Origin: Paludibacteraceae bacterium
Lineage (GTDB): Bacteria; Bacteroidota; Bacteroidia; Bacteroidales; Paludibacteraceae
Reading direction: 5' to 3'
DNA length: 64,000 bases
Assembly (NCBI GenBank): GCA_963621145.1
Contig: CAVFDI010000001.1
Location: forward strand, 79,066-143,065
In this document: in pieces, positions 1 to 64,000 of the stretch
Layout: the number at the start of each line of letters is the position of its first letter
Numbering within the stretch: position 1 is the stretch's first letter
Program-made: the position numbers and the translations under genes
The notes under the pieces: generated by a model
What the model saw: only the letters and a program-made list of their open reading frames with translations
Told to the model about the DNA's origin: nothing
Database searches by the model: none

Positions 1-391
1 CAATGCTTTCGGTGCGCGACATGAATCCCATCGATTTGGTGAGCAGATAGTCGCCAACAAGCACTGCCGTTTGGTTGCCAAAGCGTGCATTCACCGATGG
101 AAGTCCGCGGCGCTGGTCGGTGCAGTCCACCACATCGTCGTGAAGCAGGCTGGCGGTGTGCAGCACTTCGAACGAGGCTGCCGCCAAATGGGTGCGAGCG
201 TTTATCTGACCTGCCACTTTTGCCGATAGCAGCGTGAGTGTTGGGCGCAGTTGTTTGCCTTTGCTTTGGGCTACATGGCTCAGTGCCGATTGCAACAGAG
301 CATCGGGCGAGTCGAACGCAGTGTCGAGCAACGCCTCGAAACGCTGCCATTCGTCGGCTAGTGGTTTGCGTATTTCATTCAAATCGGCCAT
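1..391 (-). CDS. trans-polyprenyl diphosphate synthase (IspB-like), N-terminal part; gene runs off the left edge
   Basis: Reverse translation from ATG 391..389 reads MADLNEIRKPLADEW...KGKQLRPTLTLLSAKV...ASLLHDDVVDCTDQRRG, the first Asp-rich LxHDDxxD-x4-RRG motif. There is no stop before position 1. Absent from the ORF track because it is truncated. Confidence 0.8.
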   Translation of the reverse strand, partial: MADLNEIRKPLADEWQRFEALLDTAFDSPDALLQSALSHVAQSKGKQLRPTLTLLSAKVAGQINARTHLAAASFEVLHTASLLHDDVVDCTDQRRGLPSVNARFGNQTAVLVGDYLLTKSMGFMSRTESI

Positions 392-418
392 TGGCGGCGA
401 TGGATTTTTTTCAGAGTG

Positions 419-426
419 CAAAAGTA
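419..426 (-). promoter_or_regulatory. Bacteroidota -7 box (TACTTTTG on minus strand)
   Basis: Plus-strand caaaagta is the reverse complement of TAnnTTTG, 28 nt upstream of the ATG at 391. Confidence 0.5.
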
Positions 427-471
427 CGAAAAATTTCGCTTACTTTAATTTCTCTTTAATCTGAATTTTTT

Positions 472-2484
472 TTACTTTCCGAGCAACTGTTTTTCAAGTT
501 TTAGCAATTCGTCGCGATACTGGGCTGCCTCGATGAAGTTTAGATCTTTTGCGGCTTTTTCCATCAGGCGACGAGTGTGTTCTATGGCTTTTTCAAGGGC
601 TTGTGGTGTCATCGATTTCACTACAGGGTCGGCGGCAAGGCTCGCAACTTCGGGTTCTACGTAGTAGTCGACGGGCTGCGGCTGTTTTTGTGGCGCAAGC
701 GACGAGATACCGTTTTTCACTATTGGCGTGGGAGTGATGTGATGTTCCTCGTTGTAGCGCAACTGCTTTTCGCGTCGGCGGTTGGTCTCGTCGATGGTGC
801 GCTGCATGCTCTCGGTGATGGTGTCGGCATACATGATTACTTTGCCGTTCACATTGCGTGCCGCGCGACCAGCCGTCTGTGTGAGCGAACGGTGATTTCG
901 CAAAAATCCCTCTTTGTCGGCATCGAGAATGGCAACGAGCGACACTTGCGGAAGATCTAATCCTTCGCGCAGCAGGTTGATTCCTATCAGCACATCGAAA
1001 AGTCCGTTGCGCAAGTCGTTCAAAATCTCTACGCGCTCTAGCGTTTCGATGTCGGAGTGAATGTAGCGACAGCGCACGCCCATTTTTGTGAAATATTTGT
1101 CCAACTCCTCGGCCATGCGTTTGGTGAGTGTGGTTACAAGCACGCGTTCGTCTTTTTCGGCACGCTGCGCAATCTCTTCCAGCAGATCGTCTATCTGGTT
1201 CAGACTTGGGCGCACTTCGATGATGGGGTCTAGCAGTCCTGTTGGGCGAATGACCTGTTCCACCACTACGCCTTCCGATTTTTGCAGTTCGTAGTCGGCA
1301 GGCGTGGCGCTTACGTAGATGGCTGTATGCACAAGGCTTTCGAACTCTTCGAATTTCAGTGGGCGATTGTCGAGCGCGGCAGGCAGACGAAATCCGTAGT
1401 CGACCAAATTTTGCTTGCGCGAACGGTCGCCGCCAAACATGGCGTGAACTTGCGGCAGCGTAACATGGCTCTCGTCGACAAAAAGCAGAAAATCTTTCGG
1501 AAAATAGTCGAGCAGACAGAATGGTCGCGTGCCAGGTTGTCGCCCATCGAAGTAGCGCGAATAGTTCTCCACGCCAGAGCAGTAACCCACTTCGCGTATC
1601 ATTTCGAGGTCGTAATTCACACGTTCTTCGAGACGTTTTGCTTCGTATGGTTTGCCCATTTCGCGCAGTTCTTCGGTGCGTTTTCCAAGGTCGATTGCTA
1701 TCTGGTCGATGGCGGTGTTGATGCGTTCGCGTGTGGTTACGAAAATGTTGGCAGGGTAGATGTTGAACGCGTCGAAACGTTCGATGGTGTGGTTGCTGGC
1801 AGGGTCGATGGCTTCGATGCTCTCCACCTCGTCGTCCCAAAAGATGATGCGCAAAACGTAGTCGGCGTAGGCCAAAAAAATGTCCACGGTGTCGCCTTTT
1901 GCGCGGAAATTGCCGTGGTTCAAATCTATCTCGTTGCGCGTGTAGAGTCCGTCAACCAAGCGGCGTAAAAGGTCGTCGCGAAGCAGACGTTTGCCGCACT
2001 CCACGCGAATGGCAGTGTCGTGAAAATCTTCGGGATTGCCAATGCCGTAGAGGCACGAAACCGACGAGATGACTACCACATCTCTTCGCCCCGAGAGCAG
2101 TGCCGAAGTGGTGGCAAGTCGCAGTTTTTCAATCTCGCCATTGATGGCAAGGTCTTTTTCGATGTAAGTGTCGCTGCTCGGAATGTAGGCCTCGGGTTGA
2201 TAGTAGTCGTAGTACGAGACGAAATATTCCACCGCATTTTCGGGGAAAAACGCTTTGAATTCGTCGTACAGTTGCGATGCCAGTGTCTTGTTGTGGCTCA
2301 AAATGAGCGTGGGGCGATTCAGATTTGCCACCACATTGGCCATGGTGAAAGTCTTACCCGAACCCGTAACGCCCAGCAGTGTTTGAAACGGCACACCGCT
2401 CTCGACCCCTTCGGTGAGTTGCCGAATGGCCTCGGGCTGGTCGCCTGTGGGCTTGTAGTCAGAAACGAGCTTGAATTTTCCCAT
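472..2484 (-). CDS. uvrB: excinuclease ABC subunit B
   Basis: ORF 472..2628 trimmed to the ATG at 2484 (MGKFKLVSDYKPTGDQPEAI). Has Walker A GVTGSGKT, helicase motifs and a C-terminal UVR motif (FIEAAQYRDELLKLE). Confidence 0.97.
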   Translation of the reverse strand: MGKFKLVSDYKPTGDQPEAIRQLTEGVESGVPFQTLLGVTGSGKTFTMANVVANLNRPTLILSHNKTLASQLYDEFKAFFPENAVEYFVSYYDYYQPEAYIPSSDTYIEKDLAINGEIEKLRLATTSALLSGRRDVVVISSVSCLYGIGNPEDFHDTAIRVECGKRLLRDDLLRRLVDGLYTRNEIDLNHGNFRAKGDTVDIFLAYADYVLRIIFWDDEVESIEAIDPASNHTIERFDAFNIYPANIFVTTRERINTAIDQIAIDLGKRTEELREMGKPYEAKRLEERVNYDLEMIREVGYCSGVENYSRYFDGRQPGTRPFCLLDYFPKDFLLFVDESHVTLPQVHAMFGGDRSRKQNLVDYGFRLPAALDNRPLKFEEFESLVHTAIYVSATPADYELQKSEGVVVEQVIRPTGLLDPIIEVRPSLNQIDDLLEEIAQRAEKDERVLVTTLTKRMAEELDKYFTKMGVRCRYIHSDIETLERVEILNDLRNGLFDVLIGINLLREGLDLPQVSLVAILDADKEGFLRNHRSLTQTAGRAARNVNGKVIMYADTITESMQRTIDETNRRREKQLRYNEEHHITPTPIVKNGISSLAPQKQPQPVDYYVEPEVASLAADPVVKSMTPQALEKAIEHTRRLMEKAAKDLNFIEAAQYRDELLKLEKQLLGK

Positions 2485-2569
2485 TTTCAACCGATTTTGC
2501 GAAAAAAACTGTTGATAACTTTCCAAAAAATGACGAAAATCTGACGATTTTTGCCTTTTGAAAACGCTG

Positions 2570-2577
2570 CAAAGGTA
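2570..2577 (-). promoter_or_regulatory. -7 box (TACCTTTG on minus strand) for uvrB
   Basis: Plus-strand caaaggta, 86 nt upstream of the uvrB ATG. Confidence 0.5.
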
Positions 2578-2735
2578 CAATTTTTCCGAAAAACCACCAT
2601 TTTTAGGGCAAAAGTTATCACCGTGCAAAGTTCATAAGTTGTTGATAACTTGGCACTTTTGTCGATAAAGTGTGTTTTTTGTGCGATTTTTGCAAATTTT
2701 TTCGAGAAATACACACTATATATGGAAAAAAGTGG

Positions 2736-2743
2736 TAAATTTG
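2736..2743 (+). promoter_or_regulatory. -7 box TAAATTTG, candidate promoter of the giant gene
   Basis: Matches TAnnTTTG, 81 nt upstream of ATG 2824. No clear -33 TTTG was seen. Confidence 0.4.
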
Positions 2744-2823
2744 TCCGTTATATATGTTGATAACTTGCCGAGAGTGTAATTTTTCGGCCGAAAACAAAGA
2801 AAAACAATCCAAAACCTGATATT

Positions 2824-2895
2824 ATGAAACGTTTCAGTTTGAGTTTTGCTGCTGTTGTTGTCTCGTTGTTGAGCATCGCTCCGCTCGCCAATGCG
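2824..2895 (+). other. Sec signal peptide of the giant protein
   Basis: MKRFSLSFAAVVVSLLSIAPLANA|Q has a basic N-region, a hydrophobic core and an A-x-A cleavage motif. Confidence 0.8.
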
Positions 2896-5800
2896 CAGAC
2901 AACATTTACTCCAATCGTAACACCAAGCAACGAGGTTTGCGCCAACGAAGGGGTTACTCTTTCACTTACTCCAAATGATGGCGGTACCTATCAGTACAAC
3001 TGGAAGTGGACCGATGGCACTGGGAATACGAACAACAGAAAGGATCAGCAGACGATTACCGACAATCCTTCGGCAACAACCACTTACGAGTGGTGGGCTT
3101 ACGATGAGTATAGCGACCTTGCAGGGCATGGCACGGTAAGTGTGAATGTAAATTCCGCGCCTACGGTAACAGCCGACCCATCGACCTACTACGTGGTTTC
3201 GGGCGGAAATGTTACACTCAAGGTTTCGGGTAATGCATTGGCAAAATCGTTCGAGTGGACTGCCGCCGATGGAACAGTACAGGCGTCGACCACCGACGAA
3301 CTCAATCTTACAAACGTTACTGAAGATACACAATATAGCGTTGTGGCCGTTGGAGCGAAAGGCTGCAAAAGCAAATCAGTTACTGTAAAAGTTGTTACAT
3401 TCGATGTAGAAGCGAGCAATAAAACGGTTTGCTATGGCGAACAAGTTACGCTTACTGCAAAATCGAATGGCGCTGCAAAATTCTATTGGGACGATGGTTT
3501 TGTAGGTCAAACTCACACCGTCACTCCTACTGGTACTCCTACAACAACCTACACTGTAACCATCAAAGACGCTAACGACGCTTTGATGGCAACGCAGCAG
3601 ATAGAGGTGAATGTGATTGCTAAACCTGTGGTTACTCTTACGCCAGACGAAACCAACATTTGCGCTGGCAAGACTGTAACCATTGTGGCTACAAACAACA
3701 CGGGACACAAGGGTACTTATACTTGGAGTGAAGCGAGTGTTAGTGGCAATTCGTTGACAGTTGAACCAACCATCACCACCACCTACTGGGTAAAATTTAA
3801 AGATGCTACCACGGATTGCGAGAGTGATAAGACATATTGCACCATCAATGTAAGCCAAACGGGTTCGGCCTCGATAAATGGAGCAAACTCTACTTGCGTG
3901 AATACGCCGATAGAACTCACCGTTTCGGGCGGCACGCCACAACGCTGGTTCGACGAGAATGGTATCGACATTACAATGCCATACACGCCTACTTCGGTTG
4001 GCACAAAAACCATCTATTGCATAGTGAAAGATGCCAATGGCTGCGAGGTGAAAGCACAGAAAACCATTACAGTTGCGCCTGCACTCTCGCCAACCATCTA
4101 TGGCAATTTCGAAATTTGCGTAGGCGAATCGGCCACACTGTCCGTTTCGACCGATGGCGCAACCTACTTGTGGAGCAACAACTCTACCGAACAAAGCATC
4201 ACTGTGAGCCCAACTTCGGATGCTTCGTATTGGGTTGATGTTACAAAAAATGGCTGCACAGCACGAAAGGAACAAAAAGTTACTGTCCATGCCAAACCGA
4301 CCATCAACATTACTGGCGGAACTACTATTTGCAAAGGTAGTACGGCGGTTGTTACAGCCGTAGCAACTGGCGGCAGTGGCTCATACACTTACGCTTGGAG
4401 CGACGAGCCTAGCACCATCAACGCAACATTGCGTGTGGCACCAACCACCACAACAACCTATAAAGTAACTGCTACCGATGCCGTTACTGGTTGCAGCAGC
4501 GAAAAATCGGTAACTATTGTTGTCGAAAGCAATACGCCACCAACCATTCTCGGCCCAACTACGGTTTGCAAGGGTGTAGACTTCACTCTTACCGCTTCCG
4601 ATGGTGACTCGTTTGCTTGGGACGACGACGCTAGCACCACCAAGGCAAGCATGACCGCTAGTTTGACTACCGATCGCACCTACACTCTGACGGTGAAGAA
4701 AGGCAGTTGCACCTACACCGTTCAGCACAAAGTGACGGTTGAAGATGGCCCAGTTGGCGAAATCACTGGCGAAACCAGCATTTGCAAGGGTGGCAGCACC
4801 AAGCTGACTGCACCTGCAGGCACATCGTACACTTGGAGCACTGGTTCTACCGAGCAATCAATCACTGTTACAACAGCTGGCACCTATTGGGTAGAAGTGA
4901 AGAAAGGCAACTGCACGCTGCACAAAGACATCACCATAACGGTGAACACGCCAACCGATGCCTCTATCAGCACTCCTGATGGATTGACTCTCTGCGCCAA
5001 CAACGAACTTGGACTTAAATTGGTGGCTTCGGAAGGCAAGGCCTATAAATGGAGTCCAACGGGCGAAACTTCGCAAGAGATCACTGCCAAACCAACATCA
5101 ACCACACTCTATTCGGTTACTGTAACCGACGCTCATGGTTGCGAATCGACTGCTTCTGTGCTGGTTACGGTTGTAGACGATCCTACCGAATTGGCGTTGA
5201 ACGCATCGAAAACTACAGTTTGCAAAGGTGAAAATGTGATTCTCACTGTGCTGAATGCTCCTGCGGGCAGCACTATCTCGTCGAACGATGGCAACGTAAC
5301 GGGCAATGTAGTTACTCACACCGCTTCTATTAGCAAGACAGTAACCGTGAAGGTAAAATCTGGTACATGCGAATATGTTTTGACAAAAGACATTACTGTG
5401 CTCGATGCTCCTTCGGGAACGATTACTGGCACGACATCGTTCTGCCAAGGCGGAAGTACTGTGCTGGCTGCACCTGTTGCTCCTGCTGGTCAGGTCTACA
5501 CCTATTTATGGAATACGGGCGAAACCTCGTCGACCATCACCGTATCGGCAGTGGGCGATTATTATGTAACGGTGTCGAACGGCTCGTGCGAGACAAAATT
5601 GCCAGCCGTAACTGTTACGGAGAATGTTCCTGTAGCACCAACCATCACGGCAAGTAAAACAACCATTTGCGCCGGCGAAACCATCACCCTTACGGCATCT
5701 AATTATGGTGCAATAACGGGTTGGAACGATGGCATACAAAATCTTGGCAATGCACAAGTTATATCGGTGTCGCCAACCACTACCACCAACTACGAACTTG

Positions 5801-8800
5801 TAGTAACCGATGCCAACGGTTGCGAGGCGAAGGCTTATCAGCAGATTGTGGTGAGTGCGCCTATCGATGTAACTCTTACGGGCGACAATTCGGTTTGCGA
5901 AGGTGGCAGCATCAGCGTAACCGTGAGCGGTGCGCCTAGCGGAAGCACCTATTCGTGGTCGACCGCTGGCACGTTGAGCAATGGCGATGCCACTCTCACA
6001 TTCACACCAAATGTGAACGATGCTGCAGTGTCGGTAACTGTAACTCCACCTGCTGCAAAAGGTTGCGCTGTTACTAAGACCTTCTCGTTCACTGTAACGC
6101 CTGCTCCTACGGGAAACATTACTGGTGTAACATCTATTTGCAACGGCGGTAGCACCACACTGTATGCTCCTGCTGGGCCTGCGGGAACGACCTACAAATG
6201 GAACAATGGCGCAACAACGCAATCGATTACCACACCTGCGCTGTTCAAAAATACCACCTATTCGGTCGACATTGTTTATCCAACGGGATGCACATTGTCG
6301 CCAACGCCTGTCATTGTGAAGATAAATGCTGCGCCAACTGGCACCATCACTGCTTCGAGCGATGTGGTTTGTGTGGGCGAACAGGTTGAACTCACTGTTA
6401 CTTCAGCAACCGCTACTGGCTGGAGTTGGAGCAACGGAACAACTGGCACGAACAAGGCTTACTACACACCAACCACCAGCGGCAATGTTCAATATTATGT
6501 CGACATTACTGCTAATGGCTGCACCGAGCGCGTCAGCAAAAACATCACAGTAGTTGATAAACCTGTGGCTGCCATCGATAAATCGGCATCGACCTCTTCG
6601 TTCTGCGAAGGCGAGCAGGTAACGGTTGTTGCTACGGGCGGTACGCGTTACGAATTGAACGGACAAACTAGCACCACTGGTGTATTCTTGCTCAACCCAA
6701 CAGCAACTACCACTTACACCATTTCGGTATTCAACGAAAATGGTTGCGAAAGTCTGGTAACGCACACCGTAACCAAACTCGCACCAACTGCCGAACCGAG
6801 CATTGTGGCGAATGGGTCGCTCGAACTTTGCGTAGGCGATAGTCGCACACTCTCGATCAATAATGGCACAGTAGTCAATTGGATCGACGGCACATCTACA
6901 CCGAATTATATATATACAGCAACTTCGGCCGACTTGGGAACGAAAACAATCACTGCCAAAGTGAACGATTTGAACGGATGCAGCAAGTCGGTAAGTTTGG
7001 AATTTGTTGTTACTGAAATTCCTTCGGTGGCAATCACCACAACTAACGAAACCATCTGCAAAGGCGAAAAAGTAACTTTGACTGCTACACCGGGCTTGGC
7101 TTCGTATTCGTGGGAATCGGGCGAAAAGACTCAAGAGATAATTGTATCGCCAAGCATCACCACTACTTATGTCGTAACAGGAACTAACGCTGGCGGCTGC
7201 TCGTCGACGGCAAAAATAACCATCAATGTGGCGACACCTGATGCAGTATCGATTTCTGGTCCTGTCACGGCTTGCCCAGGCGAGAGCGTAACTCTGAGTG
7301 CTGTGGGCGGCAAAGCATGGAACTGGTCGCACGGACTTGGCACAAGCAATACGGCAACATTCAACGCTGCTACCACTACTACATACACTTGCGAAATTAC
7401 CGATTCGAAAGGTTGCGTAACCAAAGTTTCGCACACGCTCACCGTGAAAGAGACGCCAACGCCAACCGTTTCGGGTAACTTGAAAGTGTGCAAAGGTTTG
7501 AATACCACACTTAGCGCAAGCACCGCCGATGCCTACGAATGGAAGAAGGGCGCAACCGTGCTCAGCACTGCATCGACATTGACATTGACCAATGTTCAAA
7601 GTTCGGAAGATTACACGTTGACCGTAACTGTGAACGGTTGCCAAGCAAGCACTTCGTTCCGTGTAACGGCTTGCGAAAATCCAACTGATGCTGCTATCGT
7701 TGGTAAAGATAAAGTTTGCGAAGGCGAATCGGTTACACTCACCGCTGTGGGCAATGGTACTTATTCGTGGAGCACTGGCGCAACAGGCAGCGAAATAACT
7801 GTAATGCCAACCGCAGCCAACCACATCTACCAACTGACTGTTACCGATATGAACGGTTGCACGCAGATGGTACAAAAGAATATCACCGTATCGCCAACAC
7901 CATCGGTAACCATCGATGGTCCGACCGAGGTTTGCGCTGGACAGTCGGTTACTCTCTCCGCTAGCGGTACTGGCACGTTCTTGTGGGACGATGGCACAAC
8001 TACTACCGCAACTCTCAAAGTAACGCCTAGCGTAACGCGCGCTTACAAAGTAACCCTTACCGATGGTTCGGGTTGCACCGTAACCGCATCGCACACTGTA
8101 ACTGTGAAGACTTTGACCGCTCCGAAAATTTCGGCTGCGAAGACCGATGTCTGCAAAGGCGACAAAGTAACTCTTACTGCCACGGGCGAAACAGGTTGCA
8201 CCTTCACTTGGCCCGATTTGGGAAGAACGGGTGCTAGTATAGAGACTTATCCAACCACAACTACCACCTATAAAGTTACGGCTACGAACGCCACTGGTTG
8301 CACTGCCGATGGCTACATCACCATCAATGTACACGAACAGCCTACGGTAGCAGTTACGGTTACTAAGGCGGCAATTTGCGCTGGCGAATCGACTACCATC
8401 ACTGTAACGGGCGGCACGGAATATACTTGCAATGGCGAGACGAATACTTCTGGTATTTTCAATGTTTCGCCAACCAAAACTACACCATATAATATAGTGG
8501 TGAAAAATTCGGCGGGTTGCACCACAACAACATCGCAAACCATCACCGTCAACGAATTGCCTACAATCAGTGTTTCGGGAGTTGATAAAGCTTGCGCTGG
8601 CGAACTCATTAGCCTTACGGCTACGGGCGGCACCGAATATTTGTGGAGCAATGGCATGACATCGCAAACTGCCACCTATACGGTTTCTGGCACAGGTACC
8701 ATGTCGGTTTGGGTGAAAGGTAAGAACGCTAGCGGCTGCTGGAGCGGTCAAGTGGCGCACAACATCACCATCAATGCAAAACCAACCATTGCCGTTTCGG

Positions 8801-11800
8801 GAACGATGGATATTTGTGTTGGCAAATCGACCACACTGACTGCTTCGGGTGCAAGCACGTACGTTTGGACATGGTTAGGCGGCTCGGCTATGGGCAACAC
8901 GCTGAATGTGAATCCAACCGCTACTACCGTTTATAAAGTCGTTGGCACCGATGCCAATGGTTGTGTAGGCGAAACTTCGGTTACCGTGAATGTTTATCCT
9001 GAACCTACGGTTACCATAACAGGTCCGACCGAGGTGTGCGAGGGTGGCGAGATTACTCTTACTGCCAACGGCACAGGCACATTCTTGTGGAACACTGGCG
9101 AATCGTCGCAGCAGATAAAAGTGTCGGCGGCTGGAACCTATTCGGTTACCCTTACGGGCGAAGGCGGTTGCATTTCGAAAGCCGAATATGTTGTGAAACA
9201 GAAGTCAATCATTGCCAAGATAAACGATGTGATAGATGGCGTATCGACCATTTGCGAAGGTAGCGACATCATTCTTACCGCATCGGGCGGCAATGCATAC
9301 AAGTGGGACAATGGTCTGGGAACGAACGCTACCGTTACTGTAAAACCGACCACATCGACCACATATTGGGTGGAAGTTACCGACGCTTCGGGTTGCAGCA
9401 AACGCGTAAGTCATACCGTGAAAGTAACGCCAAAACCAACGCTCACCGTTGTGGGTAACACCACCATTTGCTATGGCGAGACTGCCAACATTACCGTTTC
9501 GGGTGCGAAGACCTATGTTTGGAGCGATGGCATTGGCACTGGCGCAAGCATCAAAGTGTCGCCAGTATCGACATCGACCTATACCGTAACTGCTACCGAC
9601 GAAAATGGTTGCGTTGCTACGCAAGATGTTAAAATCGAAGTTATTCCAACGCCTGTGGCTTCTATCAAGGCTAGCAAAACCACAGTTTGCGAAGGCGAAT
9701 CGGTTACACTTACTGCTGATGGCGGCGACAACTATGTTTGGGGCGATGGCAGCACAGGGGCATCTATCACTGTTACGCCAACTGCGCCAAGCACCACTTA
9801 CAAAGTTACGGCTTACAAGAATGGTTGCGCAAGTGCAGAGGTTTCGCAAGTCATCACTGTGAATGCACTGCCAACGGTAACCATCAAACCATCGGCAACC
9901 ACCGTTTGCAAAGGCGAAGAGGTTACACTTACTGCTTCGGGTGCAACATCGTACGAATGGAGCACTGGCGAAAAGACGCAAGCCATCACCGTTACGGTGA
10001 ATAGCGATGCCACCTATTCGGTAATTGGTACACAAAATGGCTGCCAAGGCACTGCCTCGCAGAGCATTAAAGTGGCTACACCGCCTACTATCAACATTTC
10101 GAGCAACACTGGAAAACTCTATATCTGCAATGGCGAAAGCATTACGCTGACCGCTTCGGGTGCAAACACCTACACTTGGTCTGGCGGATTGGGCAACACT
10201 GCTTCTATCACCGTTACGCCAACCGCTGACACTGAATACGAGGTCGAAGGCGTTTCGGCAAATGGATGCAAGGCTAAAGAGAAAGTCAAAGTAATTGTTT
10301 ACGACAAACCAAATCCAAAAATTACTGGCAATACCGAAATTTGCGAAGGCGACTACACCATTCTGACTGCCGACGATGCTAACGCCGTGGCTTGGGAGTG
10401 GAACACAGGTGCTAAGACTAAGAGCATCAATGCTTATCAGGCTGGAACTTACACCGTTACGGTAACTGGCAAAGGCGGTTGCACATCTACTGCTACGGCT
10501 ATTGTCACTTACTTAACGCCTATCAATGGTTCGATTAGCGGACCAGAAATTGTTTGCAAAGGCGAAAATGTAACTCTTACGGCTAGTGGTGGTAAGACCT
10601 ATCAATGGGATGAAAACACTGCCGAAAGCGAGAAACTTGTTCTTACCAACATACAAGTGAGTGGCACGCACTGGGTTACCATTACTGGTGCCAATGGCTG
10701 CACGCAGCGTTTGGGTCATTCTATCATTGTGAACGAACCTCCAACGCTCTCTATCACTGGTAATCAAACCTTCTGCGAAGGCGGAAGCACCACTCTTACC
10801 GCAGTCGGTACGGGCGATGTGCTGTGGAACACAGGAAGTACCAATCGCTCTATCACCGTATCTGCCGAAGGTGACTATACGGCTAAATTGACCGATGCTA
10901 ATGGCTGCTCGACATCACAAACTGTGCATGTAACGCGTAATCCATTGCCAGTGGCCATAATCACTGGTCCTACAAAGACTTGCGAGGGCGAACCTGTTAC
11001 ACTTAGTGTTTCGGGTGCCGAAAGCTACACTTGGAGCACAGGCGCTACGGGTCAAAGCATTACGGTTCAGCCTACTACGACCACAACCTACACCGTTACA
11101 CCAAAGACTGGACTCTGCATTGGCGATCCCGCTTCGTTCACCATAACTGTGAACAAGAAACCTGTAATCACCTTCAGTGGCGATTTGGAGATTTGTGCTG
11201 GCACTAAAGCCGTGATCACTGCCGATGCCGATGGCGCCGATCAGTATGTTTGGGGCGATGGATCGACGGGCGCGACATACACCACCGCTGTGCTCGAGTC
11301 GAACACCACATTTACCGTAACTGCTACAAATACCACTACGAATTGCTCGGCACAAAAACAGGTTACCGTCATTGTCAATCCGAAACCGGAAATCTCCATT
11401 TCGGGTACGACATCGGTTTGCGCTGGCGAATCGACCAAACTGACGGCTTCGCCTAGTGGCGCTACTTACGCATGGAGTAATGGTTCGACCAGTCGCACCG
11501 CAACCTTTAGCAATCTGATTAGCGACGAAGACTATTGGGTTGATGTAACCTTGGCTAACGGCTGCACCAATCGTCTCAATGGCACTATCAAAGTTTATGA
11601 TATGCCTGCTGCCGAAATCACTACAAACACTGGTACGAACACCGTTTGCCGTGGCGAAAGTATTACGCTTACTGCTTCGGGCGGAAACACCTATTTGTGG
11701 ACGCACGATGGCACGCGTAGCGCATCTGTTACCGTTACACCAACAAAAGATTCAAAATATACCGTGAAAGTGATTGGCGATGGCAACTGCTCGTCGACGG

Positions 11801-14800
11801 CTAGCATCAACATTCAAGTGCTCGATGTGCCTGAGGCTGCCATTGTGGCTGATAAAACCACGGTTTGCGAAGGCGACAATGTTACACTGTCGGCCAACGA
11901 TGGTGTAAAATGGCAATGGTACAAAGGCAATGCCGAAATTGCTGGTGCTACTGGTCAGCACTACACGATAAATAGTGCTTCGTATGGCACAACAACCTAT
12001 AAAGTTGTGGTTGAAAATGCTGCTGGTTGCTCTACCACGGCATCGTATGCGCTGGCTGTTTCGCGCAAACCAGATGCCACCATTTCGGGTGATCTCGATA
12101 TTTGCAGCGGCACAAGCACGACTCTTACCGCACCGCTCTCTGATAGCTATTTGTGGAGTACGGGCGAGACTACGCGCAGCATTACTGTAACGCCAAGCGC
12201 TACGACTGATTATTCAGTAACCGTAACTGTGGGCGATTGCTCGGCTACAGGCGTTGCTACTGTGAATGTCAACCCACTACCAATGGTAACACTCACACCC
12301 GATGATCCTACCGTTTGTGTGGGCAATTCAACCATACTGCGTGCTGGCACAGGCTTCAAATATTATAAGTGGAGCACTGGCCAAGAAGGCCCGAATTTGT
12401 CGTCGATTGGCATTTCACCAACCGAAAATACCGTCTACACTGTAACTGTAACCGATGCCAAAGGCTGCACTGGCGTGGCGCAAACTACCATAGCAGTAAC
12501 GCAAGTGGCGGCTCCAACCATCACCGTGCTTTCGGGTTCTGAAACTGTTTGCGCTGGCGAAGAGGTTGTGCTGCAATCGAGCGCTGCCAAGGAATATCAG
12601 TGGAGCAGCAATGTGGAGGTATCGCAACAAAGTGAACAAACCGTAGTTGTTTACCCAACGCAAACGAGTGTCTACACTGTAACAACTACAAACAAAGCGG
12701 GTTGCCAAAGCTCGAAAGATATCACCATCAATGTAACTAAGTTGCCAACACCTACGATTACTGGTGCCGACAATATGTGCAAAGGTGATATGACGGGCGT
12801 TGAACTCACCGCTAGCAGCGATGTGCCTGGCGCAACCTTCATTTGGAGTACGGGCGACAACACCGCCAACATCATTGTTAAACCTTCGAAGACCACTACT
12901 TATAGAGTTTGGGCATCGAATGGCAAGTGCAAGAACTCAACGCCTGCCGAGTTCACGCTGAAAGTGAACGACGCTCCGGCGGCTGCTATCACAGGTAAAT
13001 CGGCCATTTGCCTTGGCGAAAGCGTTACATTGGAAGCCACTGGCGGTGTTACTTACTTGTGGCAGAATATCGAAGGTTCGGCTAAGACCTTGAGCAAGAT
13101 AACCGTATCGCCAACGCAGACTACAAAATATGTCTGCACGGTAACCGACGATCATGGTTGCACAAAAGATGCTTCGTTCGAGGTTGTTGTTAATCCGCTG
13201 CCGAAACCAAGCATTACGGGTAAGAATAAGATTTGCCGTGGCGGAAGCACCACTTTGGCTGCTACAGGTGGCAATAGCTACTTGTGGAGCACGGGCGAAA
13301 CCACCAAGGAAATCATTGTAAATCCTGCCTATACCACCACCTACACCGTGGAGGCTAGCAACGCCAATGGGTGCACGAGCGAGGCTACATTCACCGTCGA
13401 GGTTGTTCAAGAACCTAAAGTGCATATCGATGGACCGACTGTAAGTTGCTCTGGTACGCCAGTTACACTTACCGTAACGCCCGACGACAGCCGCACTTAC
13501 ACCTGCATTTGGAAACACAACAATTCTACCAAACTGGCCGAGGCTGTGAATCCAACTTCGTCTACCACTTACGAAGTAGAAGTGTTCGATGGCGAATGCT
13601 CTAAGATATTGACGCACACGGTTACAGTGAATAAACTGGAAGATCCGAAGATTGATGGTCCTGCACAAATTTGCCTGGGCGAATCTACCACACTGAGTGT
13701 GGCGAATGTGCCGAACAACTTTGTATCGTATCAATGGAGCACGGGCGAAACCACTCAAAGCATTGAGGTGAAACCTGCTGTAGTGGGCATGAGCACCTAC
13801 ACCGTTACCTGTACCGATGCTAACGAATGCACCAGCGAAGCCACCATCGACATTGTGGTTAGCGCACTGCCCGATGCTACCATCACTGCCTCGACCGACG
13901 TGCTTTGCGAAGGCGACAACAGCGTTACGCTGACCGCTTCGGGCGCCGGCATCAGTGGTAAATATAATTGGTACGAAGATGAACTCGCTACTGTGCTGTT
14001 GGCTGGCGGCGAAGGCACCCCGACCTACACATTCAACGACCTGACCTACACGAAGAAGATTTATGTAGTTGCTATCTCGAAACTTGGTTGCAAGAGCGCA
14101 CCGAAAGAGTACGAATTGGTTGTAACACCAAAACCGAACCCAACCATCACCTCGTCGGTTCCTGCCAATGTAATCTGCACTGGCGGCACGGTTGAACTGA
14201 GCGTTTCCGATCCCGATCCCGATGTAACCTTCGTTTGGAGCGATGGCACAGAGGGCGCACACATGACCGCTACGGCTCCTGGCGAATATCGCGTTACGGC
14301 TACCAATGTGGCTGGCTGCACGCAAGATGCAAGCATCACCCTCATCGAAGAAGCATTGCCTGATGCGAAGATAACGCCATCGATAATAGCCGGAACTGGC
14401 GCTGGCGTAGCAGAGGAAAATATCGCTAGAATTTGCGCTGGCACACGCTTGAAACTGACTGCCACACCGCAAGCCACACCAACACTCACCTACACCTACA
14501 AGTGGAATACTGGTTCTATTGCAAGCGAAATAATGGTGAACCCAACCGCTAGCACCACCTATTCGGTAGTGATAACAAGCGCTTCGGGTTGCGAACAGAC
14601 TGCTACAATAGAAGTGAAGGTGAACGAATTTGTAACCATCGAAGGAAAGACTGAAGTCTGCGCAGGAATGCCGTATGTATTGAATGCAATAGGCAATAAT
14701 CTGTCGTACTACGAATGGACACGCAATGGCGAGAAGTTGCCTAAATACGATGGCGTGGCTAGCATCGATTGTGTCGATTCTGTGCCTGCTGGACAGATGT

Positions 14801-17800
14801 CGGCCGAGGTTACTTATGGTGTGAAATGTATTTACGACAACAACTGCGAAACCGATACCACCATCACCGTTAAGGTTTATGCTAAACCTAGCGATCTCAC
14901 CATCAATGGCATTGGTGGCGTCGATGCAATGGATTCGGTTTGTGTAGAATCGGCAAAACAACTCTCGGTAATTCCAACGGGCGGCTCGTCGCTCACGGGC
15001 GCAACCTACAAATGGACTGGCTCGGGCATCACCGACGAAACGGCTGCTACGCAAACCATCACACCAACGACTGTTGGTCAGGAGACTTACTCTTGCCAAA
15101 TTACCATGCCTGGCGGTTGCGACACTACTGTCAACATCATATTGAAAGCCGTGGCTCTGCCAGAATTGGCCGCTTGTCCCGATACTACTATCTGCTTCGG
15201 AACAGAGGCGCAACTCTATCTTACCGCTAAGAACAATTGTCCTGATGGCACAACCATCACATGGACGAGCGACAATGGCGGCGGTGGCGCTAGTGGCGAT
15301 GTTGTTCGGGTAGCACCAACCACAACGACCACCTACACCGTTACGGCTAAAACGCCTGCACCACTTGGTTGCAGCACCACTCAAACGGTTACCGTAACTG
15401 TAATTCCGCAACAGCAGCCCACGGTTACTCCTTCGCCTGCACTCATCTGCCTCGATGCAGCGGGCATTAGCGAGGACGACCTGAATCTGACTACTGAAGA
15501 TACCGACTCGGAAGGTCGCACCTACAAGGCTTACAAGTGGTATGCCGAGGACGATCCGACCACCATTATTGGCACATCGAATGCCATCACAGTGCCGAAG
15601 GCCAACATTACTGCAACTCGCACCTATGTGGTTGAGGTTACAACGCAGGAAGGCTGCACCGCTCTTGGTAGTGTTGAAGTGCCTGTAAGCGAAAAACCAT
15701 CGGTATCGATAAAAGGTGAAACGCAAGTGTGCGAAGGTAAGTCGCTTGTGCTGCAAGCCGAAAGTCCAATAAATGTAACACGTTACGAATGGACCACCAA
15801 CGACGACCCGAACACTGTATTCGCCACAACGCAGAGTGTTACCGTTTGGCCAACTACCACGGTTAATACCTACTACTTGACCGTATACAACGATAAAGGT
15901 TGCCGCTTCGAGGTGAACCCAGGTCACAATGTAACAATTCTGAAAGCACCAAAACCGCAGATTGCTGCCGATCATAACCCAATTTGCGAAGGCGACGATG
16001 TGATACTGACTGCATCGGACCTGAACAGCGGCACTTGCACGGTTGTTTGGGACGATAACTCCACCAACCCAGTGCGTAAGATTATTGGCTTGACATCGAC
16101 CACCACCTACAATGTAACCCTCACCAACGAGAATGGTTGCGTCGAACAGGTAGAATTTACCGTCGATGTGAACCCGCTGCCAAAACTGAAGATTACGGGT
16201 AACACGCAAGTGTGCGTGGGCGACAGCGTGCTGTTGAGCGTTGAAGATGCCAATGGCGTCGACAACAAATACAGTTGGACTGGCGGCGCATGGCGCGAGG
16301 CTACCGACAAAGGCTCGGTTAACAACAGCAAAGTTTGGGTTTATCCGACCAATGTTGTAGATAGCACCGAATACTGCGTAACATCAGTCGATGTGAACTC
16401 GTGCAACAGCAAACAGGTATGTCACAAAATTTTGGCATTCGCTAAGCCGATAGCCATGATCAACGGCAAACAGATGGCTACCGACACCATTTGCGTGGGT
16501 CAAAGCCTGATACTCGAAGCCACGGGCGGCAGCAAATTCAAATGGAGTACCAATGCCGAATCGCAGCAGATTACCACGCCTATCTACAACTCGGTAAATA
16601 CCTACATATTCTGGGTTGATGTATACAACGAGGCTAACTGCGTTCAACGCGACTCCATCTGGGTTAAAGTTATGCCGAAACCAAATGCTTACATCGAAAG
16701 TGTTTCGCCTGCTACGCAAGTGTGCGAAGGCACAACTGTGACCATGCGTGCTTCTGACGCTCCTTCGGGCAGCCGCTACACCTACGCATGGACCAACAAC
16801 ACGGGCGAAACCATCGAAAATGCTAATCAGCAAGAGATTTCGGTAACGCCAACCATTACCACGGCTTACAAACTTGTGATTACCGATGTGGAGACGAAGT
16901 GCGAGAAAGAGATTTTGCAGACCATCTACATCGATCCGAAAGCGAAAGTGAACTTCACAGCAACACCCGACACCATTTGCGAAGGCGATGTGTTTAGTAT
17001 CGAGATTGAAGGCGATGTGTCGGGTCAGGCCATTGCTTGGGAACAACTGAAAAACGGCACGGCTCAAGATGTATCTTCGTGGGCTGGCATGACGTCTATT
17101 GTCGACTCGCCAACAGCTAGCGAATATATCTACCGCGCTACGCTTACCAACAAGGTTACTGGGTGCTTAACAGTGCTCGAACGCCGACTTGTGGTTGTTC
17201 GTGTGCCGAAAGCAGGTATCCAGATTGTGAATAAGACAACCAGCACCGTTTGCCAAGGCGATCCAGTAGAATTGCAAGCATGGAACGACGAAGGTAAGTA
17301 TTCAACTGCTGAAAATGTTCAGTTTGTTTGGATGATTGGTGACGACACCATCGCTCCTCTCAACCAACGGAAAATAATTGTTTATCCGCGCACCACTACC
17401 ACTTACACAGTGGTAATGCAGAGCCTTGTAAATGGTTGCACTTCGTCGCGCGACACCACCATCAATGTGCTCGAGATTCCTCATGTGAACATCGTAGAGC
17501 CTGATAATCAGGTTATTTGCGAGGACGAAGAGATCTCCTTTACGCTCGAAGGCGTTTTGGCAGAATATGGTGTAGCATGGCATAAATACGATCGCGGTAC
17601 AGAAGTCGCTTCGTGGGCTAAGAATGGCGTAACTACCGTTACCGACAAGCCAACCAAGAGCGAATACGATTACAAAGTCGTCATTTCGAACCCGCTTGGT
17701 TGCGACACCACCATTGTGCGCCACTTGCGTGTGAACTCTGTGCCACGACCAGGCATTAAGTTCCCAGGTGCTAAACAAGACACCATTTGCGAAGGCGAAG

Positions 17801-20800
17801 AGGCTTGGTTGCAGGCAACAAATACCGAAGGTAGTTGGAGCACGATGTACTACACCTACGGCTGGTTGAACCATGGCGATACGCTGACGCACGACGACTA
17901 CACTCTGAAACTGAAGCCGACTAAGACCGACAACTACACCTTCTACATCATCGACAAGGCCTCGGGTTGCCGCCGCACCATCGACACCACCGTTGTGGTT
18001 CTGCCGATACCGCGCGTCGAACTGAGCGACCCTGGCACATTGCTGTGCGAAGGCGAAATGTACACCCTCGACCTCAGCAGCGAACTGCCGCTGACCGATG
18101 CCAACATCACTTGGACTAAGACGGATAGTTACAGCGTAACGTTGGATACGAAGAGCGACATCGTTACCTATAGCGATAAACCAACGGCTGGCGACTACAC
18201 CTACACTGTAGTTGTAGCCAATGCCAACAAGTGCGACACTACCATTGTTCGCAAATTGAAAGTCAGCAGCGTGCCGCAACCTTACATCTTGATTGGCGAT
18301 GGCACTGGCGACACCATTTGCGAAGGCGATCAAGTGAAGTTGATTGGTCAAAACATGAAGAGCAACTACAACTTTACCGATTATCCTGTAGCATGGATTG
18401 TTGGCAACGATACACTTCAGAAAGACCAGACTCAACTGCTGCACAAGCCACAAAAGACCACAACCTACAAATTTGTGGTTACCAATGCGGCTACTGGTTG
18501 CTTCATAGCTGTCGACACCACCATATTTGTGAAGGCACGCCCAGCAACCAAACTGAATGTGAAATTGCCTAGTGGCTCTACCGATAACACCATCTGCAAA
18601 GGCGAATCTATCAGCATGCAGATAGTCGATACCGTGGCTAACAACACCGACGGACTGCATGTTCAGTGGAAACGCAATGGCGTGATTGTGACTGAATGGG
18701 CCAACAAGTTCGACATTGTGAACTACACGCCCGACGATGACGAAAGTTATGTGATAACAGTCGACAATGGTCGCTGCCCGATAGTGCTGAACTACGACCT
18801 AAAAGTGAACTATCTGCCCGATCCTACGGTTGAACTGCGCTCTGGTTCGCGTGTGAATTGCGCTGGTACGCGTGTCGATATTGGCGGCGCACAAAATCAA
18901 GATCTTGATTCGCGCTATGTTTACGAATGGACAACAGTGCCTGTGGGCGAAGTTATCGCAAATCCGCACGACAAGGACATTGCGGTTTATCCCTACACCA
19001 CAACCACCTATGTCTACACAGTAACCGATACGCAGACAGGTTGCTCGCGCTCCGACAGCATTGCTATCACCGTAAATCAACGGCCTAAAGTAACGCTCGA
19101 GGTTGTTTATCCAGAAGGCACCGAGGGCAATCTTATCTGCCAGACCGAGCCAGTAACGCTGCGCCTGCGTGGCGAAACCGACAGTTTGAAGACTCTGTGG
19201 TTTGTTAACCAAATTCCGCAAGCCGAATGGGCCGACAAACTCTCGATTACCGATGCGCCAAGCAACGAACGCAACGACTACACTGTGAAGGTTTACAACG
19301 CTAATTGCGAACTGCAAATAGACACAACTATTTTGGTAAGCAAAGTGGAAAATCCGAAGATCTACAGCGTAGGCGACATCACCACCATTTGCGAAGGCAC
19401 TAAAGTGGAATTGAAAGCGCTAGATCCGCAAATAACGACGATGGTAAATGGTAAGAATATCAATGACTATCGCTGGACGAGTAGCAATCCGAAGGAAGTT
19501 CTCGAAAATCCGACGAACCAAAACATTCTTGTTTACCCGAAGACGACTACAACCTACACCTACACCACTACCAACTTGCTCACAGGCTGCTCGCGTTTCG
19601 ACACGCTGCGCATTGTGGTAAATCTGAAACCAGAGGCTAAATTCGAGGTGGCTTACGGTGCAAACATCACTGCCGATAGTACCATTTGCGCTGGCGATCC
19701 TGTTACTCTGCGTGTAACTAGCAACGATTCGGGTAACCTCTACACCAAATGGTATGCCAACGAACACGAAGTGCCCGATTGGGAGAATAAACTCACCATT
19801 ACCGATGTTTGCCCCGATAGCACGGTGATCTATCGTGTAGCGGTAAGCAACGACTACTGCGAGGCCGATCGTCTAGAGCAGACTGTGAAAGTGAAGTTCG
19901 TTCCAAATCCAACGATTGACATACTTCGTGGCGGCTATACCATGTGCGAAGGCCAACAATTGCTGTTGGTTGCTAAAGCGGCTCAGCGCCAAGACCTTGG
20001 ATTCAAGTATCAGTGGTTGTCGAGCTCGCCGAACGACCAAATCAGCGACTCTACAGGTCAATCGCTCACCGTTTATCCGACAGGTATCACCACTTATACC
20101 TATGTGATTACCGATCCAGCAACGGGTTGCTCGCGCACGGGTCAAATTCAGATAAATGTGAACAAGAAACCTGATGTTCGCTTGGTTACTGGCAGCAACA
20201 CGCTGGCTAAGGATACGCTCATCTGTGGTGGTAATCCTGTGACATTGCGCGTCGATGGCGACTTGAAGAATCTGACTTTCGCTTGGTACAAGAACGACCT
20301 TGTACAGCCTGGAACTTCGTCGACCTACACCGATACGCCTGAATCGAATGCTAAGTACTATGTGATTGTTACCGATACAACCACGGGTTGCGAAACTAGT
20401 CAGGGCGATTTGGCTGTGGATGTCGAGGTGAACATCATGCCTGTTCCGACCATCGAACTTGTGGGCGCTGGAGTTACCAACCATGTTTGCAAAGGCACAA
20501 CCATCACGTTGCAGGCCAAAGAAGACCAGGCGCACGATGTGAATAAGTATCGTTATCAATGGTCGGGTGGCGGTAAGTCGAGCCTTGGTAGCACACAATC
20601 TATCAATGTGAAACCTGATGTAACGACCACCTACATGTATACTGTTCGTAATCTGATTACAGGTTGCACGCGCAGTGTCGATACCACCATCTATGTTTAC
20701 GATGTGCCGAAGGTAACGCTCTCGTCGTCGATTGAACAAGGCTACGAGGATAGTTACTGCGCAGGCGATCCTGTTACACTGAGTGTTACTGCTGGCGAAG

Positions 20801-23800
20801 GCACCAATGCCGACGATCTGCAATACACATGGCTGCGCAACAACGAGGTGATTGCTGGTGCTACTACCAACACACTCATCGACTACCCAATGGGTACTGC
20901 CGACAATGTGAACGACACCATCTACACCTACGAGGTTGTGGTTCAGAACAAATCGAGCCATTGCCAAGCCGATCCAACTGGTCTGAAGTACTCGCTCACG
21001 GTGAAACCGCTGCCTGTACCAACCATTACGGCATTCGACAACAATGGCGATGTGATAGAGAAGAACCAGACGGTTTGTCCCGATCGCGATATTCGTCTGC
21101 AAGGTACGCACTTGTCGGGTAAATTGTTCCGCTACACTTGGTATTCGCAGAACCAAACCGATCCCGACATCACCGCTACCGACAAACCGAACGAGGTTTG
21201 GGTATCGCCGTCGCAAACTACCACCTACACCCTCGAAATCGAGAATTTGGAGACTGGTTGCAAGCGCACCACCACTCACACCATCAGTGTATTGGCTACG
21301 CCGAAGATTAAGATAATCAGCACTGCCAAACAGGACGATGGCAAATCGGTTGCTTGCGTAAACGATCCCGACATCACGCTGAAAGTGGTTCAGGCCGATG
21401 GCTCCGAGATTGACGACTTCAAGTTCAACATTACTTGGCTCGACGATCTGGGCAACGACCTTGGTGGCACGGCCGACATCACACTCACTGCCGATGCAGT
21501 CTCGACACACACCTACACCGTTCAGGTTGAGAATGTGCCAGGTGCTACAGGCCTGAAGTGCCCAGTTGTGGCTACTCATGTTGTCGATATTCAAACGGCT
21601 CCGACCGACATTACTATCGATGCTTACACCAACGATGGTCGCACGCTGCTCACCGAGAAAGAGTATGTATGCGCTGGCGAACCTGTGTTGCTCGAGGCTA
21701 AGAAACAAGACAAGATGACCTACGAATGGCGCGACGAGTGGGGCACGGTTTACACTGGCGACAACAACTCGCGTACATTCACTGTAAATCCGCAGAAAAC
21801 GACAGTCTACACCGTGAAAGTTACCAACATGGGCGGTTGCTCGTACGAGGTATCGCGTAAGATTTTGGTTAATCCTAAACCTACGGTAACCATAAGCGGG
21901 CCTACTTCGTTCTGTCTCGAAGAGGTGGGCAAGTCGTTCACTCTGAAGGCCACTTCGAACCCATATTCGAAGAACTACACCACCATTGTTTGGACCTACG
22001 AGGTAGATGGCGGCACCAACACCTTCGAGGGCCAGAGCATTGAATATGCTCCGCAAAAGGCTGGTACTTACAAGTTCACCGTGGTGGCACGTCACGAGTC
22101 GAACAGCACAATTTGCGAAAGCGATCCTGTTACCTACCAAGTGATAGTGGCTGGCGTTCCGCAAGTTGGTACCAAGGACTTGAAAGTGGTTTCGTCGCTC
22201 GACTCTACGGCCAATGCTTGCGTGAATACGCGCTTCGAGATTGAAGCCACGCCTGGCTACACCAAGTATGTGTTCGGTACTACCGATAGAGTGGTTTATA
22301 CACCAAAACAAGAGAGCGATAAGAACACATTCAACGATGTGGTGAAATCGGAAGGCTCGTGGATTTACTATTGCGACTTCTATAATGCTGCTGGTTGCTA
22401 CAGCCGTCAGGAAATCGACATCGAGGTTAATCCAATGCCTGATAATGTTACGATAACGCCAACTGCGGTGAATGGTGTTCTTAACAACTATAAGTCGGAG
22501 GGTGAACAGCCCGAGGTTGTTGTTTGCGAAGGCACTTCGTTGAAACTCAATGCAAATGCGACGGGTAAAACCAACAGTTATTCGTGGATCGATTCCGATG
22601 GCAAGACTCACCCATCGCAGCAGGAGATTAGCGTAACGCCGTCGCACACAACCACTTACACAGTGTCGGTAACTAACTTGAGCGGTTGCTTGGTAACAAG
22701 TCGCTTCACTGTGAAAGTTGTGCCGATGGATAAACTCACGCTCACAGCCAACAACACGAACGACTCGCTGGCTATCTGCGCCGGCAGCAAAGACAAAGTC
22801 ACGCTGCGTGTAACTGGCTCGTCGGCAAGCACTTACGACTATCGCTGCCCATCGACTGGTGCTTACTACTTGTCGAAACCTGCAAGCATTCAGATTCCTG
22901 CTCCGCAATCGGACGAAGTGTGGTTTGTCTACGCAAGTTCGAGCGCAAACAGCAGTTATGGCACAAGTTGCCAGAGCGAAGCGAGTGTCAAGATTCATGT
23001 TTTGAATAATCCTGACAACACGAAAGGCTCTATCAAGGTGAATGGCGGCGAATCGTTCACGGTTTGCGCTGGCTCTACCGTAACGCTCACTGGCGATCAT
23101 GCCGATGCCGTTACCTACTTGTGGAGCACTGGCGAAGTGAAGCCGTCAATCCAAGTGCTGATGCCGAACTACGAGAAGGATACTACCATCACATTCTGGG
23201 CAATAGGCCGCAACGCACTTGGCTGCGACAATACGCAAGACACCATGAAGTTGCAACTGTTCGTTCGTATGCAACCTGAGCCTAAGATTGTGAGCGAAAC
23301 CATCTGCTACGAGCAGCAACCGCTCCGTCTCGAGGCTGGCGACAAAGTGCTTACCTATCGCTGGTACGACGAGAATGGCAACGAGGTATCGCGCAAGTAC
23401 TATTGCGAGATTAAGCACGATACGGCAGGTATCTATAACTACAAACTGACTGCTCGCAACGATGCTGGCTGCGAAACCACCATCACCGTTTCGGTAACAG
23501 TTCGTCCGTTCGAGGCCAACATCTCGGGTCTGACCTATCTCTGCTCAGGCAATTCTACCAAACTTTGGGTCGATGGTTGCTCGTTGGCGGCTGGTTATCA
23601 GTTCCGCTGGACATTCGCAGGCGAGATATTCAGCACTGTCGACACGGTTACCGTATCGCGCCTCGGCACCTATGGAGTAGAAGTAACAACGCCGTGGCTG
23701 ACTAGCGCAGTTGGTACCATCGAGGTTCAGCAGAGCGAAACGCCGAATGTGAAGTTCACAACGCCGCAACCTGCTTGCCAAGGCGATCGCTACGCCATGT

Positions 23801-24495
23801 TGCCGTACAAGGTTACTTCGGGCATGCCTACGCAGTACACCATCATTCCTGTGGGCAATTCGCTTACGGCTGGATTCGATAGCGTGAGCGAGGCGGCTCT
23901 TGGGTCGGAATACATCTTCGTAACTCTGCCTAACCAAGTGGCTTCGGGCAACTACGAGGTTGTGATTCGCCTGACTAACGCTAATGGTTGCGGCAGCGCC
24001 GACTATCGCGTGAAGTTCTATGTGGGTCAAGACCTGATAGAAGAGGCGTGGTCCGATGTGCTGATGTGTAAAGACTTGAACCATGAATTTACCTCGTATC
24101 AGTGGTATCGCAATGGCGACCGCATAACGGGTGCAAACTTGCAATACTATTCTGAGACGGGCGGCTTCAATGGCGACTACTACGTAGTGGCTTACCGCAG
24201 CGATAGTTCGGAGGTTACCTCCTGCTCGAAGTCGGTTACTACGAAACAGAATGTCGGCGTATCGCCTAACCCAGTGCAGCGCTATAGCAAGTTGCAGGTC
24301 GAGGCTCCGTTTACCATCGACGAGCTGTTTGGCGCACGCCTCGAGGTGGTCGATGCTATCGGACGCACCATCTATGTGGTCGATAAGGTTGAAGCCGAAA
24401 ATTCGCTCTTTGTCAGCTACCCAGCGGGCGTCTACATGGTTCGCATAAGCTTGACCAACGGCGAAGTATTCACCGAGAAGTTTGTGGTACAATAA
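2824..24495 (+). CDS. giant (7,223 aa) secreted repeat protein: signal peptide, roughly 90 two-cysteine Ig-like modules and a T9SS type-A C-terminal sorting domain; probable surface adhesin
   Basis: Uninterrupted 21,672-nt ORF. Modules recur with C-x-G...L-T-A-x-G...Y-x-W...T-T-T-Y-x-V...G-C. The C-terminus reads SPNPVQRYSKLQVE...GVYMVRISLTNGEVFTEKFVVQ. The protein is Thr/Gly/Val/Ser-rich. Confidence 0.9.
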   Translation: MKRFSLSFAAVVVSLLSIAPLANAQTTFTPIVTPSNEVCANEGVTLSLTPNDGGTYQYNWKWTDGTGNTNNRKDQQTITDNPSATTTYEWWAYDEYSDLAGHGTVSVNVNSAPTVTADPSTYYVVSGGNVTLKVSGNALAKSFEWTAADGTVQASTTDELNLTNVTEDTQYSVVAVGAKGCKSKSVTVKVVTFDVEASNKTVCYGEQVTLTAKSNGAAKFYWDDGFVGQTHTVTPTGTPTTTYTVTIKDANDALMATQQIEVNVIAKPVVTLTPDETNICAGKTVTIVATNNTGHKGTYTWSEASVSGNSLTVEPTITTTYWVKFKDATTDCESDKTYCTINVSQTGSASINGANSTCVNTPIELTVSGGTPQRWFDENGIDITMPYTPTSVGTKTIYCIVKDANGCEVKAQKTITVAPALSPTIYGNFEICVGESATLSVSTDGATYLWSNNSTEQSITVSPTSDASYWVDVTKNGCTARKEQKVTVHAKPTINITGGTTICKGSTAVVTAVATGGSGSYTYAWSDEPSTINATLRVAPTTTTTYKVTATDAVTGCSSEKSVTIVVESNTPPTILGPTTVCKGVDFTLTASDGDSFAWDDDASTTKASMTASLTTDRTYTLTVKKGSCTYTVQHKVTVEDGPVGEITGETSICKGGSTKLTAPAGTSYTWSTGSTEQSITVTTAGTYWVEVKKGNCTLHKDITITVNTPTDASISTPDGLTLCANNELGLKLVASEGKAYKWSPTGETSQEITAKPTSTTLYSVTVTDAHGCESTASVLVTVVDDPTELALNASKTTVCKGENVILTVLNAPAGSTISSNDGNVTGNVVTHTASISKTVTVKVKSGTCEYVLTKDITVLDAPSGTITGTTSFCQGGSTVLAAPVAPAGQVYTYLWNTGETSSTITVSAVGDYYVTVSNGSCETKLPAVTVTENVPVAPTITASKTTICAGETITLTASNYGAITGWNDGIQNLGNAQVISVSPTTTTNYELVVTDANGCEAKAYQQIVVSAPIDVTLTGDNSVCEGGSISVTVSGAPSGSTYSWSTAGTLSNGDATLTFTPNVNDAAVSVTVTPPAAKGCAVTKTFSFTVTPAPTGNITGVTSICNGGSTTLYAPAGPAGTTYKWNNGATTQSITTPALFKNTTYSVDIVYPTGCTLSPTPVIVKINAAPTGTITASSDVVCVGEQVELTVTSATATGWSWSNGTTGTNKAYYTPTTSGNVQYYVDITANGCTERVSKNITVVDKPVAAIDKSASTSSFCEGEQVTVVATGGTRYELNGQTSTTGVFLLNPTATTTYTISVFNENGCESLVTHTVTKLAPTAEPSIVANGSLELCVGDSRTLSINNGTVVNWIDGTSTPNYIYTATSADLGTKTITAKVNDLNGCSKSVSLEFVVTEIPSVAITTTNETICKGEKVTLTATPGLASYSWESGEKTQEIIVSPSITTTYVVTGTNAGGCSSTAKITINVATPDAVSISGPVTACPGESVTLSAVGGKAWNWSHGLGTSNTATFNAATTTTYTCEITDSKGCVTKVSHTLTVKETPTPTVSGNLKVCKGLNTTLSASTADAYEWKKGATVLSTASTLTLTNVQSSEDYTLTVTVNGCQASTSFRVTACENPTDAAIVGKDKVCEGESVTLTAVGNGTYSWSTGATGSEITVMPTAANHIYQLTVTDMNGCTQMVQKNITVSPTPSVTIDGPTEVCAGQSVTLSASGTGTFLWDDGTTTTATLKVTPSVTRAYKVTLTDGSGCTVTASHTVTVKTLTAPKISAAKTDVCKGDKVTLTATGETGCTFTWPDLGRTGASIETYPTTTTTYKVTATNATGCTADGYITINVHEQPTVAVTVTKAAICAGESTTITVTGGTEYTCNGETNTSGIFNVSPTKTTPYNIVVKNSAGCTTTTSQTITVNELPTISVSGVDKACAGELISLTATGGTEYLWSNGMTSQTATYTVSGTGTMSVWVKGKNASGCWSGQVAHNITINAKPTIAVSGTMDICVGKSTTLTASGASTYVWTWLGGSAMGNTLNVNPTATTVYKVVGTDANGCVGETSVTVNVYPEPTVTITGPTEVCEGGEITLTANGTGTFLWNTGESSQQIKVSAAGTYSVTLTGEGGCISKAEYVVKQKSIIAKINDVIDGVSTICEGSDIILTASGGNAYKWDNGLGTNATVTVKPTTSTTYWVEVTDASGCSKRVSHTVKVTPKPTLTVVGNTTICYGETANITVSGAKTYVWSDGIGTGASIKVSPVSTSTYTVTATDENGCVATQDVKIEVIPTPVASIKASKTTVCEGESVTLTADGGDNYVWGDGSTGASITVTPTAPSTTYKVTAYKNGCASAEVSQVITVNALPTVTIKPSATTVCKGEEVTLTASGATSYEWSTGEKTQAITVTVNSDATYSVIGTQNGCQGTASQSIKVATPPTINISSNTGKLYICNGESITLTASGANTYTWSGGLGNTASITVTPTADTEYEVEGVSANGCKAKEKVKVIVYDKPNPKITGNTEICEGDYTILTADDANAVAWEWNTGAKTKSINAYQAGTYTVTVTGKGGCTSTATAIVTYLTPINGSISGPEIVCKGENVTLTASGGKTYQWDENTAESEKLVLTNIQVSGTHWVTITGANGCTQRLGHSIIVNEPPTLSITGNQTFCEGGSTTLTAVGTGDVLWNTGSTNRSITVSAEGDYTAKLTDANGCSTSQTVHVTRNPLPVAIITGPTKTCEGEPVTLSVSGAESYTWSTGATGQSITVQPTTTTTYTVTPKTGLCIGDPASFTITVNKKPVITFSGDLEICAGTKAVITADADGADQYVWGDGSTGATYTTAVLESNTTFTVTATNTTTNCSAQKQVTVIVNPKPEISISGTTSVCAGESTKLTASPSGATYAWSNGSTSRTATFSNLISDEDYWVDVTLANGCTNRLNGTIKVYDMPAAEITTNTGTNTVCRGESITLTASGGNTYLWTHDGTRSASVTVTPTKDSKYTVKVIGDGNCSSTASINIQVLDVPEAAIVADKTTVCEGDNVTLSANDGVKWQWYKGNAEIAGATGQHYTINSASYGTTTYKVVVENAAGCSTTASYALAVSRKPDATISGDLDICSGTSTTLTAPLSDSYLWSTGETTRSITVTPSATTDYSVTVTVGDCSATGVATVNVNPLPMVTLTPDDPTVCVGNSTILRAGTGFKYYKWSTGQEGPNLSSIGISPTENTVYTVTVTDAKGCTGVAQTTIAVTQVAAPTITVLSGSETVCAGEEVVLQSSAAKEYQWSSNVEVSQQSEQTVVVYPTQTSVYTVTTTNKAGCQSSKDITINVTKLPTPTITGADNMCKGDMTGVELTASSDVPGATFIWSTGDNTANIIVKPSKTTTYRVWASNGKCKNSTPAEFTLKVNDAPAAAITGKSAICLGESVTLEATGGVTYLWQNIEGSAKTLSKITVSPTQTTKYVCTVTDDHGCTKDASFEVVVNPLPKPSITGKNKICRGGSTTLAATGGNSYLWSTGETTKEIIVNPAYTTTYTVEASNANGCTSEATFTVEVVQEPKVHIDGPTVSCSGTPVTLTVTPDDSRTYTCIWKHNNSTKLAEAVNPTSSTTYEVEVFDGECSKILTHTVTVNKLEDPKIDGPAQICLGESTTLSVANVPNNFVSYQWSTGETTQSIEVKPAVVGMSTYTVTCTDANECTSEATIDIVVSALPDATITASTDVLCEGDNSVTLTASGAGISGKYNWYEDELATVLLAGGEGTPTYTFNDLTYTKKIYVVAISKLGCKSAPKEYELVVTPKPNPTITSSVPANVICTGGTVELSVSDPDPDVTFVWSDGTEGAHMTATAPGEYRVTATNVAGCTQDASITLIEEALPDAKITPSIIAGTGAGVAEENIARICAGTRLKLTATPQATPTLTYTYKWNTGSIASEIMVNPTASTTYSVVITSASGCEQTATIEVKVNEFVTIEGKTEVCAGMPYVLNAIGNNLSYYEWTRNGEKLPKYDGVASIDCVDSVPAGQMSAEVTYGVKCIYDNNCETDTTITVKVYAKPSDLTINGIGGVDAMDSVCVESAKQLSVIPTGGSSLTGATYKWTGSGITDETAATQTITPTTVGQETYSCQITMPGGCDTTVNIILKAVALPELAACPDTTICFGTEAQLYLTAKNNCPDGTTITWTSDNGGGGASGDVVRVAPTTTTTYTVTAKTPAPLGCSTTQTVTVTVIPQQQPTVTPSPALICLDAAGISEDDLNLTTEDTDSEGRTYKAYKWYAEDDPTTIIGTSNAITVPKANITATRTYVVEVTTQEGCTALGSVEVPVSEKPSVSIKGETQVCEGKSLVLQAESPINVTRYEWTTNDDPNTVFATTQSVTVWPTTTVNTYYLTVYNDKGCRFEVNPGHNVTILKAPKPQIAADHNPICEGDDVILTASDLNSGTCTVVWDDNSTNPVRKIIGLTSTTTYNVTLTNENGCVEQVEFTVDVNPLPKLKITGNTQVCVGDSVLLSVEDANGVDNKYSWTGGAWREATDKGSVNNSKVWVYPTNVVDSTEYCVTSVDVNSCNSKQVCHKILAFAKPIAMINGKQMATDTICVGQSLILEATGGSKFKWSTNAESQQITTPIYNSVNTYIFWVDVYNEANCVQRDSIWVKVMPKPNAYIESVSPATQVCEGTTVTMRASDAPSGSRYTYAWTNNTGETIENANQQEISVTPTITTAYKLVITDVETKCEKEILQTIYIDPKAKVNFTATPDTICEGDVFSIEIEGDVSGQAIAWEQLKNGTAQDVSSWAGMTSIVDSPTASEYIYRATLTNKVTGCLTVLERRLVVVRVPKAGIQIVNKTTSTVCQGDPVELQAWNDEGKYSTAENVQFVWMIGDDTIAPLNQRKIIVYPRTTTTYTVVMQSLVNGCTSSRDTTINVLEIPHVNIVEPDNQVICEDEEISFTLEGVLAEYGVAWHKYDRGTEVASWAKNGVTTVTDKPTKSEYDYKVVISNPLGCDTTIVRHLRVNSVPRPGIKFPGAKQDTICEGEEAWLQATNTEGSWSTMYYTYGWLNHGDTLTHDDYTLKLKPTKTDNYTFYIIDKASGCRRTIDTTVVVLPIPRVELSDPGTLLCEGEMYTLDLSSELPLTDANITWTKTDSYSVTLDTKSDIVTYSDKPTAGDYTYTVVVANANKCDTTIVRKLKVSSVPQPYILIGDGTGDTICEGDQVKLIGQNMKSNYNFTDYPVAWIVGNDTLQKDQTQLLHKPQKTTTYKFVVTNAATGCFIAVDTTIFVKARPATKLNVKLPSGSTDNTICKGESISMQIVDTVANNTDGLHVQWKRNGVIVTEWANKFDIVNYTPDDDESYVITVDNGRCPIVLNYDLKVNYLPDPTVELRSGSRVNCAGTRVDIGGAQNQDLDSRYVYEWTTVPVGEVIANPHDKDIAVYPYTTTTYVYTVTDTQTGCSRSDSIAITVNQRPKVTLEVVYPEGTEGNLICQTEPVTLRLRGETDSLKTLWFVNQIPQAEWADKLSITDAPSNERNDYTVKVYNANCELQIDTTILVSKVENPKIYSVGDITTICEGTKVELKALDPQITTMVNGKNINDYRWTSSNPKEVLENPTNQNILVYPKTTTTYTYTTTNLLTGCSRFDTLRIVVNLKPEAKFEVAYGANITADSTICAGDPVTLRVTSNDSGNLYTKWYANEHEVPDWENKLTITDVCPDSTVIYRVAVSNDYCEADRLEQTVKVKFVPNPTIDILRGGYTMCEGQQLLLVAKAAQRQDLGFKYQWLSSSPNDQISDSTGQSLTVYPTGITTYTYVITDPATGCSRTGQIQINVNKKPDVRLVTGSNTLAKDTLICGGNPVTLRVDGDLKNLTFAWYKNDLVQPGTSSTYTDTPESNAKYYVIVTDTTTGCETSQGDLAVDVEVNIMPVPTIELVGAGVTNHVCKGTTITLQAKEDQAHDVNKYRYQWSGGGKSSLGSTQSINVKPDVTTTYMYTVRNLITGCTRSVDTTIYVYDVPKVTLSSSIEQGYEDSYCAGDPVTLSVTAGEGTNADDLQYTWLRNNEVIAGATTNTLIDYPMGTADNVNDTIYTYEVVVQNKSSHCQADPTGLKYSLTVKPLPVPTITAFDNNGDVIEKNQTVCPDRDIRLQGTHLSGKLFRYTWYSQNQTDPDITATDKPNEVWVSPSQTTTYTLEIENLETGCKRTTTHTISVLATPKIKIISTAKQDDGKSVACVNDPDITLKVVQADGSEIDDFKFNITWLDDLGNDLGGTADITLTADAVSTHTYTVQVENVPGATGLKCPVVATHVVDIQTAPTDITIDAYTNDGRTLLTEKEYVCAGEPVLLEAKKQDKMTYEWRDEWGTVYTGDNNSRTFTVNPQKTTVYTVKVTNMGGCSYEVSRKILVNPKPTVTISGPTSFCLEEVGKSFTLKATSNPYSKNYTTIVWTYEVDGGTNTFEGQSIEYAPQKAGTYKFTVVARHESNSTICESDPVTYQVIVAGVPQVGTKDLKVVSSLDSTANACVNTRFEIEATPGYTKYVFGTTDRVVYTPKQESDKNTFNDVVKSEGSWIYYCDFYNAAGCYSRQEIDIEVNPMPDNVTITPTAVNGVLNNYKSEGEQPEVVVCEGTSLKLNANATGKTNSYSWIDSDGKTHPSQQEISVTPSHTTTYTVSVTNLSGCLVTSRFTVKVVPMDKLTLTANNTNDSLAICAGSKDKVTLRVTGSSASTYDYRCPSTGAYYLSKPASIQIPAPQSDEVWFVYASSSANSSYGTSCQSEASVKIHVLNNPDNTKGSIKVNGGESFTVCAGSTVTLTGDHADAVTYLWSTGEVKPSIQVLMPNYEKDTTITFWAIGRNALGCDNTQDTMKLQLFVRMQPEPKIVSETICYEQQPLRLEAGDKVLTYRWYDENGNEVSRKYYCEIKHDTAGIYNYKLTARNDAGCETTITVSVTVRPFEANISGLTYLCSGNSTKLWVDGCSLAAGYQFRWTFAGEIFSTVDTVTVSRLGTYGVEVTTPWLTSAVGTIEVQQSETPNVKFTTPQPACQGDRYAMLPYKVTSGMPTQYTIIPVGNSLTAGFDSVSEAALGSEYIFVTLPNQVASGNYEVVIRLTNANGCGSADYRVKFYVGQDLIEEAWSDVLMCKDLNHEFTSYQWYRNGDRITGANLQYYSETGGFNGDYYVVAYRSDSSEVTSCSKSVTTKQNVGVSPNPVQRYSKLQVEAPFTIDELFGARLEVVDAIGRTIYVVDKVEAENSLFVSYPAGVYMVRISLTNGEVFTEKFVVQ
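2900..23740 (+). repeat. array of diverged ~75-80-aa (~230-240 nt) Ig-like modules; boundaries approximate
   Basis: Protein-level periodicity read from the translation. Copies are strongly diverged at the nucleotide level, and I noticed no long exact DNA repeats. Confidence 0.8.
16939..21890 (+). repeat. supra-repeat zone of about nine alternating A/B module pairs
   Basis: A type: ICEGD..W....W..K..I.D.P....Y.Y.V.V.N..C...L.V..VP.P, without T-T-T-Y. B type: C.G..V.L.A...Y.W....I.VYP.TTTY.Y...D..TGC.R.D. They alternate from KAKVNFTATPDTICEGD onward. Confidence 0.7.
24253..24492 (+). other. T9SS type-A C-terminal sorting domain (Por_Secre_tail-like)
   Basis: VGVSPNPVQRYSKLQVEAPFTIDELFGARLEVVDAIGRTIYVV...YPAGVYMVRISLTNGEVFTEKFVVQ has the typical xPNP start, G-x-Y-hydrophobic strand and K-hydrophobic terminal strand. 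Confidence 0.8.
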
Positions 24496-24521
24496 TGCTA
24501 AAAGGAAATTTTCGATAAGAT

Positions 24522-25427
24522 ATGAAAATTCAGAAGAAAAGAATGGCGCTTGCCGCTTGCCTATTGGTGGCGGCAAGCATAGCCGCTCCAGCCAAAACAC
24601 CAGCCTACATCGACCTTGAATTGGGCGGCGGTGCAGTGATGATGCCTTATAGCAATACTGATTATGGTATTTTTTCGGGCGGTAATTTCGATTTAGGAGC
24701 AAAATACTCGTTGCTTTTCCACCCGCGCAAAGGTTGGGGCGCAAGTTTTGGATTGAATTTTAGCACTTTTCAGGGAACGAAGGTGCTGAATGCAAGCCTC
24801 ACCTCGCCTGCTATCGACGACCAAGGACGCAGTTATGTGCTTTTTGCCGATGTGGCCAACTGGACCGAGCGTCAGCAGCAGTATTCCATCTCCATTCCAA
24901 TTAGCATCTTCTATCAGCATCAGCGTCCGCGTCACTCGGGCTGGTTCACATCGTTTGGTGTGAAACTCTATCTGCCGTTCTACACCGATTATCGCGTTAC
25001 GCAGGGCGACATTGTTACTAAGGGCTTCTACACGCAGTGGGGTGGCACTTACGACTACAATGGCGAACAGGGAGTGCTGATACAGTCGCTGCCGCAGCAC
25101 GGTTTCGGACAATACAACACGCTGCTGCCCAAAGGCGAAAATAAGGCCAATTTCTTGCTAACTGGTCAGGTGATGTTTGGCGCCATTCTGCGTCTCGACA
25201 AGAAAAACGAGATGTATTTGGCACTCTACATCGAGCATGGCTTCTACGACATGTACATCAATCGCGATGCGAAGGGCTTGTTCTCAACGATTCAGAGCCT
25301 CAATTCGTATCAGTACAACGGCTACTATTCGAGCCTTGCTACCAAAACCATACCAGCAATGTTTGGCTTGAAAGTGGGTTGGCGCTTCAAAGACGTGCAC
25401 GATTGTAACTGCATACGCCAACAGTAA
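24522..25427 (+). CDS. outer-membrane beta-barrel protein (porin-family-like), probably co-transcribed with the giant gene
   Basis: Signal peptide MKIQKKRMALAACLLVAASIAAPA, alternating amphipathic strands and a near-terminal GLKVGWRF strand. It starts 26 nt after the giant-gene stop, and a terminator follows. Confidence 0.7.
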   Translation: MKIQKKRMALAACLLVAASIAAPAKTPAYIDLELGGGAVMMPYSNTDYGIFSGGNFDLGAKYSLLFHPRKGWGASFGLNFSTFQGTKVLNASLTSPAIDDQGRSYVLFADVANWTERQQQYSISIPISIFYQHQRPRHSGWFTSFGVKLYLPFYTDYRVTQGDIVTKGFYTQWGGTYDYNGEQGVLIQSLPQHGFGQYNTLLPKGENKANFLLTGQVMFGAILRLDKKNEMYLALYIEHGFYDMYINRDAKGLFSTIQSLNSYQYNGYYSSLATKTIPAMFGLKVGWRFKDVHDCNCIRQQ

Positions 25428-25447
25428 GATTGTAGGCGATAAAACCA

Positions 25448-25483
25448 AAAAGAGAGCAGGCTTGTGATGGCTTGCTCTCTTTG
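25448..25483. terminator. bidirectional hairpin terminator between convergent genes
   Basis: aaaagagagca / tgctctcttt stem (~10 bp) with T-rich flanks on both strands. Confidence 0.6.
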
Positions 25484-25519
25484 AATATTTGGCATTTGTC
25501 TATTCCGCTGGACTCATTA

Positions 25520-25861
25520 CTACCCGATTTTACCAACGTGCGCTGTGCCGTTAGAAGCCTTCAGAATGTCTGCATCGTTGGCATAGTTGCGCGTGAGTTT
25601 GTTGTTGGTTGTGCCATAATCGCTGTCGTCGCAGTATTTTGTCATGGCATTGTAGGTGGTGCCGTATTTGTAACTGCTCCACGAATAGGTACTTTTCGTG
25701 TACTTTTCGCCCCATGCATAACGGTTGCCAGTGCCTTCGGGCTGCGATGCGCCCACATTGCAGGTTGCCCACCGAACGCTCAAACCAAGGTCGACCGAAG
25801 TTGCCGCCTGTGCAGCGACCGACAGCGCAATTGCGGTAAAAAGTGTAGTGATTTTTCTCAT
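25520..25861 (-). CDS. small secreted protein, possibly a 3'-truncated remnant
   Basis: Signal peptide MRKITTLFTAIALSVAAQA, then DLGLSVRWATCNVGA...YAWGE. From memory this motif pair begins larger Bacteroidales secreted proteins. The ORF stops at ...TAHVGKIG followed by two stops. Confidence 0.5.
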   Translation of the reverse strand: MRKITTLFTAIALSVAAQAATSVDLGLSVRWATCNVGASQPEGTGNRYAWGEKYTKSTYSWSSYKYGTTYNAMTKYCDDSDYGTTNNKLTRNYANDADILKASNGTAHVGKIG

Positions 25862-25974
25862 GACAAAAAGGGAAAAATGGTTACAACAAATCTTCGCCCG
25901 TGTTTTTGCGAGGCGCTCCCAAAAGATTCTGAACTACGTTTTCGGTGTTTTTTTATTGCCGAAAAGATTGACAA

Positions 25975-26391
25975 TTACTCTTTGTAGGTGTACGGTAGCG
26001 TTACCTTTTCGTCATCCACATTTGTGTATGTAACGATGATTTTGAGCATGGTAATTCCAGAGCTAAGTTTCTCAGGAACGCCCAATTCGTCTCTAACACG
26101 TTGGTCCGCACTTTGGGCAGCATGTTCTACTTTCTGTTTGACCTCCTTCGCATTGCTTTGCTGACGCATAATTACTGCGTTGTTCAACTCCTGTGGGCGT
26201 GTGCCAATTTTGGAGAGTTCTTCCATGAATAGTTCTTGCACATCGTACAACGTTACGCCTGTAGAACCTGAACCATTGGTGCTAGAATAATTAATTTCTG
26301 ATGTCATGCTCACTACAATGTCTTTCGATATGGTCTCCTCGCATGCAGTGAAACCAATCAACGCTGCGCAGCACACGGCCGCAAAAATCAT
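25975..26391 (-). CDS. hypothetical lipoprotein
   Basis: MIFAAVCCAALIGFTAC lipobox-like signal. No family recognised. Confidence 0.55.
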   Translation of the reverse strand: MIFAAVCCAALIGFTACEETISKDIVVSMTSEINYSSTNGSGSTGVTLYDVQELFMEELSKIGTRPQELNNAVIMRQQSNAKEVKQKVEHAAQSADQRVRDELGVPEKLSSGITMLKIIVTYTNVDDEKVTLPYTYKE

Positions 26392-26478
26392 CTTTTTTAT
26401 GTCGTAAAAAATTAAGGGGTTAATAATAGAATGAACACTATCTAAAATCGTGTTGATATAGTTTTATTTTTCTGCTGA

Positions 26479-26486
26479 CAAAGTTA
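26479..26486 (-). promoter_or_regulatory. -7 box (TAACTTTG on minus strand)
   Basis: Plus-strand caaagtta, 88 nt upstream of ATG 26391. Confidence 0.45.
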
Positions 26487-26548
26487 GAGAAAAATTTCAT
26501 TTATCCAAGAGATTGAGCAAAAAAGTGTAGTTTTTAACTTTTCACTCC

Positions 26549-28609
26549 TCAAAACTTATACTGCACATACACTCTGAAATCGGTTTTGTGGCAACCTGCT
26601 ATTTGGTTAAGACCAGAACCGATTTGCGTGCGGCCGTCGGTGTAGTAGGTCTGAGCCACACGCAGATAGAATTTCAAATCGCGAATTGGCTCGTAGTCGA
26701 TGTTCAAGTACCAACGATTGCCCACGCCATACATCGATGGCGAAAAGCCTGCGCTCGGCACATCGCGCTCGAACAGCGAAAAACGGTTGTCGTAGACTGT
26801 CGCGTCGAAATAGGCGTAGCGTGCGCTCAAGGTCATGTCGATTTTTTTGAAGGTGTAAGCCACATCTTGCGCTATCAGAAAACCATGCGAAGGCCGCTCT
26901 TTTTCAATGCGCACACGATTCCATTCCACCACGCTCTTCAAATCGAACCCCAGCACAGTGTAGTTCATGCAATAGCGCAGCGAGAGTTTGCGACTATCGG
27001 CCAGAAAAGTGGTTGCCTCGTGGCTTAGCGCTGCCGCCTTTGCCTCTTTGTAGCGATAGCGCATGCGCAGATACATCGCCAGGCGACTGTTTTTCATGTA
27101 ATCGACCTGAAGTAGGGTGGCGTAACCTTGCGTTGGGCGTGGCATGCTGTAGGTTACCCACGGTGTTTTGTAGAGATCGGCATATGCCGCAATTTTCCAA
27201 TTTTTGACGGGTTTTATCTCGCTTCCAATGTAGATGCCGTGTTCGTTGCGTGTGGCGGTCTGACCGAATGCATTGGCAAAAAATAGGTCGTAGTTGCGGC
27301 TGTAGTAACGGTGCGAAAGTACAAAATTCACCACCGAGGCTGGCGCAAAAGTCAGTCCGTTGATGGTGGCAACAGCACCGCGCCCCGTTACAGCCGTCTC
27401 GCCAAAAATGCCAAATCCGCGCCACGAAAACAGATAATCGACGCTGGCGGCAAATTGCTTATCTCCTCGGAAATAGAATTGCTGATAAGGCTTCGGGTCG
27501 TAGTCGAGCGGCACGCCCAGCCAAGTCTGCACAGCGGTGGCTCCAATGCGGAAAAATTTGTGCCGATAGCTCACGTTAGCACCCAAAACGTGCATTCCAA
27601 CGGTGCGACGACGCGCATATTCGTTGGGCGTGCGGTGGTAGCCATCTTTTTTGAACGATGAAAATGCTCCTCCGCTAGTGTCGGCGTCCATTTTTCGGTA
27701 CGAATAGAAGGCCGAAACATCGAAATTGCCAAATTGAGCGGTTGCGCCCACGCCTCGCAGAAAATTGTATTCGTCGGTCGACGAGTGGCGCTTCAGGCCG
27801 CGTGTGCGTGCCGAAACATTCGTGGCCATGGCGGTTGCGCCCATGTTCATGTCTTGCCTGATGACGAGTCCTTGACCAAAATTTGCCCGATAATCGCCCA
27901 AGACGATGGTGGAGAATTTCCACAATTTTTTCATCTGAATGAATCCTGAATAGGAATCGAACAATTTTTTGTTGTACGCGCCAACCCACTGTTCGCCAGC
28001 GTCTTTCTCCATGGTCAGTCCCACTTCGAGCTTGTCGCTGCTGCGCAATCGGTATTTCAGCGAAGTGTAGAACGGATCGCCCACGTAGCGCGCATTCGGA
28101 TTGGCGGCCAATTCCTCATCGGAAATGGAAGTGTAGCCTTTTCGGCGTTCGAAAGTGCCATCGAAACGCAGCGTGAATTCGTGTTTGCTCTCTTTCAAAA
28201 TGTCGCGCAAGTGCCATTCTGTTTCGGCATCGGGCGGCTCCACGCGCACAAATGGCAACAACATCTGAATGGTGAAAATGTCGAGTCCTTCGACCAACTG
28301 CAGTTCGTAGATGGTTTGCATGCGACCAGCTTTGTAGATGTAGTACATCAAATTTTCAATCTGAATGTCGCTCAAAAAACGCAACTGCGCCAAGTCGTCG
28401 GGCGTGGCGGTGTTCAGATTGATGGGCGAAAGATAGATGGCTTCGAGGTCGTCGTACAAATCGCCGTAGTCAATTTCGCCATCTTCGGCATCCTCCATCA
28501 GAAAATCGTAGATGCGCTCTATCACGCGGTCGATAGCTACCTCGTCTTGCGCTGCTGCCGAGCCAACAGTGAGCAACGCCGCCAACGCTATGGTTGCGAG
28601 GCGTTTCAT
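26549..28609 (-). CDS. outer-membrane beta-barrel protein with an N-terminal ComEA-like tandem helix-hairpin-helix module
   Basis: ORF trimmed to MKRLATIALAALLTVGSAAAQ (ATG 28609). INLNTATPDDLAQLRFLSDIQIENLMYYI...IYELQLVEGLDIFTIQMLLPFV gives two HhH motifs. About 560 aa of barrel-like sequence follow, ending ...DFRVYVQYKF. Confidence 0.75.
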   Translation of the reverse strand: MKRLATIALAALLTVGSAAAQDEVAIDRVIERIYDFLMEDAEDGEIDYGDLYDDLEAIYLSPINLNTATPDDLAQLRFLSDIQIENLMYYIYKAGRMQTIYELQLVEGLDIFTIQMLLPFVRVEPPDAETEWHLRDILKESKHEFTLRFDGTFERRKGYTSISDEELAANPNARYVGDPFYTSLKYRLRSSDKLEVGLTMEKDAGEQWVGAYNKKLFDSYSGFIQMKKLWKFSTIVLGDYRANFGQGLVIRQDMNMGATAMATNVSARTRGLKRHSSTDEYNFLRGVGATAQFGNFDVSAFYSYRKMDADTSGGAFSSFKKDGYHRTPNEYARRRTVGMHVLGANVSYRHKFFRIGATAVQTWLGVPLDYDPKPYQQFYFRGDKQFAASVDYLFSWRGFGIFGETAVTGRGAVATINGLTFAPASVVNFVLSHRYYSRNYDLFFANAFGQTATRNEHGIYIGSEIKPVKNWKIAAYADLYKTPWVTYSMPRPTQGYATLLQVDYMKNSRLAMYLRMRYRYKEAKAAALSHEATTFLADSRKLSLRYCMNYTVLGFDLKSVVEWNRVRIEKERPSHGFLIAQDVAYTFKKIDMTLSARYAYFDATVYDNRFSLFERDVPSAGFSPSMYGVGNRWYLNIDYEPIRDLKFYLRVAQTYYTDGRTQIGSGLNQIAGCHKTDFRVYVQYKF

Positions 28610-29445
28610 CGGCCAAAACGGTATTGAAGTGCGCCGAGCATGGTCACGCCCAGCGGATTGCGGTATTCGCAGTGCAGATGAAAACGGAAGCCGCCCCAGC
28701 CGCAGCCCACGCCAAGGGTTGGCACCACATAGTCGCTGCCGTAGCAACCAATGCGCACGTCGAACACGTCGAATGGTGCGTATTCAAAGCCTGTGGCCCA
28801 CCGCAGCGGCGAATGTACCTCTTTGTCTATTTGCACCAGCCACGCCACTTTCTCGTGAATTTTGTAGTTCGTTCCCAGACTGAAAACCGATGGCAGGCGT
28901 TTTTCGGTGAGGTCGCTTTTTATTTTCGAAAAGATGGGGTTGAACGCACTAAAACCGATGGTGAGCGATGGAATCACTTGTACCTGAAAACCCACTTGCA
29001 CGGTGGCTGTGCTGCGGTAGCGTTCTGTCGGCGAAAGGTAAACTGCGTAGTAGTCGCACTCCACGCCAAGGTGGAAAATTTCGCCAAAAGTGCGTGCAAA
29101 GGTTACGGCTGCCAGCATTTCGTTGTATTCGGCATAGCCAAAATACGAAAATTGTGCGCCAATGTTGATGTATTTCGTTGGAATGGCCACGCTTGCTGCG
29201 GCATTCGATAGTTCGGCTGTGATGTAGCGATTTTCGTAGAGTAGCGAAACGGCATATTGCTTTTCGCAAGCCAATGCAGCTGGATTTTGGAACGGTTGCC
29301 ACTCGGCTGTGTAGGCCACCGAGGCATTGCCTGCCGTGTACGAACTTGGTACGATGGTGGCTATTTGCGCCTGCATTGTGCCGCTTGTGCAGGTTGCAAA
29401 AACGAGCAGTACGATGTTTGCAAATTGTCTTACGGAGCGATGCAT
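28606..29445 (-). CDS. PorV/PorQ- or PorP/SprF-like outer-membrane beta-barrel
   Basis: Signal peptide ...ATCTSGTMQAQ. The AGNASVAYTAEWQPFQNPAALA motif resembles the G-x-A...NPAgLA signature of T9SS barrel families. Ends in LGALQYRFGR. Its stop overlaps the next ATG (ATGA at 28606..28609). Confidence 0.5.
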   Translation of the reverse strand: MHRSVRQFANIVLLVFATCTSGTMQAQIATIVPSSYTAGNASVAYTAEWQPFQNPAALACEKQYAVSLLYENRYITAELSNAAASVAIPTKYINIGAQFSYFGYAEYNEMLAAVTFARTFGEIFHLGVECDYYAVYLSPTERYRSTATVQVGFQVQVIPSLTIGFSAFNPIFSKIKSDLTEKRLPSVFSLGTNYKIHEKVAWLVQIDKEVHSPLRWATGFEYAPFDVFDVRIGCYGSDYVVPTLGVGCGWGGFRFHLHCEYRNPLGVTMLGALQYRFGR

Positions 29446-29473
29446 TTTTGGCAGTTGATAGGTTAGTTGCCGT

Positions 29474-29481
29474 CAAAAATA
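29474..29481 (-). promoter_or_regulatory. -7 box (TATTTTTG on minus strand)
   Basis: Plus-strand caaaaata, 29 nt upstream of ATG 29445. Confidence 0.5.
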
Positions 29482-29781
29482 GGCAAAAACTGTTTAATTT
29501 GCAAATTTTCGCTCCAAAAAATTGTTCATAGGCTCAAAACGATGTACGAAAACAGTCGAAAATGCCGATGAGTAGGGTGTTTGTTACGATTTGGAAAAAT
29601 GGCGATTGTGGACTGATTTTGAAGATTTTTGGTGAATTTTGTCAGGATTTTTGCGTTTTTCGTCGAGAAAATAGCGCCATTTTTGCGTAAAAATCAGAAA
29701 AATGCGTGCAAAGATGAAAAAACTGGGAATGATTTTCGGTGAAAATGGTAAGTCTTATACTTCAATTTTTGCAGTGCCCCG

Positions 29782-29805
29782 TCTTTACTCCTTACTCCTT
29801 ACTCA
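29782..29805 (-). repeat. heptad tract (GGAGTAA)n overlapping the HD-gene stop
   Basis: The sense strand reads TAA GGAGTAA GGAGTAA AGACGG. Confidence 0.8.
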
Positions 29806-30341
29806 AATTTCTCTACCCATTCGTCGAAGCGTTCTACCGACGAATCGCCGAAACGGGCAAGTTTTTCGCGGGCTTGGTCGATGGTTAGCTCTTGGTCGAG
29901 GTGCGATTTGGAATAGAATTTATCGGCATAGCAAATCAGCTGCTCTTCGAGGCTAATAGGGCGCATATCGCGGTGCGGCAGCGGCAGGTCTTGCTCCAAA
30001 ATCTGCTCGAGCGAAATGCCCGTGCCAGTGTGACGCTCGCACACAAGAGCGTGGCGCGGCAGACCTTCGCGACGCATCAATTCGGCACCAAGGTAACCAT
30101 GCTCGATGTAGCGATGAGATCCCACGCAGAAAATTTTTGGCGCTTCGGTCATAAAAATGCCAATGTCGTGCAGCATGGCGGCTTCGGCCACAAAATCGGT
30201 GTCGATACCGAGTTCGGGGTGGCGGCTGGCCAACAGCAACGCCTTGTTGCAAACCGACTGACTGTGCTTCACAAGCGTGTCGTAGAGCGGCGTGCCTGGC
30301 AGATAATAGTGCGTGATTATGTCGAATACGTCAACTTTCAT
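29799..30341 (-). CDS. HD-domain phosphohydrolase
   Basis: H...HD motif (AAMLHDIGIF), 180 aa. Starts 27 nt after the upstream nuclease stop. Confidence 0.85.
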   Translation of the reverse strand: MKVDVFDIITHYYLPGTPLYDTLVKHSQSVCNKALLLASRHPELGIDTDFVAEAAMLHDIGIFMTEAPKIFCVGSHRYIEHGYLGAELMRREGLPRHALVCERHTGTGISLEQILEQDLPLPHRDMRPISLEEQLICYADKFYSKSHLDQELTIDQAREKLARFGDSSVERFDEWVEKFE

Positions 30342-30368
30342 AAACTCTGATTTTTCTGACGTGAATGA

Positions 30369-32291
30369 TTATTTCATCACTATTTTTTGAGTGATTGTTT
30401 TGCCGCTTTCGTTTTTCAATTGCAAAATAACAATGCCCGATGCCCCAAAATTGGCAGTGCTGAGTGTGGCGCTATCGTCGCTGATTTCTATCGAGTAGAG
30501 TGTGCGTCCGAGCATGTCGTAAACCGTGGCGGTGAAGCCTTGAGCGCGCTCTATGCGCACCAATCCATCGTGCGAAATGGTCTGCACAAATGGCGCGTCG
30601 TCGTTGCTGATATTTGGCACGGGCGTGTCGTCGTGGTAAGTGCCGAGGCTCAAACCCACAACCACCGCATCGTGGTCTGAATAGCGATACATCAACTCGT
30701 CGGTGTCGCTCTCGTAGCCAAAAATTGTCGGCTCATCGGCACTGAAATGAGCCACTCTGGCACCGGTAACTTGCGCCGTCATAGTGCTGTTGCCCAGCGC
30801 GTGGTCGAGCAGCCCGAAACGTCCGTTGTAGACATACGAATAGGCGTTTGCATCGTATTTTCTGAGCAGATTCCGGTAGCCTGCGCTCACAAATTTCTGT
30901 ACAGGATCTTCCATCGAATGGGCATTCATATCGCCCATTATCAGCACATCAGGGTCGAGGGTTTGCGCTGCACATTTATTGATAATCGATTCCGCCTCGG
31001 CCACGCGTGTGGCGTTGTAAGCACCCTGACCATCGTTCTGGTCTTGGTCGCTGCCCGAAGCCGACGACGAACCGCTTTTCGACTTTAAGTGATTGAGCGA
31101 CAGCACAAAAGCCTCTCCATTTTCGTTCAGTTTGAAAGCCTGAATCACCTTTCGATAATAGGTTTTCAGATTGTTCATTTGCAGACTGCCGAGCGGCGTC
31201 ACGCGGTCGTTGCGGTAGATGATGGCGCTTTTGGTGTACGACGAATAGACCGATGTTCCATCGTTGATGTACGAATAGATTTGACTGCCAGCGGCTTCGT
31301 TCATTGCGTTGCAAAGGTAGGCAATGGCGTCTTGCCCCTGTTGCATTTCGAGCAATCCGTAGATGTCGGCATCGATGGCGCGCAGGGCTTTCACTATTTT
31401 GGCGTGCTGACGATTGGCAAGCGTCTCGTTAGCGGCTCCATAGCCTGTGCCAAAATCGCTTCGCAAATAGTATTGAAGATTGGCAGCGCATACCACCAGA
31501 TTGCATTCGCCAAGGTCGGGGCGCGCGGCCGGACGCTCGTTGCTGTGCCATGCTGGCGTGGTAGCGGTCTGCAGACGGTGACTATTTCCGCTCGACGAAA
31601 CCACCGTTGCTACCAAATCATCAACCTGATAACCCGTTCGTAGCGTGCCGTTGGCATCGGCAAAAGGCCTGTTTTGCGATGTGGCTGGCGCAAGAATCAG
31701 ATAGTTGCGGCTGTTCTCATTCACCACGGTTTGATATTCGCTGCTGCTGGGCAATGCCACCTCGGTGGGCGTCATCAGCAGACCATTCGACAGCGTGATG
31801 GTGCTGTTTGTGCCGCTGTTCCAATAGCGGTTGTTGGTTACGGTGAGCGTGTTGGCAAATTGCACCGACATGCCCACATAGTTGCTGCCTTTGCCATCTG
31901 CAAAATCATCTGGAAAAGTTACTTTTGTAGTATTAACTTGTTGATGTTCAGCGGTTTTTTCTATGCTTGAAACATTGTGCAGTGTGTCGTCGGAGCAAAA
32001 AGCCGTCAGAGTTATGCCGTTGCCGAGGCGGATATTGGCAGTGTCGGTCAATACAAAAATGGCATCACGCGTCGAGTCGTCGCCATCGCCCGTGGCATCT
32101 TGAATGAAAAATCCATCGCCCAAAATGGCAGTTACCACGCCCGATGTTTTCACTTCGTTTGCAGCGATTTTGGTGGTTGATTTTGCCGTTTTTCGTTGAT
32201 TGCATGGCAATTCGTAGATGCGCATGGCGGTCTGCGCTGTGGCAAAAATAGCTATGGTTAGCGCAAAAATGAGCGAGTAGGTGCGTTTCAT
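30369..32291 (-). CDS. extracellular endonuclease/exonuclease/phosphatase-fold nuclease (ExeM/NucH-like) with a T9SS C-terminal sorting domain
   Basis: ORF trimmed to MKRTYSLIFALTIAIFATAQ (ATG 32291). Has a GDGFFIQDATGDGDDSTRDAIFV OB-like region, the EEP motif YSDHDAVVVGLSL, and a C-terminus TVYDMLGRTLYSIE...GIVILQLKNESGKTITQKIVMK. Confidence 0.75.
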   Translation of the reverse strand: MKRTYSLIFALTIAIFATAQTAMRIYELPCNQRKTAKSTTKIAANEVKTSGVVTAILGDGFFIQDATGDGDDSTRDAIFVLTDTANIRLGNGITLTAFCSDDTLHNVSSIEKTAEHQQVNTTKVTFPDDFADGKGSNYVGMSVQFANTLTVTNNRYWNSGTNSTITLSNGLLMTPTEVALPSSSEYQTVVNENSRNYLILAPATSQNRPFADANGTLRTGYQVDDLVATVVSSSGNSHRLQTATTPAWHSNERPAARPDLGECNLVVCAANLQYYLRSDFGTGYGAANETLANRQHAKIVKALRAIDADIYGLLEMQQGQDAIAYLCNAMNEAAGSQIYSYINDGTSVYSSYTKSAIIYRNDRVTPLGSLQMNNLKTYYRKVIQAFKLNENGEAFVLSLNHLKSKSGSSSASGSDQDQNDGQGAYNATRVAEAESIINKCAAQTLDPDVLIMGDMNAHSMEDPVQKFVSAGYRNLLRKYDANAYSYVYNGRFGLLDHALGNSTMTAQVTGARVAHFSADEPTIFGYESDTDELMYRYSDHDAVVVGLSLGTYHDDTPVPNISNDDAPFVQTISHDGLVRIERAQGFTATVYDMLGRTLYSIEISDDSATLSTANFGASGIVILQLKNESGKTITQKIVMK

Positions 32292-32362
32292 TGCTGATTT
32301 GATTTTCAAACCTGCAAATTTACTCACATTTGACCGATTTTGCAAATTTGCTGAAAAAGTAC

Positions 32363-32370
32363 TACTTTTG
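32363..32370 (+). promoter_or_regulatory. -7 box TACTTTTG for smpB
   Basis: Consensus TAnnTTTG that ends 5 nt before ATG 32376. Confidence 0.55.
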
Positions 32371-32375
32371 CACTC

Positions 32376-32837
32376 TTGATGAAAACGAAAGTCGACATAA
32401 AAAATCGTCGCGCCTCGTTCGACTACGAGTTGCTCGATCGCTACACGGCTGGCATTGTGCTTTGCGGAACAGAGATTAAGTCCATTCGCGAGGGGCATGC
32501 CGCTCTTACCGACGCCTTTTGCACTTTTACCGATGGCGAGTTGTGGGTTCGCAACATGCATATCAGCGAATATCGGCTTGGCACTTGCTACAACCACGAT
32601 GCGCAGCGGGTGCGTAAATTGCTACTCACACGGCGCGAACTGCGCAAATTGCAGCGAGCAGTGAAAGAGAGCGGACTCACCATTGTGCCGACTTCGCTCT
32701 ACATCAACGAAAAGGGCTTGGCGAAACTTAATATTGCTCTTGCGCGAGGCAAAAAAAACTACGACAAGCGCGATTCCCTGCGCGAAAAAGCCGACCGCCG
32801 CGAGATGGACAGAGTTCGTAAAGTGAAAAGTTTGTAA
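32376..32837 (+). CDS. smpB: SsrA-binding protein
   Basis: [32 protein letters not shown]...[11 protein letters not shown]...[28 protein letters not shown]. Confidence 0.95.
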
Positions 32838-32947
32838 AATCGACGATTGCGAAAGAATTAGAATGATGCGTTTGCAGATTTTCTGGAGCAAAAAATCTTG
32901 CGCGTCACTTTTTTCTTGAAAAATTTTGTCAATTCGACAAAAAACAC

Positions 32948-32955
32948 TACTTTTG
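32948..32955 (+). promoter_or_regulatory. -7 box TACTTTTG for tRNA-Thr
   Basis: Consensus box 14 nt upstream of tRNA position 1. Confidence 0.6.
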
Positions 32956-32969
32956 CAGCCGAAAAAATT

Positions 32970-33042
<73 letters not shown>

Positions 33043-33050
33043 CACAAAAC

Positions 33051-33091
33051 AAGCGCAGTACCTCGTTGGGGGGCTGCGCTTGATGTTTTTT
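33051..33091 (+). terminator. rho-independent terminator after tRNA-Thr
   Basis: aagcgcag / ctgcgctt 8-bp stem followed by a TTTTTT run. Confidence 0.7.
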
Positions 33092-33104
33092 GTCGATAAA
33101 ATCG

Positions 33105-33112
33105 TATCTTTG
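33105..33112 (+). promoter_or_regulatory. -7 box TATCTTTG
   Basis: Consensus box 16 nt upstream of ATG 33128. Confidence 0.5.
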
Positions 33113-33127
33113 CAACAATAAATATCC

Positions 33128-33628
33128 ATGCTCACGCCCTACACCTCCACCATCGACCAAGAGACGCTTCGCGAACGATACATCGCTGAGGCTGCTGAAT
33201 TTTATCGACAAAAGATGTAAAGCATTATTGGCGGCGATTCGAGTCGGCGGCTCGAACTGCGCGGCTACATTCCCGATGGCGTGGGTGGCACGCGCGTAGA
33301 ATTGCCCGCCACGCTGATGTACCGCATCGATACGCTGCATAGCAACGATGGCCATCGCCTGTACGAGTTTCTTATCGAGTGCGACATCGACACGCCAAGC
33401 ACTGGCATCTACTACGGCTGCCGCGGCGTAACAGTCGATGGTTTCGACCACACGCGCGAGATTGAGCAATATCGCAAGGATCGCGAAATCATTCTCCCCG
33501 AAATCTGCCAAATACTCAACAACACCTTTCCGCTGAAGGATTCCTCGCACCGATTCAAACTGACCGACAATGCGCAAGACGGCACTTATTGGCTGTCATG
33601 TAATGTTTGGGGATTGAGTAAGGAGTAA
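33128..33628 (+). pseudogene. hypothetical gene interrupted by an in-frame TAA (33218..33220); alternatively a shorter CDS from GTG 33281
   Basis: ATG 33128 gives MLTPYTSTIDQETLRERYIAEAAEFYRQKM*. The same frame continues SIIGGDSSRRLELRGYIPDGVGGTRVELPATLMYRIDTLH... to 33628. I checked the frame codon by codon. Confidence 0.4.
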
Positions 33629-33664
33629 AGAATAAGGATAAAGGACAAAAGACGGAGGACTGGG
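33616..33664 (+). repeat. heptad tract of seven GA-initiated 7-mers
   Basis: GAGTAAG GAGTAAA GAATAAG GATAAAG GACAAAA GACGGAG GACTGGG, with GA at 33616, 23, 30, 37, 44, 51 and 58. It spans the ORF stop at 33626..33628. Confidence 0.85.
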
Positions 33665-33707
33665 CGCTGCAATTGGTCATGATTGTTGCTTTGTCATAGT
33701 CAATTGC

Positions 33708-33756
33708 CAAAGCTCACCATCGTAATGGAAAGAAGTTTACTATCGTAGTGGAAACT
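33708..33756 (+). repeat. 49-bp direct repeat, copy 1
   Basis: caaagCtcaccatcgtaatggaaagaagtttactatcgtagtggaaact. Contains the internal half-sites ATCGTAATGGAAA and ATCGTAGTGGAAA, 23 nt apart. Confidence 0.9.
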
Positions 33757-33781
33757 ATTTGTGTAATTCAAAATAAGTGTG

Positions 33782-33789
33782 TATCTTTG
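33782..33789 (+). promoter_or_regulatory. -7 box TATCTTTG for the ATPase gene
   Basis: Consensus box 26 nt upstream of ATG 33815. Confidence 0.55.
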
Positions 33790-33814
33790 CCGGCGAAATA
33801 AATTTCAATTCGCT

Positions 33815-35041
33815 ATGATACTGCAAAACGTCATCGAACAAGTATCCAAAAAACAGTGGCAACAGTTGTCGAAACGCCGTGTGTATAATCGTCGACTGCT
33901 CGAAAAAATACATTTTCCAATCACTGACTTTGTGATTGTGATATCGGGAGTTCGTCGCTGTGGCAAAAGCACGCTAATGGCGCAAATTGCTGCTCAAAAT
34001 TCAGATCAGGCCTTGTTCTACCTCAATTTTGATACGCCGCAACTCTATGGTTTTAGCATGGATGATTACCAGCGCATCGATGAGATATTACGTGGCTATG
34101 CCGAACAACCTTTGCTATTTTTCGACGAAGTGCAAGTGGTGGAAGGTTGGGAACTTTATGTGCGCGGCAAACTCGACGAGGGCTATCAAGTGGTAGTGAG
34201 TGGTAGCAATGCCGCTATGTTAAGTCGCGAGCTTGGCACACGGCTCACTGGGCGGCATTTGTCGTACGAACTTTTCCCATTCTCGTTTAGCGAATTTTGT
34301 GGCTTTTTGCGCTGTCCTACCGACTACAAGTCGCAACTTGCCTACATGGAACGTGGCGGATTTCCGCTCTATTTGCAACTGCACGATACCGATATTCTCA
34401 ACAATCTGCTTTCGGATATTCTTTATCGCGATGTAGCCACACGTTATGCCATACGCGACTACGACAAGTTAAAAGAACTTGCCATGTTGCTGTTGAATAA
34501 CGTTGGAAATTTGGTAACTGCAAATAAACTGCGCCAAGCACTGGGAATAAATAGCTCGACTACTGTAAGCGAGTATTTTTCGCACCTTCGACAGAGCTAT
34601 TTGTTCGATTTTGTGCCGATTTATTCATCGTCGGACAAGGTGCGTATTGTAAATCCGCGCAAGATCTATTGCATAGATACGGGATTGGTTAGCGTTTGTA
34701 GCACTGCCATGTCGAATAATGTTGGCCATCGTCTAGAAAATATGGTTTACTGCGAATTACGACGAAAGTATAGCGAACTCTACTATTTTAGTAAAAATGG
34801 TCATGAGTGCGATTTTGTTGCGATGGAAAAAGGCAAATGTGCCCAATTGGTGCAGGTTTGTGCTGATTTTAATCCTGATACTTACCAGCGCGAGGTGCAG
34901 GGTCTGTTAGCTGCCATGACTGCCATCGACGTTCAGCAAGGAACTATCGTTACTATGCGCCAGTACGACAGATTGCTCGAGGGTAAGAATCGCATCGATA
35001 TTTTGCCTTTCTACCGCTGGGCAAGCGAGAATGATTTTTAA
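33815..35041 (+). CDS. AAA+ ATPase of the AAA_14/DUF4143 type (COG1373-like)
   Basis: ORF trimmed to MILQNVIEQV. Has Walker A GVRRCGKST, Walker B LLFFDEVQ and a C-terminal DUF4143-like region. Confidence 0.85.
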   Translation: MILQNVIEQVSKKQWQQLSKRRVYNRRLLEKIHFPITDFVIVISGVRRCGKSTLMAQIAAQNSDQALFYLNFDTPQLYGFSMDDYQRIDEILRGYAEQPLLFFDEVQVVEGWELYVRGKLDEGYQVVVSGSNAAMLSRELGTRLTGRHLSYELFPFSFSEFCGFLRCPTDYKSQLAYMERGGFPLYLQLHDTDILNNLLSDILYRDVATRYAIRDYDKLKELAMLLLNNVGNLVTANKLRQALGINSSTTVSEYFSHLRQSYLFDFVPIYSSSDKVRIVNPRKIYCIDTGLVSVCSTAMSNNVGHRLENMVYCELRRKYSELYYFSKNGHECDFVAMEKGKCAQLVQVCADFNPDTYQREVQGLLAAMTAIDVQQGTIVTMRQYDRLLEGKNRIDILPFYRWASENDF

Positions 35042-35076
35042 GGACATGGTTTAAAACACTGACGATTTTTTACAGT

Positions 35077-35125
35077 CAAAGTTCACCATCGTAATGGAAA
35101 GAAGTTTACTATCGTAGTGGAAACT
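35077..35125 (+). repeat. 49-bp direct repeat, copy 2 (48/49 identical to copy 1)
   Basis: caaagTtcaccatcgtaatggaaagaagtttactatcgtagtggaaact. It lies 1,369 bp from copy 1. Confidence 0.9.
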
Positions 35126-35139
35126 CTAATTGATTAAAA

Positions 35140-36072
35140 TTGAAAGCAAATAACCAAACTATCCTTCGCGGACGCTTTGCACCGTCGCCTACGGGGCGCA
35201 TGCACTTGGGAAATGTGTACACGGCACTACTCTCGTGGCTGGCAGCGAAAGCCGAGGGCGGCGAGTGGATTTTGCGCATCGAAGACCTCGACCCACAACG
35301 CAGTAAAGCGGTATTCGCCGAGCAGATCGAAGACGACCTGCACTGGCTCGGGCTCGATTGGGATGCGGGTGGCAACTGCAGTGGATTTCGCCAGAGCGAG
35401 CGCACCGAAATCTATGCGCAATACTATCAGATTCTGAAAGATAAAGGGCTGATTTATCCCTGTTTTTGCAGTCGCGCCGACATAGCCGCAGCGCAAGCAC
35501 CTCACGCCACCGACCATCACGGCGTGTATGTTGGCACTTGCCGAAATCTTACGGAAACGGAGCGTGCCGCGCGCGCTGATAAGCGTCAACCTGCCATGCG
35601 ATTGATGGTTCCAGACGAAGAAATTGCATTTCTCGATGGACATTACGGGGCGCAGCGTGCCAATCTGCAGCAGGCGTGCGGCGACTTTGTGGTGCGCCGA
35701 GCCGATGGTGTGTTTGCCTACCAACTGGCAGTGGTGGTGGACGATGCGCTGATGGGCGTGAACCAAGTGGTGCGCGGCAACGACCTGCTAGCCTCTACAC
35801 CGCAGCAAATCTATCTCTATCGACTTTTGGGTTTCGACGAGCCGCAATTCTTTCACTTGCCTTTGCTTTGCAATGCCACTGGCGCGCGCCTCTGCAAACG
35901 CGACCGCAGCCTCGACCTTGGCGAGTTGCGCAAAAACTATTCAGCCGAAGAGATTATTGGACGTTTGGCATTTGTCGCAAATCTGATTGACCGCCCAGAA
36001 CCAATCACTCCGCGCGAACTTGTGCCGCTGTTCAGCTGGCCGAAAATTCCGAAGGAAAATGTCATAGTATAA
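35140..36072 (+). CDS. gluQ: glutamyl-Q tRNA(Asp) synthetase (GluQRS)
   Basis: RFAPSPTGRMHLGN (HIGH-type), a truncated GluRS catalytic domain of ~310 aa, and VVDDALMGVNQVVRGNDL. A TTG start is the only in-frame option. Confidence 0.85.
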   Translation: MKANNQTILRGRFAPSPTGRMHLGNVYTALLSWLAAKAEGGEWILRIEDLDPQRSKAVFAEQIEDDLHWLGLDWDAGGNCSGFRQSERTEIYAQYYQILKDKGLIYPCFCSRADIAAAQAPHATDHHGVYVGTCRNLTETERAARADKRQPAMRLMVPDEEIAFLDGHYGAQRANLQQACGDFVVRRADGVFAYQLAVVVDDALMGVNQVVRGNDLLASTPQQIYLYRLLGFDEPQFFHLPLLCNATGARLCKRDRSLDLGELRKNYSAEEIIGRLAFVANLIDRPEPITPRELVPLFSWPKIPKENVIV

Positions 36073-36075
36073 AAC

Positions 36076-36116
36076 AAGCGATGCCGCCCAAATGAGCAGC
36101 ATCGCTTCTGTTTTCG
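36076..36116. terminator. bidirectional hairpin between convergent genes
   Basis: aagcgatgc / gcatcgctt 9-bp stem followed by ctgtttt. Confidence 0.6.
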
Positions 36117-36130
36117 GAGAAATTTGCCGA

Positions 36131-37093
36131 TTAGATGTTCAGCAAATCAATCTCTTTCGATTCGTATATATTTTCTTCTTGAGTTTTGAAGTCGATGTAA
36201 GGTATTTGTACTTTGGCCTTGTTGTTACCCGTGAAGATAAGCGTAAACTTGAAATTTATTGGGTAAGACATTTTAACCAACTCAGCATATTCAAAATTTG
36301 GGAAGAACTCGTCGATGGCGCGTGTGTCGTCGACATAAATTTCGAGCGAACCACTGAGTGGGAAACGTGTGCCAACGTTCACAACCATTGGGTCGGCTTC
36401 TACAAAATCCACCTTGTAATCGTATTTGCCGGCAGTTTTACCCTCTTGGTCTCCCGTAATAGAATAGGTGTGTTTGGTAACATCTTTATTGCCTTCGCCT
36501 TCTATCCAAGTGCGAAAGGTCTGCTCAGAAAACTCAAACGATTTTTCGCCCGAAATCAGAGTAAATTTGCCATCGACTATAAACATGCAGTGGTTCAGGC
36601 TGTCGCGACCACCATTTTCGATATACATGGTGTCGTTGCACTCGAGTTTCACGTCGTCTACATACCAATCGGTAAAAGTGGCTGCCATTTTTGTGCCTTC
36701 GCTTTCGTAAGCGCCATCGGCCCAGACTTTCAGCACACCGCGGTGGTTGCGGCCATCTTTGCCAAGCACATTCTTGGTGCCATAGTCGATGGTTACAATT
36801 ACTGGGAAGTTGTAATCGTGGTCTACAAACTGCACATCAATTTTTGGGAATGTGTCGACTTCGGCAGCAGCAGGAGCAGCAGCAGGAGCAGCAGCCGTTT
36901 TTGTTTGTACCGTAGCCACACCATTGGCCGATTCGGTAACAGCGTTGGTAACCAAAGCCGAAGCAGTGAGATACTGCGTGAGAGCGGAACCTGTGGTAAG
37001 TTTGTCCTGAGTCTCAGTTTTTGGCTCATCTTTTTTGTTGCAGCCAACCAAAACTACGGCCAGTATTGCAACTGCATAAAGCATTTTTTTCAT
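36131..37093 (-). CDS. hypothetical lipoprotein with an Ala/Pro linker
   Basis: ORF trimmed to MKKMLYAVAILAVVLVGC (lipobox). Has a TAAAPAAAPAAAE linker. No family recognised. Confidence 0.6.
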   Translation of the reverse strand: MKKMLYAVAILAVVLVGCNKKDEPKTETQDKLTTGSALTQYLTASALVTNAVTESANGVATVQTKTAAAPAAAPAAAEVDTFPKIDVQFVDHDYNFPVIVTIDYGTKNVLGKDGRNHRGVLKVWADGAYESEGTKMAATFTDWYVDDVKLECNDTMYIENGGRDSLNHCMFIVDGKFTLISGEKSFEFSEQTFRTWIEGEGNKDVTKHTYSITGDQEGKTAGKYDYKVDFVEADPMVVNVGTRFPLSGSLEIYVDDTRAIDEFFPNFEYAELVKMSYPINFKFTLIFTGNNKAKVQIPYIDFKTQEENIYESKEIDLLNI

Positions 37094-37218
37094 TGTCGTA
37101 TGAATTTTAAAAATTATTTTATCCTCGAATTTCGTTGCAAAGTTACTCACTTAAGTGTAAATGAGCAAAATTATTTGTGTTAATTTTTCGTTGATGAATT
37201 TTTATGGCAAAAAATTCG

Positions 37219-38130
37219 TCAGTTTTCCCCGATTAAAAGGCGGTTTCGGTCAATTTCAATTTGATGTTCAAGTTCGGTAAGCGAGGCAAATTTTTGCTCA
37301 TCGCGCAGGCGGTGTTGTACTTTTATTGTCAGATTTTTCCCGTAAATGTCGCCATCGAAGTCGATGATGTGCGCCTCCACGGTCTGTTCGTTGCCCGAAA
37401 TGGTCGGTCGCGTGCCAATGTTGAGAAGTCCGCTGTGTTTTTTTTCAAAAATGTCTGTTTCGATGGCATAAACACCGCCGCGAGGTAACAATTTGCGTGG
37501 CGCAACAGCCAAATTTGCCGTTGGAAAACCAATGGTGCGCCCAATGGCCTGCCCGTGCTGCACTGTGCCCGACAGCGTGTAGTCGTAGCCCAACAGCGCG
37601 TTGGCTTGCTCTATTTTTCCTTCTGCCAAAAGTTGACGAATGATGCGCGAACCAACGATTTTTCCATCCATTTTCAATGGTTCGGCTTGCGCTATTTCTA
37701 CGCCAATTGTTTCTCCAATTTTCTGATAATCAGACAGTTCGTTCAATCCGTCGCTGCCAAAGTGGTGATCGTAGCCCAGCAGCAAATGACGCACGCCAAA
37801 GTGCCGATGCAGCAGCGAAAGAAAATCGCCAGCGGTGAGTTTCACCAGATTTTCGTCGAAATTGAGCATCAGGCAATAGTCGATGCACATTTTTTCGAGA
37901 AGCGTAATTTTTTCGGTGGGAGTGGTGAGCAGTTTTACCTGCGAATTTGGTGAAAGCAGTTGTGCGGGCGAATCGGCAAAAGTTATCACCAAAGTGGGCA
38001 GATTTTTCTCGCTAGCGCAGCGTTTCAGCCTCTCCAACAAAAACTGATGCCCACGGTGCACGCCATCGAAAAAGCCGATGGTAGCGCAAGTTTGGCACTG
38101 CAGCGAATTGATGTTGGAGAGAAGTTGCAT
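37219..38130 (-). CDS. ribF: bifunctional riboflavin kinase / FAD synthetase
   Basis: GFFDGVHRGHQFLL and the C-terminal kinase region GFPTANL...G.Y, 303 aa. Confidence 0.93.
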   Translation of the reverse strand: MQLLSNINSLQCQTCATIGFFDGVHRGHQFLLERLKRCASEKNLPTLVITFADSPAQLLSPNSQVKLLTTPTEKITLLEKMCIDYCLMLNFDENLVKLTAGDFLSLLHRHFGVRHLLLGYDHHFGSDGLNELSDYQKIGETIGVEIAQAEPLKMDGKIVGSRIIRQLLAEGKIEQANALLGYDYTLSGTVQHGQAIGRTIGFPTANLAVAPRKLLPRGGVYAIETDIFEKKHSGLLNIGTRPTISGNEQTVEAHIIDFDGDIYGKNLTIKVQHRLRDEQKFASLTELEHQIEIDRNRLLIGEN

Positions 38131-38262
38131 GAATTTAGTTCGTAAAGTTTATGAAAAAGTGGGTTGATTAGTTGATCAGAAGTTGGAGTTGTTTGCCCAA
38201 TTCTAATTAGATAATTGGGTAATTAAATAATTGGATAATTATTCTGTCATGCTCTCCCCAAA

Positions 38263-38294
38263 ATTCTTAATTCTTAATTCAAAATTCATAATTA
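38263..38294 (-). repeat. heptad tract (GAATTNN)n abutting a stop codon
   Basis: The sense strand reads TAA TTAT GAATTTT GAATTAA GAATTAA GAATTTT GG. Confidence 0.85.
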
Positions 38295-38885
38295 CAATTG
38301 CCCTGCTTCTACCAAAAAGATGATGCGTTCGATGACTTTGTCTTCGCTGCTGTCGCCGAATTTCTTTTTCAGATCGGCACCGAGTAGTTTGGCGAACATC
38401 TGGTAAAATCCAGCCGAAAAACTGCCTCGATAGGCGCGTATGAGTTCGTACGAGCTTGTCTGGCACTCGCGGTCGACTAGCCGAATGAGCAATTTGCCCT
38501 GATTTAGAGTCATCTGCGTGAACTCTTTGTAGTATTTTTTGTAGGTCGACTTTTCCCATTGCCGCATGTAGCGGTCGCGTGCTTTCTTGTCGGGCAGGCG
38601 CATCAGCGTGTCGTTCACCTCTTGCACCAAGCCGCTAATCATCTTCGAATAGGGCAAAACTTTTTTCACGTCGCGCACGGTTCGCCAATAGAAACGTTCT
38701 TCGCGCTTGTTTTTGAACTTCATCGGCGGAAAAACATAGACCGTCGGCAGCTGAAACACCGTGTCGCCGTTGATTATGTGCATCGGCACCACATTGGCAG
38801 CCAAGGGTTGCGTGGCAGGCACTGTGGCGCTCGCCGAAACGGCAAAGATGCACGAAGTGGCTAATATGAGCGAAAGGCGTTTCAT
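38292..38885 (-). CDS. DUF4294-like secreted protein
   Basis: Signal peptide MKRLSLILATSCIFAVSASA. GKLLIRLVDRECQTSSYELIRAYRGSFSAGFYQ...EDKVIERIIFLVEAGQL resembles DUF4294 from memory. Confidence 0.65.
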   Translation of the reverse strand: MKRLSLILATSCIFAVSASATVPATQPLAANVVPMHIINGDTVFQLPTVYVFPPMKFKNKREERFYWRTVRDVKKVLPYSKMISGLVQEVNDTLMRLPDKKARDRYMRQWEKSTYKKYYKEFTQMTLNQGKLLIRLVDRECQTSSYELIRAYRGSFSAGFYQMFAKLLGADLKKKFGDSSEDKVIERIIFLVEAGQL

Positions 38886-38915
38886 GAAAACAGATTGTAG
38901 GTAGATTCTAAAAAT

Positions 38916-38923
38916 TATCTTTG
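38916..38923 (+). promoter_or_regulatory. -7 box TATCTTTG just inside the left IR, reading rightward
   Basis: Consensus TAnnTTTG on the plus strand, which is the strand opposite to all neighbouring genes. Confidence 0.5.
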
Positions 38924-39012
38924 CAAGAATTTTTGAATTATAATCGAGCAGGTTTGATAAAATAGGCTGCGTCTCAGCAATTAAAGTGAACTTTATTGTA
39001 TTCGACTTGCAC

Positions 39013-39020
39013 TATTTTTG
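39013..39020 (+). promoter_or_regulatory. second plus-strand -7 box TATTTTTG inside the IR-bounded segment
   Basis: Consensus TAnnTTTG, 53 nt upstream of a 28-codon ORF (39073..39159). Confidence 0.45.
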
Positions 39021-39226
39021 AAAGAGCTTTTGGAGGCGCAAGGTGGCTTGTAACTGAAAAAACTCGAAAAAGATGCAGATTAGAAACGAAAATTCGCAAA
39101 GAGCAATCAAAACCGCAAAAGCATTTAGAAACTTACCAAAGAAAACAATAAAAGCGTAGAATTTTTAGAATCTACCTGTAGGTAGGTTGAACGCTACAAT
39201 TGTTTGAAAATCAAATTTCGTACCAA

Positions 39227-39724
39227 TCACAAATCGAGCAATCCTTCGGGCAGATTGGTGTGCAGAATTTTGCGTTTGTGGTCGATGTCGGTAATGAACT
39301 CTTCGCACACGGGCATCAGGCGGTCGCCAATGGCAAAAAGCGCATTTGCGGTGCTTTCGTCCACCGCGTCGATGGCACCAATGGTACCAAGCGTTTCGTC
39401 GATCACCGTGAAACCGACAAAATAGTCGAGCGCCAACTGGTCGCTATCTTCTGCCAACGATTTCGGAACAAAAAATTGTTTGTTTGTGAGTATTCTGGCG
39501 GCAGGCTCATTGTCGATGTCGAGAAATTTCACCAACCAAGTGGTGTCGTTCTTCGGTCGCACCGAATCGATAAAAAACGGCACGAAAATGCCATCAATAT
39601 CGAACACAAGGTAGCGGCACGCGTCCCAATCGAGGTCGATGTCGAGCGTGAGAGCCACTTCGCCGCGCACGCCGTGAGTTTTGCCGGTGGCCCCAGCCTG
39701 CATTATTTCGTCTGCTGAAATCAC
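39227..39724 (-). CDS. rimM: 16S rRNA processing protein RimM
   Basis: GKTHGVRGEVALT (RimM N-terminal barrel) and a PRC-barrel-like C-terminus. The GTG start at 39724 overlaps the lgt stop; an alternative ATG is at 39703. Confidence 0.85.
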   Translation of the reverse strand: MISADEIMQAGATGKTHGVRGEVALTLDIDLDWDACRYLVFDIDGIFVPFFIDSVRPKNDTTWLVKFLDIDNEPAARILTNKQFFVPKSLAEDSDQLALDYFVGFTVIDETLGTIGAIDAVDESTANALFAIGDRLMPVCEEFITDIDHKRKILHTNLPEGLLDL

Positions 39725-40623
39725 TTCTTATGTTTTACTGTTTTGTCGTCTGCTAGCACAAACTCCTGTTTGCCACGTTTCAGCGCGCGAACAATGAGCC
39801 AAACGCCCAAAATAACGAACGGTACGCTGAGCCATTGTCCCATGTTGAAAGTCATGTTGGCTTCGAACGCCGATTGGTCGTTTTTGAGCAACTCTATGAT
39901 TTGTCGCGCCAGAAAAATGCCCGTGAAACCAATGCCCGACAGCAGTCCGTAGTATTTTCCGCCCTCTTTGCGCCAATAGAGCCAAATGAGCAGCACTGCC
40001 ACTAAGAGATAAGCCGCTGCTTCGTACAGTTGCGTGGGGTGACAGGGCAGCCATTCGCTCTGCGGACAGCACACTTGTGGCGCAAGGCACTCTTCAAAAT
40101 TGTCGAATGTACCGCAAAATTGCTCTTGTCCGCGTTTGAAGATGAAACCCCACGGCATATCGGTTGGTGTGCCGTAGATTTCGGAGTTCATTAGGTTGCC
40201 AAGGCGAATCATGCAAGCCACGGGCGCGCAACCTATGAAAAGTCGGTCGCCGAGCCACCACATGGGCTGTTTTGTTAGGTAGCGCGACAGCAAATAGCAG
40301 CAAAGCACTATGGCGATGGCGCCGCCGTGACTAGCCAAGCCGCCGTGCCAAATCATGGGTATTTCGGCAAGATTCTCGCGATAATAGTCCCAATCGTAGA
40401 AAAAGACATGCCCCAAGCGCGCGCCAACAATCACGGCCACTACCATCCAGATGAATACTTTATCGAGCCACTCTTCGGGCGCTCCGTCGTGTTTGAAAGT
40501 CTTGCCAATGAGCGTGATGCCCAAGAAAAAGCCAAGTGCGTAAAGCACTCCATACCAGCGCACCTGAATGGGGCCGATGCTAAAAAATACGGGATCGATA
40601 TCCCAAATTATGTTTAACAACAT
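39721..40623 (-). CDS. lgt: prolipoprotein diacylglyceryl transferase
   Basis: VRWYGVLYALGF...GARLGHVFFY...HGGLASHGGAIA...LGNLMNSEIYG. Polytopic membrane protein. Confidence 0.93.
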   Translation of the reverse strand: MLLNIIWDIDPVFFSIGPIQVRWYGVLYALGFFLGITLIGKTFKHDGAPEEWLDKVFIWMVVAVIVGARLGHVFFYDWDYYRENLAEIPMIWHGGLASHGGAIAIVLCCYLLSRYLTKQPMWWLGDRLFIGCAPVACMIRLGNLMNSEIYGTPTDMPWGFIFKRGQEQFCGTFDNFEECLAPQVCCPQSEWLPCHPTQLYEAAAYLLVAVLLIWLYWRKEGGKYYGLLSGIGFTGIFLARQIIELLKNDQSAFEANMTFNMGQWLSVPFVILGVWLIVRALKRGKQEFVLADDKTVKHKK

Positions 40624-40671
40624 CTTTTTTAGTTTGAGTTTAGTGTTTTCAGAAGAACTCGTTTAACCTTG

Positions 40672-40679
40672 CAAAGTTA
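40672..40679 (-). promoter_or_regulatory. -7 box (TAACTTTG on minus strand) for lgt-rimM
   Basis: Plus-strand caaagtta, 49 nt upstream of ATG 40623. Confidence 0.5.
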
Positions 40680-40805
40680 CACTTTTTATTCCAATCGCCG
40701 TGCAAGAGATTTTTGATTTGATGTTATTTTATTGATTATTAGGCAGTTATGTGCTGATGTGCAAATGTTTTTTGATAAAAGTGTGGTCGGCTTAAAAAAA
40801 AGTCG

Positions 40806-40813
40806 TACCTTTG
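40806..40813 (+). promoter_or_regulatory. -7 box TACCTTTG for acpP-fabF
   Basis: Consensus box 66 nt upstream of ATG 40879. Confidence 0.5.
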
Positions 40814-40878
40814 CCGCGGTTTTTGCAAAAATGCGAAACCATTTTTATCGGAAATAATTTATCAAAACCTTTTTAACT

Positions 40879-41118
40879 ATGTCAGAAATAGAAGAAAAAG
40901 CAAAAGCAATCATTGCTGAAAAACTTGGTAAAAAAATCGAAGAAGTGACCAACGAAGCTAGCTTCACTGGCGATCTTGGCGCTGACTCGCTCGACACCGT
41001 TGAGCTGATTATGGACTTCGAGAAACAATTTGGCGTAACTATTCCCGAAGAGGAACAGGAGAAAATCGTTACCGTAGGTGACGCTATTGCCAAAATTGAA
41101 GAGGCCGTCAAGGGCTAA
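40879..41118 (+). CDS. acpP: acyl carrier protein
   Basis: [17 protein letters not shown] phosphopantetheine-attachment motif, 79 aa. Confidence 0.95.
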
Positions 41119-41156
41119 ACTCCACACAGCCCTCGAAAGGGGAAAAATTATCTTTC

Positions 41157-42422
41157 ATGGAATTAAAACGAGTTGTAGTAACGGGACTTGGTGCCGTCAC
41201 TCCTCTTGGCAATACTGTCCCCGAATTGTGGGACAGTGTTGTTAATGGGTGTAGCGGTGCTGCACGCATCACACTGTTCGACCCCGAAAAATTCAGAACG
41301 CAATTTGCCTGCGAAGTCAAAAATTTCGATGCCTCGCAGTTCATCGACCGCAAAGAGTTGCGCAAGATGGAACGCTACGAACAATTTGCCATGGTGGCGG
41401 CCGAACAGGCCATTGCCGACTGCGGCATTGCGCTCGAGCAGGCCAACCGTGACCGCATCGGCGTGATTTTTGGCGTGGGCATTGGCGGACTGAAAGCCTA
41501 CGAAGAGGAGGTGCTCAGTTATGCCGAAACGAGCAAAACCATCGGACCGCGCTTCAATCCTTTTTTGATGACAAAACTCATTCCGAATATGGCGGCTGGG
41601 TTTGTGTCGATAAAATATGGTCTGCGCGGACCAAACTTCACTACTACGGCTGCTTGCGCCTCGTCGAATCTTGCCATGGCCGAAGCCGCTAACTACATTC
41701 GTCTTGGCAAAGTCGATGCCATGGTCGTTGGCGGCGCCGAAGCAGTCATTACCGAGTCGTGCATTGGAGCATTCAATTCCATGAAGGCGCTATCGACCAA
41801 CAACGAAAATGCTGCTACTGCGTCGCGACCATTCAGCCGCAGCCGCGATGGATTTGTGCTGGGCGAGGGTAGCGCAGTGCTCATTCTCGAAGAGTACGAA
41901 CATGCTGTGGCGCGCGGAGCGAAAATCTATGCTGAATTGGCGGGCTACGGACTCAGTGCCGATGCTTACCACATGACTGCTCCCGAACCCGAAGGCGAAG
42001 GCGCTGCACTGGTTATGCGCAATGCCTTGGACGACGCCAACCTTACCACTGCCGACATCGACTACATCAATCTGCACGGCACCTCTACGCCGCTTGGCGA
42101 TGTGGCCGAAATGCGCGCTGTGAAAGCCGTGTTTGGCGACGATGCCTACCGCCTGAACTTGAGTTCTACCAAATCGATGACGGGTCACCTGCTTGGTGGC
42201 GCAGGCGCATTGGAAGCGGTAATCAGCATTTTGGCGATGAACAACAACACAGTGCCGCCAACCATCAACTTCGCCGAGGGTGACGAAGATCCAGACGTCG
42301 ACTACAAACTCAATTTCACATTCAATCACGCTCAAAAACGCGAAATTCGCGCCGTGCTGTCGAACACCTTTGGCTTCGGCGGACACAATGCGTCGGTAAT
42401 ATTTAAGAAAATTAGGAGTTAG
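41157..42422 (+). CDS. fabF: beta-ketoacyl-ACP synthase II
   Basis: TTAACASSNLAM (active-site Cys), INLHGTSTPLGD, KSMTGHLLGGAG and NTFGFGGHNASV. Confidence 0.95.
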   Translation: MELKRVVVTGLGAVTPLGNTVPELWDSVVNGCSGAARITLFDPEKFRTQFACEVKNFDASQFIDRKELRKMERYEQFAMVAAEQAIADCGIALEQANRDRIGVIFGVGIGGLKAYEEEVLSYAETSKTIGPRFNPFLMTKLIPNMAAGFVSIKYGLRGPNFTTTAACASSNLAMAEAANYIRLGKVDAMVVGGAEAVITESCIGAFNSMKALSTNNENAATASRPFSRSRDGFVLGEGSAVLILEEYEHAVARGAKIYAELAGYGLSADAYHMTAPEPEGEGAALVMRNALDDANLTTADIDYINLHGTSTPLGDVAEMRAVKAVFGDDAYRLNLSSTKSMTGHLLGGAGALEAVISILAMNNNTVPPTINFAEGDEDPDVDYKLNFTFNHAQKREIRAVLSNTFGFGGHNASVIFKKIRS

Positions 42423-42453
42423 GAATCATTTGGTGGTGATGACTAAACGACTA

Positions 42454-42488
42454 TTTTTCATTGCTCATTTTTCACTATTCATTTCAGG
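42454..42488 (+). repeat. heptad tract (NNNNTCA)n just upstream of the rnhB ATG
   Basis: TTTTTCA TTGCTCA TTTTTCA CTATTCA TTTCAGG. The TCA ends fall at 42460, 67, 74 and 81. Confidence 0.75.
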
Positions 42489-42491
42489 AAA

Positions 42492-43106
42492 ATGAAGGAA
42501 CATTCGCCTTTGCTGCATTTTTTTAAGCCCGATTGTATCGAAGCGGGCTGCGACGAGGCGGGGCGAGGTTGTTTGGCTGGACCAGTTTTTGCTGCAGCGG
42601 TTATTCTTCCGCCCGATTTCGACCATCCGCTGCTGAATGATAGTAAGCAACTTACTGAGCATCAGCGCGATATGCTGCGCCCAATCATCGAAAAAGAGGC
42701 TGTGGCGTGGGCTGTGGCGCAAGTCTCTGCCAAAGAAATCGACGAGATAAACATTCTCTCGGCCAGCATTTTGGCCATGCACCGCGCCATCGATGCGCTG
42801 AAAGTGCGCCCCGAACATCTCATCATCGACGGCAATCGTTTTCGTCCTTATCACGACATTCCGCATACCACCATTGTGAAAGGCGATGGCAAATATCTGT
42901 CGATTGCCGCTGCTTCGGTGCTTGCCAAAACTCACCGCGACGAATATATGCGCAGCATCGATGCCGATTTTCCGCAATATGCTTGGCGTGTGAACAAGGG
43001 CTACCCAACGGCGGCTCACCGTCGCGCCATCGAACAATATGGCACCACACCGCATCATAGGCTCACTTTTCGACTGCTCGACACACAACTAAAATTCGAT
43101 TTTTAG
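42492..43106 (+). CDS. rnhB: ribonuclease HII
   Basis: [26 protein letters not shown] and [10 protein letters not shown] motifs. Confidence 0.93.
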
Positions 43107-43180
43107 TCCGATTTCGGGCTGTTTTGTGTCAATTCCGCCCTTTTTGGTCGATTTATTGCCTGAATTTCAATAAAAAACAC

Positions 43181-43188
43181 TATTTTTG
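43181..43188 (+). promoter_or_regulatory. -7 box TATTTTTG
   Basis: Consensus box 52 nt upstream of ATG 43240. Confidence 0.5.
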
Positions 43189-43239
43189 CAGCAATTTTTG
43201 AGGCATTCGTGCGTTATATCAACGGCGAATTGTGTATTT

Positions 43240-43917
43240 ATGCTCAAAAATCGACATAGATTGTTAGTTTGTGTGCTTCTCTGCTCGGCTCTCACGACCA
43301 TGGCGCAGCGCAATCCCGACCTTGTGAAATACTATCTGGAGTTCGGGTTGAATGGCGGCAGCGCGTTCTATTTGGGCGACCTGAACACAAAACCGTTTGC
43401 AAACCTTGGTGCTTCGTTTGGCGCGTTTGGTAAATACAAATTTACGGGTCATCACGAATTGGGCATGGAGGTGCGTGGCGGTTGGTCGGGCATAGAAAAG
43501 GTCGATGGGCAGCAGCGCAACACCGATTTTGTAGATGTGAGCGTGCTTTACACCTTCAACTTTTGGAACTATGGCGCGCGACGCTACGAAGAGAATGCTT
43601 CGATAGTTACGCCGTATGTTTTTCTGGGCGTTGGGGCGACCATCTACGATCTCGAGCATACGAAAGTGTGTCCTGCTTTTCCGTTTGGACTCGGCGTGAA
43701 AGTGAAACTCGGTCGTCGCTGGAACATTGGCGCTGCGTGGACAATGCACAAACTTTTCACCGATAATTTCGATGGCGTGGACGACCCCTATCGGCTGAAC
43801 AAAGGCATTTTTAGCAATCGCGATTGGCTATCGACATTTGGACTGTGCCTCTCGTGCGACTTTTTGCAAATATGTGCTCCGTGCCGCAAAATTGAGAAGA
43901 TAAAATCGAAAAGATAA
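43240..43917 (+). CDS. small outer-membrane beta-barrel protein (DUF6089-like)
   Basis: ORF trimmed to MLKNRHRLLVCVLLCSALTTMAQ. YYLEFGLNGGSAFYLGDLN and alternating strands. The position upstream of uppS-bamA matches my recollection of this family's conserved synteny. Confidence 0.55.
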   Translation: MLKNRHRLLVCVLLCSALTTMAQRNPDLVKYYLEFGLNGGSAFYLGDLNTKPFANLGASFGAFGKYKFTGHHELGMEVRGGWSGIEKVDGQQRNTDFVDVSVLYTFNFWNYGARRYEENASIVTPYVFLGVGATIYDLEHTKVCPAFPFGLGVKVKLGRRWNIGAAWTMHKLFTDNFDGVDDPYRLNKGIFSNRDWLSTFGLCLSCDFLQICAPCRKIEKIKSKR

Positions 43918-43929
43918 AATCGAAAAAAT

Positions 43930-43959
43930 ATAAAAGCGTAGAATTTTTAGAACCTACCT
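43930..43959 (+). repeat. solo copy (29/30 identical) of the right end of the 38899..39177 element
   Basis: ataaaagcgtagaatttttagaaCctacct here versus ataaaagcgtagaatttttagaaTctacct at 39148..39177. Confidence 0.85.
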
Positions 43960-43975
43960 AAAACTGAATCCCACC

Positions 43976-44728
43976 GTGGAATCGTATAAAAATCAAATCG
44001 ACATAGAAAAACTGCCTGCGCACATAGCCATAATAATGGACGGTAACGGGCGTTGGGCCAAGGAGCGTGGTCTGAGCCGATTGGTGGGGCACCAAAATGG
44101 TGTGGAGTCGGTGCGCAAAGTTACCGAAGCCGCTACCGAAATTGGCATAAAATATCTGACGCTCTACACTTTCAGCACCGAAAACTGGAACCGTCCGCAA
44201 GCCGAAGTGGACGCACTGATGGAACTTTTGGTGGAAAATATAGTGAAAGAGACGCCCACTTTCCACAAAAATAATGTGCGCCTCGAAGCCATTGGCGACC
44301 TCGAACGCATGCCCGCCAATGTGCTGGCGCGATTGCGTGCTTGCATTGCCGAAACCTCGGTGAATACTGGACTGACGCTGGTTTTGGCGCTCAGCTATTC
44401 GTCGCGCTGGGAACTGACCGACGCCATGCGCAAAATTGCCAAAAAAGTGGCAGCAGGCGAAATTTCTGCCGATGAAATAACGGAAGAGACCGTGTCGCGG
44501 CACTTAACCACGGCCGCCATTCCCGATCCCGATCTGCTCATTCGCACTAGCGGCGAAGTGAGAATAAGCAACTTCTTGCTGTGGCAAATTGCTTACAGCG
44601 AACTCTATTTCACGCCAACGCACTGGCCCGATTTTCGCGAAGAGGAGCTCTACAAAGCCATTGTGGACTATCAACATCGCGAACGCCGTTTTGGCAAGAC
44701 TAGCGAACAATTGGCAAACGACAAATGA
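43976..44728 (+). CDS. uppS: undecaprenyl diphosphate synthase (isoprenyl transferase)
   Basis: [27 protein letters not shown] and [27 protein letters not shown] start. Confidence 0.93.
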
Positions 44729-47424
44729 TGCGCAAAAAAGCGACAAAATACGGAATTTTTCTGCTTGCAGTGGCATTTGGCTCGCTGCCCGTGGCGGCAC
44801 AGACCGCGGTTGACAGCACGCTGGCTGCTCAGCCCGACACGCTTTTTGCCATTCAAGCCGACTCTATTGCCGACGATTCGCTGGCATCGCTTCCGCTGGC
44901 CGCCAAACCTGTGGTAGATTACAGCATGACTGCGCAAGAGTACACCATTGCCGACATTCGCGTGACTGGCACCGACACCTACGAGGATTTTGTGATTATT
45001 GGTTTTTCGGGCTTGACAAAAGGTCAGAAAATAAAAGTGCCTGGCAACGAAATAAGCAGTGCCGTGAAACGCTTTTGGAAACAAGGCTATTTCTCGGATG
45101 TGAAAATTCTTGCCGACAAAATCGAAGGCGATAAAATCTGGCTCGAAATTGCGCTGAAACAGCGTCCGCGCATTTCGCAAGTGAATTACTACGGACTGAA
45201 AAAATCGGAAGAGGAAGATGTTGCGCCCAAAGTGGAACTCAGTCGCGGCAGCCAAATTACACCCGACCTTATCGATCGTGCCAAAATAGCCATTCAGAAA
45301 GCCATGGCCGCCAAAGGTTACCACAATGCCGCCGTGGTGATTTATCAGAAGCCCGATCCTGCACAGCCGGGCTCGGTTATTTTGGATATCAATGTCGATA
45401 AAAAATCGAAAGTGAGAGTTCACGAAATCTATGTCGAAGGCAACAAAGCGCTGTCGCTCAACAAGATAGATTTGGCGATGAAGAAGACCAATCGCCCGAA
45501 AAACATTCTCACGCTTTTCCGAAGCAAAAAATTCATCGCTTCCGAATTTGAAAACGATAAAAAATTGCTCATCGAAAAATACAACGAAATTGGCTATCGC
45601 GATGCGGTGATAACCTACGACAGCGTGGGCAAATACGACGAAAATCATGTAGACGTGTACCTCACCATCGACGAGGGTAAAAAATACTATTTTCGCAATA
45701 TCACTTGGGCAGGAAACACTGTCTATCCGAGCGAATATCTGAGCCGTGTGCTGGGCATTCATCGTGGCGATGTGTACAATTTGAAGCAACTGAACAAACG
45801 CTTGAGCGAAGACGACGATGCCGTGTCGAAACTCTATCAGGACAATGGCTACCTGTTTTTCAACCTCGACCCTGTGGAGATAAACATCGAAGGCGACAGC
45901 ATCGACTACGAAATGCGCATCTACGAGGGCAAACAAGCCACCATCAACAACATCACAATCAAGGGCAACACGCGGCTCTACGAGCATGTCATTCGTCGTG
46001 AATTGCGCATTAAGCCTGGCAATCTCTACAGTCAGTCCGACCTTGTGCGTACGCTGCGCGAATTGGCACAAATGAAGCAGTTCGACGAAGAAAAACTTTT
46101 CTCGGGCATCGATATTCAGCCAAATCCTGAAGATGGCACGGTAGATATAGGATTAAATCTCGAAACAAAATCGAGCGACCAAATCGAATTTTCGGCTGGC
46201 TACGGACAGTCGGGCGTGGTGCTGTCGCTGTCGCTCAAATTCACCAACTTTGCCATTCAAAACCTTTTCAAAAAGGAGATGTACCGCATTTTGCCACAAG
46301 GCGAAGGTCAAACCCTAAGTCTGCGTGCGCAAACCAACGGCATTTATTACCAAAACTATGGCATCTCGTTCTACGAACCGTGGCTCGGCGGCAAACGACC
46401 AAATTCGCTCTCGGTGAGCGTCTATTACTCCATTCAAACGGGCTACAGCAAACGTTTTGCGCAAAACTATAGCAACTACATCAACAACTATTACAACAAC
46501 AACTACGGCTACAACTACGGCTCGAGTTATTACAACAATTACTACTCTGGCGCATCGGAATACGACCGCAATGTGTATCTGCGCACATTGGGCATTTCGG
46601 TGGGCATTGGCACGCGTCTGAACTGGCCCGACGACTATTTCAGCCTCTACACCGAACTGTCGTATCAACGCTATCACCTGAAAGATTGGTCGTATTCGTA
46701 CCTGTTTGCGGGTCTTACCAATGCCGTGTCGAACAACTTGGCAATTGGCATCACATGGTCGCGCAACTCCATTTTTAACCCGATTTACACGCGCCGTGGC
46801 TCGTCGTTTGCGCTGTCGGTGAAAGCTACTTTCCCGTACTCGTTGGTCGATGGCAAAGACTACAGCACCGTGCCGCTCGAGGAGCAGGTAAAATTGCTCG
46901 AATATCACAAATGGAAATTTACCGCCAAGATGTTTACTCCGCTCACCCACGACGAAAAACTTGTGTTGATGACGCGCGCCGAATACGGATTCCTTGGCTA
47001 TTACAACAAAAATAAACGCTCGCCGTTCGAGAAATTCACCCTTGGTGGCGATGGCATGTCGGGCTACACCACGGCTGGCACCGAAACGGTGGGTTTGCGT
47101 GGCTACGAAAATCTATCGCTCACGCCAAGCGACAAAAATGGTTACTACGACGGCAACCTCTACACGCGCTTGACCATGGAGTTGCGCTATCCAATCTTGC
47201 TGAAAGGACAAACCAACATTTGGGCACTTGCGTTTGTCGAGGCTGGTAACTGCTGGAGCGAGTTCAAAGACTTCAATCCATTCGACCTGAAACGCTCGGC
47301 TGGCGTGGGTGTGCGTGTCTACTTGCCAATGTTCGGCTTGCTGGGCGTCGATTGGGGCTACGGCTTCGACGACTCGACTAACGGCGGCAGTCAGTTCCAC
47401 TTTGTGCTCGGACAAGAGTTTTAA
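44725..47424 (+). CDS. bamA: outer membrane protein assembly factor BamA
   Basis: Signal peptide, a POTRA-repeat N-terminal half and a C-terminal barrel ending ...[17 protein letters not shown] overlap with uppS. Confidence 0.93.
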
Positions 47425-47486
47425 GTGAGAGCAAAGAGCATGGAACAAAGAGCATAGATTTTTTGGTACAAGATTTGCACCTCCTA

Positions 47487-47518
47487 ATTTGAAATTTGAA
47501 ATTTGAAATCTGAAATCT
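47487..47518 (+). repeat. heptad tract (GAAAT[TC]T)n upstream of the ompH ATG
   Basis: ATTTGAA ATTTGAA ATTTGAA ATCTGAA ATCT. It ends 8 nt before ATG 47527. Confidence 0.85.
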
Positions 47519-47526
47519 ATACGACT

Positions 47527-48042
47527 ATGAAAAAAATTGCCTTAACACTTGCATTGGCGCTTGGCGTAACATTCGTTGCAAGCGCGCAGAAATTCGCTTT
47601 GGTCGACATGGACTACATTCTGAAAGCCATCCCAGCCTACGAAACTGCCAACGAACAACTCGATCAACTATCGAAAAAATGGCAGAAAGAGGTGGAAGCC
47701 AAAATCAGCGAAACTCAAGCACTCTACAAAAACTACCAGACCGAACTCGTGTTCCTTTCGGACGAAATGAAAGCCCAGCGCGAAGCCGAAGTGGTAGCAA
47801 AAGAGAAAGAAGCTAACGAACTGAAACGCAAATACTTTGGTGTAGATGGCGAACTCTACAAAAAGCGCGAAAGTCTGATGAAACCAATTCACGAAGAGAT
47901 TTTCACTGCGGTGCAAGCCGTTGCTACAGAAAAAGGCTACCAACTCATCATCGACAAATCGTCGGATATGAGCCTTGTGTTTGCCGCTCCAAAAATTGAC
48001 GTGAGCGACGAAGTACTCGAAAAACTCGGTTATTCCAAATAA
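47527..48042 (+). CDS. OmpH/Skp-family periplasmic chaperone
   Basis: ORF trimmed to MKKIALTLALALGVTFVASAQ. Coiled-coil-rich and ~170 aa. The position after bamA is typical. Confidence 0.85.
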   Translation: MKKIALTLALALGVTFVASAQKFALVDMDYILKAIPAYETANEQLDQLSKKWQKEVEAKISETQALYKNYQTELVFLSDEMKAQREAEVVAKEKEANELKRKYFGVDGELYKKRESLMKPIHEEIFTAVQAVATEKGYQLIIDKSSDMSLVFAAPKIDVSDEVLEKLGYSK

Positions 48043-48082
48043 AATCACTAATTTTGCAAATCAATAAAAACAGATCAAAAAA

Positions 48083-48583
48083 ATGAAAAAATTAGCACTT
48101 ATCATCGCTGCCATCGTGCCAATGATGGCTTTCGCACAAGAGATTAAAATAGGCTACGTCAACACCAACGAGGTGATGATGCTGATGCCCGAAATCAGCG
48201 ACATAGAAAAACAGATGGCCGATTTCAACGAACAAAACGGTAAATATCTGCAAGACATGCAAACCGAGTTTCAGACCAAATACAAAGCCTACGAGGCCGA
48301 AAAAGCCAATCTTTCGGAGTCCATTCGTGCGGCTCGCGAGGAGGAACTCTACAGCATGCAGGAACGCATTCAAACTACTTATCAAACACTGCAACAAGAG
48401 TCGCAAACCAAACAACAGGATTTGCTGAAACCCATTCAAGAAAAATTGATGAAGGCCATCGAAACGGTGGGTCAGAAAAACAATTTCTTCCTTATCCTCG
48501 AGTCGCAGGCTGGGTTGCTCTACAAATCGCCCAAAGCCGTTGACGCAACTCCACTGGTAAAAAAAGAACTCGGAATTATCTAA
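48083..48583 (+). CDS. OmpH/Skp-family periplasmic chaperone (second paralog)
   Basis: Signal peptide MKKLALIIAAIVPMMAFAQ, IGYVNTNEVMMLMPE, Gln/Glu-rich coiled coil. Confidence 0.85.
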   Translation: MKKLALIIAAIVPMMAFAQEIKIGYVNTNEVMMLMPEISDIEKQMADFNEQNGKYLQDMQTEFQTKYKAYEAEKANLSESIRAAREEELYSMQERIQTTYQTLQQESQTKQQDLLKPIQEKLMKAIETVGQKNNFFLILESQAGLLYKSPKAVDATPLVKKELGII

Positions 48584-48650
48584 AAAAGTTAGAAATGAGG
48601 AGTGTTCGCACAAATAATGGTTAGTGCGGTCATTCTGGAAAAAATAGTAA

Positions 48651-48682
48651 AAAAGAGGCTGCCGTTGGGTCGTCTCTTTTTT
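48651..48682 (+). terminator. hairpin plus T-run after the second ompH
   Basis: aaaagaggc / gtctctttt stem (one G-U pair) running into TTTTTT. Confidence 0.55.
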
Positions 48683-48699
48683 ATTTCGAAAAAATGTTG

Positions 48700-48707
48700 T
48701 ATTTTTG
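48700..48707 (+). promoter_or_regulatory. -7 box TATTTTTG for the third ompH-like gene and murI
   Basis: Consensus box 66 nt upstream of ATG 48773. Confidence 0.5.
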
Positions 48708-48735
48708 TGGATTGATTGTTTCTTTATGGGCTTTA

Positions 48736-48768
48736 TTAACCTTTAACCTTAAACTTGAAACCTGAAAC
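48736..48768 (+). repeat. heptad-like tract TTAACCT TTAACCT TAAACTT GAAACCT GAAAC
   Basis: Ends 5 nt before ATG 48773. It shares CTTTAACCTT and AACCTGAAAC with 50089..50116. Confidence 0.75.
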
Positions 48769-48772
48769 ATTT

Positions 48773-49285
48773 ATGAATCGTATATTTTTTGTGCTTTCGC
48801 TTTTTCTCGCCACTTCGCTCGCTGTCTTGGCGCAGGACACGCTGCGCATTGGCTACATCGATTTTGAACTGACGCTTGCCGAAATGGACAGTTACACGCA
48901 GGCTGAGAGTGTGGTAGACGAACTTGCTGCCAACTACGAGGCTGAATATGCCCGCATGGAGACCGAATATAACGCCAAAGTGAAAGATTATGTGCAGAAC
49001 AGCAAGACGCTGAGCGAGCCGATAAAACTTGCGCGTCAGGCCGAAATTACCGAATGCGAAGATCGTATGGATCTGTTCAAGCAGCGCTACACCAGCGATA
49101 TTGCGCGTCAGCGCGAGGCACTTTTGCAACCATTGCGCGATACATTGGCTGCCGCCATTCGCAGTGTGGCCGAAACGCAACACATCGCTCTAGTGCTCGA
49201 CGGGCGCACGCCGCTCTATGTCTCGGGGCTTTGCATCGATATGACTGATGCCGTGAAAGCGTTGCTAAAATCATCGGAAAAATGA
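48773..49285 (+). CDS. OmpH-like protein (third paralog)
   Basis: ORF trimmed to MNRIFFVLSLFLATSLAVLAQ. IGYIDFELTLAEM start and coiled-coil middle. ATGA overlap with murI. Confidence 0.6.
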   Translation: MNRIFFVLSLFLATSLAVLAQDTLRIGYIDFELTLAEMDSYTQAESVVDELAANYEAEYARMETEYNAKVKDYVQNSKTLSEPIKLARQAEITECEDRMDLFKQRYTSDIARQREALLQPLRDTLAAAIRSVAETQHIALVLDGRTPLYVSGLCIDMTDAVKALLKSSEK

Positions 49286-50094
49286 AAATTGGTGTTTTCG
49301 ATAGTGGCTTTGGTGGACTGACAATTTTGGAGAAAATTCGTCGTCGCTTGCCGCAGTACGACTATATTTTTCTGGGCGACAATGCCCGCACGCCTTATGG
49401 TACGCGCTCGTTCGAGACGGTCTACGCCTACACGCTGCAGTGTGTCGAGAAACTTTTTGCCATGGATTGCCAAATGGTTATTTTGGCTTGCAACACGGCA
49501 TCGGCCGAGGCTTTGCGCACCATTCAGCAAAACGATTTGCCGCACATTGCGCCCGAGCGCAGAGTTTTGGGCGTCATTCGTCCGACCGTGGAGGCTGTGG
49601 GCGACCTTACGCAATCGCGCGTGGTGGGACTGCTTGCCACCGAAGCCACAGTGCGTTCGAATTCTTATCCGCTCGAAATTGCCAAACTTTTTCCCGATAT
49701 CGAAGTGGTGAGCCAAGCCTGTCCCATGTGGGTGCCGCTCATCGAAAATGGCGAACATACGAGCGCAGGAGCCGACTATTTTGTGCAGAAATATATCGAC
49801 AAACTGATGGCGCAAAACAGCCGCATCGATACGCTGATACTCGGCTGCACGCACTATCCGCTGATGATCGAAAAAATACGCCATTTTGCCCCGCAAGACG
49901 TGCGCATAGTGGTTCAAGGCGATATTGTGGCAGAGAGTCTGGCCGACTATTTGAAACGCCACCCAGAGCAGGAAATTCATTGCTCGAAAGGCGGTACAGT
50001 GCGCTATCTCACAACCGAATCGGCCGAAAAATTCCAATCGTCTGCCTCAATTTTTCTGAAAGAGAAAATTTTTGCCGAAAAAATCGAACTTTAA
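49282..50094 (+). CDS. murI: glutamate racemase
   Basis: IGVFDSGFGGLT, ACNTASAEAL and LGCTHYPLM catalytic-Cys motifs. Confidence 0.93.
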   Translation: MKIGVFDSGFGGLTILEKIRRRLPQYDYIFLGDNARTPYGTRSFETVYAYTLQCVEKLFAMDCQMVILACNTASAEALRTIQQNDLPHIAPERRVLGVIRPTVEAVGDLTQSRVVGLLATEATVRSNSYPLEIAKLFPDIEVVSQACPMWVPLIENGEHTSAGADYFVQKYIDKLMAQNSRIDTLILGCTHYPLMIEKIRHFAPQDVRIVVQGDIVAESLADYLKRHPEQEIHCSKGGTVRYLTTESAEKFQSSASIFLKEKIFAEKIEL

Positions 50095-50132
50095 CCTTCT
50101 ACTTTTAACCTGAAACTTGATACTTTTTTACT

Positions 50133-50900
50133 ATGGAACTTAACCTAAAACGCCCGCTGGTGTTTCTCGATCTCGAAACCACTGGCACCAACGCAAGCAA
50201 AGATCGCATTGTGGAGATTTCGTACCTGAAAATCTTCCCCGATGGTCATCGCGAGAGCAAAAACATGCGCATCAACCCCGAATGCCACATTCCCGAAGGG
50301 TCGACCGAAGTGCATGGCATTACCGACCAAGATGTGGCAAACAGCCCGAAATTCAAAGAGGTGGCGCGCACTGTGGCGCAGGATCTGCAGGGTAGCGACA
50401 TTGCTGGCTTCAACTCGAACCGATTCGATATTCCGCTGCTGGCCGAAGAGTTTGAGCGTGCCCAAGTAGACATCGACCTGAAAAAACGCCATTTCATCGA
50501 TGTGCAGACCATTTTTCACAAGATGGAACCACGCACGCTGGTGGCTGCTTACAAATTCTATTGCGGCAAATCGCTCGAAAATGCACACGCTGCCGCCGCT
50601 GATGCCGAAGCCACTTACGAGGTTCTGAAGGCGCAACTCGATCGCTATCCAGAGTTGCAAAACGATGTCGATTTCTTGGAAAAATTCACCGCATTCACTC
50701 GCTCGGCCGACTTTGCTGGCGTGATTGTGTACAACGACAAGAACGAGGAGGTTTTCAACCTTGGCAAACACAAAGGCGAGCGCGTGGAAGATGTGCTGGT
50801 TAACGACCCAGGCTACTACAGCTGGATGATGAACGCCGATTTTACACAGTATACCAAGCGTGTGCTGACGCAGATAAAGCTCCGCACCAGAGATAAGTGA
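50133..50900 (+). CDS. DnaQ-like 3'-5' exonuclease
   Basis: ExoI VFLDLETTG, ExoII GFNSNRFDIPLL and ExoIII HAAAADAEATYEV. Confidence 0.85.
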   Translation: MELNLKRPLVFLDLETTGTNASKDRIVEISYLKIFPDGHRESKNMRINPECHIPEGSTEVHGITDQDVANSPKFKEVARTVAQDLQGSDIAGFNSNRFDIPLLAEEFERAQVDIDLKKRHFIDVQTIFHKMEPRTLVAAYKFYCGKSLENAHAAAADAEATYEVLKAQLDRYPELQNDVDFLEKFTAFTRSADFAGVIVYNDKNEEVFNLGKHKGERVEDVLVNDPGYYSWMMNADFTQYTKRVLTQIKLRTRDK

Positions 50901-50921
50901 GTCTGACGGTGGAATGCCAGA

Positions 50922-52070
50922 TCAAATAAGGAAATCGAGCCAGTTTTCTGGCGTTACCACATGTGTTTCCTTTATTTGGTATGCATTTACGAAAGTACTC
51001 GGAATGGTGGCGTTGGCTTTCTTGGCATTCCATTTCATTTCGAAAGCGGTCATTGTGCCATCTGCTTCCTCTATGTAATCAATCTCTTGTTGCTGCGTGG
51101 TGCGCCAAAAATACATGTTCACATAGTGCCCACTATAGTGATTGTATTTCATGCGCTCGCTAATGAAGAAATTCTCCCACAAAGCGCCATTATCTTGACG
51201 AATTGATAGTGGGTTGAGATTGTGTATTAGCGCATTGCGTATTCCGTTGTCGTAAAAATAAATCTTGCGGCTCTTTTTCAGTTCAGTTCGCACGTTACGA
51301 CTCAAAGCCGATAGGCGGAATACTACAAAACATTTTTCGAGCAAATCGATGTACTTTTCCACCGTTCGACTGTCGGTGCCAATGGTTTGTGCCAACTCGT
51401 TGTACGACACTTCGCTGCCAACTTGCAATGCCAACGCCACAAGCAATTTTTCGAGCATCACAGGTTTGCGAATGCCCTCCATCGAGAGCAAATCTTGGTA
51501 CATATAACTGCTCGAAAGGTTCATCAAAAGTTCTTTTGCATCGCCTGCATTGCAAACCACGTCGGGATATGAGCCGTAAATCAGTCGTGTCTCGAGCGTA
51601 CTTTTTACGCGAATTAAGCCACCATTTTCATACAATTCTGCCGTCGAAATTGGGTAAAGATGATATTCGAATTTACGTCCTGTGAGTGGTTCGTTCAGTT
51701 GTCCCTGTAGCAGTAGCGATGATGAGCCAGTAACCAATAATTGCACATCGCGAAAATTGTCGGTTAGCAATTTAAGCGTCATTCCAATGCCAGCAATGCG
51801 CTGTGCCTCGTCTATCAGCACAATGCGTTTGTTGTGAACAAGGTACGCCAGTTGGTCAAGGTTTGGATTGGTAAGCGCAAGACGCACCTCGGGATCGTCG
51901 CAATCGAGCGTAAGAATTTGCTCTGAAGTACACGGTAGGTCGCTTTCGGCGAGCACTTGACGAAATAGTGTCGATTTCCCCACTTGTCGTGCGCCGATAA
52001 GTACAATGGCTTTTCCAGCGAATAGGCGGTTGTGAATAACCGATTGCAGTTGTCTGTGAATCAAATCCAT
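50922..52070 (-). CDS. AAA+ ATPase of the AAA_14/DUF4143 type
   Basis: Walker A GARQVGKSTL, Walker B VLIDEAQ and a winged-helix/DUF4143-like C-terminal half. Confidence 0.85.
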   Translation of the reverse strand: MDLIHRQLQSVIHNRLFAGKAIVLIGARQVGKSTLFRQVLAESDLPCTSEQILTLDCDDPEVRLALTNPNLDQLAYLVHNKRIVLIDEAQRIAGIGMTLKLLTDNFRDVQLLVTGSSSLLLQGQLNEPLTGRKFEYHLYPISTAELYENGGLIRVKSTLETRLIYGSYPDVVCNAGDAKELLMNLSSSYMYQDLLSMEGIRKPVMLEKLLVALALQVGSEVSYNELAQTIGTDSRTVEKYIDLLEKCFVVFRLSALSRNVRTELKKSRKIYFYDNGIRNALIHNLNPLSIRQDNGALWENFFISERMKYNHYSGHYVNMYFWRTTQQQEIDYIEEADGTMTAFEMKWNAKKANATIPSTFVNAYQIKETHVVTPENWLDFLI

Positions 52071-52090
52071 GGCCTGATATTTTTACCCTG

Positions 52091-52098
52091 CAAAATTA
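52091..52098 (-). promoter_or_regulatory. -7 box (TAATTTTG on minus strand)
   Basis: Plus-strand caaaatta, 21 nt upstream of ATG 52070. Confidence 0.5.
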
Positions 52099-52111
52099 CA
52101 AAAAAAATCGC

Positions 52112-52144
52112 TAATCCAAAAAAATAGCCTGATTTTTTGGATTA
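52112..52144. terminator. perfect 12-bp hairpin between the tandem ATPase genes
   Basis: taatccaaaaaa / ttttttggatta with a 9-nt loop. A second hairpin, aatgcaaaaa / tttttgcatt (52146..52176), overlaps the upstream stop. Confidence 0.55.
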
Positions 52145-52174
52145 TAATGCAAAAAGTTAGTGCGATTTTTTGCA

Positions 52175-53527
52175 TTAGGGGCGATTTTGTGCGTTTGTTT
52201 GGTTGTGTGGAAACTCTTTAATTTTTTCTGAAAGGAACTCGCGCACTGCAAACAGCGGAACATTTTCCATCCAATCTTGGTCGTCGAAACCAAGCATCGA
52301 AAAACGCACGCCTTTCAGGTGATATTGTGCAAAATCGTTTTTTATAAATGCCGCCAACGATTTCGATTTCACATTTATCTCGGCTTTCACCTCTATCGGT
52401 ATTATGCCATTTGTGGCTTGAACCATAAAATCGATTTCTTGCGTCGAATTCTCTTTGCTGTAGTAGTAGATGGGCAGATCGGGAACGACTTTCATCTGTT
52501 GCAGCACATAATTTTCGGTGAATGCGCCTTTGTATTCGCTGAAAACATTGTCGCCAATCAGAATTTGTGCAGGTGGTGTTTCGGTGAGTGCACCGAGTAG
52601 TCCCACATCGAGCAGATAGAGTTTGAATGCATTGAAGTCGGCATAAAATTTCAGCGGAATTTTGGCATCTTTTGTTCGTTCTACTTTATGCACCAATCCT
52701 GCGTCGATGAGCCATTGAATGGCAATCTCAAATTCTTTTGCTCGCGCACCCTTTTTTATCGCCCCGTAGATGAATTTCTTGTTTTCGCGCGCCAATTGTG
52801 CGGGGATTGACTGCCACACCATTCTCACTCGTTGTGTCTGCTCGCCAGTGTGTTTGCTGATGTCGGCTTCGTAGGCTGCCAAAATGTTTCGCTGTATGCG
52901 ACGAACCGCTTGTGGATTGTGATTTTGGCTAAAATGCAGCACTGCTTCGGGCATTCCGCCAACAAAATAGTATTCTCGAAGATATTCGATGAATTTGCTT
53001 GAAAGGCTGTTAATCAGCATTCTATCGCCTCTTCGCAGTAAGCCGACTAGCCGCTCTTCGCCGTTTGCTTGCAGAAATTCTTCGAAGGTCATAGGGTAGA
53101 GATGCACAATGTCGACCTTGCCAACTGGGAACGATTCGCCTTTCATATTCGTCACACCAAGCAACGAACCTGCCACCACAATGTGCAATGCTGGTCTCTC
53201 TTCGTAGAAGTATTTCAATGCCGAAAGCACCGCTGGAATCTCTTGCACCTCGTCGAAAAACAGAAGTGTTCGCCCTTGGATTATTGTCTTTTTCGAGAAT
53301 GCCGAAAGTCCAATTAAAATTCTATCGATGTCGACATCGCCTTGAAAAAGTCGTGAAATCACCTCGTTTTTGTAGCAGTTGATGTAGACAAAATTGTCGA
53401 ATTCCTGTTCGCCGAACTGCCTAAGAATGTAAGTTTTCCCTACTTGCCGTGCGCCGTACATTATGAGAGGTTTTCTGTTCCTTTGTAACTTCCACATTTT
53501 TAGCGCATTGTAGATTTCTCTTTTCAT
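52175..53527 (-). CDS. AAA+ ATPase with DUF4143-like C-terminal domain
   Basis: ORF trimmed to MKREIYNALKMWK (ATG 53527). Has Walker A GARQVGKTYIL and Walker B LLFFDEVQ. Confidence 0.85.
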   Translation of the reverse strand: MKREIYNALKMWKLQRNRKPLIMYGARQVGKTYILRQFGEQEFDNFVYINCYKNEVISRLFQGDVDIDRILIGLSAFSKKTIIQGRTLLFFDEVQEIPAVLSALKYFYEERPALHIVVAGSLLGVTNMKGESFPVGKVDIVHLYPMTFEEFLQANGEERLVGLLRRGDRMLINSLSSKFIEYLREYYFVGGMPEAVLHFSQNHNPQAVRRIQRNILAAYEADISKHTGEQTQRVRMVWQSIPAQLARENKKFIYGAIKKGARAKEFEIAIQWLIDAGLVHKVERTKDAKIPLKFYADFNAFKLYLLDVGLLGALTETPPAQILIGDNVFSEYKGAFTENYVLQQMKVVPDLPIYYYSKENSTQEIDFMVQATNGIIPIEVKAEINVKSKSLAAFIKNDFAQYHLKGVRFSMLGFDDQDWMENVPLFAVREFLSEKIKEFPHNQTNAQNRP

Positions 53528-53533
53528 GCTAAT

Positions 53534-53620
53534 TACATTTTTATGAGGGAATAATTGTCTTCTGATTACACTTTTATGTGGGAATAACCGCTGCAAAGAT
53601 ACATTTTTATGTGGGAATGA
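53534..53620 (-). promoter_or_regulatory. three 21-bp direct repeats phased 33 bp apart (53534..53554, 53567..53587, 53600..53620)
   Basis: Plus strand: tacatttttatgagggaataa, tacacttttatgtgggaataa, tacatttttatgtgggaatga. Sense-strand consensus TYATTCCCWCATAAAARTGTA. Confidence 0.8.
53594..53601 (-). promoter_or_regulatory. -7 box (TATCTTTG on minus strand) between repeats 2 and 3
   Basis: Plus-strand caaagata, 67 nt upstream of ATG 53527. Confidence 0.55.
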
Positions 53621-53766
53621 GCAAATAATTATGGAATTAATTCTTGCAACTCACTATTCGCATCTTGCAACTAATTAGAAATTTTCTTGAAAAAAGTTTG
53701 GTTGGTTCAAAATTATGCGTCATCTTTGCAACCGTTATGATGGCAATAACCAATGCACATATTATA

Positions 53767-53856
53767 ATGCGTGGCACGAAGATTTTGGCGCTTGGCGTGA
53801 TTGCTATTCTGCTGATTGCTCTTATCGGTGGACTAGTTTTCAAAATGTTTGCCTAA
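53767..53856 (+). CDS. possible small single-pass membrane protein (29 aa, or 39 aa from ATG 53737)
   Basis: MRGTKILALGVIAILLIALIGGLVFKMFA. A near-consensus box CATCTTTG lies at 53721..53728. Weak call. Confidence 0.3.
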   Translation: MRGTKILALGVIAILLIALIGGLVFKMFA

Positions 53857-53866
53857 GAGTACCCTT

Positions 53867-54208
53867 ATGCTACGCGGAACAACAACATTCGTCTGCGATG
53901 AGTGCGGCCACAAGTTCGAAGGCTTGGATATGGAGTGGAATGCCACTGCGGCTTCTACTCCGCAAAAATGCCCGAACTGTGGCAGCATGCATACCTCTCC
54001 GTCTGGATTGCTTGCATTGCTGAATAAAGGAATTTATCGCAAGATTTGGAAACATCTAGACGAAAGGAATGATAAGTTGCGCAGAAATCCGCTAAATCTC
54101 CGCTCTTGCACACAAAATGAAAAAATTTTTCTTTTTCGCTTGTGCATTCAAAAAAAATGCGTACCTTTGCAGCGCATTTGCGAGAGCAAGATTGGTGGAT
54201 TAGTCTAG
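53867..54208 (+). CDS. small zinc-ribbon protein (CxxC...CxxC) with a suspicious 3' extension
   Basis: MLRGTTTFVCDECGHKFEGLDMEW...QKCPNCGSMH. The ORF has no stop until 54206..54208, after crossing the tRNA-Glu promoter and the first 15 nt of the tRNA. Confidence 0.4.
   Translation: MLRGTTTFVCDECGHKFEGLDMEWNATAASTPQKCPNCGSMHTSPSGLLALLNKGIYRKIWKHLDERNDKLRRNPLNLRSCTQNEKIFLFRLCIQKKCVPLQRICESKIGGLV
54162..54169 (+). promoter_or_regulatory. -7 box TACCTTTG for tRNA-Glu
   Basis: Consensus box 24 nt upstream of tRNA position 1. Confidence 0.55.
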
Positions 54209-54266
54209 CGGTCTAGGACACCGGCCTCTCACGCCGGGAACACGGGTTCGAGTCCCGTATCCACTA
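54194..54266 (+). tRNA. tRNA-Glu (anticodon CTC)
   Basis: Hand-folded cloverleaf: acceptor ggtggat/atccact (G1-U72 wobble), D stem gtct/agac-like, anticodon stem ccggc/gccgg with loop ctCTCac, T arm acggg-ttcgagt-cccgt. 73 nt. Confidence 0.88.
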
Positions 54267-54272
54267 CAAATT

Positions 54273-54311
54273 TAGCCGATTTTCTGAAAAAGAAAATCGG
54301 CTATTTTTTTT
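54273..54311 (+). terminator. rho-independent terminator after tRNA-Glu
   Basis: Perfect 12-bp stem tagccgattttc / gaaaatcggcta followed by TTTTTTTT. Confidence 0.8.
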
Positions 54312-54340
54312 CGGAATATACGCCAAAACACCATTGTAGG

Positions 54341-54372
54341 AAAAAATAGGGACGTGCCATGGCGCGTCCCTA
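54341..54372 (-). terminator. terminator for dcp (minus strand)
   Basis: tagggacg / cgtcccta stem with a T-run on the minus strand (plus-strand aaaaaa at 54341..54346). Confidence 0.55.
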
Positions 54373-54418
54373 AAATGTAGTTATTCGGCTAGAAATCAGA
54401 ATTTTAACCGCACAGTCT

Positions 54419-54446
54419 TAATTCATAATTCATAATTCAAAATTTA
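54419..54446 (-). repeat. heptad tract (GAATTNN)n abutting the dcp stop
   Basis: The sense strand reads TAA ATTTT GAATTAT GAATTAT GAATTAA G. Confidence 0.85.
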
Positions 54447-56537
54447 CTTCAGTCCGCGTCCGCGCAGCATGGCGTCGGGGTTGGGCTGTGCGCCACGGAA
54501 ACGGGTGAAGAGCAGCATCGGGTCTTCGCTGCCACCTTTCTCCAAGCAGTTGGTGCGGAACGAGTGCGCTGTGGCTTCGTCGAAAATGCCGTTCTGGCGG
54601 AATAGCTCGAAGGCGTCCTTGTCCAACACTTCGGCCCAGAGGTAACTGTAGTAGCCAGCGCAGTAGCCGTTGTTGAACACATGATTGAAGTTGGTGGTGG
54701 TGTAGCGCGGCGCAATCTCAGGAATCAAGCCAATTTCGCCCATCACTACACGCTCGAATGTCTGCGAGTCGATGTCGTCGATCGATGTGAGCTCGTGCCA
54801 TTTCATGTCGAGAATGGCGGCGGCAGTGAGTTCGGTGGTGGCAAATCCTTGGTTGAATTTCGACGAACGATTTATCTTCTCGACCAGCGAATCGGGAATG
54901 ACCTCGCCAGTCTGATAGTGGTGCGCATACATGGCCAAGACTTCGGGTTGGAATGCCCAATTTTCGTTTATCTGGCTCATCATCTCCACAAAATCGCGCG
55001 GTACATTGGTTCCGCTCACGCTTGGGTAGTGGCATTGCGACAGCAGGCTGTGCAGTGCGTGTCCAAACTCGTGGAAGAGCGTTTCAACCTCGTCGATGGT
55101 GAGCAGCGAAGGCGTGTTGGCAGTGGGTTTTGTGAAATTGCCCACATTCACCACCACGGGGCGCACCATGTTGCCATCGATGTTTTGCTGACTGCGGAAA
55201 TCGTTCATCCAAGCGCCACCGCGTTTGCTTGCGCGAGGATAATAATCGGTGTAGAACAGTCCGATGAGCGAGCCATCGGCATCGGTCACTTTGAATGCCT
55301 CCACATCGGGGTGATAGATTGGCACCGAGTCGAGTTTTTCGAAATTCAAACCGTAGAGTTTGTGAGCGCAGGCAAAAGCACCTTCGCGCACACGTTCCAT
55401 TTGGAAATATGGCTTTATTTCGTCTTCGTTCAGCGCATATTTTTCGCGGCGAAGCAGTTCGGTGTAGTAGTCCCAATCCCATGCCTCGAGTTTGAAACCG
55501 CCGTGGTTGCGGTCGATGAGTGCTTGCAGTTCGGCGCGCTCGGCTTTGGCGCAGTTGTTGGCTGCCTCGAAAATCTCGCCGAGGAATTTATCCACTGCTT
55601 TGGCATTTTTCGCCATTGTCTCTTCCAAAATGAAGTCGGCTGGCGTGTCGAATCCGAGCAGTTGCGCTTTCTCGATGCGCAGACGCATGATGTTCAGCAC
55701 AATTTTGTTGTTGTCGTTCTCGTTGCCGTTGTTGCCGCGGTTGATGTAGGCTTTGTAGACCTGTTCGCGCAGGTCGCGGCGTTGGCTGTATTGCAGGAAC
55801 GGAATGCGGCTTGGAGCGTGCAGCGTAATCAGGTATTTGCCCTCGTGACCAGCTTCGGTAGCGGCTTCGGCGGCAGCGGTGCGCACAGCTTCGGGCAGAC
55901 CAGTAAGGTCGGTCTCGTCGAGCAGCAGTTGGAAGGCGTTGTTTTCGGCCAAGAGGTTTGTACCAAATTTCTGTTCGAGTGCCGAAAGTTGTTTGTTTAT
56001 TTCGCGCAGACGAGCCTGCGAGTCAGCGTCGAGAGCGATGCCATTGCGCACAAAATTGCGGTTCATATTCTCCAAAACGGTGGCTTGCTCGGGCGTGAGT
56101 TGCAGCGAGTCTTTTTGTGCATAAATGGTGGCCACGCGCTTGTAGAGGTCGGCATTCATAAAGATGTTGTCGCTGTTTTCGGAGATGAGCGGCAGTGCCT
56201 CTTCTACAATGGCATTCAGGTGGTCGTTGCCATCGGTTTCGACTATGTTGAATAGCACGCCAACCACGCGTGTGAGCAGGCTACCCGATTTCTCATAAGC
56301 CTCGATGGTGTTGGCAAAAGTTGGGGCGGCAGTGTCGGCCACGATGGCAGCAATTTCGGCCTGTTGTTGTGCAATTCCTTCGCGAATGGCAGGCAGATAA
56401 TCGTCCTCTTCTATCTGGTCGAATGGCGGCAAACCGTAGGGCGTGTCCCACTCGGCAATGAACGGATTTTTGTGATTGTCGCAAGCAGTAAGCATAAGCG
56501 TTGCAATTAGTGTTAAAGTGATTCCAAAGTGTTTCAT
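54444..56537 (-). CDS. dcp: M3-family peptidyl-dipeptidase (Dcp-like) lipoprotein
   Basis: HEFGHALH zinc motif, ~700 aa, lipoprotein signal MKHFGITLTLIATLMLTAC. Confidence 0.92.
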   Translation of the reverse strand: MKHFGITLTLIATLMLTACDNHKNPFIAEWDTPYGLPPFDQIEEDDYLPAIREGIAQQQAEIAAIVADTAAPTFANTIEAYEKSGSLLTRVVGVLFNIVETDGNDHLNAIVEEALPLISENSDNIFMNADLYKRVATIYAQKDSLQLTPEQATVLENMNRNFVRNGIALDADSQARLREINKQLSALEQKFGTNLLAENNAFQLLLDETDLTGLPEAVRTAAAEAATEAGHEGKYLITLHAPSRIPFLQYSQRRDLREQVYKAYINRGNNGNENDNNKIVLNIMRLRIEKAQLLGFDTPADFILEETMAKNAKAVDKFLGEIFEAANNCAKAERAELQALIDRNHGGFKLEAWDWDYYTELLRREKYALNEDEIKPYFQMERVREGAFACAHKLYGLNFEKLDSVPIYHPDVEAFKVTDADGSLIGLFYTDYYPRASKRGGAWMNDFRSQQNIDGNMVRPVVVNVGNFTKPTANTPSLLTIDEVETLFHEFGHALHSLLSQCHYPSVSGTNVPRDFVEMMSQINENWAFQPEVLAMYAHHYQTGEVIPDSLVEKINRSSKFNQGFATTELTAAAILDMKWHELTSIDDIDSQTFERVVMGEIGLIPEIAPRYTTTNFNHVFNNGYCAGYYSYLWAEVLDKDAFELFRQNGIFDEATAHSFRTNCLEKGGSEDPMLLFTRFRGAQPNPDAMLRGRGLK

Positions 56538-56693
56538 ATTTCAAATTGGGTTGATAAGTTGATTAGTTTAACGCATTGGTGTTGGTCTGTGAAATTTATT
56601 TCTAATTTCTGGTTTCTAGTTGTTGGTAGCCGAAGAGCCGTAATCTTCAAATAATTAAATAATTGGGAATTAGATAATTGGGTAATTAAGAAG

Positions 56694-56770
56694 TCTTTCG
56701 TCTTTACTCTTTTGTCTTTACTCTTTCGTCTTTATTCTTTATTCTATAACCTATAACTTCTCACCTATTC
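56694..56770 (-). repeat. heptad tract of 11 consecutive 7-nt units 3' of yidC
   Basis: Plus strand: TCTTTCG TCTTTAC TCTTTTG TCTTTAC TCTTTCG TCTTTAT TCTTTAT TCTATAA CCTATAA CTTCTCA CCTATTC. Confidence 0.85.
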
Positions 56771-56774
56771 AGAT

Positions 56775-58652
56775 TTAGCGTCGTTTCTGCTGTTGTTGCA
56801 TAGCTTTCATCTGTTCGCGCTGGGCGGCTTCGAGGCGTGCAAGGAAACCTTTCTTTTTCGATGGTTTGGCTTTCTTAGCTTCGAGTTTTGCAAGCAACTT
56901 TTTCTCGTCGATGCAGAGGCGGAAAATGTAGGTTTGCAGAATGGTGAACAGCAGCGAGATGAAATAGTAGTAGCTCAAGCCCGATGCATAATCGTTGAAG
57001 ATGAATAGGAACATGAGCGGCATCAGATACATCATCCATTTCATCATTTTCATCTGGTCGGCAGCGCCAGCTTGGCTCGACATGTTTATCTTGGTGTAGA
57101 CAATGTTGGTGATGGTCATCAGTAAGCAGAACAGACTGATGTGGTTGCCAAAATATGGCGTGATGAATGGAATGTAGGCGTCCCAACTAACTATGGCATC
57201 GTAACTCGAAAGGTCGTGCGCCCAAAGAAAACTCTGTTGGCGCAACTCGATAGCCGTTGGGAAGAAAGCGAACATGGCAAACAGAATTGGCATCTGCAGC
57301 AGCATTGGCAGGCAGCCGCTCATTGGACTGACGCCCACTTTGTTGTACAATGCCATGGTGGCTTGCTGGCGTTCTAGCGCTTTTTCGGGCGGATATTTGG
57401 CATTTATCTCGTCTATTTGCGGTTTCAGCACACGCATTTTGGCGGTCGACATGTACGATTTGTAGGTGAACGGCAGCAAAACCAATTTCACCACAATGGT
57501 CATCAGCAAAATGATGATGCCAAAATTGGCGATGTAGCGGTTCAGGAAGTTGAACAGCGGAATCACAAGCCATTCGCTCACCCAGCGGAAAATGGCCCAG
57601 CCCAATGGAATGATTTTTTCGAGGCGCAGACGGTTGTCGCTGTTCTCTATTTCGTCGTCGTAACTGCGCAAAATTTTGTACTGGTTCGGACCCATGTAGA
57701 GGCGGAAGTTGGTTGCTTTGTTGCCTTTGGGGTCGAACGCTACCGATGTTTCGGCTTTGTAGTGTTTCAGATAACCAACGCGCGCATTCTCCATTTTGCT
57801 GTCGAGCGTGGGCGAAATGAACGACTCGTCGGCAATGAAAATGGTGCTGAAGAATTGATCTTTGAAGGCAATCCACTGCACGCGTCCCGAGGTTTTCTCG
57901 CTGTCGTTTTTCGATTCGCTCATCTGCTCCACATCGTCGCCTGTGTAGCGATAGGTGAGGGTAGTGTAGCGGCTCTCGAACTTGCGGCTCTTCTCTTGCT
58001 GACGAATATCTTGTTCCCAAAGCATGTTCAGCGAGGTCATTTGCGGACTCAAATACGCCTGCATGTTGTGCGCCTCGATGTCGAAATGCAGCATATATTC
58101 GTTGCGTGGCAGCGTGTAGCGAAAATCGATGTAACTCTCGTCGTTCACCGCCAAACGCATGGCCAGCGTGGTGTCGTTCAGCACTACTGGCTTGAAAAAC
58201 AGATCTTGCGTATCGATTACACGGTTGTTGCTCGTCAGCAGTGTGAAACCTAGTCGGCTCTCGTCGCCCTGAAATAGATAGAGCGGCAACGAATCGGTGG
58301 TAACGTAGTTTTTGAGTCGTGCTTCGCTTATGCGTCCGCCTTTGTTGCTGATGGTGAGTTGCAGGCGATCGTTTTCGAGCGTGGTGAACTGCTCTTCGCC
58401 CTCGGCTGCAGCGGCAAAATCGCCATAAATGGCTGTGTTGCTACGCATTTCGGCCGCGGCTTTTTCGGCAGCTTCTTGCGCCATTTGTGCCTCGAGCATG
58501 GCGGCAGCGCGCTCGGCTTCGCGCACGGCAGCAATGGAGTCGCGACGGTGTTTGGCGGCGGCTTGTTGTTCCGCACTCGGACGAATGTACCAACTGTAGC
58601 CAATCAGAATCAGGCCAATAAGCACAAATCCAGTGATGGTTTTCTTATCCAT
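56775..58652 (-). CDS. yidC: membrane protein insertase YidC
   Basis: N-terminal TM segment, large periplasmic domain, and conserved C-terminal TM core (GCLPMLLQMPILFAMF...) with a basic tail. Confidence 0.93.
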   Translation of the reverse strand: MDKKTITGFVLIGLILIGYSWYIRPSAEQQAAAKHRRDSIAAVREAERAAAMLEAQMAQEAAEKAAAEMRSNTAIYGDFAAAAEGEEQFTTLENDRLQLTISNKGGRISEARLKNYVTTDSLPLYLFQGDESRLGFTLLTSNNRVIDTQDLFFKPVVLNDTTLAMRLAVNDESYIDFRYTLPRNEYMLHFDIEAHNMQAYLSPQMTSLNMLWEQDIRQQEKSRKFESRYTTLTYRYTGDDVEQMSESKNDSEKTSGRVQWIAFKDQFFSTIFIADESFISPTLDSKMENARVGYLKHYKAETSVAFDPKGNKATNFRLYMGPNQYKILRSYDDEIENSDNRLRLEKIIPLGWAIFRWVSEWLVIPLFNFLNRYIANFGIIILLMTIVVKLVLLPFTYKSYMSTAKMRVLKPQIDEINAKYPPEKALERQQATMALYNKVGVSPMSGCLPMLLQMPILFAMFAFFPTAIELRQQSFLWAHDLSSYDAIVSWDAYIPFITPYFGNHISLFCLLMTITNIVYTKINMSSQAGAADQMKMMKWMMYLMPLMFLFIFNDYASGLSYYYFISLLFTILQTYIFRLCIDEKKLLAKLEAKKAKPSKKKGFLARLEAAQREQMKAMQQQQKRR

Positions 58653-58705
58653 AATGAAGGTTTTTATCGATTTTTAGGAAAAATAATGCGCCATTTTTTG
58701 GACTG

Positions 58706-58713
58706 CAAAGTTA
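58706..58713 (-). promoter_or_regulatory. -7 box (TAACTTTG on minus strand) for yidC
   Basis: Plus-strand caaagtta, 54 nt upstream of ATG 58652. Confidence 0.5.
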
Positions 58714-58772
58714 CGATTTTTTTCTGGCGATTGCAAGGGCGAATAATGGGTGTTTGCTCGCCCAATTAAAAC

Positions 58773-58802
58773 AAAAAAAGAGCGACATTTTGCGTGCCGC
58801 TC
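58773..58802 (-). terminator. terminator after xseB (minus strand)
   Basis: gagcggc / gtcgctc stem (one mismatch) followed by TTTTTTT on the minus strand. Confidence 0.5.
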
Positions 58803-58840
58803 CGTTTGTCTATGGTGAATTTATTTCACAAAAAACGCCG

Positions 58841-59029
58841 TTACAGATTTTCGAGCAGTTTTTCTATGGCTTTGTCGGTCTCTTGAAGACGTTTTTTGCA
58901 GATTTTTACCAGTTCGGTGGCCTCTTTCACCTTGGTCGAAAGGTCGTCGAGACTGAGTGTGCCAGCCTCTATCTGCTGAACTATCTGTTCGAGACGCTCA
59001 GCCGCCTGCGTGTAAGTTAGTTGTTCCAT
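58841..59029 (-). CDS. xseB: exodeoxyribonuclease VII small subunit
   Basis: MEQLTYTQAAERLEQIVQQIEAGTLSLDDL...C.KRL, 62 aa helical hairpin. Confidence 0.85.
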   Translation of the reverse strand: MEQLTYTQAAERLEQIVQQIEAGTLSLDDLSTKVKEATELVKICKKRLQETDKAIEKLLENL

Positions 59030-59042
59030 ATTTCTTAAAAGT

Positions 59043-59071
59043 TTCAGATTTCAGATTTCAAATTTCAGATT
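59043..59071 (-). repeat. heptad tract (GAAAT[CT]T)n upstream of the xseB ATG
   Basis: The sense strand reads AATCTGA AATTTGA AATCTGA AATCTGA AAC. It ends ~12 nt before ATG 59029 and belongs to the same word family as 47487..47518. Confidence 0.85.
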
Positions 59072-59280
59072 AGTAGCAAGTAGCAAGATATGAGTCGCAA
59101 GAAAAAGTCGATGCAGTTGAACAATAAATTCTTTTTAATTTCCTAATTCTTCTAAACTCTAACTTCTCACCTATTTGGTTTTGCACTCGCTTATCGCAAA
59201 AATTCAAATTTCAAATTGGCTGTAGTCAGTTTATCGAATCGTACACAAAAAATGTAATTAAGTAATTGGAAATTAAAAAA

Positions 59281-60525
59281 TTAGACAATTTTTGATTTGA
59301 TTGTTCCGTCTGCAAAGTGCGTTTCGATGGTTTCGCCAGCTTTTAGTTCGGTGACCGATTTCACTATTTTGCCGTTTTTCGTTGTCAGTGTGTAGCCGCG
59401 ATTGAGCAGTGTCTTTGGATCAGAAAGTTCGAGCGATTTTTCGATCAGCGATAGGGCATTTTTTGCCGATGAAATGGCGTTTTTTGCCGATTTGTCCAGT
59501 CTGAAAACAATGGTCGAAAGCACATTTTCTTGACGCAAAATTTGCTGTCGTGCGTTGCCCAATCGCGACACGCAGTGTTGCAGCGTCTGCTCATTTTCAT
59601 TCATTATTTCGCCAACAAGTTCGCTCAACTGATTGGCTGCATTTTCGATGCGTTCGTCGTATTGGCGCATGCAATCAATCAAAAATTCGGCTGCAGCGGT
59701 GGGCGTTTTCACGCGTGTGTGAGCCACAAGGTCCACAATGCTGTCGTCGCGCTGGTGACCAATGCCGCTGATTATCGGCAACGGAAATTGTGCGCAGTGC
59801 AACGCTATGTTGTAGTTGTCGAACGCTGCAAGGTCGCTCGTGGCACCGCCTCCGCGAATTATCGCCACGGCATCGAACAGCTCGATGTGGTCGTTTATCT
59901 GGTCGAGAGCCGCTATCACCGATTGTTCGGTGCGGTCGCCTTGCATGGTGGCGGCAAACAGTTTCACATAGAAATGGTAGCCGAAGCGATTGCCTTGCAG
60001 TTGGTCGCAAAAATCGCCAAAACCCGCTGCTGTGGCCGACGAAATCACAGCAATGCGTTGCGGCACAATCGGCATCTCGAGTTCTTTGTTCATATCCACC
60101 ACGCCCTCGTCGGTCAGTCGGTGGATAATCTCGGCGCGACGCATGGCCATGTCGCCAATGGTGAATGCAGGGTCGATGTCGCTAACCTCGAGGCTCAAAC
60201 CATAGACCGAATGGAACGAAGGCTCTACGGCTAGCAGCACTTTCATGCCCACAGCCAATGCCATTCCTGTCGATTCTTCGAAATAGGGCTTCAGCAAATT
60301 GTAGGTATTTTTCCAGATGGTGGCTTTCTGCTTTGCCACTACGGTATCGTTTTCGGGCGATTTTTCAATCAGTTCCAAATAGCAGTGACCGTTGCGATTT
60401 TCGTGCAGTTCGCTAATCTCGGCACGCACCCACACAACGTCCAAAAACGCCGATTTAATCGACATTTTTAGCACCTCGTTCAACTCCGAAAGCGCCAAAG
60501 AATTTATGTGAGCATTTTCGTTCAT
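59281..60525 (-). CDS. xseA: exodeoxyribonuclease VII large subunit
   Basis: ORF trimmed to MNENAHINSLALSELNEVLK (ATG 60525). Has the OB-fold region VWVRAEISELHENRNGHCYLELIEK and the catalytic region IIRGGGATSDLAAFD. Confidence 0.9.
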   Translation of the reverse strand: MNENAHINSLALSELNEVLKMSIKSAFLDVVWVRAEISELHENRNGHCYLELIEKSPENDTVVAKQKATIWKNTYNLLKPYFEESTGMALAVGMKVLLAVEPSFHSVYGLSLEVSDIDPAFTIGDMAMRRAEIIHRLTDEGVVDMNKELEMPIVPQRIAVISSATAAGFGDFCDQLQGNRFGYHFYVKLFAATMQGDRTEQSVIAALDQINDHIELFDAVAIIRGGGATSDLAAFDNYNIALHCAQFPLPIISGIGHQRDDSIVDLVAHTRVKTPTAAAEFLIDCMRQYDERIENAANQLSELVGEIMNENEQTLQHCVSRLGNARQQILRQENVLSTIVFRLDKSAKNAISSAKNALSLIEKSLELSDPKTLLNRGYTLTTKNGKIVKSVTELKAGETIETHFADGTIKSKIV

Positions 60526-60528
60526 GAA

Positions 60529-60563
60529 CTTCTCACTTTTCACTCCTAATTCCTCACTAATCA
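60529..60563 (-). repeat. heptad tract spanning the mnmA stop and the xseA leader
   Basis: Plus strand: CTTCTCA CTTTTCA CTCCTAA TTCCTCA CTAATCA. Sense strand: GATTAGT GAGGAAT TAGGAGT GAAAAGT GAGAAGT. Confidence 0.8.
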
Positions 60564-61630
60564 ATGATTCCTCCGCCCACAACTTTTCCGTCCTGATAAA
60601 GCACTAGCGATTGTCCTGGCGTGATGCCCCAAACGGGTTCGTCGAAATGCAAAGTGCAGTGGTTTCCATCAATTTCGATGGTGGCTGGCGTGGCGGCAGT
60701 TTTGTAGCGTATACGAGCCAAAACCCGCGGATTCATCGAGAGTTTTTTGGCATCAACAAACCTACAATTCGACGCCGAAAGTGTGTTGCTCAGCAAGTCG
60801 TCGCGGTCGCCAAGGGTTACGCGATTGTTCTCGGCATCAATTTTCGTAACATATTTCGGAGTTCCAAAAGCCACTTTTAGCCCTTTTCGCTGACCGATGG
60901 TGTAGTTCGGGAAACCTTCGTGCGTGCCAACCACCATGCCATTTTTGTCGATGAAATCGCCATTTTTGCACCTCTCGGCAAAGTCGGGAACCTGTTCGGC
61001 AAGGAATGTGCGATAGTCGTTGTTTGGCACAAAACAGATCTCTTGGCTCTCGGTTTTTTGCGATAGTTTCACAAATCCGCGCTCGGCTGCCATCTGGCGC
61101 ACTTGCTGCTTGGTGTAGCCGCCCAAAGGGAAAATGGTTCGTGCCAAATTCTGCTCGGTCAGCATCCACAGAAAATAGGTCTGATCTTTGTGCGCATCGG
61201 CGGCGTTGGCAAGGTAGTGATGCCCGTCGCACTGAACAATCTGCGCATAATGTCCCGTAGCGATTTTTTCGCAGCCCATCTCGTCGGCCAAATCGAGCAA
61301 TTTGCCCCATTTAATCGACGAATTGCAAAGCACGCATGGGTTTGGTGTGCGACCACGCATATATTCGTCCACAAAATTGCCGATGACATGCTCACGGAAT
61401 GTGTCGCGCAAGTCGAGAATGTGATGCTCGAAGCCGAGCGTTTGCGCCATTTTTTTGGCTTCCATTATCGAGTCGATGCTGCAACAGCCCTTTTCGCGTG
61501 CAAGGCAACTTTCGCGAATGCTGTCGAACGTACGAAATGTGACGCCCACCAGTTCGTATCCTTGCTCGCGCAACAGCATAGCCGATACCGTGCTGTCGAT
61601 GCCGCCGCTCATGGCCATTAATATCTTCAT
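60557..61630 (-). CDS. mnmA: tRNA 2-thiouridine(34) synthase
   Basis: ORF trimmed to MKILMAMSGGIDSTV (PP-loop SGGxDS). Also NPCVLCN and KDQTYFL. Confidence 0.93.
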   Translation of the reverse strand: MKILMAMSGGIDSTVSAMLLREQGYELVGVTFRTFDSIRESCLAREKGCCSIDSIMEAKKMAQTLGFEHHILDLRDTFREHVIGNFVDEYMRGRTPNPCVLCNSSIKWGKLLDLADEMGCEKIATGHYAQIVQCDGHHYLANAADAHKDQTYFLWMLTEQNLARTIFPLGGYTKQQVRQMAAERGFVKLSQKTESQEICFVPNNDYRTFLAEQVPDFAERCKNGDFIDKNGMVVGTHEGFPNYTIGQRKGLKVAFGTPKYVTKIDAENNRVTLGDRDDLLSNTLSASNCRFVDAKKLSMNPRVLARIRYKTAATPATIEIDGNHCTLHFDEPVWGITPGQSLVLYQDGKVVGGGIID

Positions 61631-61731
61631 AAGTTGAAAAGTTGACGAGTTGAAAAGCCTGTTTTCTGATTTGTAAGAACGCACTGCATGCGTCCGTGTT
61701 CGTTTTGCAGTTTGCTGTGGTTGCGCCCTAT

Positions 61732-61765
61732 TTCTTAATTCATAATTCTAAATTCTTAATTATCA
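61732..61765 (-). repeat. heptad tract (GAATTNN)n abutting a stop codon
   Basis: The sense strand reads TGA TAATTAA GAATTTA GAATTAT GAATTAA GAAA. Confidence 0.85.
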
Positions 61766-64000
61766 GAGTCCCAGTTCTATGCGAAACCTCATTCCCCACT
61801 TGATGGCGTCGGGCGCATCGCGGTAGGTGAGTCGCCAAATGGATTGCACCGAAAGAATGCGCAAAATGTTGCAAATGCCCACACCAGCCTCTATGTAGGG
61901 CATTTTCTTCATGTTTGTGGCGGTTTCGGGCAGCGCCAAAATGCCACTGTGACCCGAACGCAACCCGCCGTAGGCTATTTTGAACACAAAATCTTCGCGC
62001 AGATTCAGTTTTTTGATGCCTGGAATGTAGTTGAACAGCCAACCGCTGGTCACGTAGCGCATATTGCCCATCACATAGGCGTCGGTCATGAATTCCATGG
62101 GCGAGAGCAGACCAAAATCGTACTGCGACCAGAAATTTCGCGCCGTGCGTGGCACTTCGAGCAGCGGCCATGGCACATCGCCAAAAATGTAGCCGCCTTC
62201 AACGCCGTAACTCAATCGACCCGACCACAACGGCACATCTTGTTTCAGCGTGAGGCGCAACTGACCATAATGATTCGTGGCGTCGCCCACAGCGTAGTAG
62301 CCGTATTCGCCCATCAGACTGACAATCGGGTATTTTGTGCGCAAATGCTGACGATGAAAAAATCGTTCGAGCGTGCGCTCGTCGTGGGCAAAACGCAGCG
62401 TGGCAGCCACCGATGTGGTTTTCACATGCTGCAAATTTACATCATTTTGCACAAATGTCATCGCATCGTTGGCAAAAAAATCGACTCCGCGCCAATCGAG
62501 CGTAAAAGTCCAATCTTTTTCGTGAAAACGATAGCGTGCCGCCAGCCGATGGGCTTGACACAGATTTTTGTAATGCACCACATGCGAAGCGGTAGTCAGC
62601 AGGTTTTCGGGACTGCCGTACATGTTTTCGTTCAACATCTCGGCACTGCGATAGCCGTAGCGAATCACATCGTTATCGTAAAAAATACCGATGGAATGGG
62701 CGTTTTCGTTGCCCCAGCGTGCCTGAATTTCGCCACCGTATTTCCACTGCTTGTCGCGCACGCCATAGCCAAAATATCCGCCAATGGCGAAATGCTCCAT
62801 CATTTTTTCGCCAGTGCGCAGTTGCAATGTGGGCCGAAATCCCTCCAATTCGTTGTAGCGAAACCAGTTGATTATCGGCCCCAAATCGAATTTCCACGCG
62901 TGAATGTAGCCGGTGAGCGCAAAATCGACTATGTTGTAGGCAATGCGTTGCAGTTTGCTCTGGTTCAGACTGTCGATGGCGGCGCGAAATTCCTGATTTT
63001 CAGCGGCTGCCGAATCGCGAATTTCCTCGATGAAATCGGGCTTTTTTTCATTTTCTGCATCGATGGTGGTAACTTCGTTTTCTATTGTTTGTAGATAGAA
63101 TGCCGACAAGCCATGTTGCGCGTTTTTGTCGAACAAATTGAACGAAAACGACATGGCATATTCGCGCGAATTGTAATAAAATCGTCCATCTTTACCGCGC
63201 TCGAAAATCTGTTCTATGGTCAGACCGTTCAGAAAATTGATGGCTGCGTAGGGCGACAGCGATGCTTTGATGTGCGTGAGTGCCAACGTGGCCGAATCAA
63301 TCCACATCTCGCCGCGGAATGCTAACTCTTTGTCATTTTTCGGGCGAAAACGAATGTAGTAAGTCTTGCCGTCGGGCGTGGCGGTGCTATCTATCAAAAA
63401 ATATTGGTAGTAGATGTTGCCTTGCACGCTGAGTGGACTGATGAAATTGGTTTGCAGCAACGTCACATTGTTGCGATAGAAATTGACATGCGGTGTGTAG
63501 TTGGCCACAAAAGTGCCGATTTGTTCGGGCGGAAGCACCTGCAACGCTTTCTGGTCGAGCAGCAGATTTGTGCGCTGAATGTCGCCACTGTTTGCCTCTA
63601 TTTTGTCCGATTGTTGCGCATAATAAATCGGCACAAACATCGTACTGTCGTCGAGCGCGAGTTGCCCCGACATGGCATCGCCAAGCAGGCGTCGCTGCGT
63701 CTTTTTGCGGCGAATGTTCGCCATGCTCAACTGTATGTTTTGATGCTCTATGGCACTGAAATCGGCGAAACGCTCGGGATCGTTTTGTGCGGCGGCGGTT
63801 CGCACGCGTTTGAGCAATGGTAGCGCCTCATTTTCGCCTGGCATAGCCACAACCTCGCTCAGCATGTTGCGTTCTTCGCGTAGTGCGATGTTCAGCACTT
63901 GGTCGCTGCCAGTCAGTTTCACCTCTTTGCGGCGGTAGCCCAGCACCGAAATGCAGAGCGTTTTGTATGGCTCGTTTGTGCGCAAAATAAAGTAGCCCTC
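61763..64000 (-). CDS. CarboxypepD_reg-like plus DUF5686-like large protein; N-terminus beyond the right edge
   Basis: The frame stays open to position 64000 (EGYFILRTNEPYKTLCISVLGYRRKEVKL is the end of a carboxypeptidase-regulatory-like fold). The C-terminal ~650 aa are barrel-like and end ...RFRIELGL. Family assigned from memory. Confidence 0.7.
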   Translation of the reverse strand, partial: EGYFILRTNEPYKTLCISVLGYRRKEVKLTGSDQVLNIALREERNMLSEVVAMPGENEALPLLKRVRTAAAQNDPERFADFSAIEHQNIQLSMANIRRKKTQRRLLGDAMSGQLALDDSTMFVPIYYAQQSDKIEANSGDIQRTNLLLDQKALQVLPPEQIGTFVANYTPHVNFYRNNVTLLQTNFISPLSVQGNIYYQYFLIDSTATPDGKTYYIRFRPKNDKELAFRGEMWIDSATLALTHIKASLSPYAAINFLNGLTIEQIFERGKDGRFYYNSREYAMSFSFNLFDKNAQHGLSAFYLQTIENEVTTIDAENEKKPDFIEEIRDSAAAENQEFRAAIDSLNQSKLQRIAYNIVDFALTGYIHAWKFDLGPIINWFRYNELEGFRPTLQLRTGEKMMEHFAIGGYFGYGVRDKQWKYGGEIQARWGNENAHSIGIFYDNDVIRYGYRSAEMLNENMYGSPENLLTTASHVVHYKNLCQAHRLAARYRFHEKDWTFTLDWRGVDFFANDAMTFVQNDVNLQHVKTTSVAATLRFAHDERTLERFFHRQHLRTKYPIVSLMGEYGYYAVGDATNHYGQLRLTLKQDVPLWSGRLSYGVEGGYIFGDVPWPLLEVPRTARNFWSQYDFGLLSPMEFMTDAYVMGNMRYVTSGWLFNYIPGIKKLNLREDFVFKIAYGGLRSGHSGILALPETATNMKKMPYIEAGVGICNILRILSVQSIWRLTYRDAPDAIKWGMRFRIELGL

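Follow-up and report, generated by a model that had tools for sequence, protein, structure and literature searches.

The window analysed here is a stretch of 64,000 nt from the genome of an uncultured Paludibacteraceae bacterium. Its longest ORF, as found by ORF listing and translation, is a gene of 21.7 kb that is real and intact (Table 1); a first-pass annotation, made from the letters of the DNA, had described a single uninterrupted frame of this position and length, and the translation bears this out. The product, referred to below as the giant protein, is rich in threonine (16%), valine (10%), and serine (8%) and contains 194 cysteines. Read by eye, its N-terminus has the classical n-h-c region of a signal peptide, ending in A-N-A followed by Q. 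The NCBI annotation of one orthologue, P0002, is 20 codons longer (MLITCRECNFSAENKEKHPKPDI-MKRF...), and since this extension lies upstream of the signal peptide, translation more plausibly begins with the ATG at 2824. The gene is preceded by a candidate promoter box, for which the TANNTTTG pattern finds no further match on the + strand between 11252 and 31276 and, hence, none between the giant gene and the next gene, which encodes a protein of 301 aa; the gap between the two contains neither a promoter box nor a terminator. After this second gene, a frame of 171 aa (25472-25987, +) begins with a TTG; it is of low complexity, rich in Cys and Arg, has no Pfam match, and is probably not a gene.

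Table 1. Features of the giant gene, its product, and the gene downstream (positions in the window; residues of the giant protein).
Feature	Position	Strand	Residues	Remarks
Candidate Bacteroidota -7 promoter box, TAAATTTG	2736..2743	+		81 nt upstream of the start codon; TANNTTTG pattern, consensus match only
Giant ORF	2824..24495	+	7,223 aa plus stop codon	No internal stop
Predicted Sec signal peptide	2824..2895	+	1-24	MKRFSLSFAAVVVSLLSIAPLANA, then Gln (QTT); by eye from the translation
Putative distal tip, modules 1-4	2908..3852	+		Fastest-evolving part of the fibre
Modules 1-52	2908..14622	+	29-3933	Canonical Ig_7, ~72 aa; self-built HMM and Pfam PF19081
Modules 53-86	14629..23730	+	3936-6969	Longer, more divergent; 38 of 39 sequons
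Modules 61-80, alternating A/B pairs	16690..22149	+		Identity 0.31 at offset 2 versus 0.21 at offset 1
Two divergent beta-sandwich domains	23743..24255	+	6974-7064, 7081-7144	Self-built profile; all-beta in AlphaFold
T9SS type A C-terminal sorting domain (CTD)	24259..24492	+	7146-7223	TIGR04183
Gene of the 301-aa partner	24522..25427	+		26 nt downstream of the giant gene's stop codon
N-terminal region, sequons			1-3600	0 sequons versus ~19 expected; 8 D[ST] dipeptides versus 39 expected, 0 of 8 followed by a permissive residue
C-terminal half, sequons				39 sequons versus ~19 expected; 51 D[ST] dipeptides, 39 of 51 followed by a permissive residue

A profile that was started from a one-module seed and iterated on the giant protein itself converged on 88 domains. 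Eighty-six of them are modules (i-Evalue 1e-23 to 1.3e-7) that tile residues 29-6969 with gaps of mostly 3-12 aa, and these are followed by two divergent domains and a 79-aa tail, a count that agrees with the roughly 90 modules estimated in the first-pass annotation. The module length of 75-80 aa given there was right as to the scale of the repeat and slightly too long in detail, the median being 73 aa (range 64-91 aa); the period is ~72 aa in modules 1-51, and the length rises to 71-91 aa in modules 53-86. The signature that had been picked out by eye (C-x-G, Y-x-W, and a late G-C) is recovered in the consensus, ..tiC.GesvTLtA.g..Y.W.....iTV.Pt.ttTYtVtvtna.GC....ti.V, where the two cysteines are present in 98% (Cys1) and 93% (Cys2) of the modules and the Trp and the Tyr in 92% and 89%, respectively. 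Ahead of residue 6970, the giant protein has no non-repeat stretch of more than 25 aa, and no ligand-binding domain is recognisable in it.

Identity between modules averages 27% and reaches 57% at most; the modules are old copies. At the DNA level, Tandem Repeats Finder detected no module-length array, and the direct-repeat families are merely 60-70% alike over 30-75 nt. The low identity and the lack of an array uphold the initial impression that the gene has no long exact nucleotide repeats and has undergone no recent expansion. They also bear on the possibility that we are dealing with a decaying pseudogene or with an assembly artefact, in which the collapse or expansion of repeats would have produced the length. 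Mis-assembly is a common risk with repetitive genes, and exact duplicates in two relatives (P0005 and P0006, described below) could be artefacts. However, no exact internal repeat in the window's copy exceeds 12 aa. Moreover, intact genes with the same module order occur in a 96-97% identical relative (P0002, L001, L002) and in eight further MAG assemblies, and the agreement of these independent assemblies argues against collapse or mis-assembly, which the first-pass annotation had also thought unlikely. The giant gene is carried by all four genomes of the genus, as well as by two other genera of the family. An origin in mis-assembly or decay is, therefore, scarcely credible.

The relatives were retrieved with the C-terminal 584 aa of the giant protein as the query. 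Eleven of them are full-length (5,921-7,665 aa), all from Paludibacteraceae MAGs, a taxon that the related loci confirm, with C-terminal regions that are 57-96% identical to that of the giant protein, except in the most distant one, P0012 (40%). Nine of the 12 proteins (the window's and eight of the 11 relatives) have 86 well-scored modules, that is, 86 + 2 domains, while one has 91 and two have 74. In a best-hit and dynamic-programming alignment, the order of the modules is strictly colinear, all differences being indels of whole modules, and this holds even for an orthologue with a C-terminal region that is down to 59% identical (P0010). P0009 and P0010 are without modules 10-12 and 18-20 and have six extra modules, so that the net change is zero; P0011 has lost 12 modules in addition to changes of this type; P0005 has gained six modules and lost six; and P0006 has gained six. 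A constant module number despite such indels suggests, in this small sample, that there is selection on the length or the register of the rod. The compensation in P0005 has to be treated with caution, since the six modules gained are an exact duplicate and possibly an artefact.

The exact internal duplications just mentioned span 451 aa in P0005 (residues 1476-2370) and 365 aa in P0006 (residues 1551-2357). The two proteins come from different species, and in both it is the six modules 20-25 that are duplicated; the modules at the boundaries, 20 and 26, begin in a similar way (VSISGPTTAC.GE). One explanation may be a recombination hot spot or very recent events; another may be a recurrent assembly loop or other artefact. 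A further oddity in the databases concerns five loci (L002-L005 and L012), where orthologues that are 58-96% identical were deposited as Flexilinea sp., Segatella copri, Erysipelotrichaceae, Leyella stercorea, and Acutalibacteraceae "cleanbin" assemblies; these look like errors of binning or labelling.

The modules belong to Pfam family PF19081 (Ig_7, "Ig-like domain CHU_C associated"), which matches the two halves of the giant protein with E-values of 1e-119 and 1e-88; in bits, the N-terminal half scores 391 (19 stretches) and the C-terminal half 292 (eight stretches), against a gathering threshold of 27.3. In total, 27 stretches, corresponding to about one third of the 86 modules, pass this threshold individually, and a search of the genome with PF19081 found 22 places above it. 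PKD-type models match a few of the C-terminal modules, and the SprB repeat, PF13573, gives one weak match on the giant protein, at 17.1 bits versus a cut-off of 28. A likeness to PKD-like, SprB, and CHU-type repeats had, thus, been correctly perceived at the outset, although the modules could not then be assigned by eye to a named family, which they now are. The first-pass annotation had also reckoned with a match to an already known adhesin family, and this is in part what was found, since the modules fall in PF19081 and have their closest characterised relative in the stem of GhpA (see below). The name Ig_7 refers to an association with the type B (CHU_C) tail, whereas the giant protein has a type A tail; in keeping with the latter, NCBI names the orthologues "T9SS type A sorting domain-containing protein". 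A literature search on PF19081/Ig_7 and on giant T9SS proteins of Paludibacteraceae found nothing on this family.

The type A tail, which had been proposed from its motifs, was checked with TIGR04183 (Por_Secre_tail, curated cut-off of 23 bits): against the C-terminal half, this model scores 26.0 bits, and with the final 340 aa as the query the score is 31.4 bits, model positions 1-72 being aligned with the extreme C-terminus. The type B model, TIGR04131, has no match in the giant protein, and the genome's single type B tail that exceeds the cut-off lies on contig C4. Together with the two divergent domains, the CTD forms a C-terminal cassette that is common to many shorter T9SS cargo proteins; across the family, the cassette alone matches cargo frames of ~330-4,400 aa. 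In an AlphaFold model of the C-terminal 340 aa, which is of moderate confidence overall (pLDDT 73.6), the first divergent domain has a pLDDT of 82-91 and the second one of 56-76.

The host genome (1.95 Mb, 99% complete) encodes SprA/Sov (2885 bits), the PorU sortase (1163 bits), and PorP, the last of these in one operon with the GldK, GldL, GldM, and GldN domains (porP-gldK-gldL-gldM-gldN, C4:10431-18153, +), and it has 38 matches to the type A CTD. With SprA, PorU, this operon, and the type A tails all encoded, the secretion route is present. Judging from these parts, the giant protein would cross into the periplasm via the Sec system, its type A CTD would then direct it to the SprA translocon, and PorU would cut off the CTD and fix the protein to the surface. 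The first-pass reading of a long-maintained, T9SS-sorted, extended fibre fits well with a CTD above the cut-off, the T9SS genes, the Ig_7 modules, and the colinear orthologues.

Downstream of the porP-gldKLMN operon lies a gene whose 603-aa product combines a beta-barrel with an OmpA domain and is a candidate PorE-like anchor. Ten frames of at least 1,300 aa with a T9SS tail, on contigs C1, C6, C9, C12, C14, C41, C73, C74, and C82, make up ~32,100 codons (96 kb), or ~5% of the genome; the 1,311-aa frame on C41 is PorU itself. Outside the window there is a second and even larger frame, of 9,381 aa (C6:3544-31686, -); its modules resemble Ig_7, it ends in the cassette of the giant protein, and its match to the type A CTD is weak.

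The closest characterised relative of the modules is the stem of GhpA from Aureispira sp. CCB-QB1 (PDB 9flp, 9fls, 9flu-9fly, and 9g8b; Lien et al., bioRxiv 10.1101/2024.01.29.577165). In GhpA, the signal peptide is followed by an N-terminal hook module of 1,400 aa, a stem of 52 Ig-like repeats, and finally the T9SS tail, and the protein assembles into a 240-nm heptameric hollow rod in which disulfides link neighbouring Ig-like domains and O-glycans are found on all domains; downstream of ghpA lie the PorP-like ghpB and the PorE-like ghpC (10.1101/2024.01.29.577165). A profile of three-module segments of the giant protein scores 1412 bits over at least 22 stretches of full-length GhpA (5,898 aa). 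An AlphaFold model of modules 46-48, for which the alignment was built from the giant protein's own triplets (pLDDT 96.6, pTM 0.79), superposes on six GhpA stem fragments with all domains at once (TMq 0.72-0.78, rmsd ~4.2 A), while the next best PDB target reaches a TM of 0.43.

This relationship also bears on the cysteines. The first-pass annotation had proposed one disulfide per module, and about one per module is indeed the likely number; the partners, however, are probably Cys1 of module n and Cys2 of module n+1, such that the bridges would link adjacent modules rather than close within each of them. Three lines of evidence point in this direction: the strand order, the joint absence of cysteines, and the precedent of GhpA. 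Firstly, the strand order in the model is A/A'-B-C-(C')-E-F-G, by which Cys1 would lie at the turn from A' to B, and Cys2, in the loop between F and G, would be at the other end of the domain. Secondly, in 11 of the 12 proteins (the window's and 10 of the 11 relatives), module 1 has Cys1 only, module 2 has Cys2 only, and module 3 has Cys1 only. This pattern fits a pairing of n with n+1, where junctions 1-2 and 3-4 are bonded and junction 2-3 is without both partners, and where no cysteine is left unpaired; a pairing within modules, on the other hand, leaves three conserved orphan cysteines in modules 1-3. Likewise, P0005 has zero cysteine mismatches under the inter-module scheme versus six under the intra-module one. 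Thirdly, GhpA has a bond between Cys2988 and Cys3140 (10.1101/2024.01.29.577165), a span of 152 residues, which is about one repeat period plus one Cys1-to-Cys2 distance. The intra-module bond was rejected as the likelier topology on these three grounds.

Another regularity of the giant protein lies in the distribution of potential glycosylation sites. The O-glycosylation sequon of Bacteroidota, as reported by Fletcher et al. in 2009 and Coyne et al. in 2013, is D-(S/T)-(A/I/L/V/M/T). We counted the pattern D[ST][AILVMT] against the expectation from composition, a count that concerns the motif alone and not glycosylation itself. Modules 1-52 contain zero such sequons, with ~19 expected, and the scarcity recurs in all 12 proteins, which have 0-1 sequon per N-terminal half. 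In the proximal 35 modules, sequons are enriched about 2-fold, with one to three in each of modules 53-87, and recur at two sites, one immediately preceding Cys1 (D-T-I-C) and the other where the last strand begins (D-T-T-I). The depletion might have been a by-product of the Ig_7 module type; this explanation was rejected because sequons are enriched 2-4-fold over most of the length of other Ig_7 giants (P0014-P0018 and P0020) and 3-4-fold along the whole length of the host's 9,381-aa protein (147 versus ~43 expected). The Coyne 2013 study is among those cited in the GhpA paper (10.1101/2024.01.29.577165).

The evolution of the modules is polarised too. The mean identity of modules 1-4 to five colinear orthologues is 59%, compared with 75% for all modules, and with respect to the closest strain, it is 75% compared with 93%; the most conserved modules are 49-60. 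The N-terminus would be the distal tip of the fibre, and the fast-evolving modules 1-4 would be its likely ligand-contacting end. Taken together, the sequons and the rates of change may be read as two zones, a distal one that is bare and has a variable tip for binding (modules 1-52, which avoid sequons) and a proximal one protected by glycans (modules 53-87, which would probably be coated with glycans).

The homology with the GhpA stem and the near-identical geometry of three domains in the two proteins raise the possibility that the giant protein forms an appendage of the grappling-hook type, in which several protomers (seven in GhpA) would lie side by side in a rigid, hollow tube, here without a hook. 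A bundle of this sort would demand that protomers stay in register, which could explain why nine of the 12 proteins have 86 modules and why most of the indels are multiples of three (3, 3, 6, 6, 6, and 12 in P0005, P0006, and P0009-P0011), by which the register is kept; the indels of P0012, however, also include some of two, four, and nine modules. The sequon-free distal half could likewise provide glycan-free faces for lateral packing, but in the assembled heptamer of GhpA, glycans occur on all Ig-like domains (10.1101/2024.01.29.577165), and packing, therefore, needs no bare surfaces. SprB, which also consists of Ig-like repeats, has been suggested by the GhpA authors to be monomeric (10.1101/2024.01.29.577165), and the giant protein contains no testable sequence signal of oligomerisation. 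A bundle is, on balance, rather unlikely.

The gene directly downstream encodes a protein that probably has a signal peptide and an outer-membrane beta-barrel, as predicted from its sequence. This 301-aa protein has no match in Pfam or NCBIfam even at E<=10 (PF11751 included). Its identification as a member of the PorP/SprF family was considered and rejected, there being no HMM match at E<=10 and a probability of 1-3% in an hhalign comparison with the PorP alignment. Its gene lies directly downstream of the match to the C-terminus of the fibre in 28 of 37 related loci, which comprise every Bacteroidales/Paludibacteraceae locus and include some in which nothing but the cassette is shared, at 23-31% identity; the partner is also better conserved than the C-terminal region of the fibre (~82% versus 59% identity). 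Longer members of the partner family have a C-terminal OmpA domain, and these OmpA fusions may be a functional analogue of GhpC, the PorE homologue of the grappling hook. Three paralogues are found elsewhere in the genome (C37:14095-16374, -; C47:3245-5095, -; and C110:2-883, +), two of them fused to OmpA; the one on C37, a barrel-OmpA fusion, comes directly after the gene for a 648-aa type A cargo with the C-terminal cassette of the giant protein.

Type A cargo is normally anchored via anionic LPS and needs no private barrel. Gene order suggests that the 301-aa protein could be an anchor or an assembly partner on which the cassette docks, as SprF would be for SprB, and GhpB and GhpC for GhpA, in which case the last two domains and the CTD would form a cassette genetically coupled to this outer-membrane protein. 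An alternative is that the giant protein is released, as a fibre of the matrix or biofilm or as a coat of outer-membrane vesicles, and that the downstream gene is unrelated to its display. Cargo with a type A CTD can be shed, and the 301-aa protein is without the OmpA peptidoglycan-binding domain of its relatives. However, the adjacency of the cassette and the barrel gene persists across Bacteroidales even where the C-termini of the fibres are at 23-31% identity, the gap of 26 nt has no promoter box, and the PorU sortase is present. We consider release to be improbable and display with the help of the 301-aa protein to be the better reading.

The best explanation, which we regard as likely, is that the giant gene encodes a cargo of the T9SS and that this cargo is displayed on the cell surface as a long, stiff fibre, with adhesion over a long range as its most probable role. 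The rod would be a linear chain of 86 Ig_7 modules of the GhpA-stem type plus the two divergent beta-sandwich domains, and with 3.5-4 nm per Ig domain, its length would be roughly 0.3 micrometre. The cysteine staples from module to module would brace it covalently. The default function for such a fibre would be the adhesion of an anaerobe with a small genome to particles, other cells, or host surfaces. There is no hook domain in the giant protein, the T6SS sheath gene VipB/TssC (PF05943) has no match in the 99% complete genome, and the best GldJ-like frame, a GldJ/GldK-like protein of 488 aa, matches in three pieces that sum to ~297 bits versus a cut-off of 458; it is for these reasons that long-range adhesion is the most likely function.

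The last result is also relevant to the idea of a mobile adhesin that, like SprB, would be driven along the surface and power gliding motility. A giant Ig-like T9SS cargo followed by an outer-membrane-protein gene does recall sprB-sprF, and there is the one weak SprB-repeat match. That match is, however, well below its cut-off (17.1 bits versus 28), TIGR04131 is absent from the giant protein, the partner does not belong to PorP/SprF (hhalign probability of 3%), and the GldJ-like frame falls short of its own cut-off. A role in gliding is, consequently, very improbable, and we retain adhesion by a fixed fibre.

A bolder proposal, which we advance only tentatively and think rather doubtful as a whole, is that the giant protein and the 301-aa protein constitute a distinct two-gene surface-appendage system of anaerobic Bacteroidales. 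In such a system, the length of a hookless rod of the GhpA type would be under selection (86 beads, with gains and losses cancelling out); glycans would be confined to its proximal half, the distal half being bare and ending in a hypervariable tip; and the rod would be mounted via its cassette on a dedicated barrel of a family that is absent from Pfam and NCBIfam and fused to OmpA in relatives. If true, T9SS cargo would have a third mode of anchoring in addition to A-LPS (type A) and docking on PorP/SprF (type B).

Giant T9SS fibres are among the largest genes of Bacteroidota. To our knowledge, only SprB and GhpA have been studied so far. The gene described here is unremarkable within a family that is itself very common, and the class to which its product belongs is likewise very common in Bacteroidota and already covered by Pfam, by the NCBI annotation, and by the 2024 structure. 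What is new is the inter-module staples proposed here, the conservation of length, the sequon boundary, the variability of the tip, and a partner family that had not been described. The set of orthologues turns these features into predictions that can be tested across the class: staples from domain to domain, a constant length despite the gain and loss of modules, a sharp boundary between a sequon-free distal and a sequon-rich proximal region, and a type A cargo with an outer-membrane partner of its own. Their confirmation would help explain how uncultured Paludibacteraceae of the gut and of digesters attach to substrates or partners and how T9SS cargo is anchored.

In comparison with known systems, the giant protein shares with RgpB, a type A cargo of Porphyromonas gingivalis, a CTD recognised by TIGR04183, although the direct likeness between the two CTDs is weak. 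In contrast to RgpB, it is devoid of an enzyme domain, its structural repeats extend over more than 7,000 aa, and a private outer-membrane partner is encoded downstream of it but not of cargo of the RgpB type. SprB of Flavobacterium johnsoniae (6,497 aa) is likewise a giant, repetitive T9SS surface filament with the gene for an outer-membrane partner (SprF) next to its own; the PF13573 repeats, type B CTD, and PorP/SprF-family partner of SprB, however, have no clear counterpart here.

The resemblance to GhpA goes further. Both proteins have a Sec signal peptide (predicted here), a long stem of homologous two-cysteine Ig-like repeats, a C-terminal T9SS tail, and a surface rich in Ser and Thr, and both are followed directly by a gene for an outer-membrane protein, which in our case is a predicted barrel. 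The differences are that the stem has 86 modules in the giant protein versus 52 in GhpA; that the partners of GhpA are GhpB (a PorP homologue) and GhpC (a PorE homologue), whereas the giant gene has a non-PorP partner and no gene with a PorE/OmpA domain after it; that the sequons of the giant protein are proximal only, while the glycans of GhpA are on all domains; and that the one host is an anaerobic member of the Paludibacteraceae with a genome of 1.95 Mb and the other a marine filamentous predator. Moreover, the hook/adhesin module of GhpA (residues 26-1402) is absent from the giant protein, where the first Ig module begins at residue 29, which means that the two have the stem in common but not the hook. 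With no hook, no T6SS sheath gene, and no GldJ above the cut-off, the giant protein is neither a strict grappling hook nor a gliding adhesin of the SprB type, and so is best described as a hookless fibre of the GhpA type.

Follow-up and report, generated by a model that had tools for sequence, protein, structure and literature searches.

Recent work has shown that unusual assemblies of several barrels, SprA–PorV and BamA–BamG, are central to the outer membranes of the Bacteroidota. BamG is a FadL-fold barrel on the back of BamA, where it is held by an extended N-terminal tail. Among the proteins of the T9SS, PorQ binds PorZ and PorP binds type-B cargo, while PorF (PG0534) is an outer-membrane barrel of 92 kDa that is required for gingipain secretion and is best modeled on TonB-dependent receptors. 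Outer-membrane DNA import in the Bacteroidota involves DdbC/DdbD, the same family as the competence genes RA0C_RS04915/04920 of Riemerella. ComEA has G-Φ-G hairpins and, after them, basic residues in contact with the DNA phosphates (G60, K62 and K63 in Vibrio cholerae). In the V. cholerae protein, the G60E, G60V and K63E mutations abolish DNA binding and transformation, and K62/63A also loses DNA binding.

Here we describe a pair of small and large outer-membrane barrel proteins that is widely conserved in the Bacteroidota. No published characterization of the pair was found, and the barrel region of the large protein has no Pfam family across the 25 members searched. By analogy, the pair looks like a third multi-barrel assembly beside SprA–PorV and BamA–BamG.

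Organization of the gene pair

The two genes are on the minus strand of the window, the 64,000-nucleotide stretch of DNA that was analyzed:

28606..29445, minus strand: gene for the small outer-membrane barrel, 279 aa (open reading frame)
28606..28609, minus strand: ATGA stop/start overlap between the small and large genes (sequence)
26549..28609, minus strand: gene for the large outer-membrane protein, 686 aa plus stop (open reading frame, start backed by homologue alignment)
29474..29481, minus strand: possible Bacteroidota-type –7 promoter element, TATTTTTG (sequence reading, match to TAnnTTTG)

Both frames are at the coordinates of the initial annotation, with the TGA of the small gene overlapping the ATG of the large gene (...GGCCGATGAAACGC...). 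The 686-aa start is preferred over that of a longer, TTG-initiated frame of 732 aa because 24 homologues begin at this position, with MK or MR and a signal peptide. An ATGA overlap is by itself a common operon junction. The –4 overlap is present in 7 of the 30 homologous junctions that were scored, and in most of the others the two genes are at most 60 nt apart. As the overlap is not conserved and short gaps prevail, the junctions support co-transcription, whereas the fixed stoichiometry that had been read from the overlap can only be inferred.

The possible –7 element is located 28 nt upstream of the ATG of the small gene; its consensus is that of Bacteroides promoters. The sigma-70 promoter scan gave nothing above background, the terminator scan was at background, and no Rfam elements were found in the 350-nt upstream region.

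Distribution and neighbors

The large family contains 8,988 clusters at 50% identity (E ≤ 1e-3) and is present in at least 571 genomes, with a uniform length of about 690 aa. In 66 of the 80 loci surveyed, each from a different species, the small gene directly precedes the large one on the same strand, and it is this synteny, not the ATGA overlap, that places the pairing beyond chance. The pair was sampled in Porphyromonas, Tannerella, Parabacteroides and Flavobacteriales, and in the window it has stayed joined through an inversion relative to the closest relative. In the Bacteroides/Phocaeicola loci, a group that includes species reported to lack PorT, the large gene has no adjacent small partner. 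The large barrel may therefore work without an adjacent partner, or have one whose gene is elsewhere in the genome. In three loci (L040, L075 and L077), genes for an HExxH membrane protein, a lipoprotein and an ORF6N-like protein are found between the two barrel genes; these are uninformative.

The usual upstream neighbor of the pair, adjacent and divergent in 46 of the 80 loci, encodes a DUF4294 protein. In the window, this gene is displaced by about 9 kb through an inversion and an insertion, relative to locus L001:

38292..38885, minus strand: DUF4294 gene, 197 aa, secreted, basic (Pfam DUF4294, E = 3e-49)

Searches for literature on DUF4294 and for a solved relative found neither. The other neighbors in the 80 loci are unrelated housekeeping genes. 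No competence gene and no T9SS gene is among the conserved neighbors, and the pair shows no linkage to genes for glycosyltransferases, Lol, Lpt or lipoproteins. In the window itself, a secreted DNase of the ExeM/NucH type is encoded 0.9 kb upstream. A functional link of the pair to this DNase and to an HDIG gene was rejected, as all 80 homologous loci lack both genes. Two type-A CTD cargoes are encoded near the pair, which indicates that the genome of the window uses the T9SS.

The small barrel

In the small protein, a signal peptide is followed by a conserved N-terminal tail, which bears an NPA motif, and then by a compact barrel. The most conserved stretch of the family, GNASVAY...FQNPAALA, bears out the 'G-x-A...NPAALA' signature that had been noticed from the single sequence. 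The AF2 model (pLDDT of 91) has 14 long strands, and the FadL-type barrel with an NPA-bearing tail is the arrangement of PorV and PorQ. The top match from Foldseek is 8gl6_F (TM 0.76), a chain of a T9SS translocon complex that we take to be PorV, followed by FadL, OmpG and BamG. The BamG structures (9hiv_F and 9n2d_B) have TM scores of 0.55–0.56, the level of the FadL fold.

Profile searches place the protein further away from these families. Models for the PorV/PorQ family (NF033709), PorV (NF033710) and PorQ (NF033711) were used, and the small protein is above none of the curated cutoffs. It matches NCBIfam PorV_fam with E = 4e-10 and 39.8 bits (cutoff 90), and PorQ with 12.8 bits (cutoff 220). 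PorV_fam matches are found in 29 of 31 small homologues, all below the cutoff and comparably weak (best 6e-11). For PorP/SprF (TIGR03519/PF11751) there is no family-level match, with weak hits in 3 of the 31 members (best 2.4e-5), and PF11751 is carried by the most distant profile match only. The BamG model (NF053685) weakly matches a single one of the 31 (6.6e-5). The earlier description of a T9SS-like partner stands at the level of the superfamily and goes no further. The large barrel is also found without this partner, in the Bacteroides/Phocaeicola loci.

The likeness to PorV–SprA is in the combination of a 14-strand FadL-fold barrel, with an NPA-type tail, and a much larger barrel in the Bacteroidota. 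However, PorV has about 370–400 residues, while the small protein has 279 and short loops. SprA has 36 strands and about 2,400 residues. In comparison, the large partner here has about 24 strands, 686 residues and a helix-hairpin-helix (HhH) module, bears no similarity to SprA, and is also found in T9SS-negative Bacteroides. With BamG–BamA the pair would share a FadL-fold barrel docked on another barrel by its N-terminal tail, but the large protein has no POTRA or other Omp85 features.

The large barrel

The large protein is organized as follows:

28550..28609, minus strand: signal peptide, residues 1–20, MKRLATIALAALLTVGSAAA followed by Q (sequence, conserved ...AQ junction in the alignment)
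28430..28549, minus strand: acidic helical segment, residues 21–60 (charge counts, AF2 helices)
28244..28429, minus strand: double HhH module, residues 61–122 (Pfam HHH_3, residues 62–122)
26552..28192, minus strand: barrel domain of about 24 strands, residues ~140–686 (DSSP on the AF2 model)

Cleavage probably occurs after residue 20. The acidic segment has a net charge of –13 here and –11 on average in the family, and AF2 places helices at residues 2–40 and 48–60. The model of the whole protein has a pLDDT of 78 and a pTM of 0.65, with several conserved loops below 50 in pLDDT. It contains N-terminal helices and 24 long strands by DSSP, and the chain ends in ...YKF, with a C-terminal Phe. 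Both gene products, with 14 and about 24 strands in the two models, are outer-membrane barrels, as had been proposed. The most conserved motifs of the large barrel are EKDAGEQ, GDYRANFGQGLV, SSTDEYNFFRG and FGETA, and the motifs of its extracellular loops are strongly conserved in the alignment. The lumen face is net basic, with a charge of about +11 as estimated from the model.

No close solved relative of this barrel was found in the PDB profile search, where the matches are confined to the HhH region. Foldseek gave only generic matches to large barrels (TM 0.3–0.4) and to TonB-dependent transporters (TBDTs, 0.3–0.47), and there are no TBDT, Plug or TonB_dep_Rec matches in Pfam at E ≤ 1 in 25 members of the family. 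PorF was considered as a possible identity of the large barrel, and is set apart, by description only, by its size (92 kDa and alignments of about 829 columns, compared to about 690 aa) and its TBDT-like annotation.

Going by general barrel topology, an even number of strands would put a domain at the N-terminus in the periplasm or inside the lumen. As the strand count is even (about 24), the N-terminal module of the large protein would be periplasmic or luminal, which argues against its placement on the cell surface in the initial annotation.

The HhH module

The double HhH module of the ComEA type that had been recognized after the acidic segment is present. The stretch INLNTATPDDL...LLPFV matches Pfam HHH_3 with 27.8 bits (gathering score 27), and HHH_3 was found in all 25 homologues scanned (best E = 1.6e-9). 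The nearest solved relatives in sequence are the HhH domains of EEPD1 and ComEA. The HHH_3 fold is shared with ComEA (TIGR01259/COG1555), and scaffold residues are kept (INxNTA..EL..L; G.fQTI.eL..V.G). However, the large protein scores 14.5 bits against TIGR01259 comE, well below the cutoff of 152.35. ComEA is a small periplasmic or membrane-anchored protein, whereas the module here is in an acidic context and is fused to a 560-aa barrel.

The hairpins differ from those of ComEA. In a residue-level alignment with ComEA (8dfk/8dss) and EEPD1, G-Φ-G-P-K-K is replaced by FLSDIQ and G-I-G by GLD. Column frequencies for 266 members show [F/L]-L-[S/T/N]-[D/E]-hydrophobic-Q in the first hairpin, at the position of G-I-G-P-K-K in ComEA, and G-[L/F]-D in the second. 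The G-Φ-G and Lys determinants are absent from both hairpins, and each contains a conserved acidic residue. The module is strongly conserved, also at hairpin positions other than glycine: Q83 is conserved in 253 of the 266 sequences, Asp81 (or Glu) in 212, and D110 in 202. Judging from these sequences, conserved non-glycine residues would fit a specific interface better than DNA contacts through the backbone only.

The mean net charge of the N-terminal module is –14 in the 266 members. Charge alone is weak evidence, since the HhH domain of Bacillus subtilis ComEA is, by our own count, near neutral itself. As the module has lost the DNA-binding features of ComEA, a role as a DNA receptor is unlikely, and the non-specific binding of dsDNA ascribed to it is not borne out.

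GspK also brings an HhH-type helical module to a machine of the envelope. T2SSK_1st, the first domain of GspK, gives weak, sub-threshold matches in 11 of 25 members, and NCBIfam GspK matches the large protein with E = 0.16. However, the large protein has neither a pseudopilin N-terminus nor a T2SS context, and all the matches are sub-threshold. We know of no described DNA-binding role for GspK, a pseudopilin. The competence HhH gene of Riemerella, RA0C_RS02645, was set aside for its different layout, with the HhH at residues 236–301 of a predicted periplasmic protein.

A possible two-barrel complex

The reading that we favor, tentatively and with slightly less than even confidence, is a heteromeric two-barrel complex of the outer membrane, specific to the Bacteroidota and their relatives, in which the degenerate HhH module is a periplasmic interaction or gating domain. 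The interaction of the two barrels is suggested by the conserved synteny and by analogy. The large protein would be a channel-sized barrel. The small barrel, with its PorV/FadL fold, would dock on the wall or at a lateral seam of the large barrel via the conserved N-terminal NPA tail, as PorV does on the SprA translocon and BamG on BamA. On the periplasmic side, the acidic segment and the degenerate double HhH would serve as a domain for protein interactions or gating and not as a DNA clamp.

The charges of the components are complementary, with –14 for the N-terminal module, about +11 for the lumen face, and a mean of +9 for DUF4294. The module may therefore plug the net-basic lumen, or may recruit a basic partner in the periplasm, for which the co-located DUF4294 protein is the obvious candidate. 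A basic lumen would favor an anionic or amphipathic envelope component as the substrate.

Several observations weigh against such a complex. Besides the pTM value and the poorly modeled conserved loops of the large protein, the small partner is not adjacent in the Bacteroides/Phocaeicola loci. Moreover, HHH_3, which all members still match, is a DNA-binding family, and DNA would also be suited to a basic lumen.

Alternative functions

An unlikely alternative is a pore for envelope biogenesis or export with a non-DNA substrate, such as a surface lipoprotein, a glycolipid or an anionic polysaccharide. The FadL-like partner would provide a lateral route into the outer leaflet, and in the periplasm the N-terminal domain would take up a chaperone or the substrate itself, as do the POTRA domains of BamA or the TPR of Slam. 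The broad and uniform presence of the family across the Bacteroidota is expected of a housekeeping envelope function, and the neighborhood, DUF4294 excepted, is consistent with it. FadL-fold lateral openings serve hydrophobic substrates, one FadL-fold protein, BamG, is indispensable as a subunit of a biogenesis machine, and the conservation of the extracellular loops points in the same direction. However, the pair has no linked glycosyltransferase, Lol, Lpt or lipoprotein genes, and neither protein is among the purified BAM subunits of Flavobacterium johnsoniae.

Rather unlikely is a machine for handling DNA, in which DNA would be taken up, or eDNA released, through the barrel, with the periplasmic HhH as a ComEA-like tether that grips or ratchets the DNA and the small barrel as an accessory. 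The HHH_3 match in all 25 members scanned, the EEPD1 and ComEA relatives of the module, the basic lumen and the nearby DNase are in its favor. On the other hand, the hairpins have lost the residues at which the G60E, K63E and K62/63A mutations of ComEA eliminate binding, the module is strongly acidic, none of the 80 homologous loci has the DNase or the HD gene, and no conserved neighbor is a competence gene. Porphyromonas gingivalis and Riemerella rely on ComEA/HhH proteins that are separate, and a transposon screen in Riemerella, which was non-saturating, yielded no such barrel. The outer-membrane step is assigned to a TonB-dependent transporter of the DdbC/DdbD type, so the premise of a lineage lacking an outer-membrane route for DNA is outdated. 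Like the pair, that system comes from the Bacteroidota, has an outer-membrane barrel and has a proposed link to nucleic acids. However, DdbC is a TBDT accompanied by a DUF5689 surface lipoprotein and by linked nucleases, while the pair has no TBDT or Plug domain, lipoprotein partner or conserved nuclease neighbor. Together with the expected topology, these points leave the initial proposal of a surface eDNA receptor or DNA conduit unsupported.

We consider it improbable that the pair has an accessory or anchoring role in the T9SS, with the small PorV/PorQ/PorP-like barrel binding a cargo or component and the large barrel as the platform. The profile scores are far below the cutoffs, no T9SS gene is a conserved neighbor, and the pair is outside the roughly 20 named T9SS components; the unexplained PorF has about 820–830 residues and is TBDT-like. 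Moreover, the large barrel is kept in Bacteroides/Phocaeicola, where PorT is reported absent. This role would agree with the closeness of the small protein to 8gl6_F, its sub-threshold PorV_fam, PorQ and PorP/SprF matches, and the T9SS of the genome itself. The small partner is also present in the T9SS lineages sampled and missing from the Bacteroides/Phocaeicola loci, but this pattern could reflect a single lineage-specific loss.

Most speculative, and very improbable, is that the pair, possibly with DUF4294, is an unrecognized channel through which the Bacteroidota pass a polyanionic polymer, either eDNA or some other anionic polymer of the envelope, across the outer membrane. Its net-basic lumen of about 24 strands would be autoinhibited by an acidic, DNA-mimicking plug derived from HhH, with the PorV-like barrel at the lateral seam controlling its opening; if true, gated outer-membrane conduits would gain a new class, made from a repurposed ComEA domain.

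Implications

The hairpins are also a clear warning for annotation. A 'helix-hairpin-helix' or 'ComEA-like' label does not imply DNA binding once the hairpin glycines and lysines are replaced by conserved acidic and hydrophobic residues. The family of the pair is found in gut genera such as Parabacteroides, Phocaeicola and Bacteroides and in oral genera such as Porphyromonas and Tannerella. To learn what the pair transports or anchors would add a missing piece to our picture of the envelope in major commensals and pathogens.

A conserved pair of outer-membrane barrel genes

The pair consists of two genes, which were defined from the reading of the ORFs:

28606..29445, minus strand, small gene, 279-aa ORF
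26549..28609, minus strand, large gene, 686 aa from the ATG at 28609

At the junction (GGCCGATGAAACGC), the stop codon of the small gene overlaps the start codon of the large gene (28606..28609). The start of the 686-aa protein is correct, as an MK/MR start with a signal peptide has the same position in 24 homologues. The ATGA overlap (−4 type) is shared by 7 of 30 scorable junctions, and most of the others have a gap of 60 nt or less, so it is the operon that is conserved and not the overlap. The features quoted in the initial annotation are all present, including the acidic segment, the INLNTATPDDL...LLPFV stretch and the C-terminal Phe of the large protein, and the GNASVAY...FQNPAALA stretch of the small protein.

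The large protein belongs to a family of 8,988 clusters at 50% identity (E ≤ 1e-3), or 4,528 at E ≤ 1e-30. Among the 150 best matches listed, nearly all are full-length (about 660–715 aa), with few fragments or longer proteins. The gene is found in at least 571 species-representative genomes, from Paludibacteraceae (the closest, with 73% identity), Parabacteroides, Phocaeicola vulgatus, Bacteroides, Porphyromonas, Tannerella and Flavobacteriales to one Chlorobiota MAG. A candidate orthologue of the large gene is BT3167, an 'HhH domain-containing protein' whose value in the iron-dependent stimulon table of PMC10434189 is −3.7-fold.

A homologue of the small gene is located directly upstream of the large gene, on the same strand, in 66 of 80 homologous loci. 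This pairing is far beyond chance, and the two genes are syntenic across genomes. Among the exceptions, the sequence upstream is too short in three (L066, L069 and L080), and in about nine others, from Bacteroides, Phocaeicola or uncultured Bacteroidales, the partner is not adjacent. In two uncultured Bacteroidales loci, the barrel genes are separated by a gene for a polytopic membrane protein that contains an HExxH motif (L040:1483-2439, HEIGHAVF; L077:914-1807, HELGHAIF). A lipoprotein gene and an ORF6N-like gene have this position in a Flavobacteriales locus (L075).

Two small secreted or lipoprotein-like ORFs, neither with a family match, are located downstream of the pair (25975..26391, minus strand, 138 aa; 25520..25861, minus strand, 113 aa). 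The 113-aa ORF has two weak paralogue-like matches downstream of the pair in the closest relative, L001.

Structures of the two barrels

The small protein is annotated only as 'hypothetical protein' in the databases, and a Pfam search finds no match. It matches the NCBIfam PorV_fam model below the cutoff (E = 4e-10, 39.8 bits, cutoff 90) and the PorQ model only at E = 0.044. Among 31 homologues scanned, 29 have sub-threshold matches to PorV_fam, with fewer to PorV (7), PorP/SprF (3), PorQ (3) and BamG (1). The AlphaFold2 model, based on a 31-sequence alignment, is confident (pLDDT 91, pTM 0.82), and shows an N-terminal tail followed by 14 long strands. This tail, with its NPA motif, is the best-conserved segment of the protein. 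In a Foldseek search of the PDB, the F. johnsoniae T9SS complex provides the top match, chain 8gl6_F (E = 4e-10, TM 0.76, rmsd 3.8 Å); the size of this chain and the make-up of the complex suggest that it is PorV. The next matches are FadL-family transporters, OmpG and BamG. The small protein is thus a compact member of the FadL/PorV fold superfamily, and does not qualify as a true PorV, PorQ or PorP.

The AlphaFold2 model of the large protein (pLDDT 78, pTM 0.65) has helices up to about residue 120, followed by 24 long strands. The Foldseek matches are all to large barrels of a generic kind (MtrB and TonB-dependent transporters), with TM scores of 0.3–0.47. None of the 25 homologues scanned matches a barrel, Plug or TonB-dependent-receptor family in Pfam. 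The barrel domain itself (about 550 aa; 26552..28192, minus strand) has no Pfam family, not even a DUF, despite thousands of sequence clusters, and current domain libraries capture only the 60-residue helix-hairpin-helix (HhH) module.

The best-conserved motifs of the large protein, EKDAGEQ, GDYRANFGQGLV and SSTDEYNFFRG, should lie around predicted extracellular loops 2 and 3, based on the order of the strands in the model. The lumen face, estimated from strand periodicity, has a net charge of about +11 (28 basic versus 17 acidic residues). Such a face would suit a polyanionic substrate or the docking of the acidic N-terminal module. A pore for envelope export or biogenesis that does not handle DNA is a rival reading that we consider unlikely.

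In outer-membrane barrels, an even number of strands places the N terminus in the periplasm or inside the lumen. As the strand count is even here, the N terminus of the large protein should be periplasmic or lumenal, which makes the surface receptor for extracellular DNA suggested earlier unlikely.

The HhH module lacks the DNA-binding residues of ComEA

Pfam HHH_3 matches residues 62–122 of the large protein (27.8 bits, gathering score 27) and all 25 homologues scanned (best E = 1.6e-9), 11 of which also have weak matches to the first domain of T2SS GspK. A PDB profile search with the large protein matches only the HhH region (EEPD1, E = 0.014; ComEA, about 0.7). In a single-sequence search, the E values are 0.0017 for EEPD1 and 0.058 for ComEA (8dfk). 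These searches show a genuine but weak homology of fold with ComEA.

V. cholerae ComEA requires its G-I-G hairpin and Lys62/Lys63, and the G60E, G60V, K63E and K62/63A mutations abolish DNA binding and transformation. In the residue-level alignment, G-V-G-P-S-K of ComEA is opposite F-L-S-D-I-Q of the large protein in HhH1, and G-I-G-E-K is opposite G-L-D-I-F in HhH2. Across 266 family members, HhH1 reads [F/L]-L-[S/T/N]-[D/E]-hydrophobic-Q (Q in 253) and HhH2 reads G-[L/F]-D (D in 202). Neither hairpin has the canonical second glycine or the following lysine as a common residue in these members, and in HhH1 glycine is not common at any position. The mean net charge of the N-terminal module is −14.2 (range −24 to −3). 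From these alignments, the hairpin substitutions are conserved rather than the result of drift, as would suit a binding surface that is specific but non-canonical.

The fusion of a ComEA-like HhH module to a barrel, as proposed in the initial annotation, therefore stands as architecture, but ComEA-type DNA binding is not supported, with the G-Φ-G and Lys determinants missing. Neither the sequence determinants nor the gene context lend support to a DNA-binding or DNA-conduit function. The pair is none of the following competence components of Bacteroidota. Competence in Riemerella requires ComEC, ComF, DprA, a separate HhH protein, whose architecture is unlike that of the large protein, and the outer-membrane pair RA0C_RS04915/04920. 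P. gingivalis requires a dedicated ComEA (PGN_0421) and ComEC, its outer-membrane step being described as unclear. [quoted passage not shown] Despite the ComEA-like fold, a DNA-handling machine is quite improbable.

Neighboring genes

The region next to the pair contains the following genes:

29799..30341, minus strand, HDIG-domain gene, after the endonuclease gene and just upstream of the pair
30369..32597, minus strand, ExeM/NucH-family extracellular endonuclease with a T9SS C-terminal sorting domain (356 bits, cutoff 300)
32970..33043, tRNA-Thr
33779..35041, AAA_14/DUF4143 ATPase
35140..36072, GluRS-like gene (tRNA-synt_1c catalytic domain)
36092..37183, ORF without a family match
37219..38130, FAD synthetase/riboflavin kinase gene
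38292..38885, minus strand, DUF4294 gene

The endonuclease and HDIG genes are found in none of the 80 homologous loci. Their adjacency to the pair is therefore incidental.

The DUF4294 gene is a divergent neighbor in 46 of the 80 loci, adjoining the pair, or the large gene alone in Bacteroides and Phocaeicola. The remaining recurrent neighbors are unrelated housekeeping genes. The DUF4294 protein is secreted, strongly basic (mean +9) and about 165 residues long. Neither a solved structural relative nor literature on the family was found. In charge, the protein is complementary to the acidic module at the N terminus of the large barrel. The order in L001 is housekeeping block, DUF4294 and pair. 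In the part of the window at 29446..44886, the orientation of the pair relative to DUF4294 is reversed, and the two are separated by about 9 kb, which holds the other seven genes listed; another 6 kb or so separates DUF4294 from the housekeeping block. The barrel genes were kept together through this inversion and insertion.

Elsewhere in the window, a probable surface adhesin of giant size (7,223 aa; 2824..24495, plus strand) is built of repeated Ig/PKD-like modules and has a sorting domain of T9SS type A at its C terminus (TIGR04183, E = 2.4e-7). It is followed after 27 nt by an ORF of 301 aa (24522..25427, plus strand), which has a signal peptide and no family match.

A possible two-barrel complex

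A T9SS accessory role is the least probable reading, despite the PorV-like fold of the small protein: the pair is not among the named T9SS components, PorF, the sole large T9SS barrel of unknown role, is a 92-kDa TBDT-like protein, and the large barrel is also present in Bacteroides and Phocaeicola, where PorT is reported absent.

The architecture and folds recognized in the initial annotation are confirmed, as is its statement that the pair is uncharacterized in the literature, and the synteny holds as well. Our preferred reading, which is tentative, is that the small and large proteins may form a two-barrel outer-membrane complex. The degenerate HhH module would be a periplasmic or lumen-plugging domain for interaction or gating, and DUF4294 would be a possible partner. 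In architecture, the pair comes closest to two docked assemblies, PorV on SprA and BamG on BamA. By this analogy, the pair would be a further case of the assemblies of a FadL-fold barrel with a large barrel in Bacteroidota, a type that is already known.

Follow-up and report, generated by a model that had tools for sequence, protein, structure and literature searches.

A secreted ExeM/NucH-family nuclease gene and a core HD phosphohydrolase gene as a probable clade-specific mixed operon in Paludibacteraceae

Two separate units, a nuclease–HD operon and an independent outer-membrane barrel pair, are the likely explanation of the gene run analysed here, with the nuclease and HD genes linked by expression rather than by pathway and with no six-gene system. 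The nuclease–HD unit is a clade-specific mixed operon, and the position of the barrel pair beside it is a recent rearrangement, not a DNA-capture system.

The window is a 64,000-nucleotide stretch of contig CAVFDI010000001.1, and its coordinates are used for all features (Table 1). The host is an uncultured gut-type Paludibacteraceae bacterium from a rarely studied family, and its genome is designated G000. The original prediction, made from the DNA alone, described six minus-strand ORFs between 25520 and 32291 as an extracellular-DNA capture/salvage locus; all six are present at these coordinates and on this strand. The smpB–nuclease neighbourhood is conserved across the genus and only there. 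An Rfam scan of 25000..34000 gave a tRNA at 32970..33042 as its sole match.

Table 1. Features of the nuclease–HD region and the neighbouring barrel pair, in window coordinates
Feature	Position	Strand	Basis
smpB, divergent from nuclease	32376..32837	+	Pfam/NCBIfam
Nuclease–HD promoter	32315..32346	-	Motif scan
ExeM/NucH-family extracellular nuclease, 640 aa	30369..32291	-	HMMs, alignment, structure matches
N-terminal beta-rich OB-like region, residues ~45–124, with GDGFFIQDATGDGDD	31920..32159	-	NF033681 HMM
EEP (DNase I-like) catalytic domain, residues ~265–547	30651..31499	-	PF03372, Foldseek
T9SS C-terminal sorting domain, residues ~568–640	30372..30590	-	TIGR04183, NF033708
Spacer from nuclease stop to HD start, 27 nt	30342..30368	-	No -7 box, no hairpin
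HD/HDIG metal-dependent phosphohydrolase, predicted cytoplasmic, 180 aa	29799..30341	-	HMMs, fold
Spacer 3′ of HD, 353 nt	29446..29798	-	
PorV/PorQ-like small barrel gene	28606..29445	-	NF033709, below cut-off
HhH-barrel gene	26549..28612	-	HHH_3
PorV-like/HhH-barrel pair, a separate unit outside the nuclease unit	26549..29445	-	Conserved order-wide

Profile searches placed the nuclease in the NCBIfam family ExeM_NucH_DNase (NF033681; 356.8 bits, cut-off 300), with HMM positions 1–546 covering residues 49–549, and it also matched Pfam Exo_endo_phos (PF03372, E = 1.4e-10). Its Sec signal peptide (N-terminus MKRTYSLIFALTIAIFATAQT) is followed by an OB-like N-terminal region and a middle domain, then by the EEP catalytic domain, and a T9SS C-terminal domain (CTD) closes the chain; both motifs named in the original prediction, GDGFFIQDATGDGDD and YRYSDHDAVVV, occur in its translation. 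The N-terminal region consists of beta strands in the AF2 model, and residues 37–97 align with the N-terminus of the EEP proteins PDB 9sf8/9sf9; the putative label “OB-like” draws only on the family HMM and this match. Residues N271, E315, H401, D454, N456, D496, D539, and H540 are invariant in an alignment of 30 homologues, at what we take to be the catalytic and metal-binding positions of DNase I, and Foldseek matched the nuclease to EEP proteins, Tdp2, and DNase I (E 1e-13 to 1e-10).

The CTD scored 27.8 bits against TIGR04183 (cut-off 23) and 29.2 bits against NF033708, and in a profile comparison positions 569–640 matched the 75-aa chain PDB 8glk_D (“Endonuclease I”). The genome encodes a T9SS, with SprA at 2885 bits and ~29 CTD cargos. 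All three marks of a T9SS cargo are present: the CTD and the Sec signal in the protein, and the secretion machinery in the genome. The description of the protein as an ExeM/NucH-type T9SS cargo is borne out by family HMM, CTD, and signal peptide. Judged from its sequence, the nuclease appears to be an ordinary secreted DNA-cutting enzyme, a new member within the known ExeM/NucH family, and by homology it is expected to be Ca2+/Mg2+-dependent and sugar-non-specific, with extracellular DNA as its substrate.

The nuclease shares the arrangement of an OB-like (YhcR-like) region before an EEP domain with ExeM of Shewanella oneidensis, Xds of Vibrio cholerae, and NucH of Aeromonas. ExeM has an N-terminal lamin-tail domain and a C-terminal GlyGly-CTERM anchor (PMC6085458). 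The nuclease, at 640 aa shorter than ExeM (871 aa), lacks the lamin-tail domain and carries a T9SS CTD in place of the GlyGly-CTERM/rhombosortase anchor, and its route of export and surface attachment therefore differ from those of ExeM. It scored 118.6 bits against the ExeM-GG model (NF033680, cut-off 1300), with only model positions 220–600 aligned, and assignment as ExeM proper is ruled out. T9SS-CTD-exported nucleases also include the “Endonuclease I” chain of PDB 8glk and Riemerella anatipestifer AS87_RS02955 (PMC12398890), but the name of the 8glk chain and the EEP domain found here denote different catalytic families.

The Ddb system is a known Bacteroidales DNA-utilisation locus, and ddbABCDEF of Bacteroides thetaiotaomicron and the related transformation genes of Riemerella anatipestifer likewise couple secreted Bacteroidales nucleases with exogenous DNA (PMC12478041). 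However, the proteins that define it, the TonB-dependent transporter DdbC and the DUF5689 protein DdbD, are missing from the neighbourhood of the nuclease, made up of smpB, HD, the PorV-like gene, and the HhH-barrel gene; furthermore, the nucleases of the Ddb system are SPI or SPII proteins, not T9SS cargo. A Ddb-type assignment of the locus was thus rejected. Another contig carries a candidate ddbB-C-D-like cluster (G000:C49:7685-12729) and the only DUF5689 match in the genome. In HMM searches the 1044-aa protein of this cluster showed a SusC-type N-terminal domain only, with a weak Plug match (E 0.13), and its identity as a TonB-dependent transporter is unconfirmed. If DNA import occurs, this candidate cluster is more plausibly responsible than the nuclease locus.

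The HD protein matched Pfam HD (PF01966; 33.5 bits, cut-off 22, E = 5.6e-08) and HDIG (TIGR00277; 39.6 bits, cut-off 27.6). It contains the H…HD…D metal ligands within an all-helical HD fold (AF2 pLDDT 92.5), its invariant residues H26, H58, D59, H81, H104, and D140 giving the H…HD…H…H…D ligand pattern of bimetal HD phosphodiesterases. Neither an export signal nor a hydrophobic N-terminal segment was found in it. The closest solved folds (TM 0.51–0.55) are PgpH (c-di-AMP; E 1.4e-3, TM 0.54), the HD-GYP protein PA4781 (c-di-GMP), and YqeK (Ap4A), and at an identity of 15–18% and Foldseek E of ~1e-3 the likeness is one of fold, with membership of any of these families at most putative. Searched against PDB sequences, the protein returned only one spurious designed-repeat match.

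Two specific identities were rejected for the HD protein. A YfbR-type 5′-deoxynucleotidase was absent from its NCBIfam/Pfam matches at E ≤ 0.01. The same searches gave no match to an Aph1/SAH (p)ppApp hydrolase (PMC10083569), an identity rejected because the best 50 folds include no SAH, Rel, or Aph1 structure. A role of the HD protein on DNA breakdown products is possible.

A scan for Bacteroidota-type TTTG/TAnnTTTG motifs located the nuclease promoter as TTTG (32346..32343), a 20-nt spacer and TAAATTTG (32322..32315), with the -7 box ending 23 nt 5′ of the nuclease ATG; the nuclease and smpB promoters are arranged back to back. The HD gene starts 27 nt after the nuclease stop, exactly as had been predicted, and the spacer contains neither a -7 box nor a hairpin. 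No -7 box was found within 250 nt 5′ of HD in 11 of 12 genomes scanned (G000 and 11 congeners), the exception being G002, with a -7 box at -85. In seven congeners (G002, G004, G006, G007, G009, G011, and G014), which belong to two subclades, the stop codon of the nuclease and the start codon of HD share 1 nt, as T(A/G)ATG. The features of an operon, namely a single promoter, no internal promoter or terminator, and a conserved tight junction, are thus found together, and the proposed co-transcription is supported by the promoter lying only 5′ of the nuclease, the overlap in the seven congeners, and the occurrence of the pair in five genera (described below). On these grounds the two genes are very probably co-transcribed.

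The PorV-like gene has a promoter of its own, TTTG-N20-TATTTTTG at 29505..29474, 29 nt before its ATG, and the description of the barrel pair as the next transcription unit was correct. In the 353-nt spacer between HD and this gene, a heptamer repeat, TAAGGAGTAAGGAGTAA, starts at the HD stop; the spacer is conserved in G010 and G008 only. No terminator hairpin was found 3′ of HD (z = 0.31 for the folded sequence after its stop), and since no recognisable terminator follows HD, read-through into the PorV-like gene is possible. General scans showed no excess over shuffled sequence, with 7 sigma-70 promoter sites against 8.6 expected, under a model unsuited to Bacteroidota, and 15 intrinsic-terminator sites against 12.5 expected, counted as no excess.

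The distribution of the two genes was surveyed in 151 Paludibacteraceae genomes from 33 genera, 115 of them rated good. HD is present in 145 of the 151 genomes, all 115 good genomes and all 33 genera, and the nuclease in 60 of 151 (40%), spread over 19 genera. In 15 genomes, from five genera, they are same-strand neighbours, and in ~42 genomes they are unlinked; a sample of 40 relatives had confined the linkage to the genus, a view overturned by the larger sample. Thus the nuclease–HD arrangement proved syntenic elsewhere. Flanking genes differ among the five genera, and the spacing is often 2–49 nt or a 1-nt overlap. Persistence in five genera despite changed flanks is more than block synteny alone would give, and selection for co-expression could lie behind it.

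In three genera lpxK comes next after HD, and three nuclease-free genomes of genus g32 keep HD–lpxK. Elsewhere HD neighbours priA, ispF, fmt, gldH, dxr, and genes for thioredoxin, S9 and S41 peptidases, and rubrerythrin, and its spacing to lpxK, fmt, dxr, ispF, or peptidase genes is just as tight. Both the nuclease and HD are kept, though apart, in, for example, G013, g33, g41, and g3.

The barrel pair has a different distribution. Its PorV/PorQ-like member scored 39.8 bits against NF033709, below the cut-off of 90, and its HhH-barrel member, whose first 7 nt are also the last 7 nt of the PorV-like gene, scored 27.8 bits against HHH_3 (cut-off 27). ComEA-type HhH DNA-binding modules have a consensus of two G-h-G hairpins. 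The hairpins of the barrel read LRFLSDIQ and VEGLDIFT, with FLS and GLD in place of G-h-G; both are degenerate, and identification as a ComEA-type module was rejected. Of 41 genomes surveyed from the order, ~35 have the two genes side by side, and most of these lack the nuclease. They adjoin nuclease–HD only in the closely related G000, G008, and G010 (97% identity of the PorV-like protein), and in 11 of 14 congeners the two pairs lie on separate contigs. For the barrel-pair link of the original prediction, the survey therefore found no synteny elsewhere.

The genus holds two separate junctions of HD with the barrel pair, which differ in gene order: the pair follows HD in G000 and precedes it in G013. 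Repeated DUF4143-ATPase genes occur at the borders of these junctions. A single-inversion model for the placement of the barrel pair 3′ of HD accounts for the order of genes between F3 and lipo138, but is unconfirmed because the expected F6 gene, for an MFS transporter, is absent at the predicted border.

In the original prediction, the six genes would jointly cut DNA, bind or pass it at the outer membrane through the HhH-barrel and PorV-like proteins, and hydrolyse phosphoesters through HD. The one-strand adjacency of the genes in G000, G010, and G008, the lack of a terminator hairpin in the 353-nt spacer, and the second HD–barrel junction in G013 are consistent with such a system. We nevertheless consider it very improbable: HD carries no export signal and occurs regardless of the nuclease, and the barrel pair is driven by its own promoter, recurs across the order mostly in nuclease-free genomes, is separated by contig from nuclease–HD in most congeners, and has degenerate HhH hairpins. 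The remaining members add little cohesion, the lipoprotein gene being common to G010 only and the 113-aa ORF having no family match in Pfam/NCBIfam profile searches, and a ddb-like cluster is present elsewhere in the genome. That the PorV/PorQ-like barrel might be a dedicated T9SS shuttle for the nuclease, as PorV is for CTD proteins, is suggested by the weak family similarity and by the CTD of the nuclease; a score so far below the cut-off, adjacency restricted to one species cluster, and constant pairing of the small barrel with the HhH-barrel, including in genomes without the nuclease, make this reading barely credible.

It is also unlikely that the nuclease and HD are partners in DNA salvage, the nuclease making oligonucleotides or dNMPs outside the cell and HD hydrolysing them after import, for example as an oligonucleotidase or 5′-deoxynucleotidase, with co-translation holding the two in proportion. 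The stop/start overlap in two subclades and the retention of the pair across five genera with differing flanks would suit this scheme, and nucleotidases do occur among HD-superfamily enzymes. On the other hand, HD is universal in the family and the nuclease is found in 40% of genomes; HD stays beside lpxK where the nuclease is missing; both genes are retained when apart; no YfbR-type model is matched; and the solved folds closest to HD belong to signalling-nucleotide phosphodiesterases. Moreover, nucleotides are normally dephosphorylated before they cross the inner membrane. The fuller version, in which a translationally coupled bicistron marks a two-compartment pathway of T9SS DNase, import (perhaps by the ddb-like transporter on C49), and degradation of short oligonucleotides or deoxynucleotides by HD, seems to us equally doubtful.

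In the preferred explanation of two units, the first would be a two-gene operon transcribed from the Bacteroidota promoter 5′ of the nuclease. Its first gene would encode a non-specific, metal-dependent nuclease of the DNase I (EEP) fold that leaves the cytoplasm by Sec export, is handed over to the T9SS by its CTD, and is released or attached to the cell surface, where it would, by family membership, degrade extracellular DNA. The product of the second would be an HD/HDIG phosphohydrolase of the cytoplasm, with six ligand residues and a fold nearest to hydrolases of intracellular signalling nucleotides. HD would thus be a Paludibacteraceae core gene with, in one subclade of five genera, an accessory nuclease gene directly 5′ that lends it a promoter, tying the two by expression rather than by pathway. 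The barrel pair would be an outer-membrane module in its own right, found order-wide and transcribed from its own promoter, and placed 3′ of HD by a rearrangement in the lineage of the G000/G008/G010 species cluster.

Adjacency in one species cluster is no evidence of a system, and the reading of this locus as a DNA-capture machine has been dropped from the catalogue. The same caution applies to the separate hypothesis on the HhH-barrel pair, as no conserved synteny ties the pair to nucleases. The comparison illustrates how the gene of an accessory secreted enzyme can occupy the promoter of a core gene. The 180-aa HD/HDIG protein is very widespread and highly conserved (60% identity across the family), and its substrate is worth finding. 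Together, the T9SS-exported ExeM/NucH nuclease and the ddb-like cluster suggest that Paludibacteraceae process extracellular DNA.

The nuclease and HD genes of the window are very probably co-transcribed as one predicted operon, as the original prediction held, because promoter and terminator scans agree with overlapping stop and start codons in congeners. Sigma-70 promoter scans were uninformative at the locus, so the Bacteroidota TTTG/TAnnTTTG pattern was searched for instead. It was found before the nuclease (TTTG-N20-TAAATTTG, ending 23 nt before the ATG and back to back with the smpB promoter) and before the PorV-like gene (TTTG-N20-TATTTTTG, ending 29 nt before the ATG). No -7 box was found in the 250 nt upstream of HD, either in the source genome or in 10 of the 11 congeners examined, and no hairpin terminator after the nuclease or after HD. 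The strongest evidence for co-transcription is comparative: in two deep subclades within the genus (G002, G004, G006, G007, G009, G011, and G014), the stop codon of the nuclease overlaps the HD start (TAATG or TGATG). The gap is 27-39 nt in the source genome, G008, and G010; in G001 and G003, heptamer repeats have lengthened it to 163-274 nt.

The smpB and nuclease promoters lie in a common 90-nt divergent control region. The smpB -7 box, TACTTTTG, ends 5 nt before the smpB ATG, which would leave the smpB transcript with little or no leader. Heptamer repeats, of (TAAGGAG)n or (AGGAGTG)n type, occur three times in the window (0.08 expected by chance) and also in the nuclease-HD spacers of G001, G003, G008, and G010; they start at a stop codon or immediately behind one, and give stops in all three frames.

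Coordinates of the features discussed (G000, source genome; other G numbers, genomes of relatives; C numbers, contigs; L numbers, loci; EEP, DNase I-like catalytic domain)
Feature	Location	Strand	Evidence or remark
ExeM/NucH-family nuclease, 640 aa	window 30369..32291	-	NCBIfam NF033681, Pfam, TIGR04183
Nuclease part 1, N-terminal beta-rich region	residues about 45-124		AlphaFold model
Nuclease part 2, middle domain	between beta-rich region and EEP domain		AlphaFold model
Nuclease part 3, EEP domain	residues about 265-547		AlphaFold model
Nuclease part 4, C-terminal beta-sandwich	residues 568-640		AlphaFold model
HD/HDIG protein, 180 aa	window 29799..30341	-	profile matches
smpB -7 box	within window 32363-32376	+	
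Heptamer repeats	window 29785-29799; 33621-33635; 60540-60554	-; +; -	
7223-aa ORF	window 2824-24495	+	C-terminal T9SS sorting domain, TIGR04183 34.5 bits
301-aa ORF	window 24522-25427	+	no family match
HD and barrel pair, order HD-pair	window 26549-30341		
HD and barrel pair, order pair-HD	L014 (G013:C7), about 6824-10469		
HD then lpxK	L053:10243-11911; L056:6257-7821; L058:42-1580; L062-L064		
Candidate ddbB-C-D-like cluster, three genes	G000:C49:7685-12729 (L070)		
C49 cluster gene 1, divergent 357-aa EEP nuclease		-	PF19580, 351 bits
C49 cluster gene 2, 1044-aa protein			SusC-type CarboxypepD_reg N-terminus, weak Plug match
C49 cluster gene 3, DUF5689 gene			cut off by contig end
Second EEP nuclease, 706 aa	G000:C51:5568-7688 (L034)		choice-of-anchor J domain

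Profile searches place the 640-aa product clearly in the ExeM/NucH family: NF033681 is matched across its entire 546 positions (356.8 bits, cut-off 300), and Pfam Exo_endo_phos at E 1.4e-10. The C-terminus is a T9SS type-A C-terminal sorting domain (CTD; TIGR04183, 27.8 bits vs. a cut-off of 23), and the NF033681 and TIGR04183 matches confirm the predicted ExeM/NucH-type nuclease carrying a T9SS CTD. The protein begins with an ordinary Sec signal, MKRTYSLIFALTIAIFATAQT, that lacks a lipobox cysteine. The genome encodes the T9SS machinery (SprA, 2885 bits) and about 29 ORFs with a CTD above cut-off, among them a 7223-aa ORF upstream in the window, which is followed after 26 nt by a 301-aa ORF. 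The EEP catalytic residues N271, E315, H401, D454, N456, D496, D539, and H540 do not vary among 30 aligned homologues. The AlphaFold model (pLDDT 87.7) has four parts, the catalytic one grouping in Foldseek with EEP proteins, Tdp2, and DNase I (E 1e-13 to 1e-10); the family profile aligns with the N-terminal part of 9sf8/9sf9, EEP proteins deposited recently, and its tail with the 75-aa chain 8glk_D, ‘Endonuclease I’. Shewanella ExeM combines LTD, YhcR-like OB, EEP, and GlyGly-CTERM domains (PMC6085458), whereas the window nuclease lacks the lamin-tail domain and carries the T9SS CTD in place of ExeM's rhombosortase anchor. It adds a new member to a known family, and such a T9SS tail is common in Bacteroidota.

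The HD protein is strikingly conserved, with more than 8000 database relatives and typically 60-65% identity across the family; residues H26, H58, D59, H81, H104, and D140 are invariant in the alignment. No hydrophobic N-terminus was found, so the protein is cytoplasmic. The nearest folds to its model (pLDDT 92.5) are the HD domains of PgpH, the HD-GYP protein PA4781, and YqeK (E 1.4e-3 to 2e-2, TM 0.5-0.55), which are bimetal phosphodiesterases for intracellular signalling nucleotides. YfbR-type nucleotidase models gave no match in profile searches, and the fold is unlike that of Aph1/SAH, with no SAH, Rel, or Aph1 structure among the 50 best fold matches.

All six ORFs of the minus-strand stretch 25520..32291 are present. 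Across the order, the PorV-like and HhH-barrel genes are mutually adjacent in about 35 of 41 genomes sampled, most of these without the nuclease. In the ancestral genus layout the nuclease region reads smpB< nuclease> HD> F6<, where F6 encodes an MFS transporter, and the barrel pair is found at another site, in the arrangement F3< PorV-like> HhH-barrel>. The pair directly follows nuclease-HD only in the source genome, G010, and G008 (in the last, two small contigs abut across the same HD/PorV-like spacer), which are close relatives (PorV-like proteins 97% identical); eleven other congeners carry the two units on separate contigs. In G013, only HD has been relocated, to a position after the HhH-barrel gene, and the nuclease is kept beside smpB. 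HD and the barrel pair have thus come together on two occasions within the genus, once in each order. Coincidence by itself does not explain this satisfactorily; repeated DUF4143-ATPase genes stand at the borders in both rearranged genomes, and recombination between repeats is a plausible cause. The lipoprotein gene of the stretch is shared with G010 only, and its 113-aa ORF had no family match in profile searches. The barrel's HhH module only just reaches the Pfam threshold (27.8 vs. 27), and both hairpin positions lack the G-h-G motif, with LRFLSDIQ and VEGLDIFT instead. The original observation is confirmed and its interpretation upheld in part: the predicted nuclease-HD operon stands, but the proposed six-gene locus for extracellular-DNA capture and salvage is not supported.

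The Bacteroidales DNA-utilisation locus ddbABCDEF encodes secreted nucleases, the TonB-dependent transporter DdbC, and its DUF5689 partner DdbD (PMC12478041), and neither DdbC nor DdbD is encoded at the nuclease-HD locus. The single DUF5689 match in the source genome is on contig C49, in a three-gene cluster whose genes resemble ddbB-C-D. If the bacterium imports DNA, this cluster would be the likelier route, with the T9SS nuclease perhaps supplying it in trans. A further EEP paralogue on C51, predicted to be extracellular, scores 152.9 bits against the C-terminal half of the ExeM/NucH model; it is a solitary gene, conserved in the genus.

We examined the reach of the nuclease-HD linkage in 151 family genomes from 33 genera, calling the nuclease at E <= 1e-30. 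HD is present in 145 genomes, including 115 of 115 of good quality, and in all 33 genera; the nuclease is present in 60 genomes from 19 genera. The two are same-strand neighbours in 15 genomes from five genera (g1, g29, g32, g34, g35), convergent neighbours in one (G075), ambiguous at contig ends in two cases, and both present but unlinked in about 42. The flanks of the pair vary among the five genera, so the pair is conserved in its own right rather than only as a piece of a fixed gene block, and the predicted operon is conserved in a subclade.

The linkage is nevertheless clearly asymmetric, for HD also keeps other company. In g32, g34, and g35 it is followed directly by lpxK (lipid A 4'-kinase), sometimes with partial overlap, an arrangement that persists unaltered in three nuclease-free g32 genomes. 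In other genera it lies 5-50 nt from S41 peptidase, fmt, thioredoxin, gldH, dxr, ispF, or rubrerythrin genes, the MEP-pathway genes ispF and dxr being its neighbours in two of them. HD is coupled to a C_GCAxxG_C_C gene in G019, and other genera also show it by itself, with priA on one side and a DUF3078 gene on the other. More distant nuclease homologues have unrelated neighbours. On the simplest reading, HD, a core gene, is readily co-transcribed with any gene upstream of it, which in one subclade of the family is an accessory nuclease; we consider it improbable that the coupling marks a genuine pathway. What novelty remains lies in the conserved linkage of the nuclease with an uncharacterised HD enzyme, to whose function the lpxK, ispF, and dxr neighbours may be hints.

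Follow-up and report, generated by a model that had tools for sequence, protein, structure and literature searches.

A 279-bp inverted-repeat segment between rimM and a DUF4294 gene in a Paludibacteraceae bacterium: very probably a transposase-less derivative of an IS5-family insertion sequence

In the genome of a Paludibacteraceae bacterium, a 279-bp segment bounded by perfect 18-bp inverted repeats occupies most of the gap between rimM and a gene encoding a DUF4294 protein, and the question that it raises is whether it is an invertible promoter switch or a piece of mobile DNA. Invertons of the Bacteroidales carry promoters between inverted repeats and are flipped by tyrosine or serine recombinases (PhaseFinder-type loci). 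An earlier reading of this DNA, made from the letters alone (the sequence-only reading), preferred an inverton, in which a recombinase would flip the 279 bp between the 18-bp arms and the promoters would alternate between antisense transcription of rimM-lgt and sense transcription of DUF4294-ribF. It offered a miniature element with terminal inverted repeats (TIRs) as the alternative, and named further copies of the 18-mer and target-site duplications as what should be looked for. The features of the locus, numbered within the window (the whole 64-kb stretch of DNA that was analysed), are the following.

37219-38130, minus strand: ribF, downstream of the DUF4294 gene
38292..38885, minus strand: DUF4294 gene (Pfam PF14127, E = 3e-49), directly downstream of the insertion
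38897..38898, no strand: left copy of the target-site duplication, GT; a single AC on the gene strand at the empty site of a sister lineage of approximately 92% DNA identity (L103)
38899..39177, no strand: very probable non-autonomous element (MITE), 279 bp, perfect 18-bp TIRs, approximately 35% G+C, no transposase
38899..38916, plus strand: left TIR, AGGTAGATTCTAAAAATT, outer end 13 nt from the DUF4294 start codon
38916..38923, plus strand: first -7 box, TATCTTTG, Bacteroidetes-type, adjoining the left TIR and pointing inward
39013..39020, plus strand: second -7-like box, TATTTTTG, within an internal stretch of approximately 65 nt that is missing from a related copy (L065)
39160..39177, minus strand: right TIR, same 18-mer, outer end 49 nt from the rimM stop codon
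39178..39179, no strand: right copy of the target-site duplication, GT, identified from the family pairs and the empty site
39227..39724, minus strand: rimM (Pfam RimM and PRC_RimM), directly upstream of the insertion
39721-40623, minus strand: lgt, preceding rimM
43917..43959, plus strand: probable single-end remnant, with one TIR (43942-43959, G variant) and approximately 23 nt of sub-terminal sequence

The anatomy of the locus is as the sequence-only reading had described it. The two arms are exact reverse complements (18/18 positions) separated by 243 nt; a motif scan of both strands of the element found TAnnTTTG on the plus strand alone, at 38916-38923 and 39013-39020; copies of a 9-nt direct repeat (TGTAGGTAG) occupy 38896-38904 and 39177-39185; and the genes flanking the 340-bp rimM-DUF4294 gap (ribF, DUF4294, rimM and lgt) are all on the minus strand. 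Superficially this fits an inverton: as in known invertons of the Bacteroidales, the order to which the host belongs, short and here perfect inverted repeats enclose a few hundred base pairs of AT-rich DNA in an intergenic position by an operon, with consensus TAnnTTTG boxes, two in this case and on one strand only. Over the whole window TAnnTTTG is only mildly enriched (56 occurrences against 41.5 expected).

The 18-mer occurs three times in the window when up to three mismatches are allowed, against 0.03 occurrences expected from shuffles. The left arm has one mismatch to the family consensus (AGGTAGGTTCTAAAAATT) and the right arm carries a G variant in the strain represented by assembly L001. 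The sole internal open reading frame (ORF) of the element (38996-39151, 51 aa) has no Pfam match, a tblastn search with IS5 transposases found no IS5-family transposase in the window, including the IS1168/IS1169 clade, and Rfam at gathering thresholds gave nothing in the element and two tRNAs in the window as a whole. A 172-aa ORF antisense to rimM (39200-39718, plus strand) also has no Pfam match and, rather than being a gene under the control of the element, is in all likelihood a shadow ORF of rimM.

The 9-nt direct repeat, which extends to 12 nt with one mismatch allowed, was considered as a long target duplication and rejected, because three things account for it: the duplicated GT, the six outermost nucleotides of the left arm, and a right flank with an incidental likeness to the arm. 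Outside the right duplication, positions 39180-39188 (AGGTAGGTT) match the opening 9 nt of the consensus repeat; the corresponding sequence of the empty-site relative (L103:3534-3551) differs from this arm-like flank at 5/14 positions, although the two sequences agree throughout the 80 nt alongside. The arm-like flank could be the footprint of an insertion or excision that took place earlier, or could stem from target mimicry or chance. A CRISPR repeat or Cas12a-like hairpin was also considered for the GTAGA...TCTAC motif, and was rejected since the stem has the wrong polarity, no array accompanies it and mobility accounts for the motif.

Dispersed copies, target duplications and an empty site

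The 18-mer was scanned as the query AGGTAGRTTCTAAAAATT against one genome per GTDB species (596 Gb) and was found in at least 93 stretches. Among the matches listed, metagenome-assembled genome (MAG) RUG14395 has at least 15 exact copies on at least 12 contigs, RUG12229 has copies on at least seven contigs, and RUG849 and RGIG7691 on at least three each. Copies in Bacteroidota MAGs are frequently located at contig ends. Wherever copies among the matches listed could be aligned, the 18-mer invariably forms the outer boundary of a short, AT-rich stretch; copies within a genome have the same interior, which differs between genomes. A dispersed family present in many Bacteroidota MAGs has this 18-mer as its terminal inverted repeat, with the consensus end AGGTAGGTTCTA[A/T]AAATT. 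Singleton matches outside the Bacteroidota (Helicobacter, Trueperaceae, an archaeon and others) were treated as chance, since tens of chance matches are expected in 596 Gb and singletons in unrelated phyla carry little weight.

Target duplications were sought around inverted pairs of the 18-mer spanning 120-330 bp, with mismatches allowed (n = 25 among the matches listed). Identical dinucleotides flank 20 of the 25 pairs, whereas over 2000 trials with shuffled partners such pairs numbered 4.5 on average and at most 11. None of the 25 has a 3-bp flank match, and five have no recognisable duplication. The duplicated dinucleotides are TA (eight pairs), TT (four), AA, GA and TC (two each), and CT and GT (one each), the window element being the single GT/GT case. 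Target duplications in the IS5 family are 2-4 bp in some subgroups and 4 bp for IS5 itself; a duplication of 2 bp is short for the family, and this was counted against the explanation preferred below. Bacteroidales MAGs from the ruminant rectum contain 47-nt mini-elements (L007:7932-7978, L008:7515-7561, L014:2664-2710, L027:3698-3744, L083:4319-4365 and L089:6245-6291), which consist of barely more than two 11-nt ends (AGGTAGGTTCT...AGAACCTACCT) and may be the smallest mobilisable derivatives of the family or hairpin remnants.

A site without the element was reached through homologues of RimM, not of the DUF4294 protein: a metagenome scan with the latter returned five relatives of 41-78% identity, none of which has rimM, lgt or ribF adjacent. 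The closest RimM relative (P0001, 91% identical) is encoded on the JGI contig Ga0565122_002255 (loci L103 and L110), which has the same gene order as the window (rnhB-fabF-acpP and lgt-rimM-DUF4294-ribF) at a DNA identity of 89-95%. Its rimM-DUF4294 spacer is 60 nt long and reads ...GCGTCAAAACCAAACT[AC]AATCGTTTTCATG (ending in ...CCAAACT before the AC); on the same strand the filled site of the window reads ...GCGTTCAACCTACCT[AC]{279 bp}[AC]AATCTGTTTTCATG (ending in ...CCTACCT before the AC). The flanks are conserved and the contig is without exactly the 279 bp and one copy of the dinucleotide. A difference between two lineages of exactly one element and one dinucleotide is the classical signature of transposition. 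The insertion would postdate the split of the window species from the Ga0565122_002255 lineage.

RimM relatives of approximately 70% identity (L104-L109) were uninformative as evidence for an empty site, as they have other genes downstream of rimM. These unrelated genes (L104:3656-4342; L106-L108:3672-5814; L109:3775-4932) encode an IS1595 transposase, an Exo_endo_phos protein or an AAA_14/DUF4143 ATPase; in this clade the rimM 3' junction is a recurrent point of rearrangement or insertion.

The window contains one full copy and one remnant of the family. The sequence-only reading had noted a third partial copy of the repeat at 43930, and this copy is real and longer than the 18-mer: positions 43930-43959 are identical to 39148-39177 at 29/30 positions. 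Its TIR (43942-43959) presents the 18-mer on the minus strand and ends 16 nt upstream of the uppS start codon, and its sub-terminal sequence is that of the right end of the main element. Relative to L110 the remnant is a 43-nt insertion between an outer membrane protein (OMP) gene and uppS, is present in 5/5 same-species assemblies including the window, and has an inner boundary that is uncertain by up to 4 nt owing to an A-run. The inner edge nearly repeats the adjacent flank (ATCGAAAAAAT vs ATCGAAAAGAT). It would represent the decayed single end of a second insertion.

These observations also bear on a further alternative, namely that the segment never was mobile DNA and is a palindrome due to chance or of a purely structural kind (a terminator or a protein-binding site). 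Nothing but the inverted repeat itself speaks for it. The 18-mer recurs far above chance, the element has no terminator-like site, and a loop of 243 nt is incompatible with an intrinsic terminator; a chance palindrome is refuted by the dispersed family, the target duplication and the empty site, and the probability left to this alternative as a whole is close to nil.

Autonomous relatives and the origin of the element

Autonomous insertion sequences (ISs) with the same ends were found. At L087:3876-5206 a 1331-bp IS is bounded by AGGTAGGTTCTAAAAATT and AGGTAACCTCCAAAAATT and encodes a 370-aa protein that matches the NCBIfam IS5 model NF033581 (203 bits, cutoff 140) and the Pfam domains DUF772 (PF05598) and DDE_Tnp_1 (PF01609). 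An IS5-family transposase adjoins the 18-mer at four loci, L087, L078, L018 and L014 (where it is decayed), of which the last three were chosen solely for containing the 18-mer. Of the named elements in an annotated plasmid collection, IS1168 (=IS1186) and IS1169 of Bacteroides fragilis come closest: the L087 transposase is 46% identical to that of IS1168 and 45% to that of IS1169, and the L078 transposase is 58% identical to that of IS1168, so that autonomous elements with the exact repeat of the window encode transposases at 45-58% identity to this clade.

The ends of the named elements, AGGGGACTTCTATAAATT / TGGTGGGTTCTATCAATT for IS1168 and AGAGGAGTTCTATAAATT / TGGTGAGTTCTATCAATT for IS1169, differ from the family consensus at 4-5 of 18 positions (13-14 matches) and have a core in common with it, TTCTA(T/A)(A/C)AATT; intermediate end variants are present among the scanned loci. 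The arms of the window element are homologous to these ends (core TTCTAT(A/C)AATT / GGT(G/A)GGTTCTA), from which they differ at 4-6 of 18 positions. The IS1168 copy examined has TT/TT flanks, a 2-bp duplication like that of the window element; no duplication was found around the L087 IS or the IS1169 copy. IS1168 and IS1169 each carry a single consensus -7 box, TATATTTGCAG and TAAATTTGCAG respectively, which points inward from +58/+59 of the transposase-upstream end, and an inward TAnnTTTG near one end is likewise found in the window element. Unlike IS1168 and IS1169, which are approximately 1.32 kb long, the window element is 279 bp in length, has neither a transposase nor a resistance gene, and is unrelated to them in its interior outside the end regions. 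No parent IS with the element's own sub-terminal sequence was found, L087 having only the terminal repeat in common with it.

Shorter versions of the element occur in other genomes. A 215-bp version in a Paludibacteraceae MAG (L065) has both ends and most of the interior in common with the window element, and a 121-bp version (L035) retains the ends and the sub-terminal sequence. The first -7 box is conserved in both. The approximately 65 nt absent from L065 contain the second box, which is therefore not a conserved feature of the family.

The 279-bp segment is very probably a transposase-less deletion derivative of an IS5-family IS of the clade of B. fragilis IS1168, IS1169 and IS1186. Counting against this are the five family pairs, the L087 IS and the IS1169 copy with no duplication, the presence of just one full copy and one remnant in the window, the search for a parent IS that found none with its sub-terminal sequence, and the arm-like right flank. 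Its membership of the dispersed family, its target duplication, the empty site and the autonomous relatives with the same ends are direct observations. A transposase encoded elsewhere would have recognised both 18-bp terminal inverted repeats, and the element would have been inserted into the short rimM-DUF4294 spacer with duplication of the target GT. The first -7 box probably survives from the promoter of the parental transposase gene, in which case the left arm would correspond to the transposase-upstream end and the right arm, facing the rimM stop codon, to the downstream end. The miniature element that the sequence-only reading had set second is backed by the tests of its ends, target duplication, small size, lack of a transposase, empty site and autonomous partners.

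MITEs derived from IS5-family elements are known in Porphyromonas gingivalis, namely BrickBuilt, MITE239, MITE464/PgRS and MITE700 (PMC4596501). Like the window element, they are short, AT-rich, non-coding and intergenic elements of the Bacteroidales, with terminal repeats that match full-length IS5-family elements and with short or variable target duplications; they differ in their terminal repeats (GAGACC..., ACGTCAGTTCGA) and come from another IS5 subgroup (ISPg1/3/4/9), and the window element is without an internal minisatellite. A full-text search of the literature for the terminal repeat of the window element returned only unrelated primer matches and no description of a MITE that carries it. 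Both the type of element and its mechanism are standard and the IS1168/IS1169/IS1186 clade is well known; nothing suggests a new mechanism.

Orientation and variation among strains

In 7/7 same-species assemblies the element has the orientation of the window, with the proviso that assemblies report the majority state and that a rare flipped subpopulation could escape them. This set comprises all same-species assemblies reachable by exact protein look-ups: the window, L001 and L115 have the element complete, and L116-L118 and L002 have it in part. In every same-species assembly examined the insertion is fixed and has this one orientation. The contigs of L116-L118 run from rimM into the element and break off 130-225 nt inside it, and that of L002 enters from the DUF4294 side. 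Together with two Logan contigs (L003/L004), these four MAG contigs end inside the element at varying positions (approximately 38950-39148).

Such breaks within the segment could in principle be caused by a mixture of orientations, and to that extent they agree with an inverton. The contig ends fall at varied internal positions and not at the inner edges of the arms, however, so that a repeat or a strain-variable stretch fits them better than a flip; in same-species contigs the element behaves as an assembly-breaking repeat. A domain search found no recombinase in the ORFs scanned over 37.2-44.7 kb (acpP left out), nor among the called genes of L001 within approximately 4 kb. The arms, moreover, are termini that recur throughout a dispersed transposon family, which has 2-bp target duplications and IS5 transposase partners, and between sister lineages the segment is polymorphic for presence or absence, which sets it apart from Bacteroidales invertons, as does the fact that neither an alternative orientation nor a nearby recombinase was found. 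Of the two boxes that made a switch attractive, the second is not conserved and the first matches the presumed transposase-promoter position of IS1168 and IS1169. The preference of the sequence-only reading for an inverton is therefore unsupported, and it is very improbable that the segment is one.

Differences between same-species assemblies are concentrated in the right third of the element (39090-39177; L001, L117 and L118). They include an A/G difference in the right arm of L001, where L001 matches the uppS remnant over approximately 36 nt. This variation suggests gene conversion between copies or the chimeric assembly of a repeat.

Possible effects on the neighbouring genes, and significance

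Before the insertion, lgt, rimM, DUF4294 and ribF were probably co-transcribed, and DUF4294-ribF would now probably rely on read-through across the element. A regulatory effect of the element on DUF4294-ribF or on rimM may be considered possible, and complete outward promoters are documented for its relatives: IS1168, IS1169 and IS1186 activate nimA/B, nimD and cfiA in this way (PMC9330008, Table 2, a review table), which makes a regulatory effect of related ends conceivable. On the B. fragilis plasmid pBFO18_1 (L120:1621-1631) a distance of 7 nt separates the IS1169 end from the start codon of nimD downstream. This landing a few nucleotides upstream of a start codon has the same end-to-start geometry as the two insertions of the window (13 and 16 nt).

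In its specific form, the proposal is of a co-opted MITE, in which the relic promoter (38916-38923) would direct antisense RNA onto the 3' part of rimM-lgt, or the arms would pair in the read-through mRNA, occlude the stretch 13 nt ahead of the DUF4294 start and so gate the translation of DUF4294-ribF. Several observations point in this direction. The -7 box at 38916 is of the consensus type and is conserved in relatives, the insertion is fixed in the species, the main element and the remnant lie 13 and 16 nt from start codons, and members of the clade are documented to supply nim and cfiA genes with outward promoters. Furthermore, the minus-strand RNA of the gap has a predicted fold of -67.7 kcal/mol (z = -2.4) in which the paired arms form the closing stem, 13 nt from the start codon of DUF4294. 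Against co-option, there is no consensus -7 box that points toward DUF4294, and the end of the element equivalent to the outward-promoter end of the ISs would face the rimM stop codon, the DUF4294 side being the probable transposase-upstream end. Neither is there a bias of the family towards gene starts: in a crude ORF-based test of 49 flanks, 10 ends lie at most 40 nt from an outward ORF start and 11 at most 40 nt from an inward ORF end. No intrinsic terminator-like site was found in the element, and a sigma-70 scan gave only weak promoter-like matches to a consensus that is not relevant for Bacteroidota. Co-option is considered unlikely on this balance, although less so than the inverton; if it were true, the insertion of a mobile element would set the expression of an essential FAD-synthetase operon. 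With no box toward DUF4294, the probable upstream end on that side and no bias towards starts, the insertion is read as probably neutral or mildly polar.

The main value of these results lies in annotation and in the avoidance of false positives, as MITEs that combine promoter boxes with perfect terminal repeats mimic invertons in screens based on sequence alone or on inverted repeats. The family is widespread among MAGs of rumen and gut Bacteroidales, the assemblies of which it breaks up. The IS1168/IS1169/IS1186 clade, known in the clinic for the activation of nim and cfiA, is extended here to non-autonomous derivatives in uncultured relatives, and since promoters can reside in the ends of such elements, expression data merit a look wherever an insertion lies a few nucleotides from a start codon.
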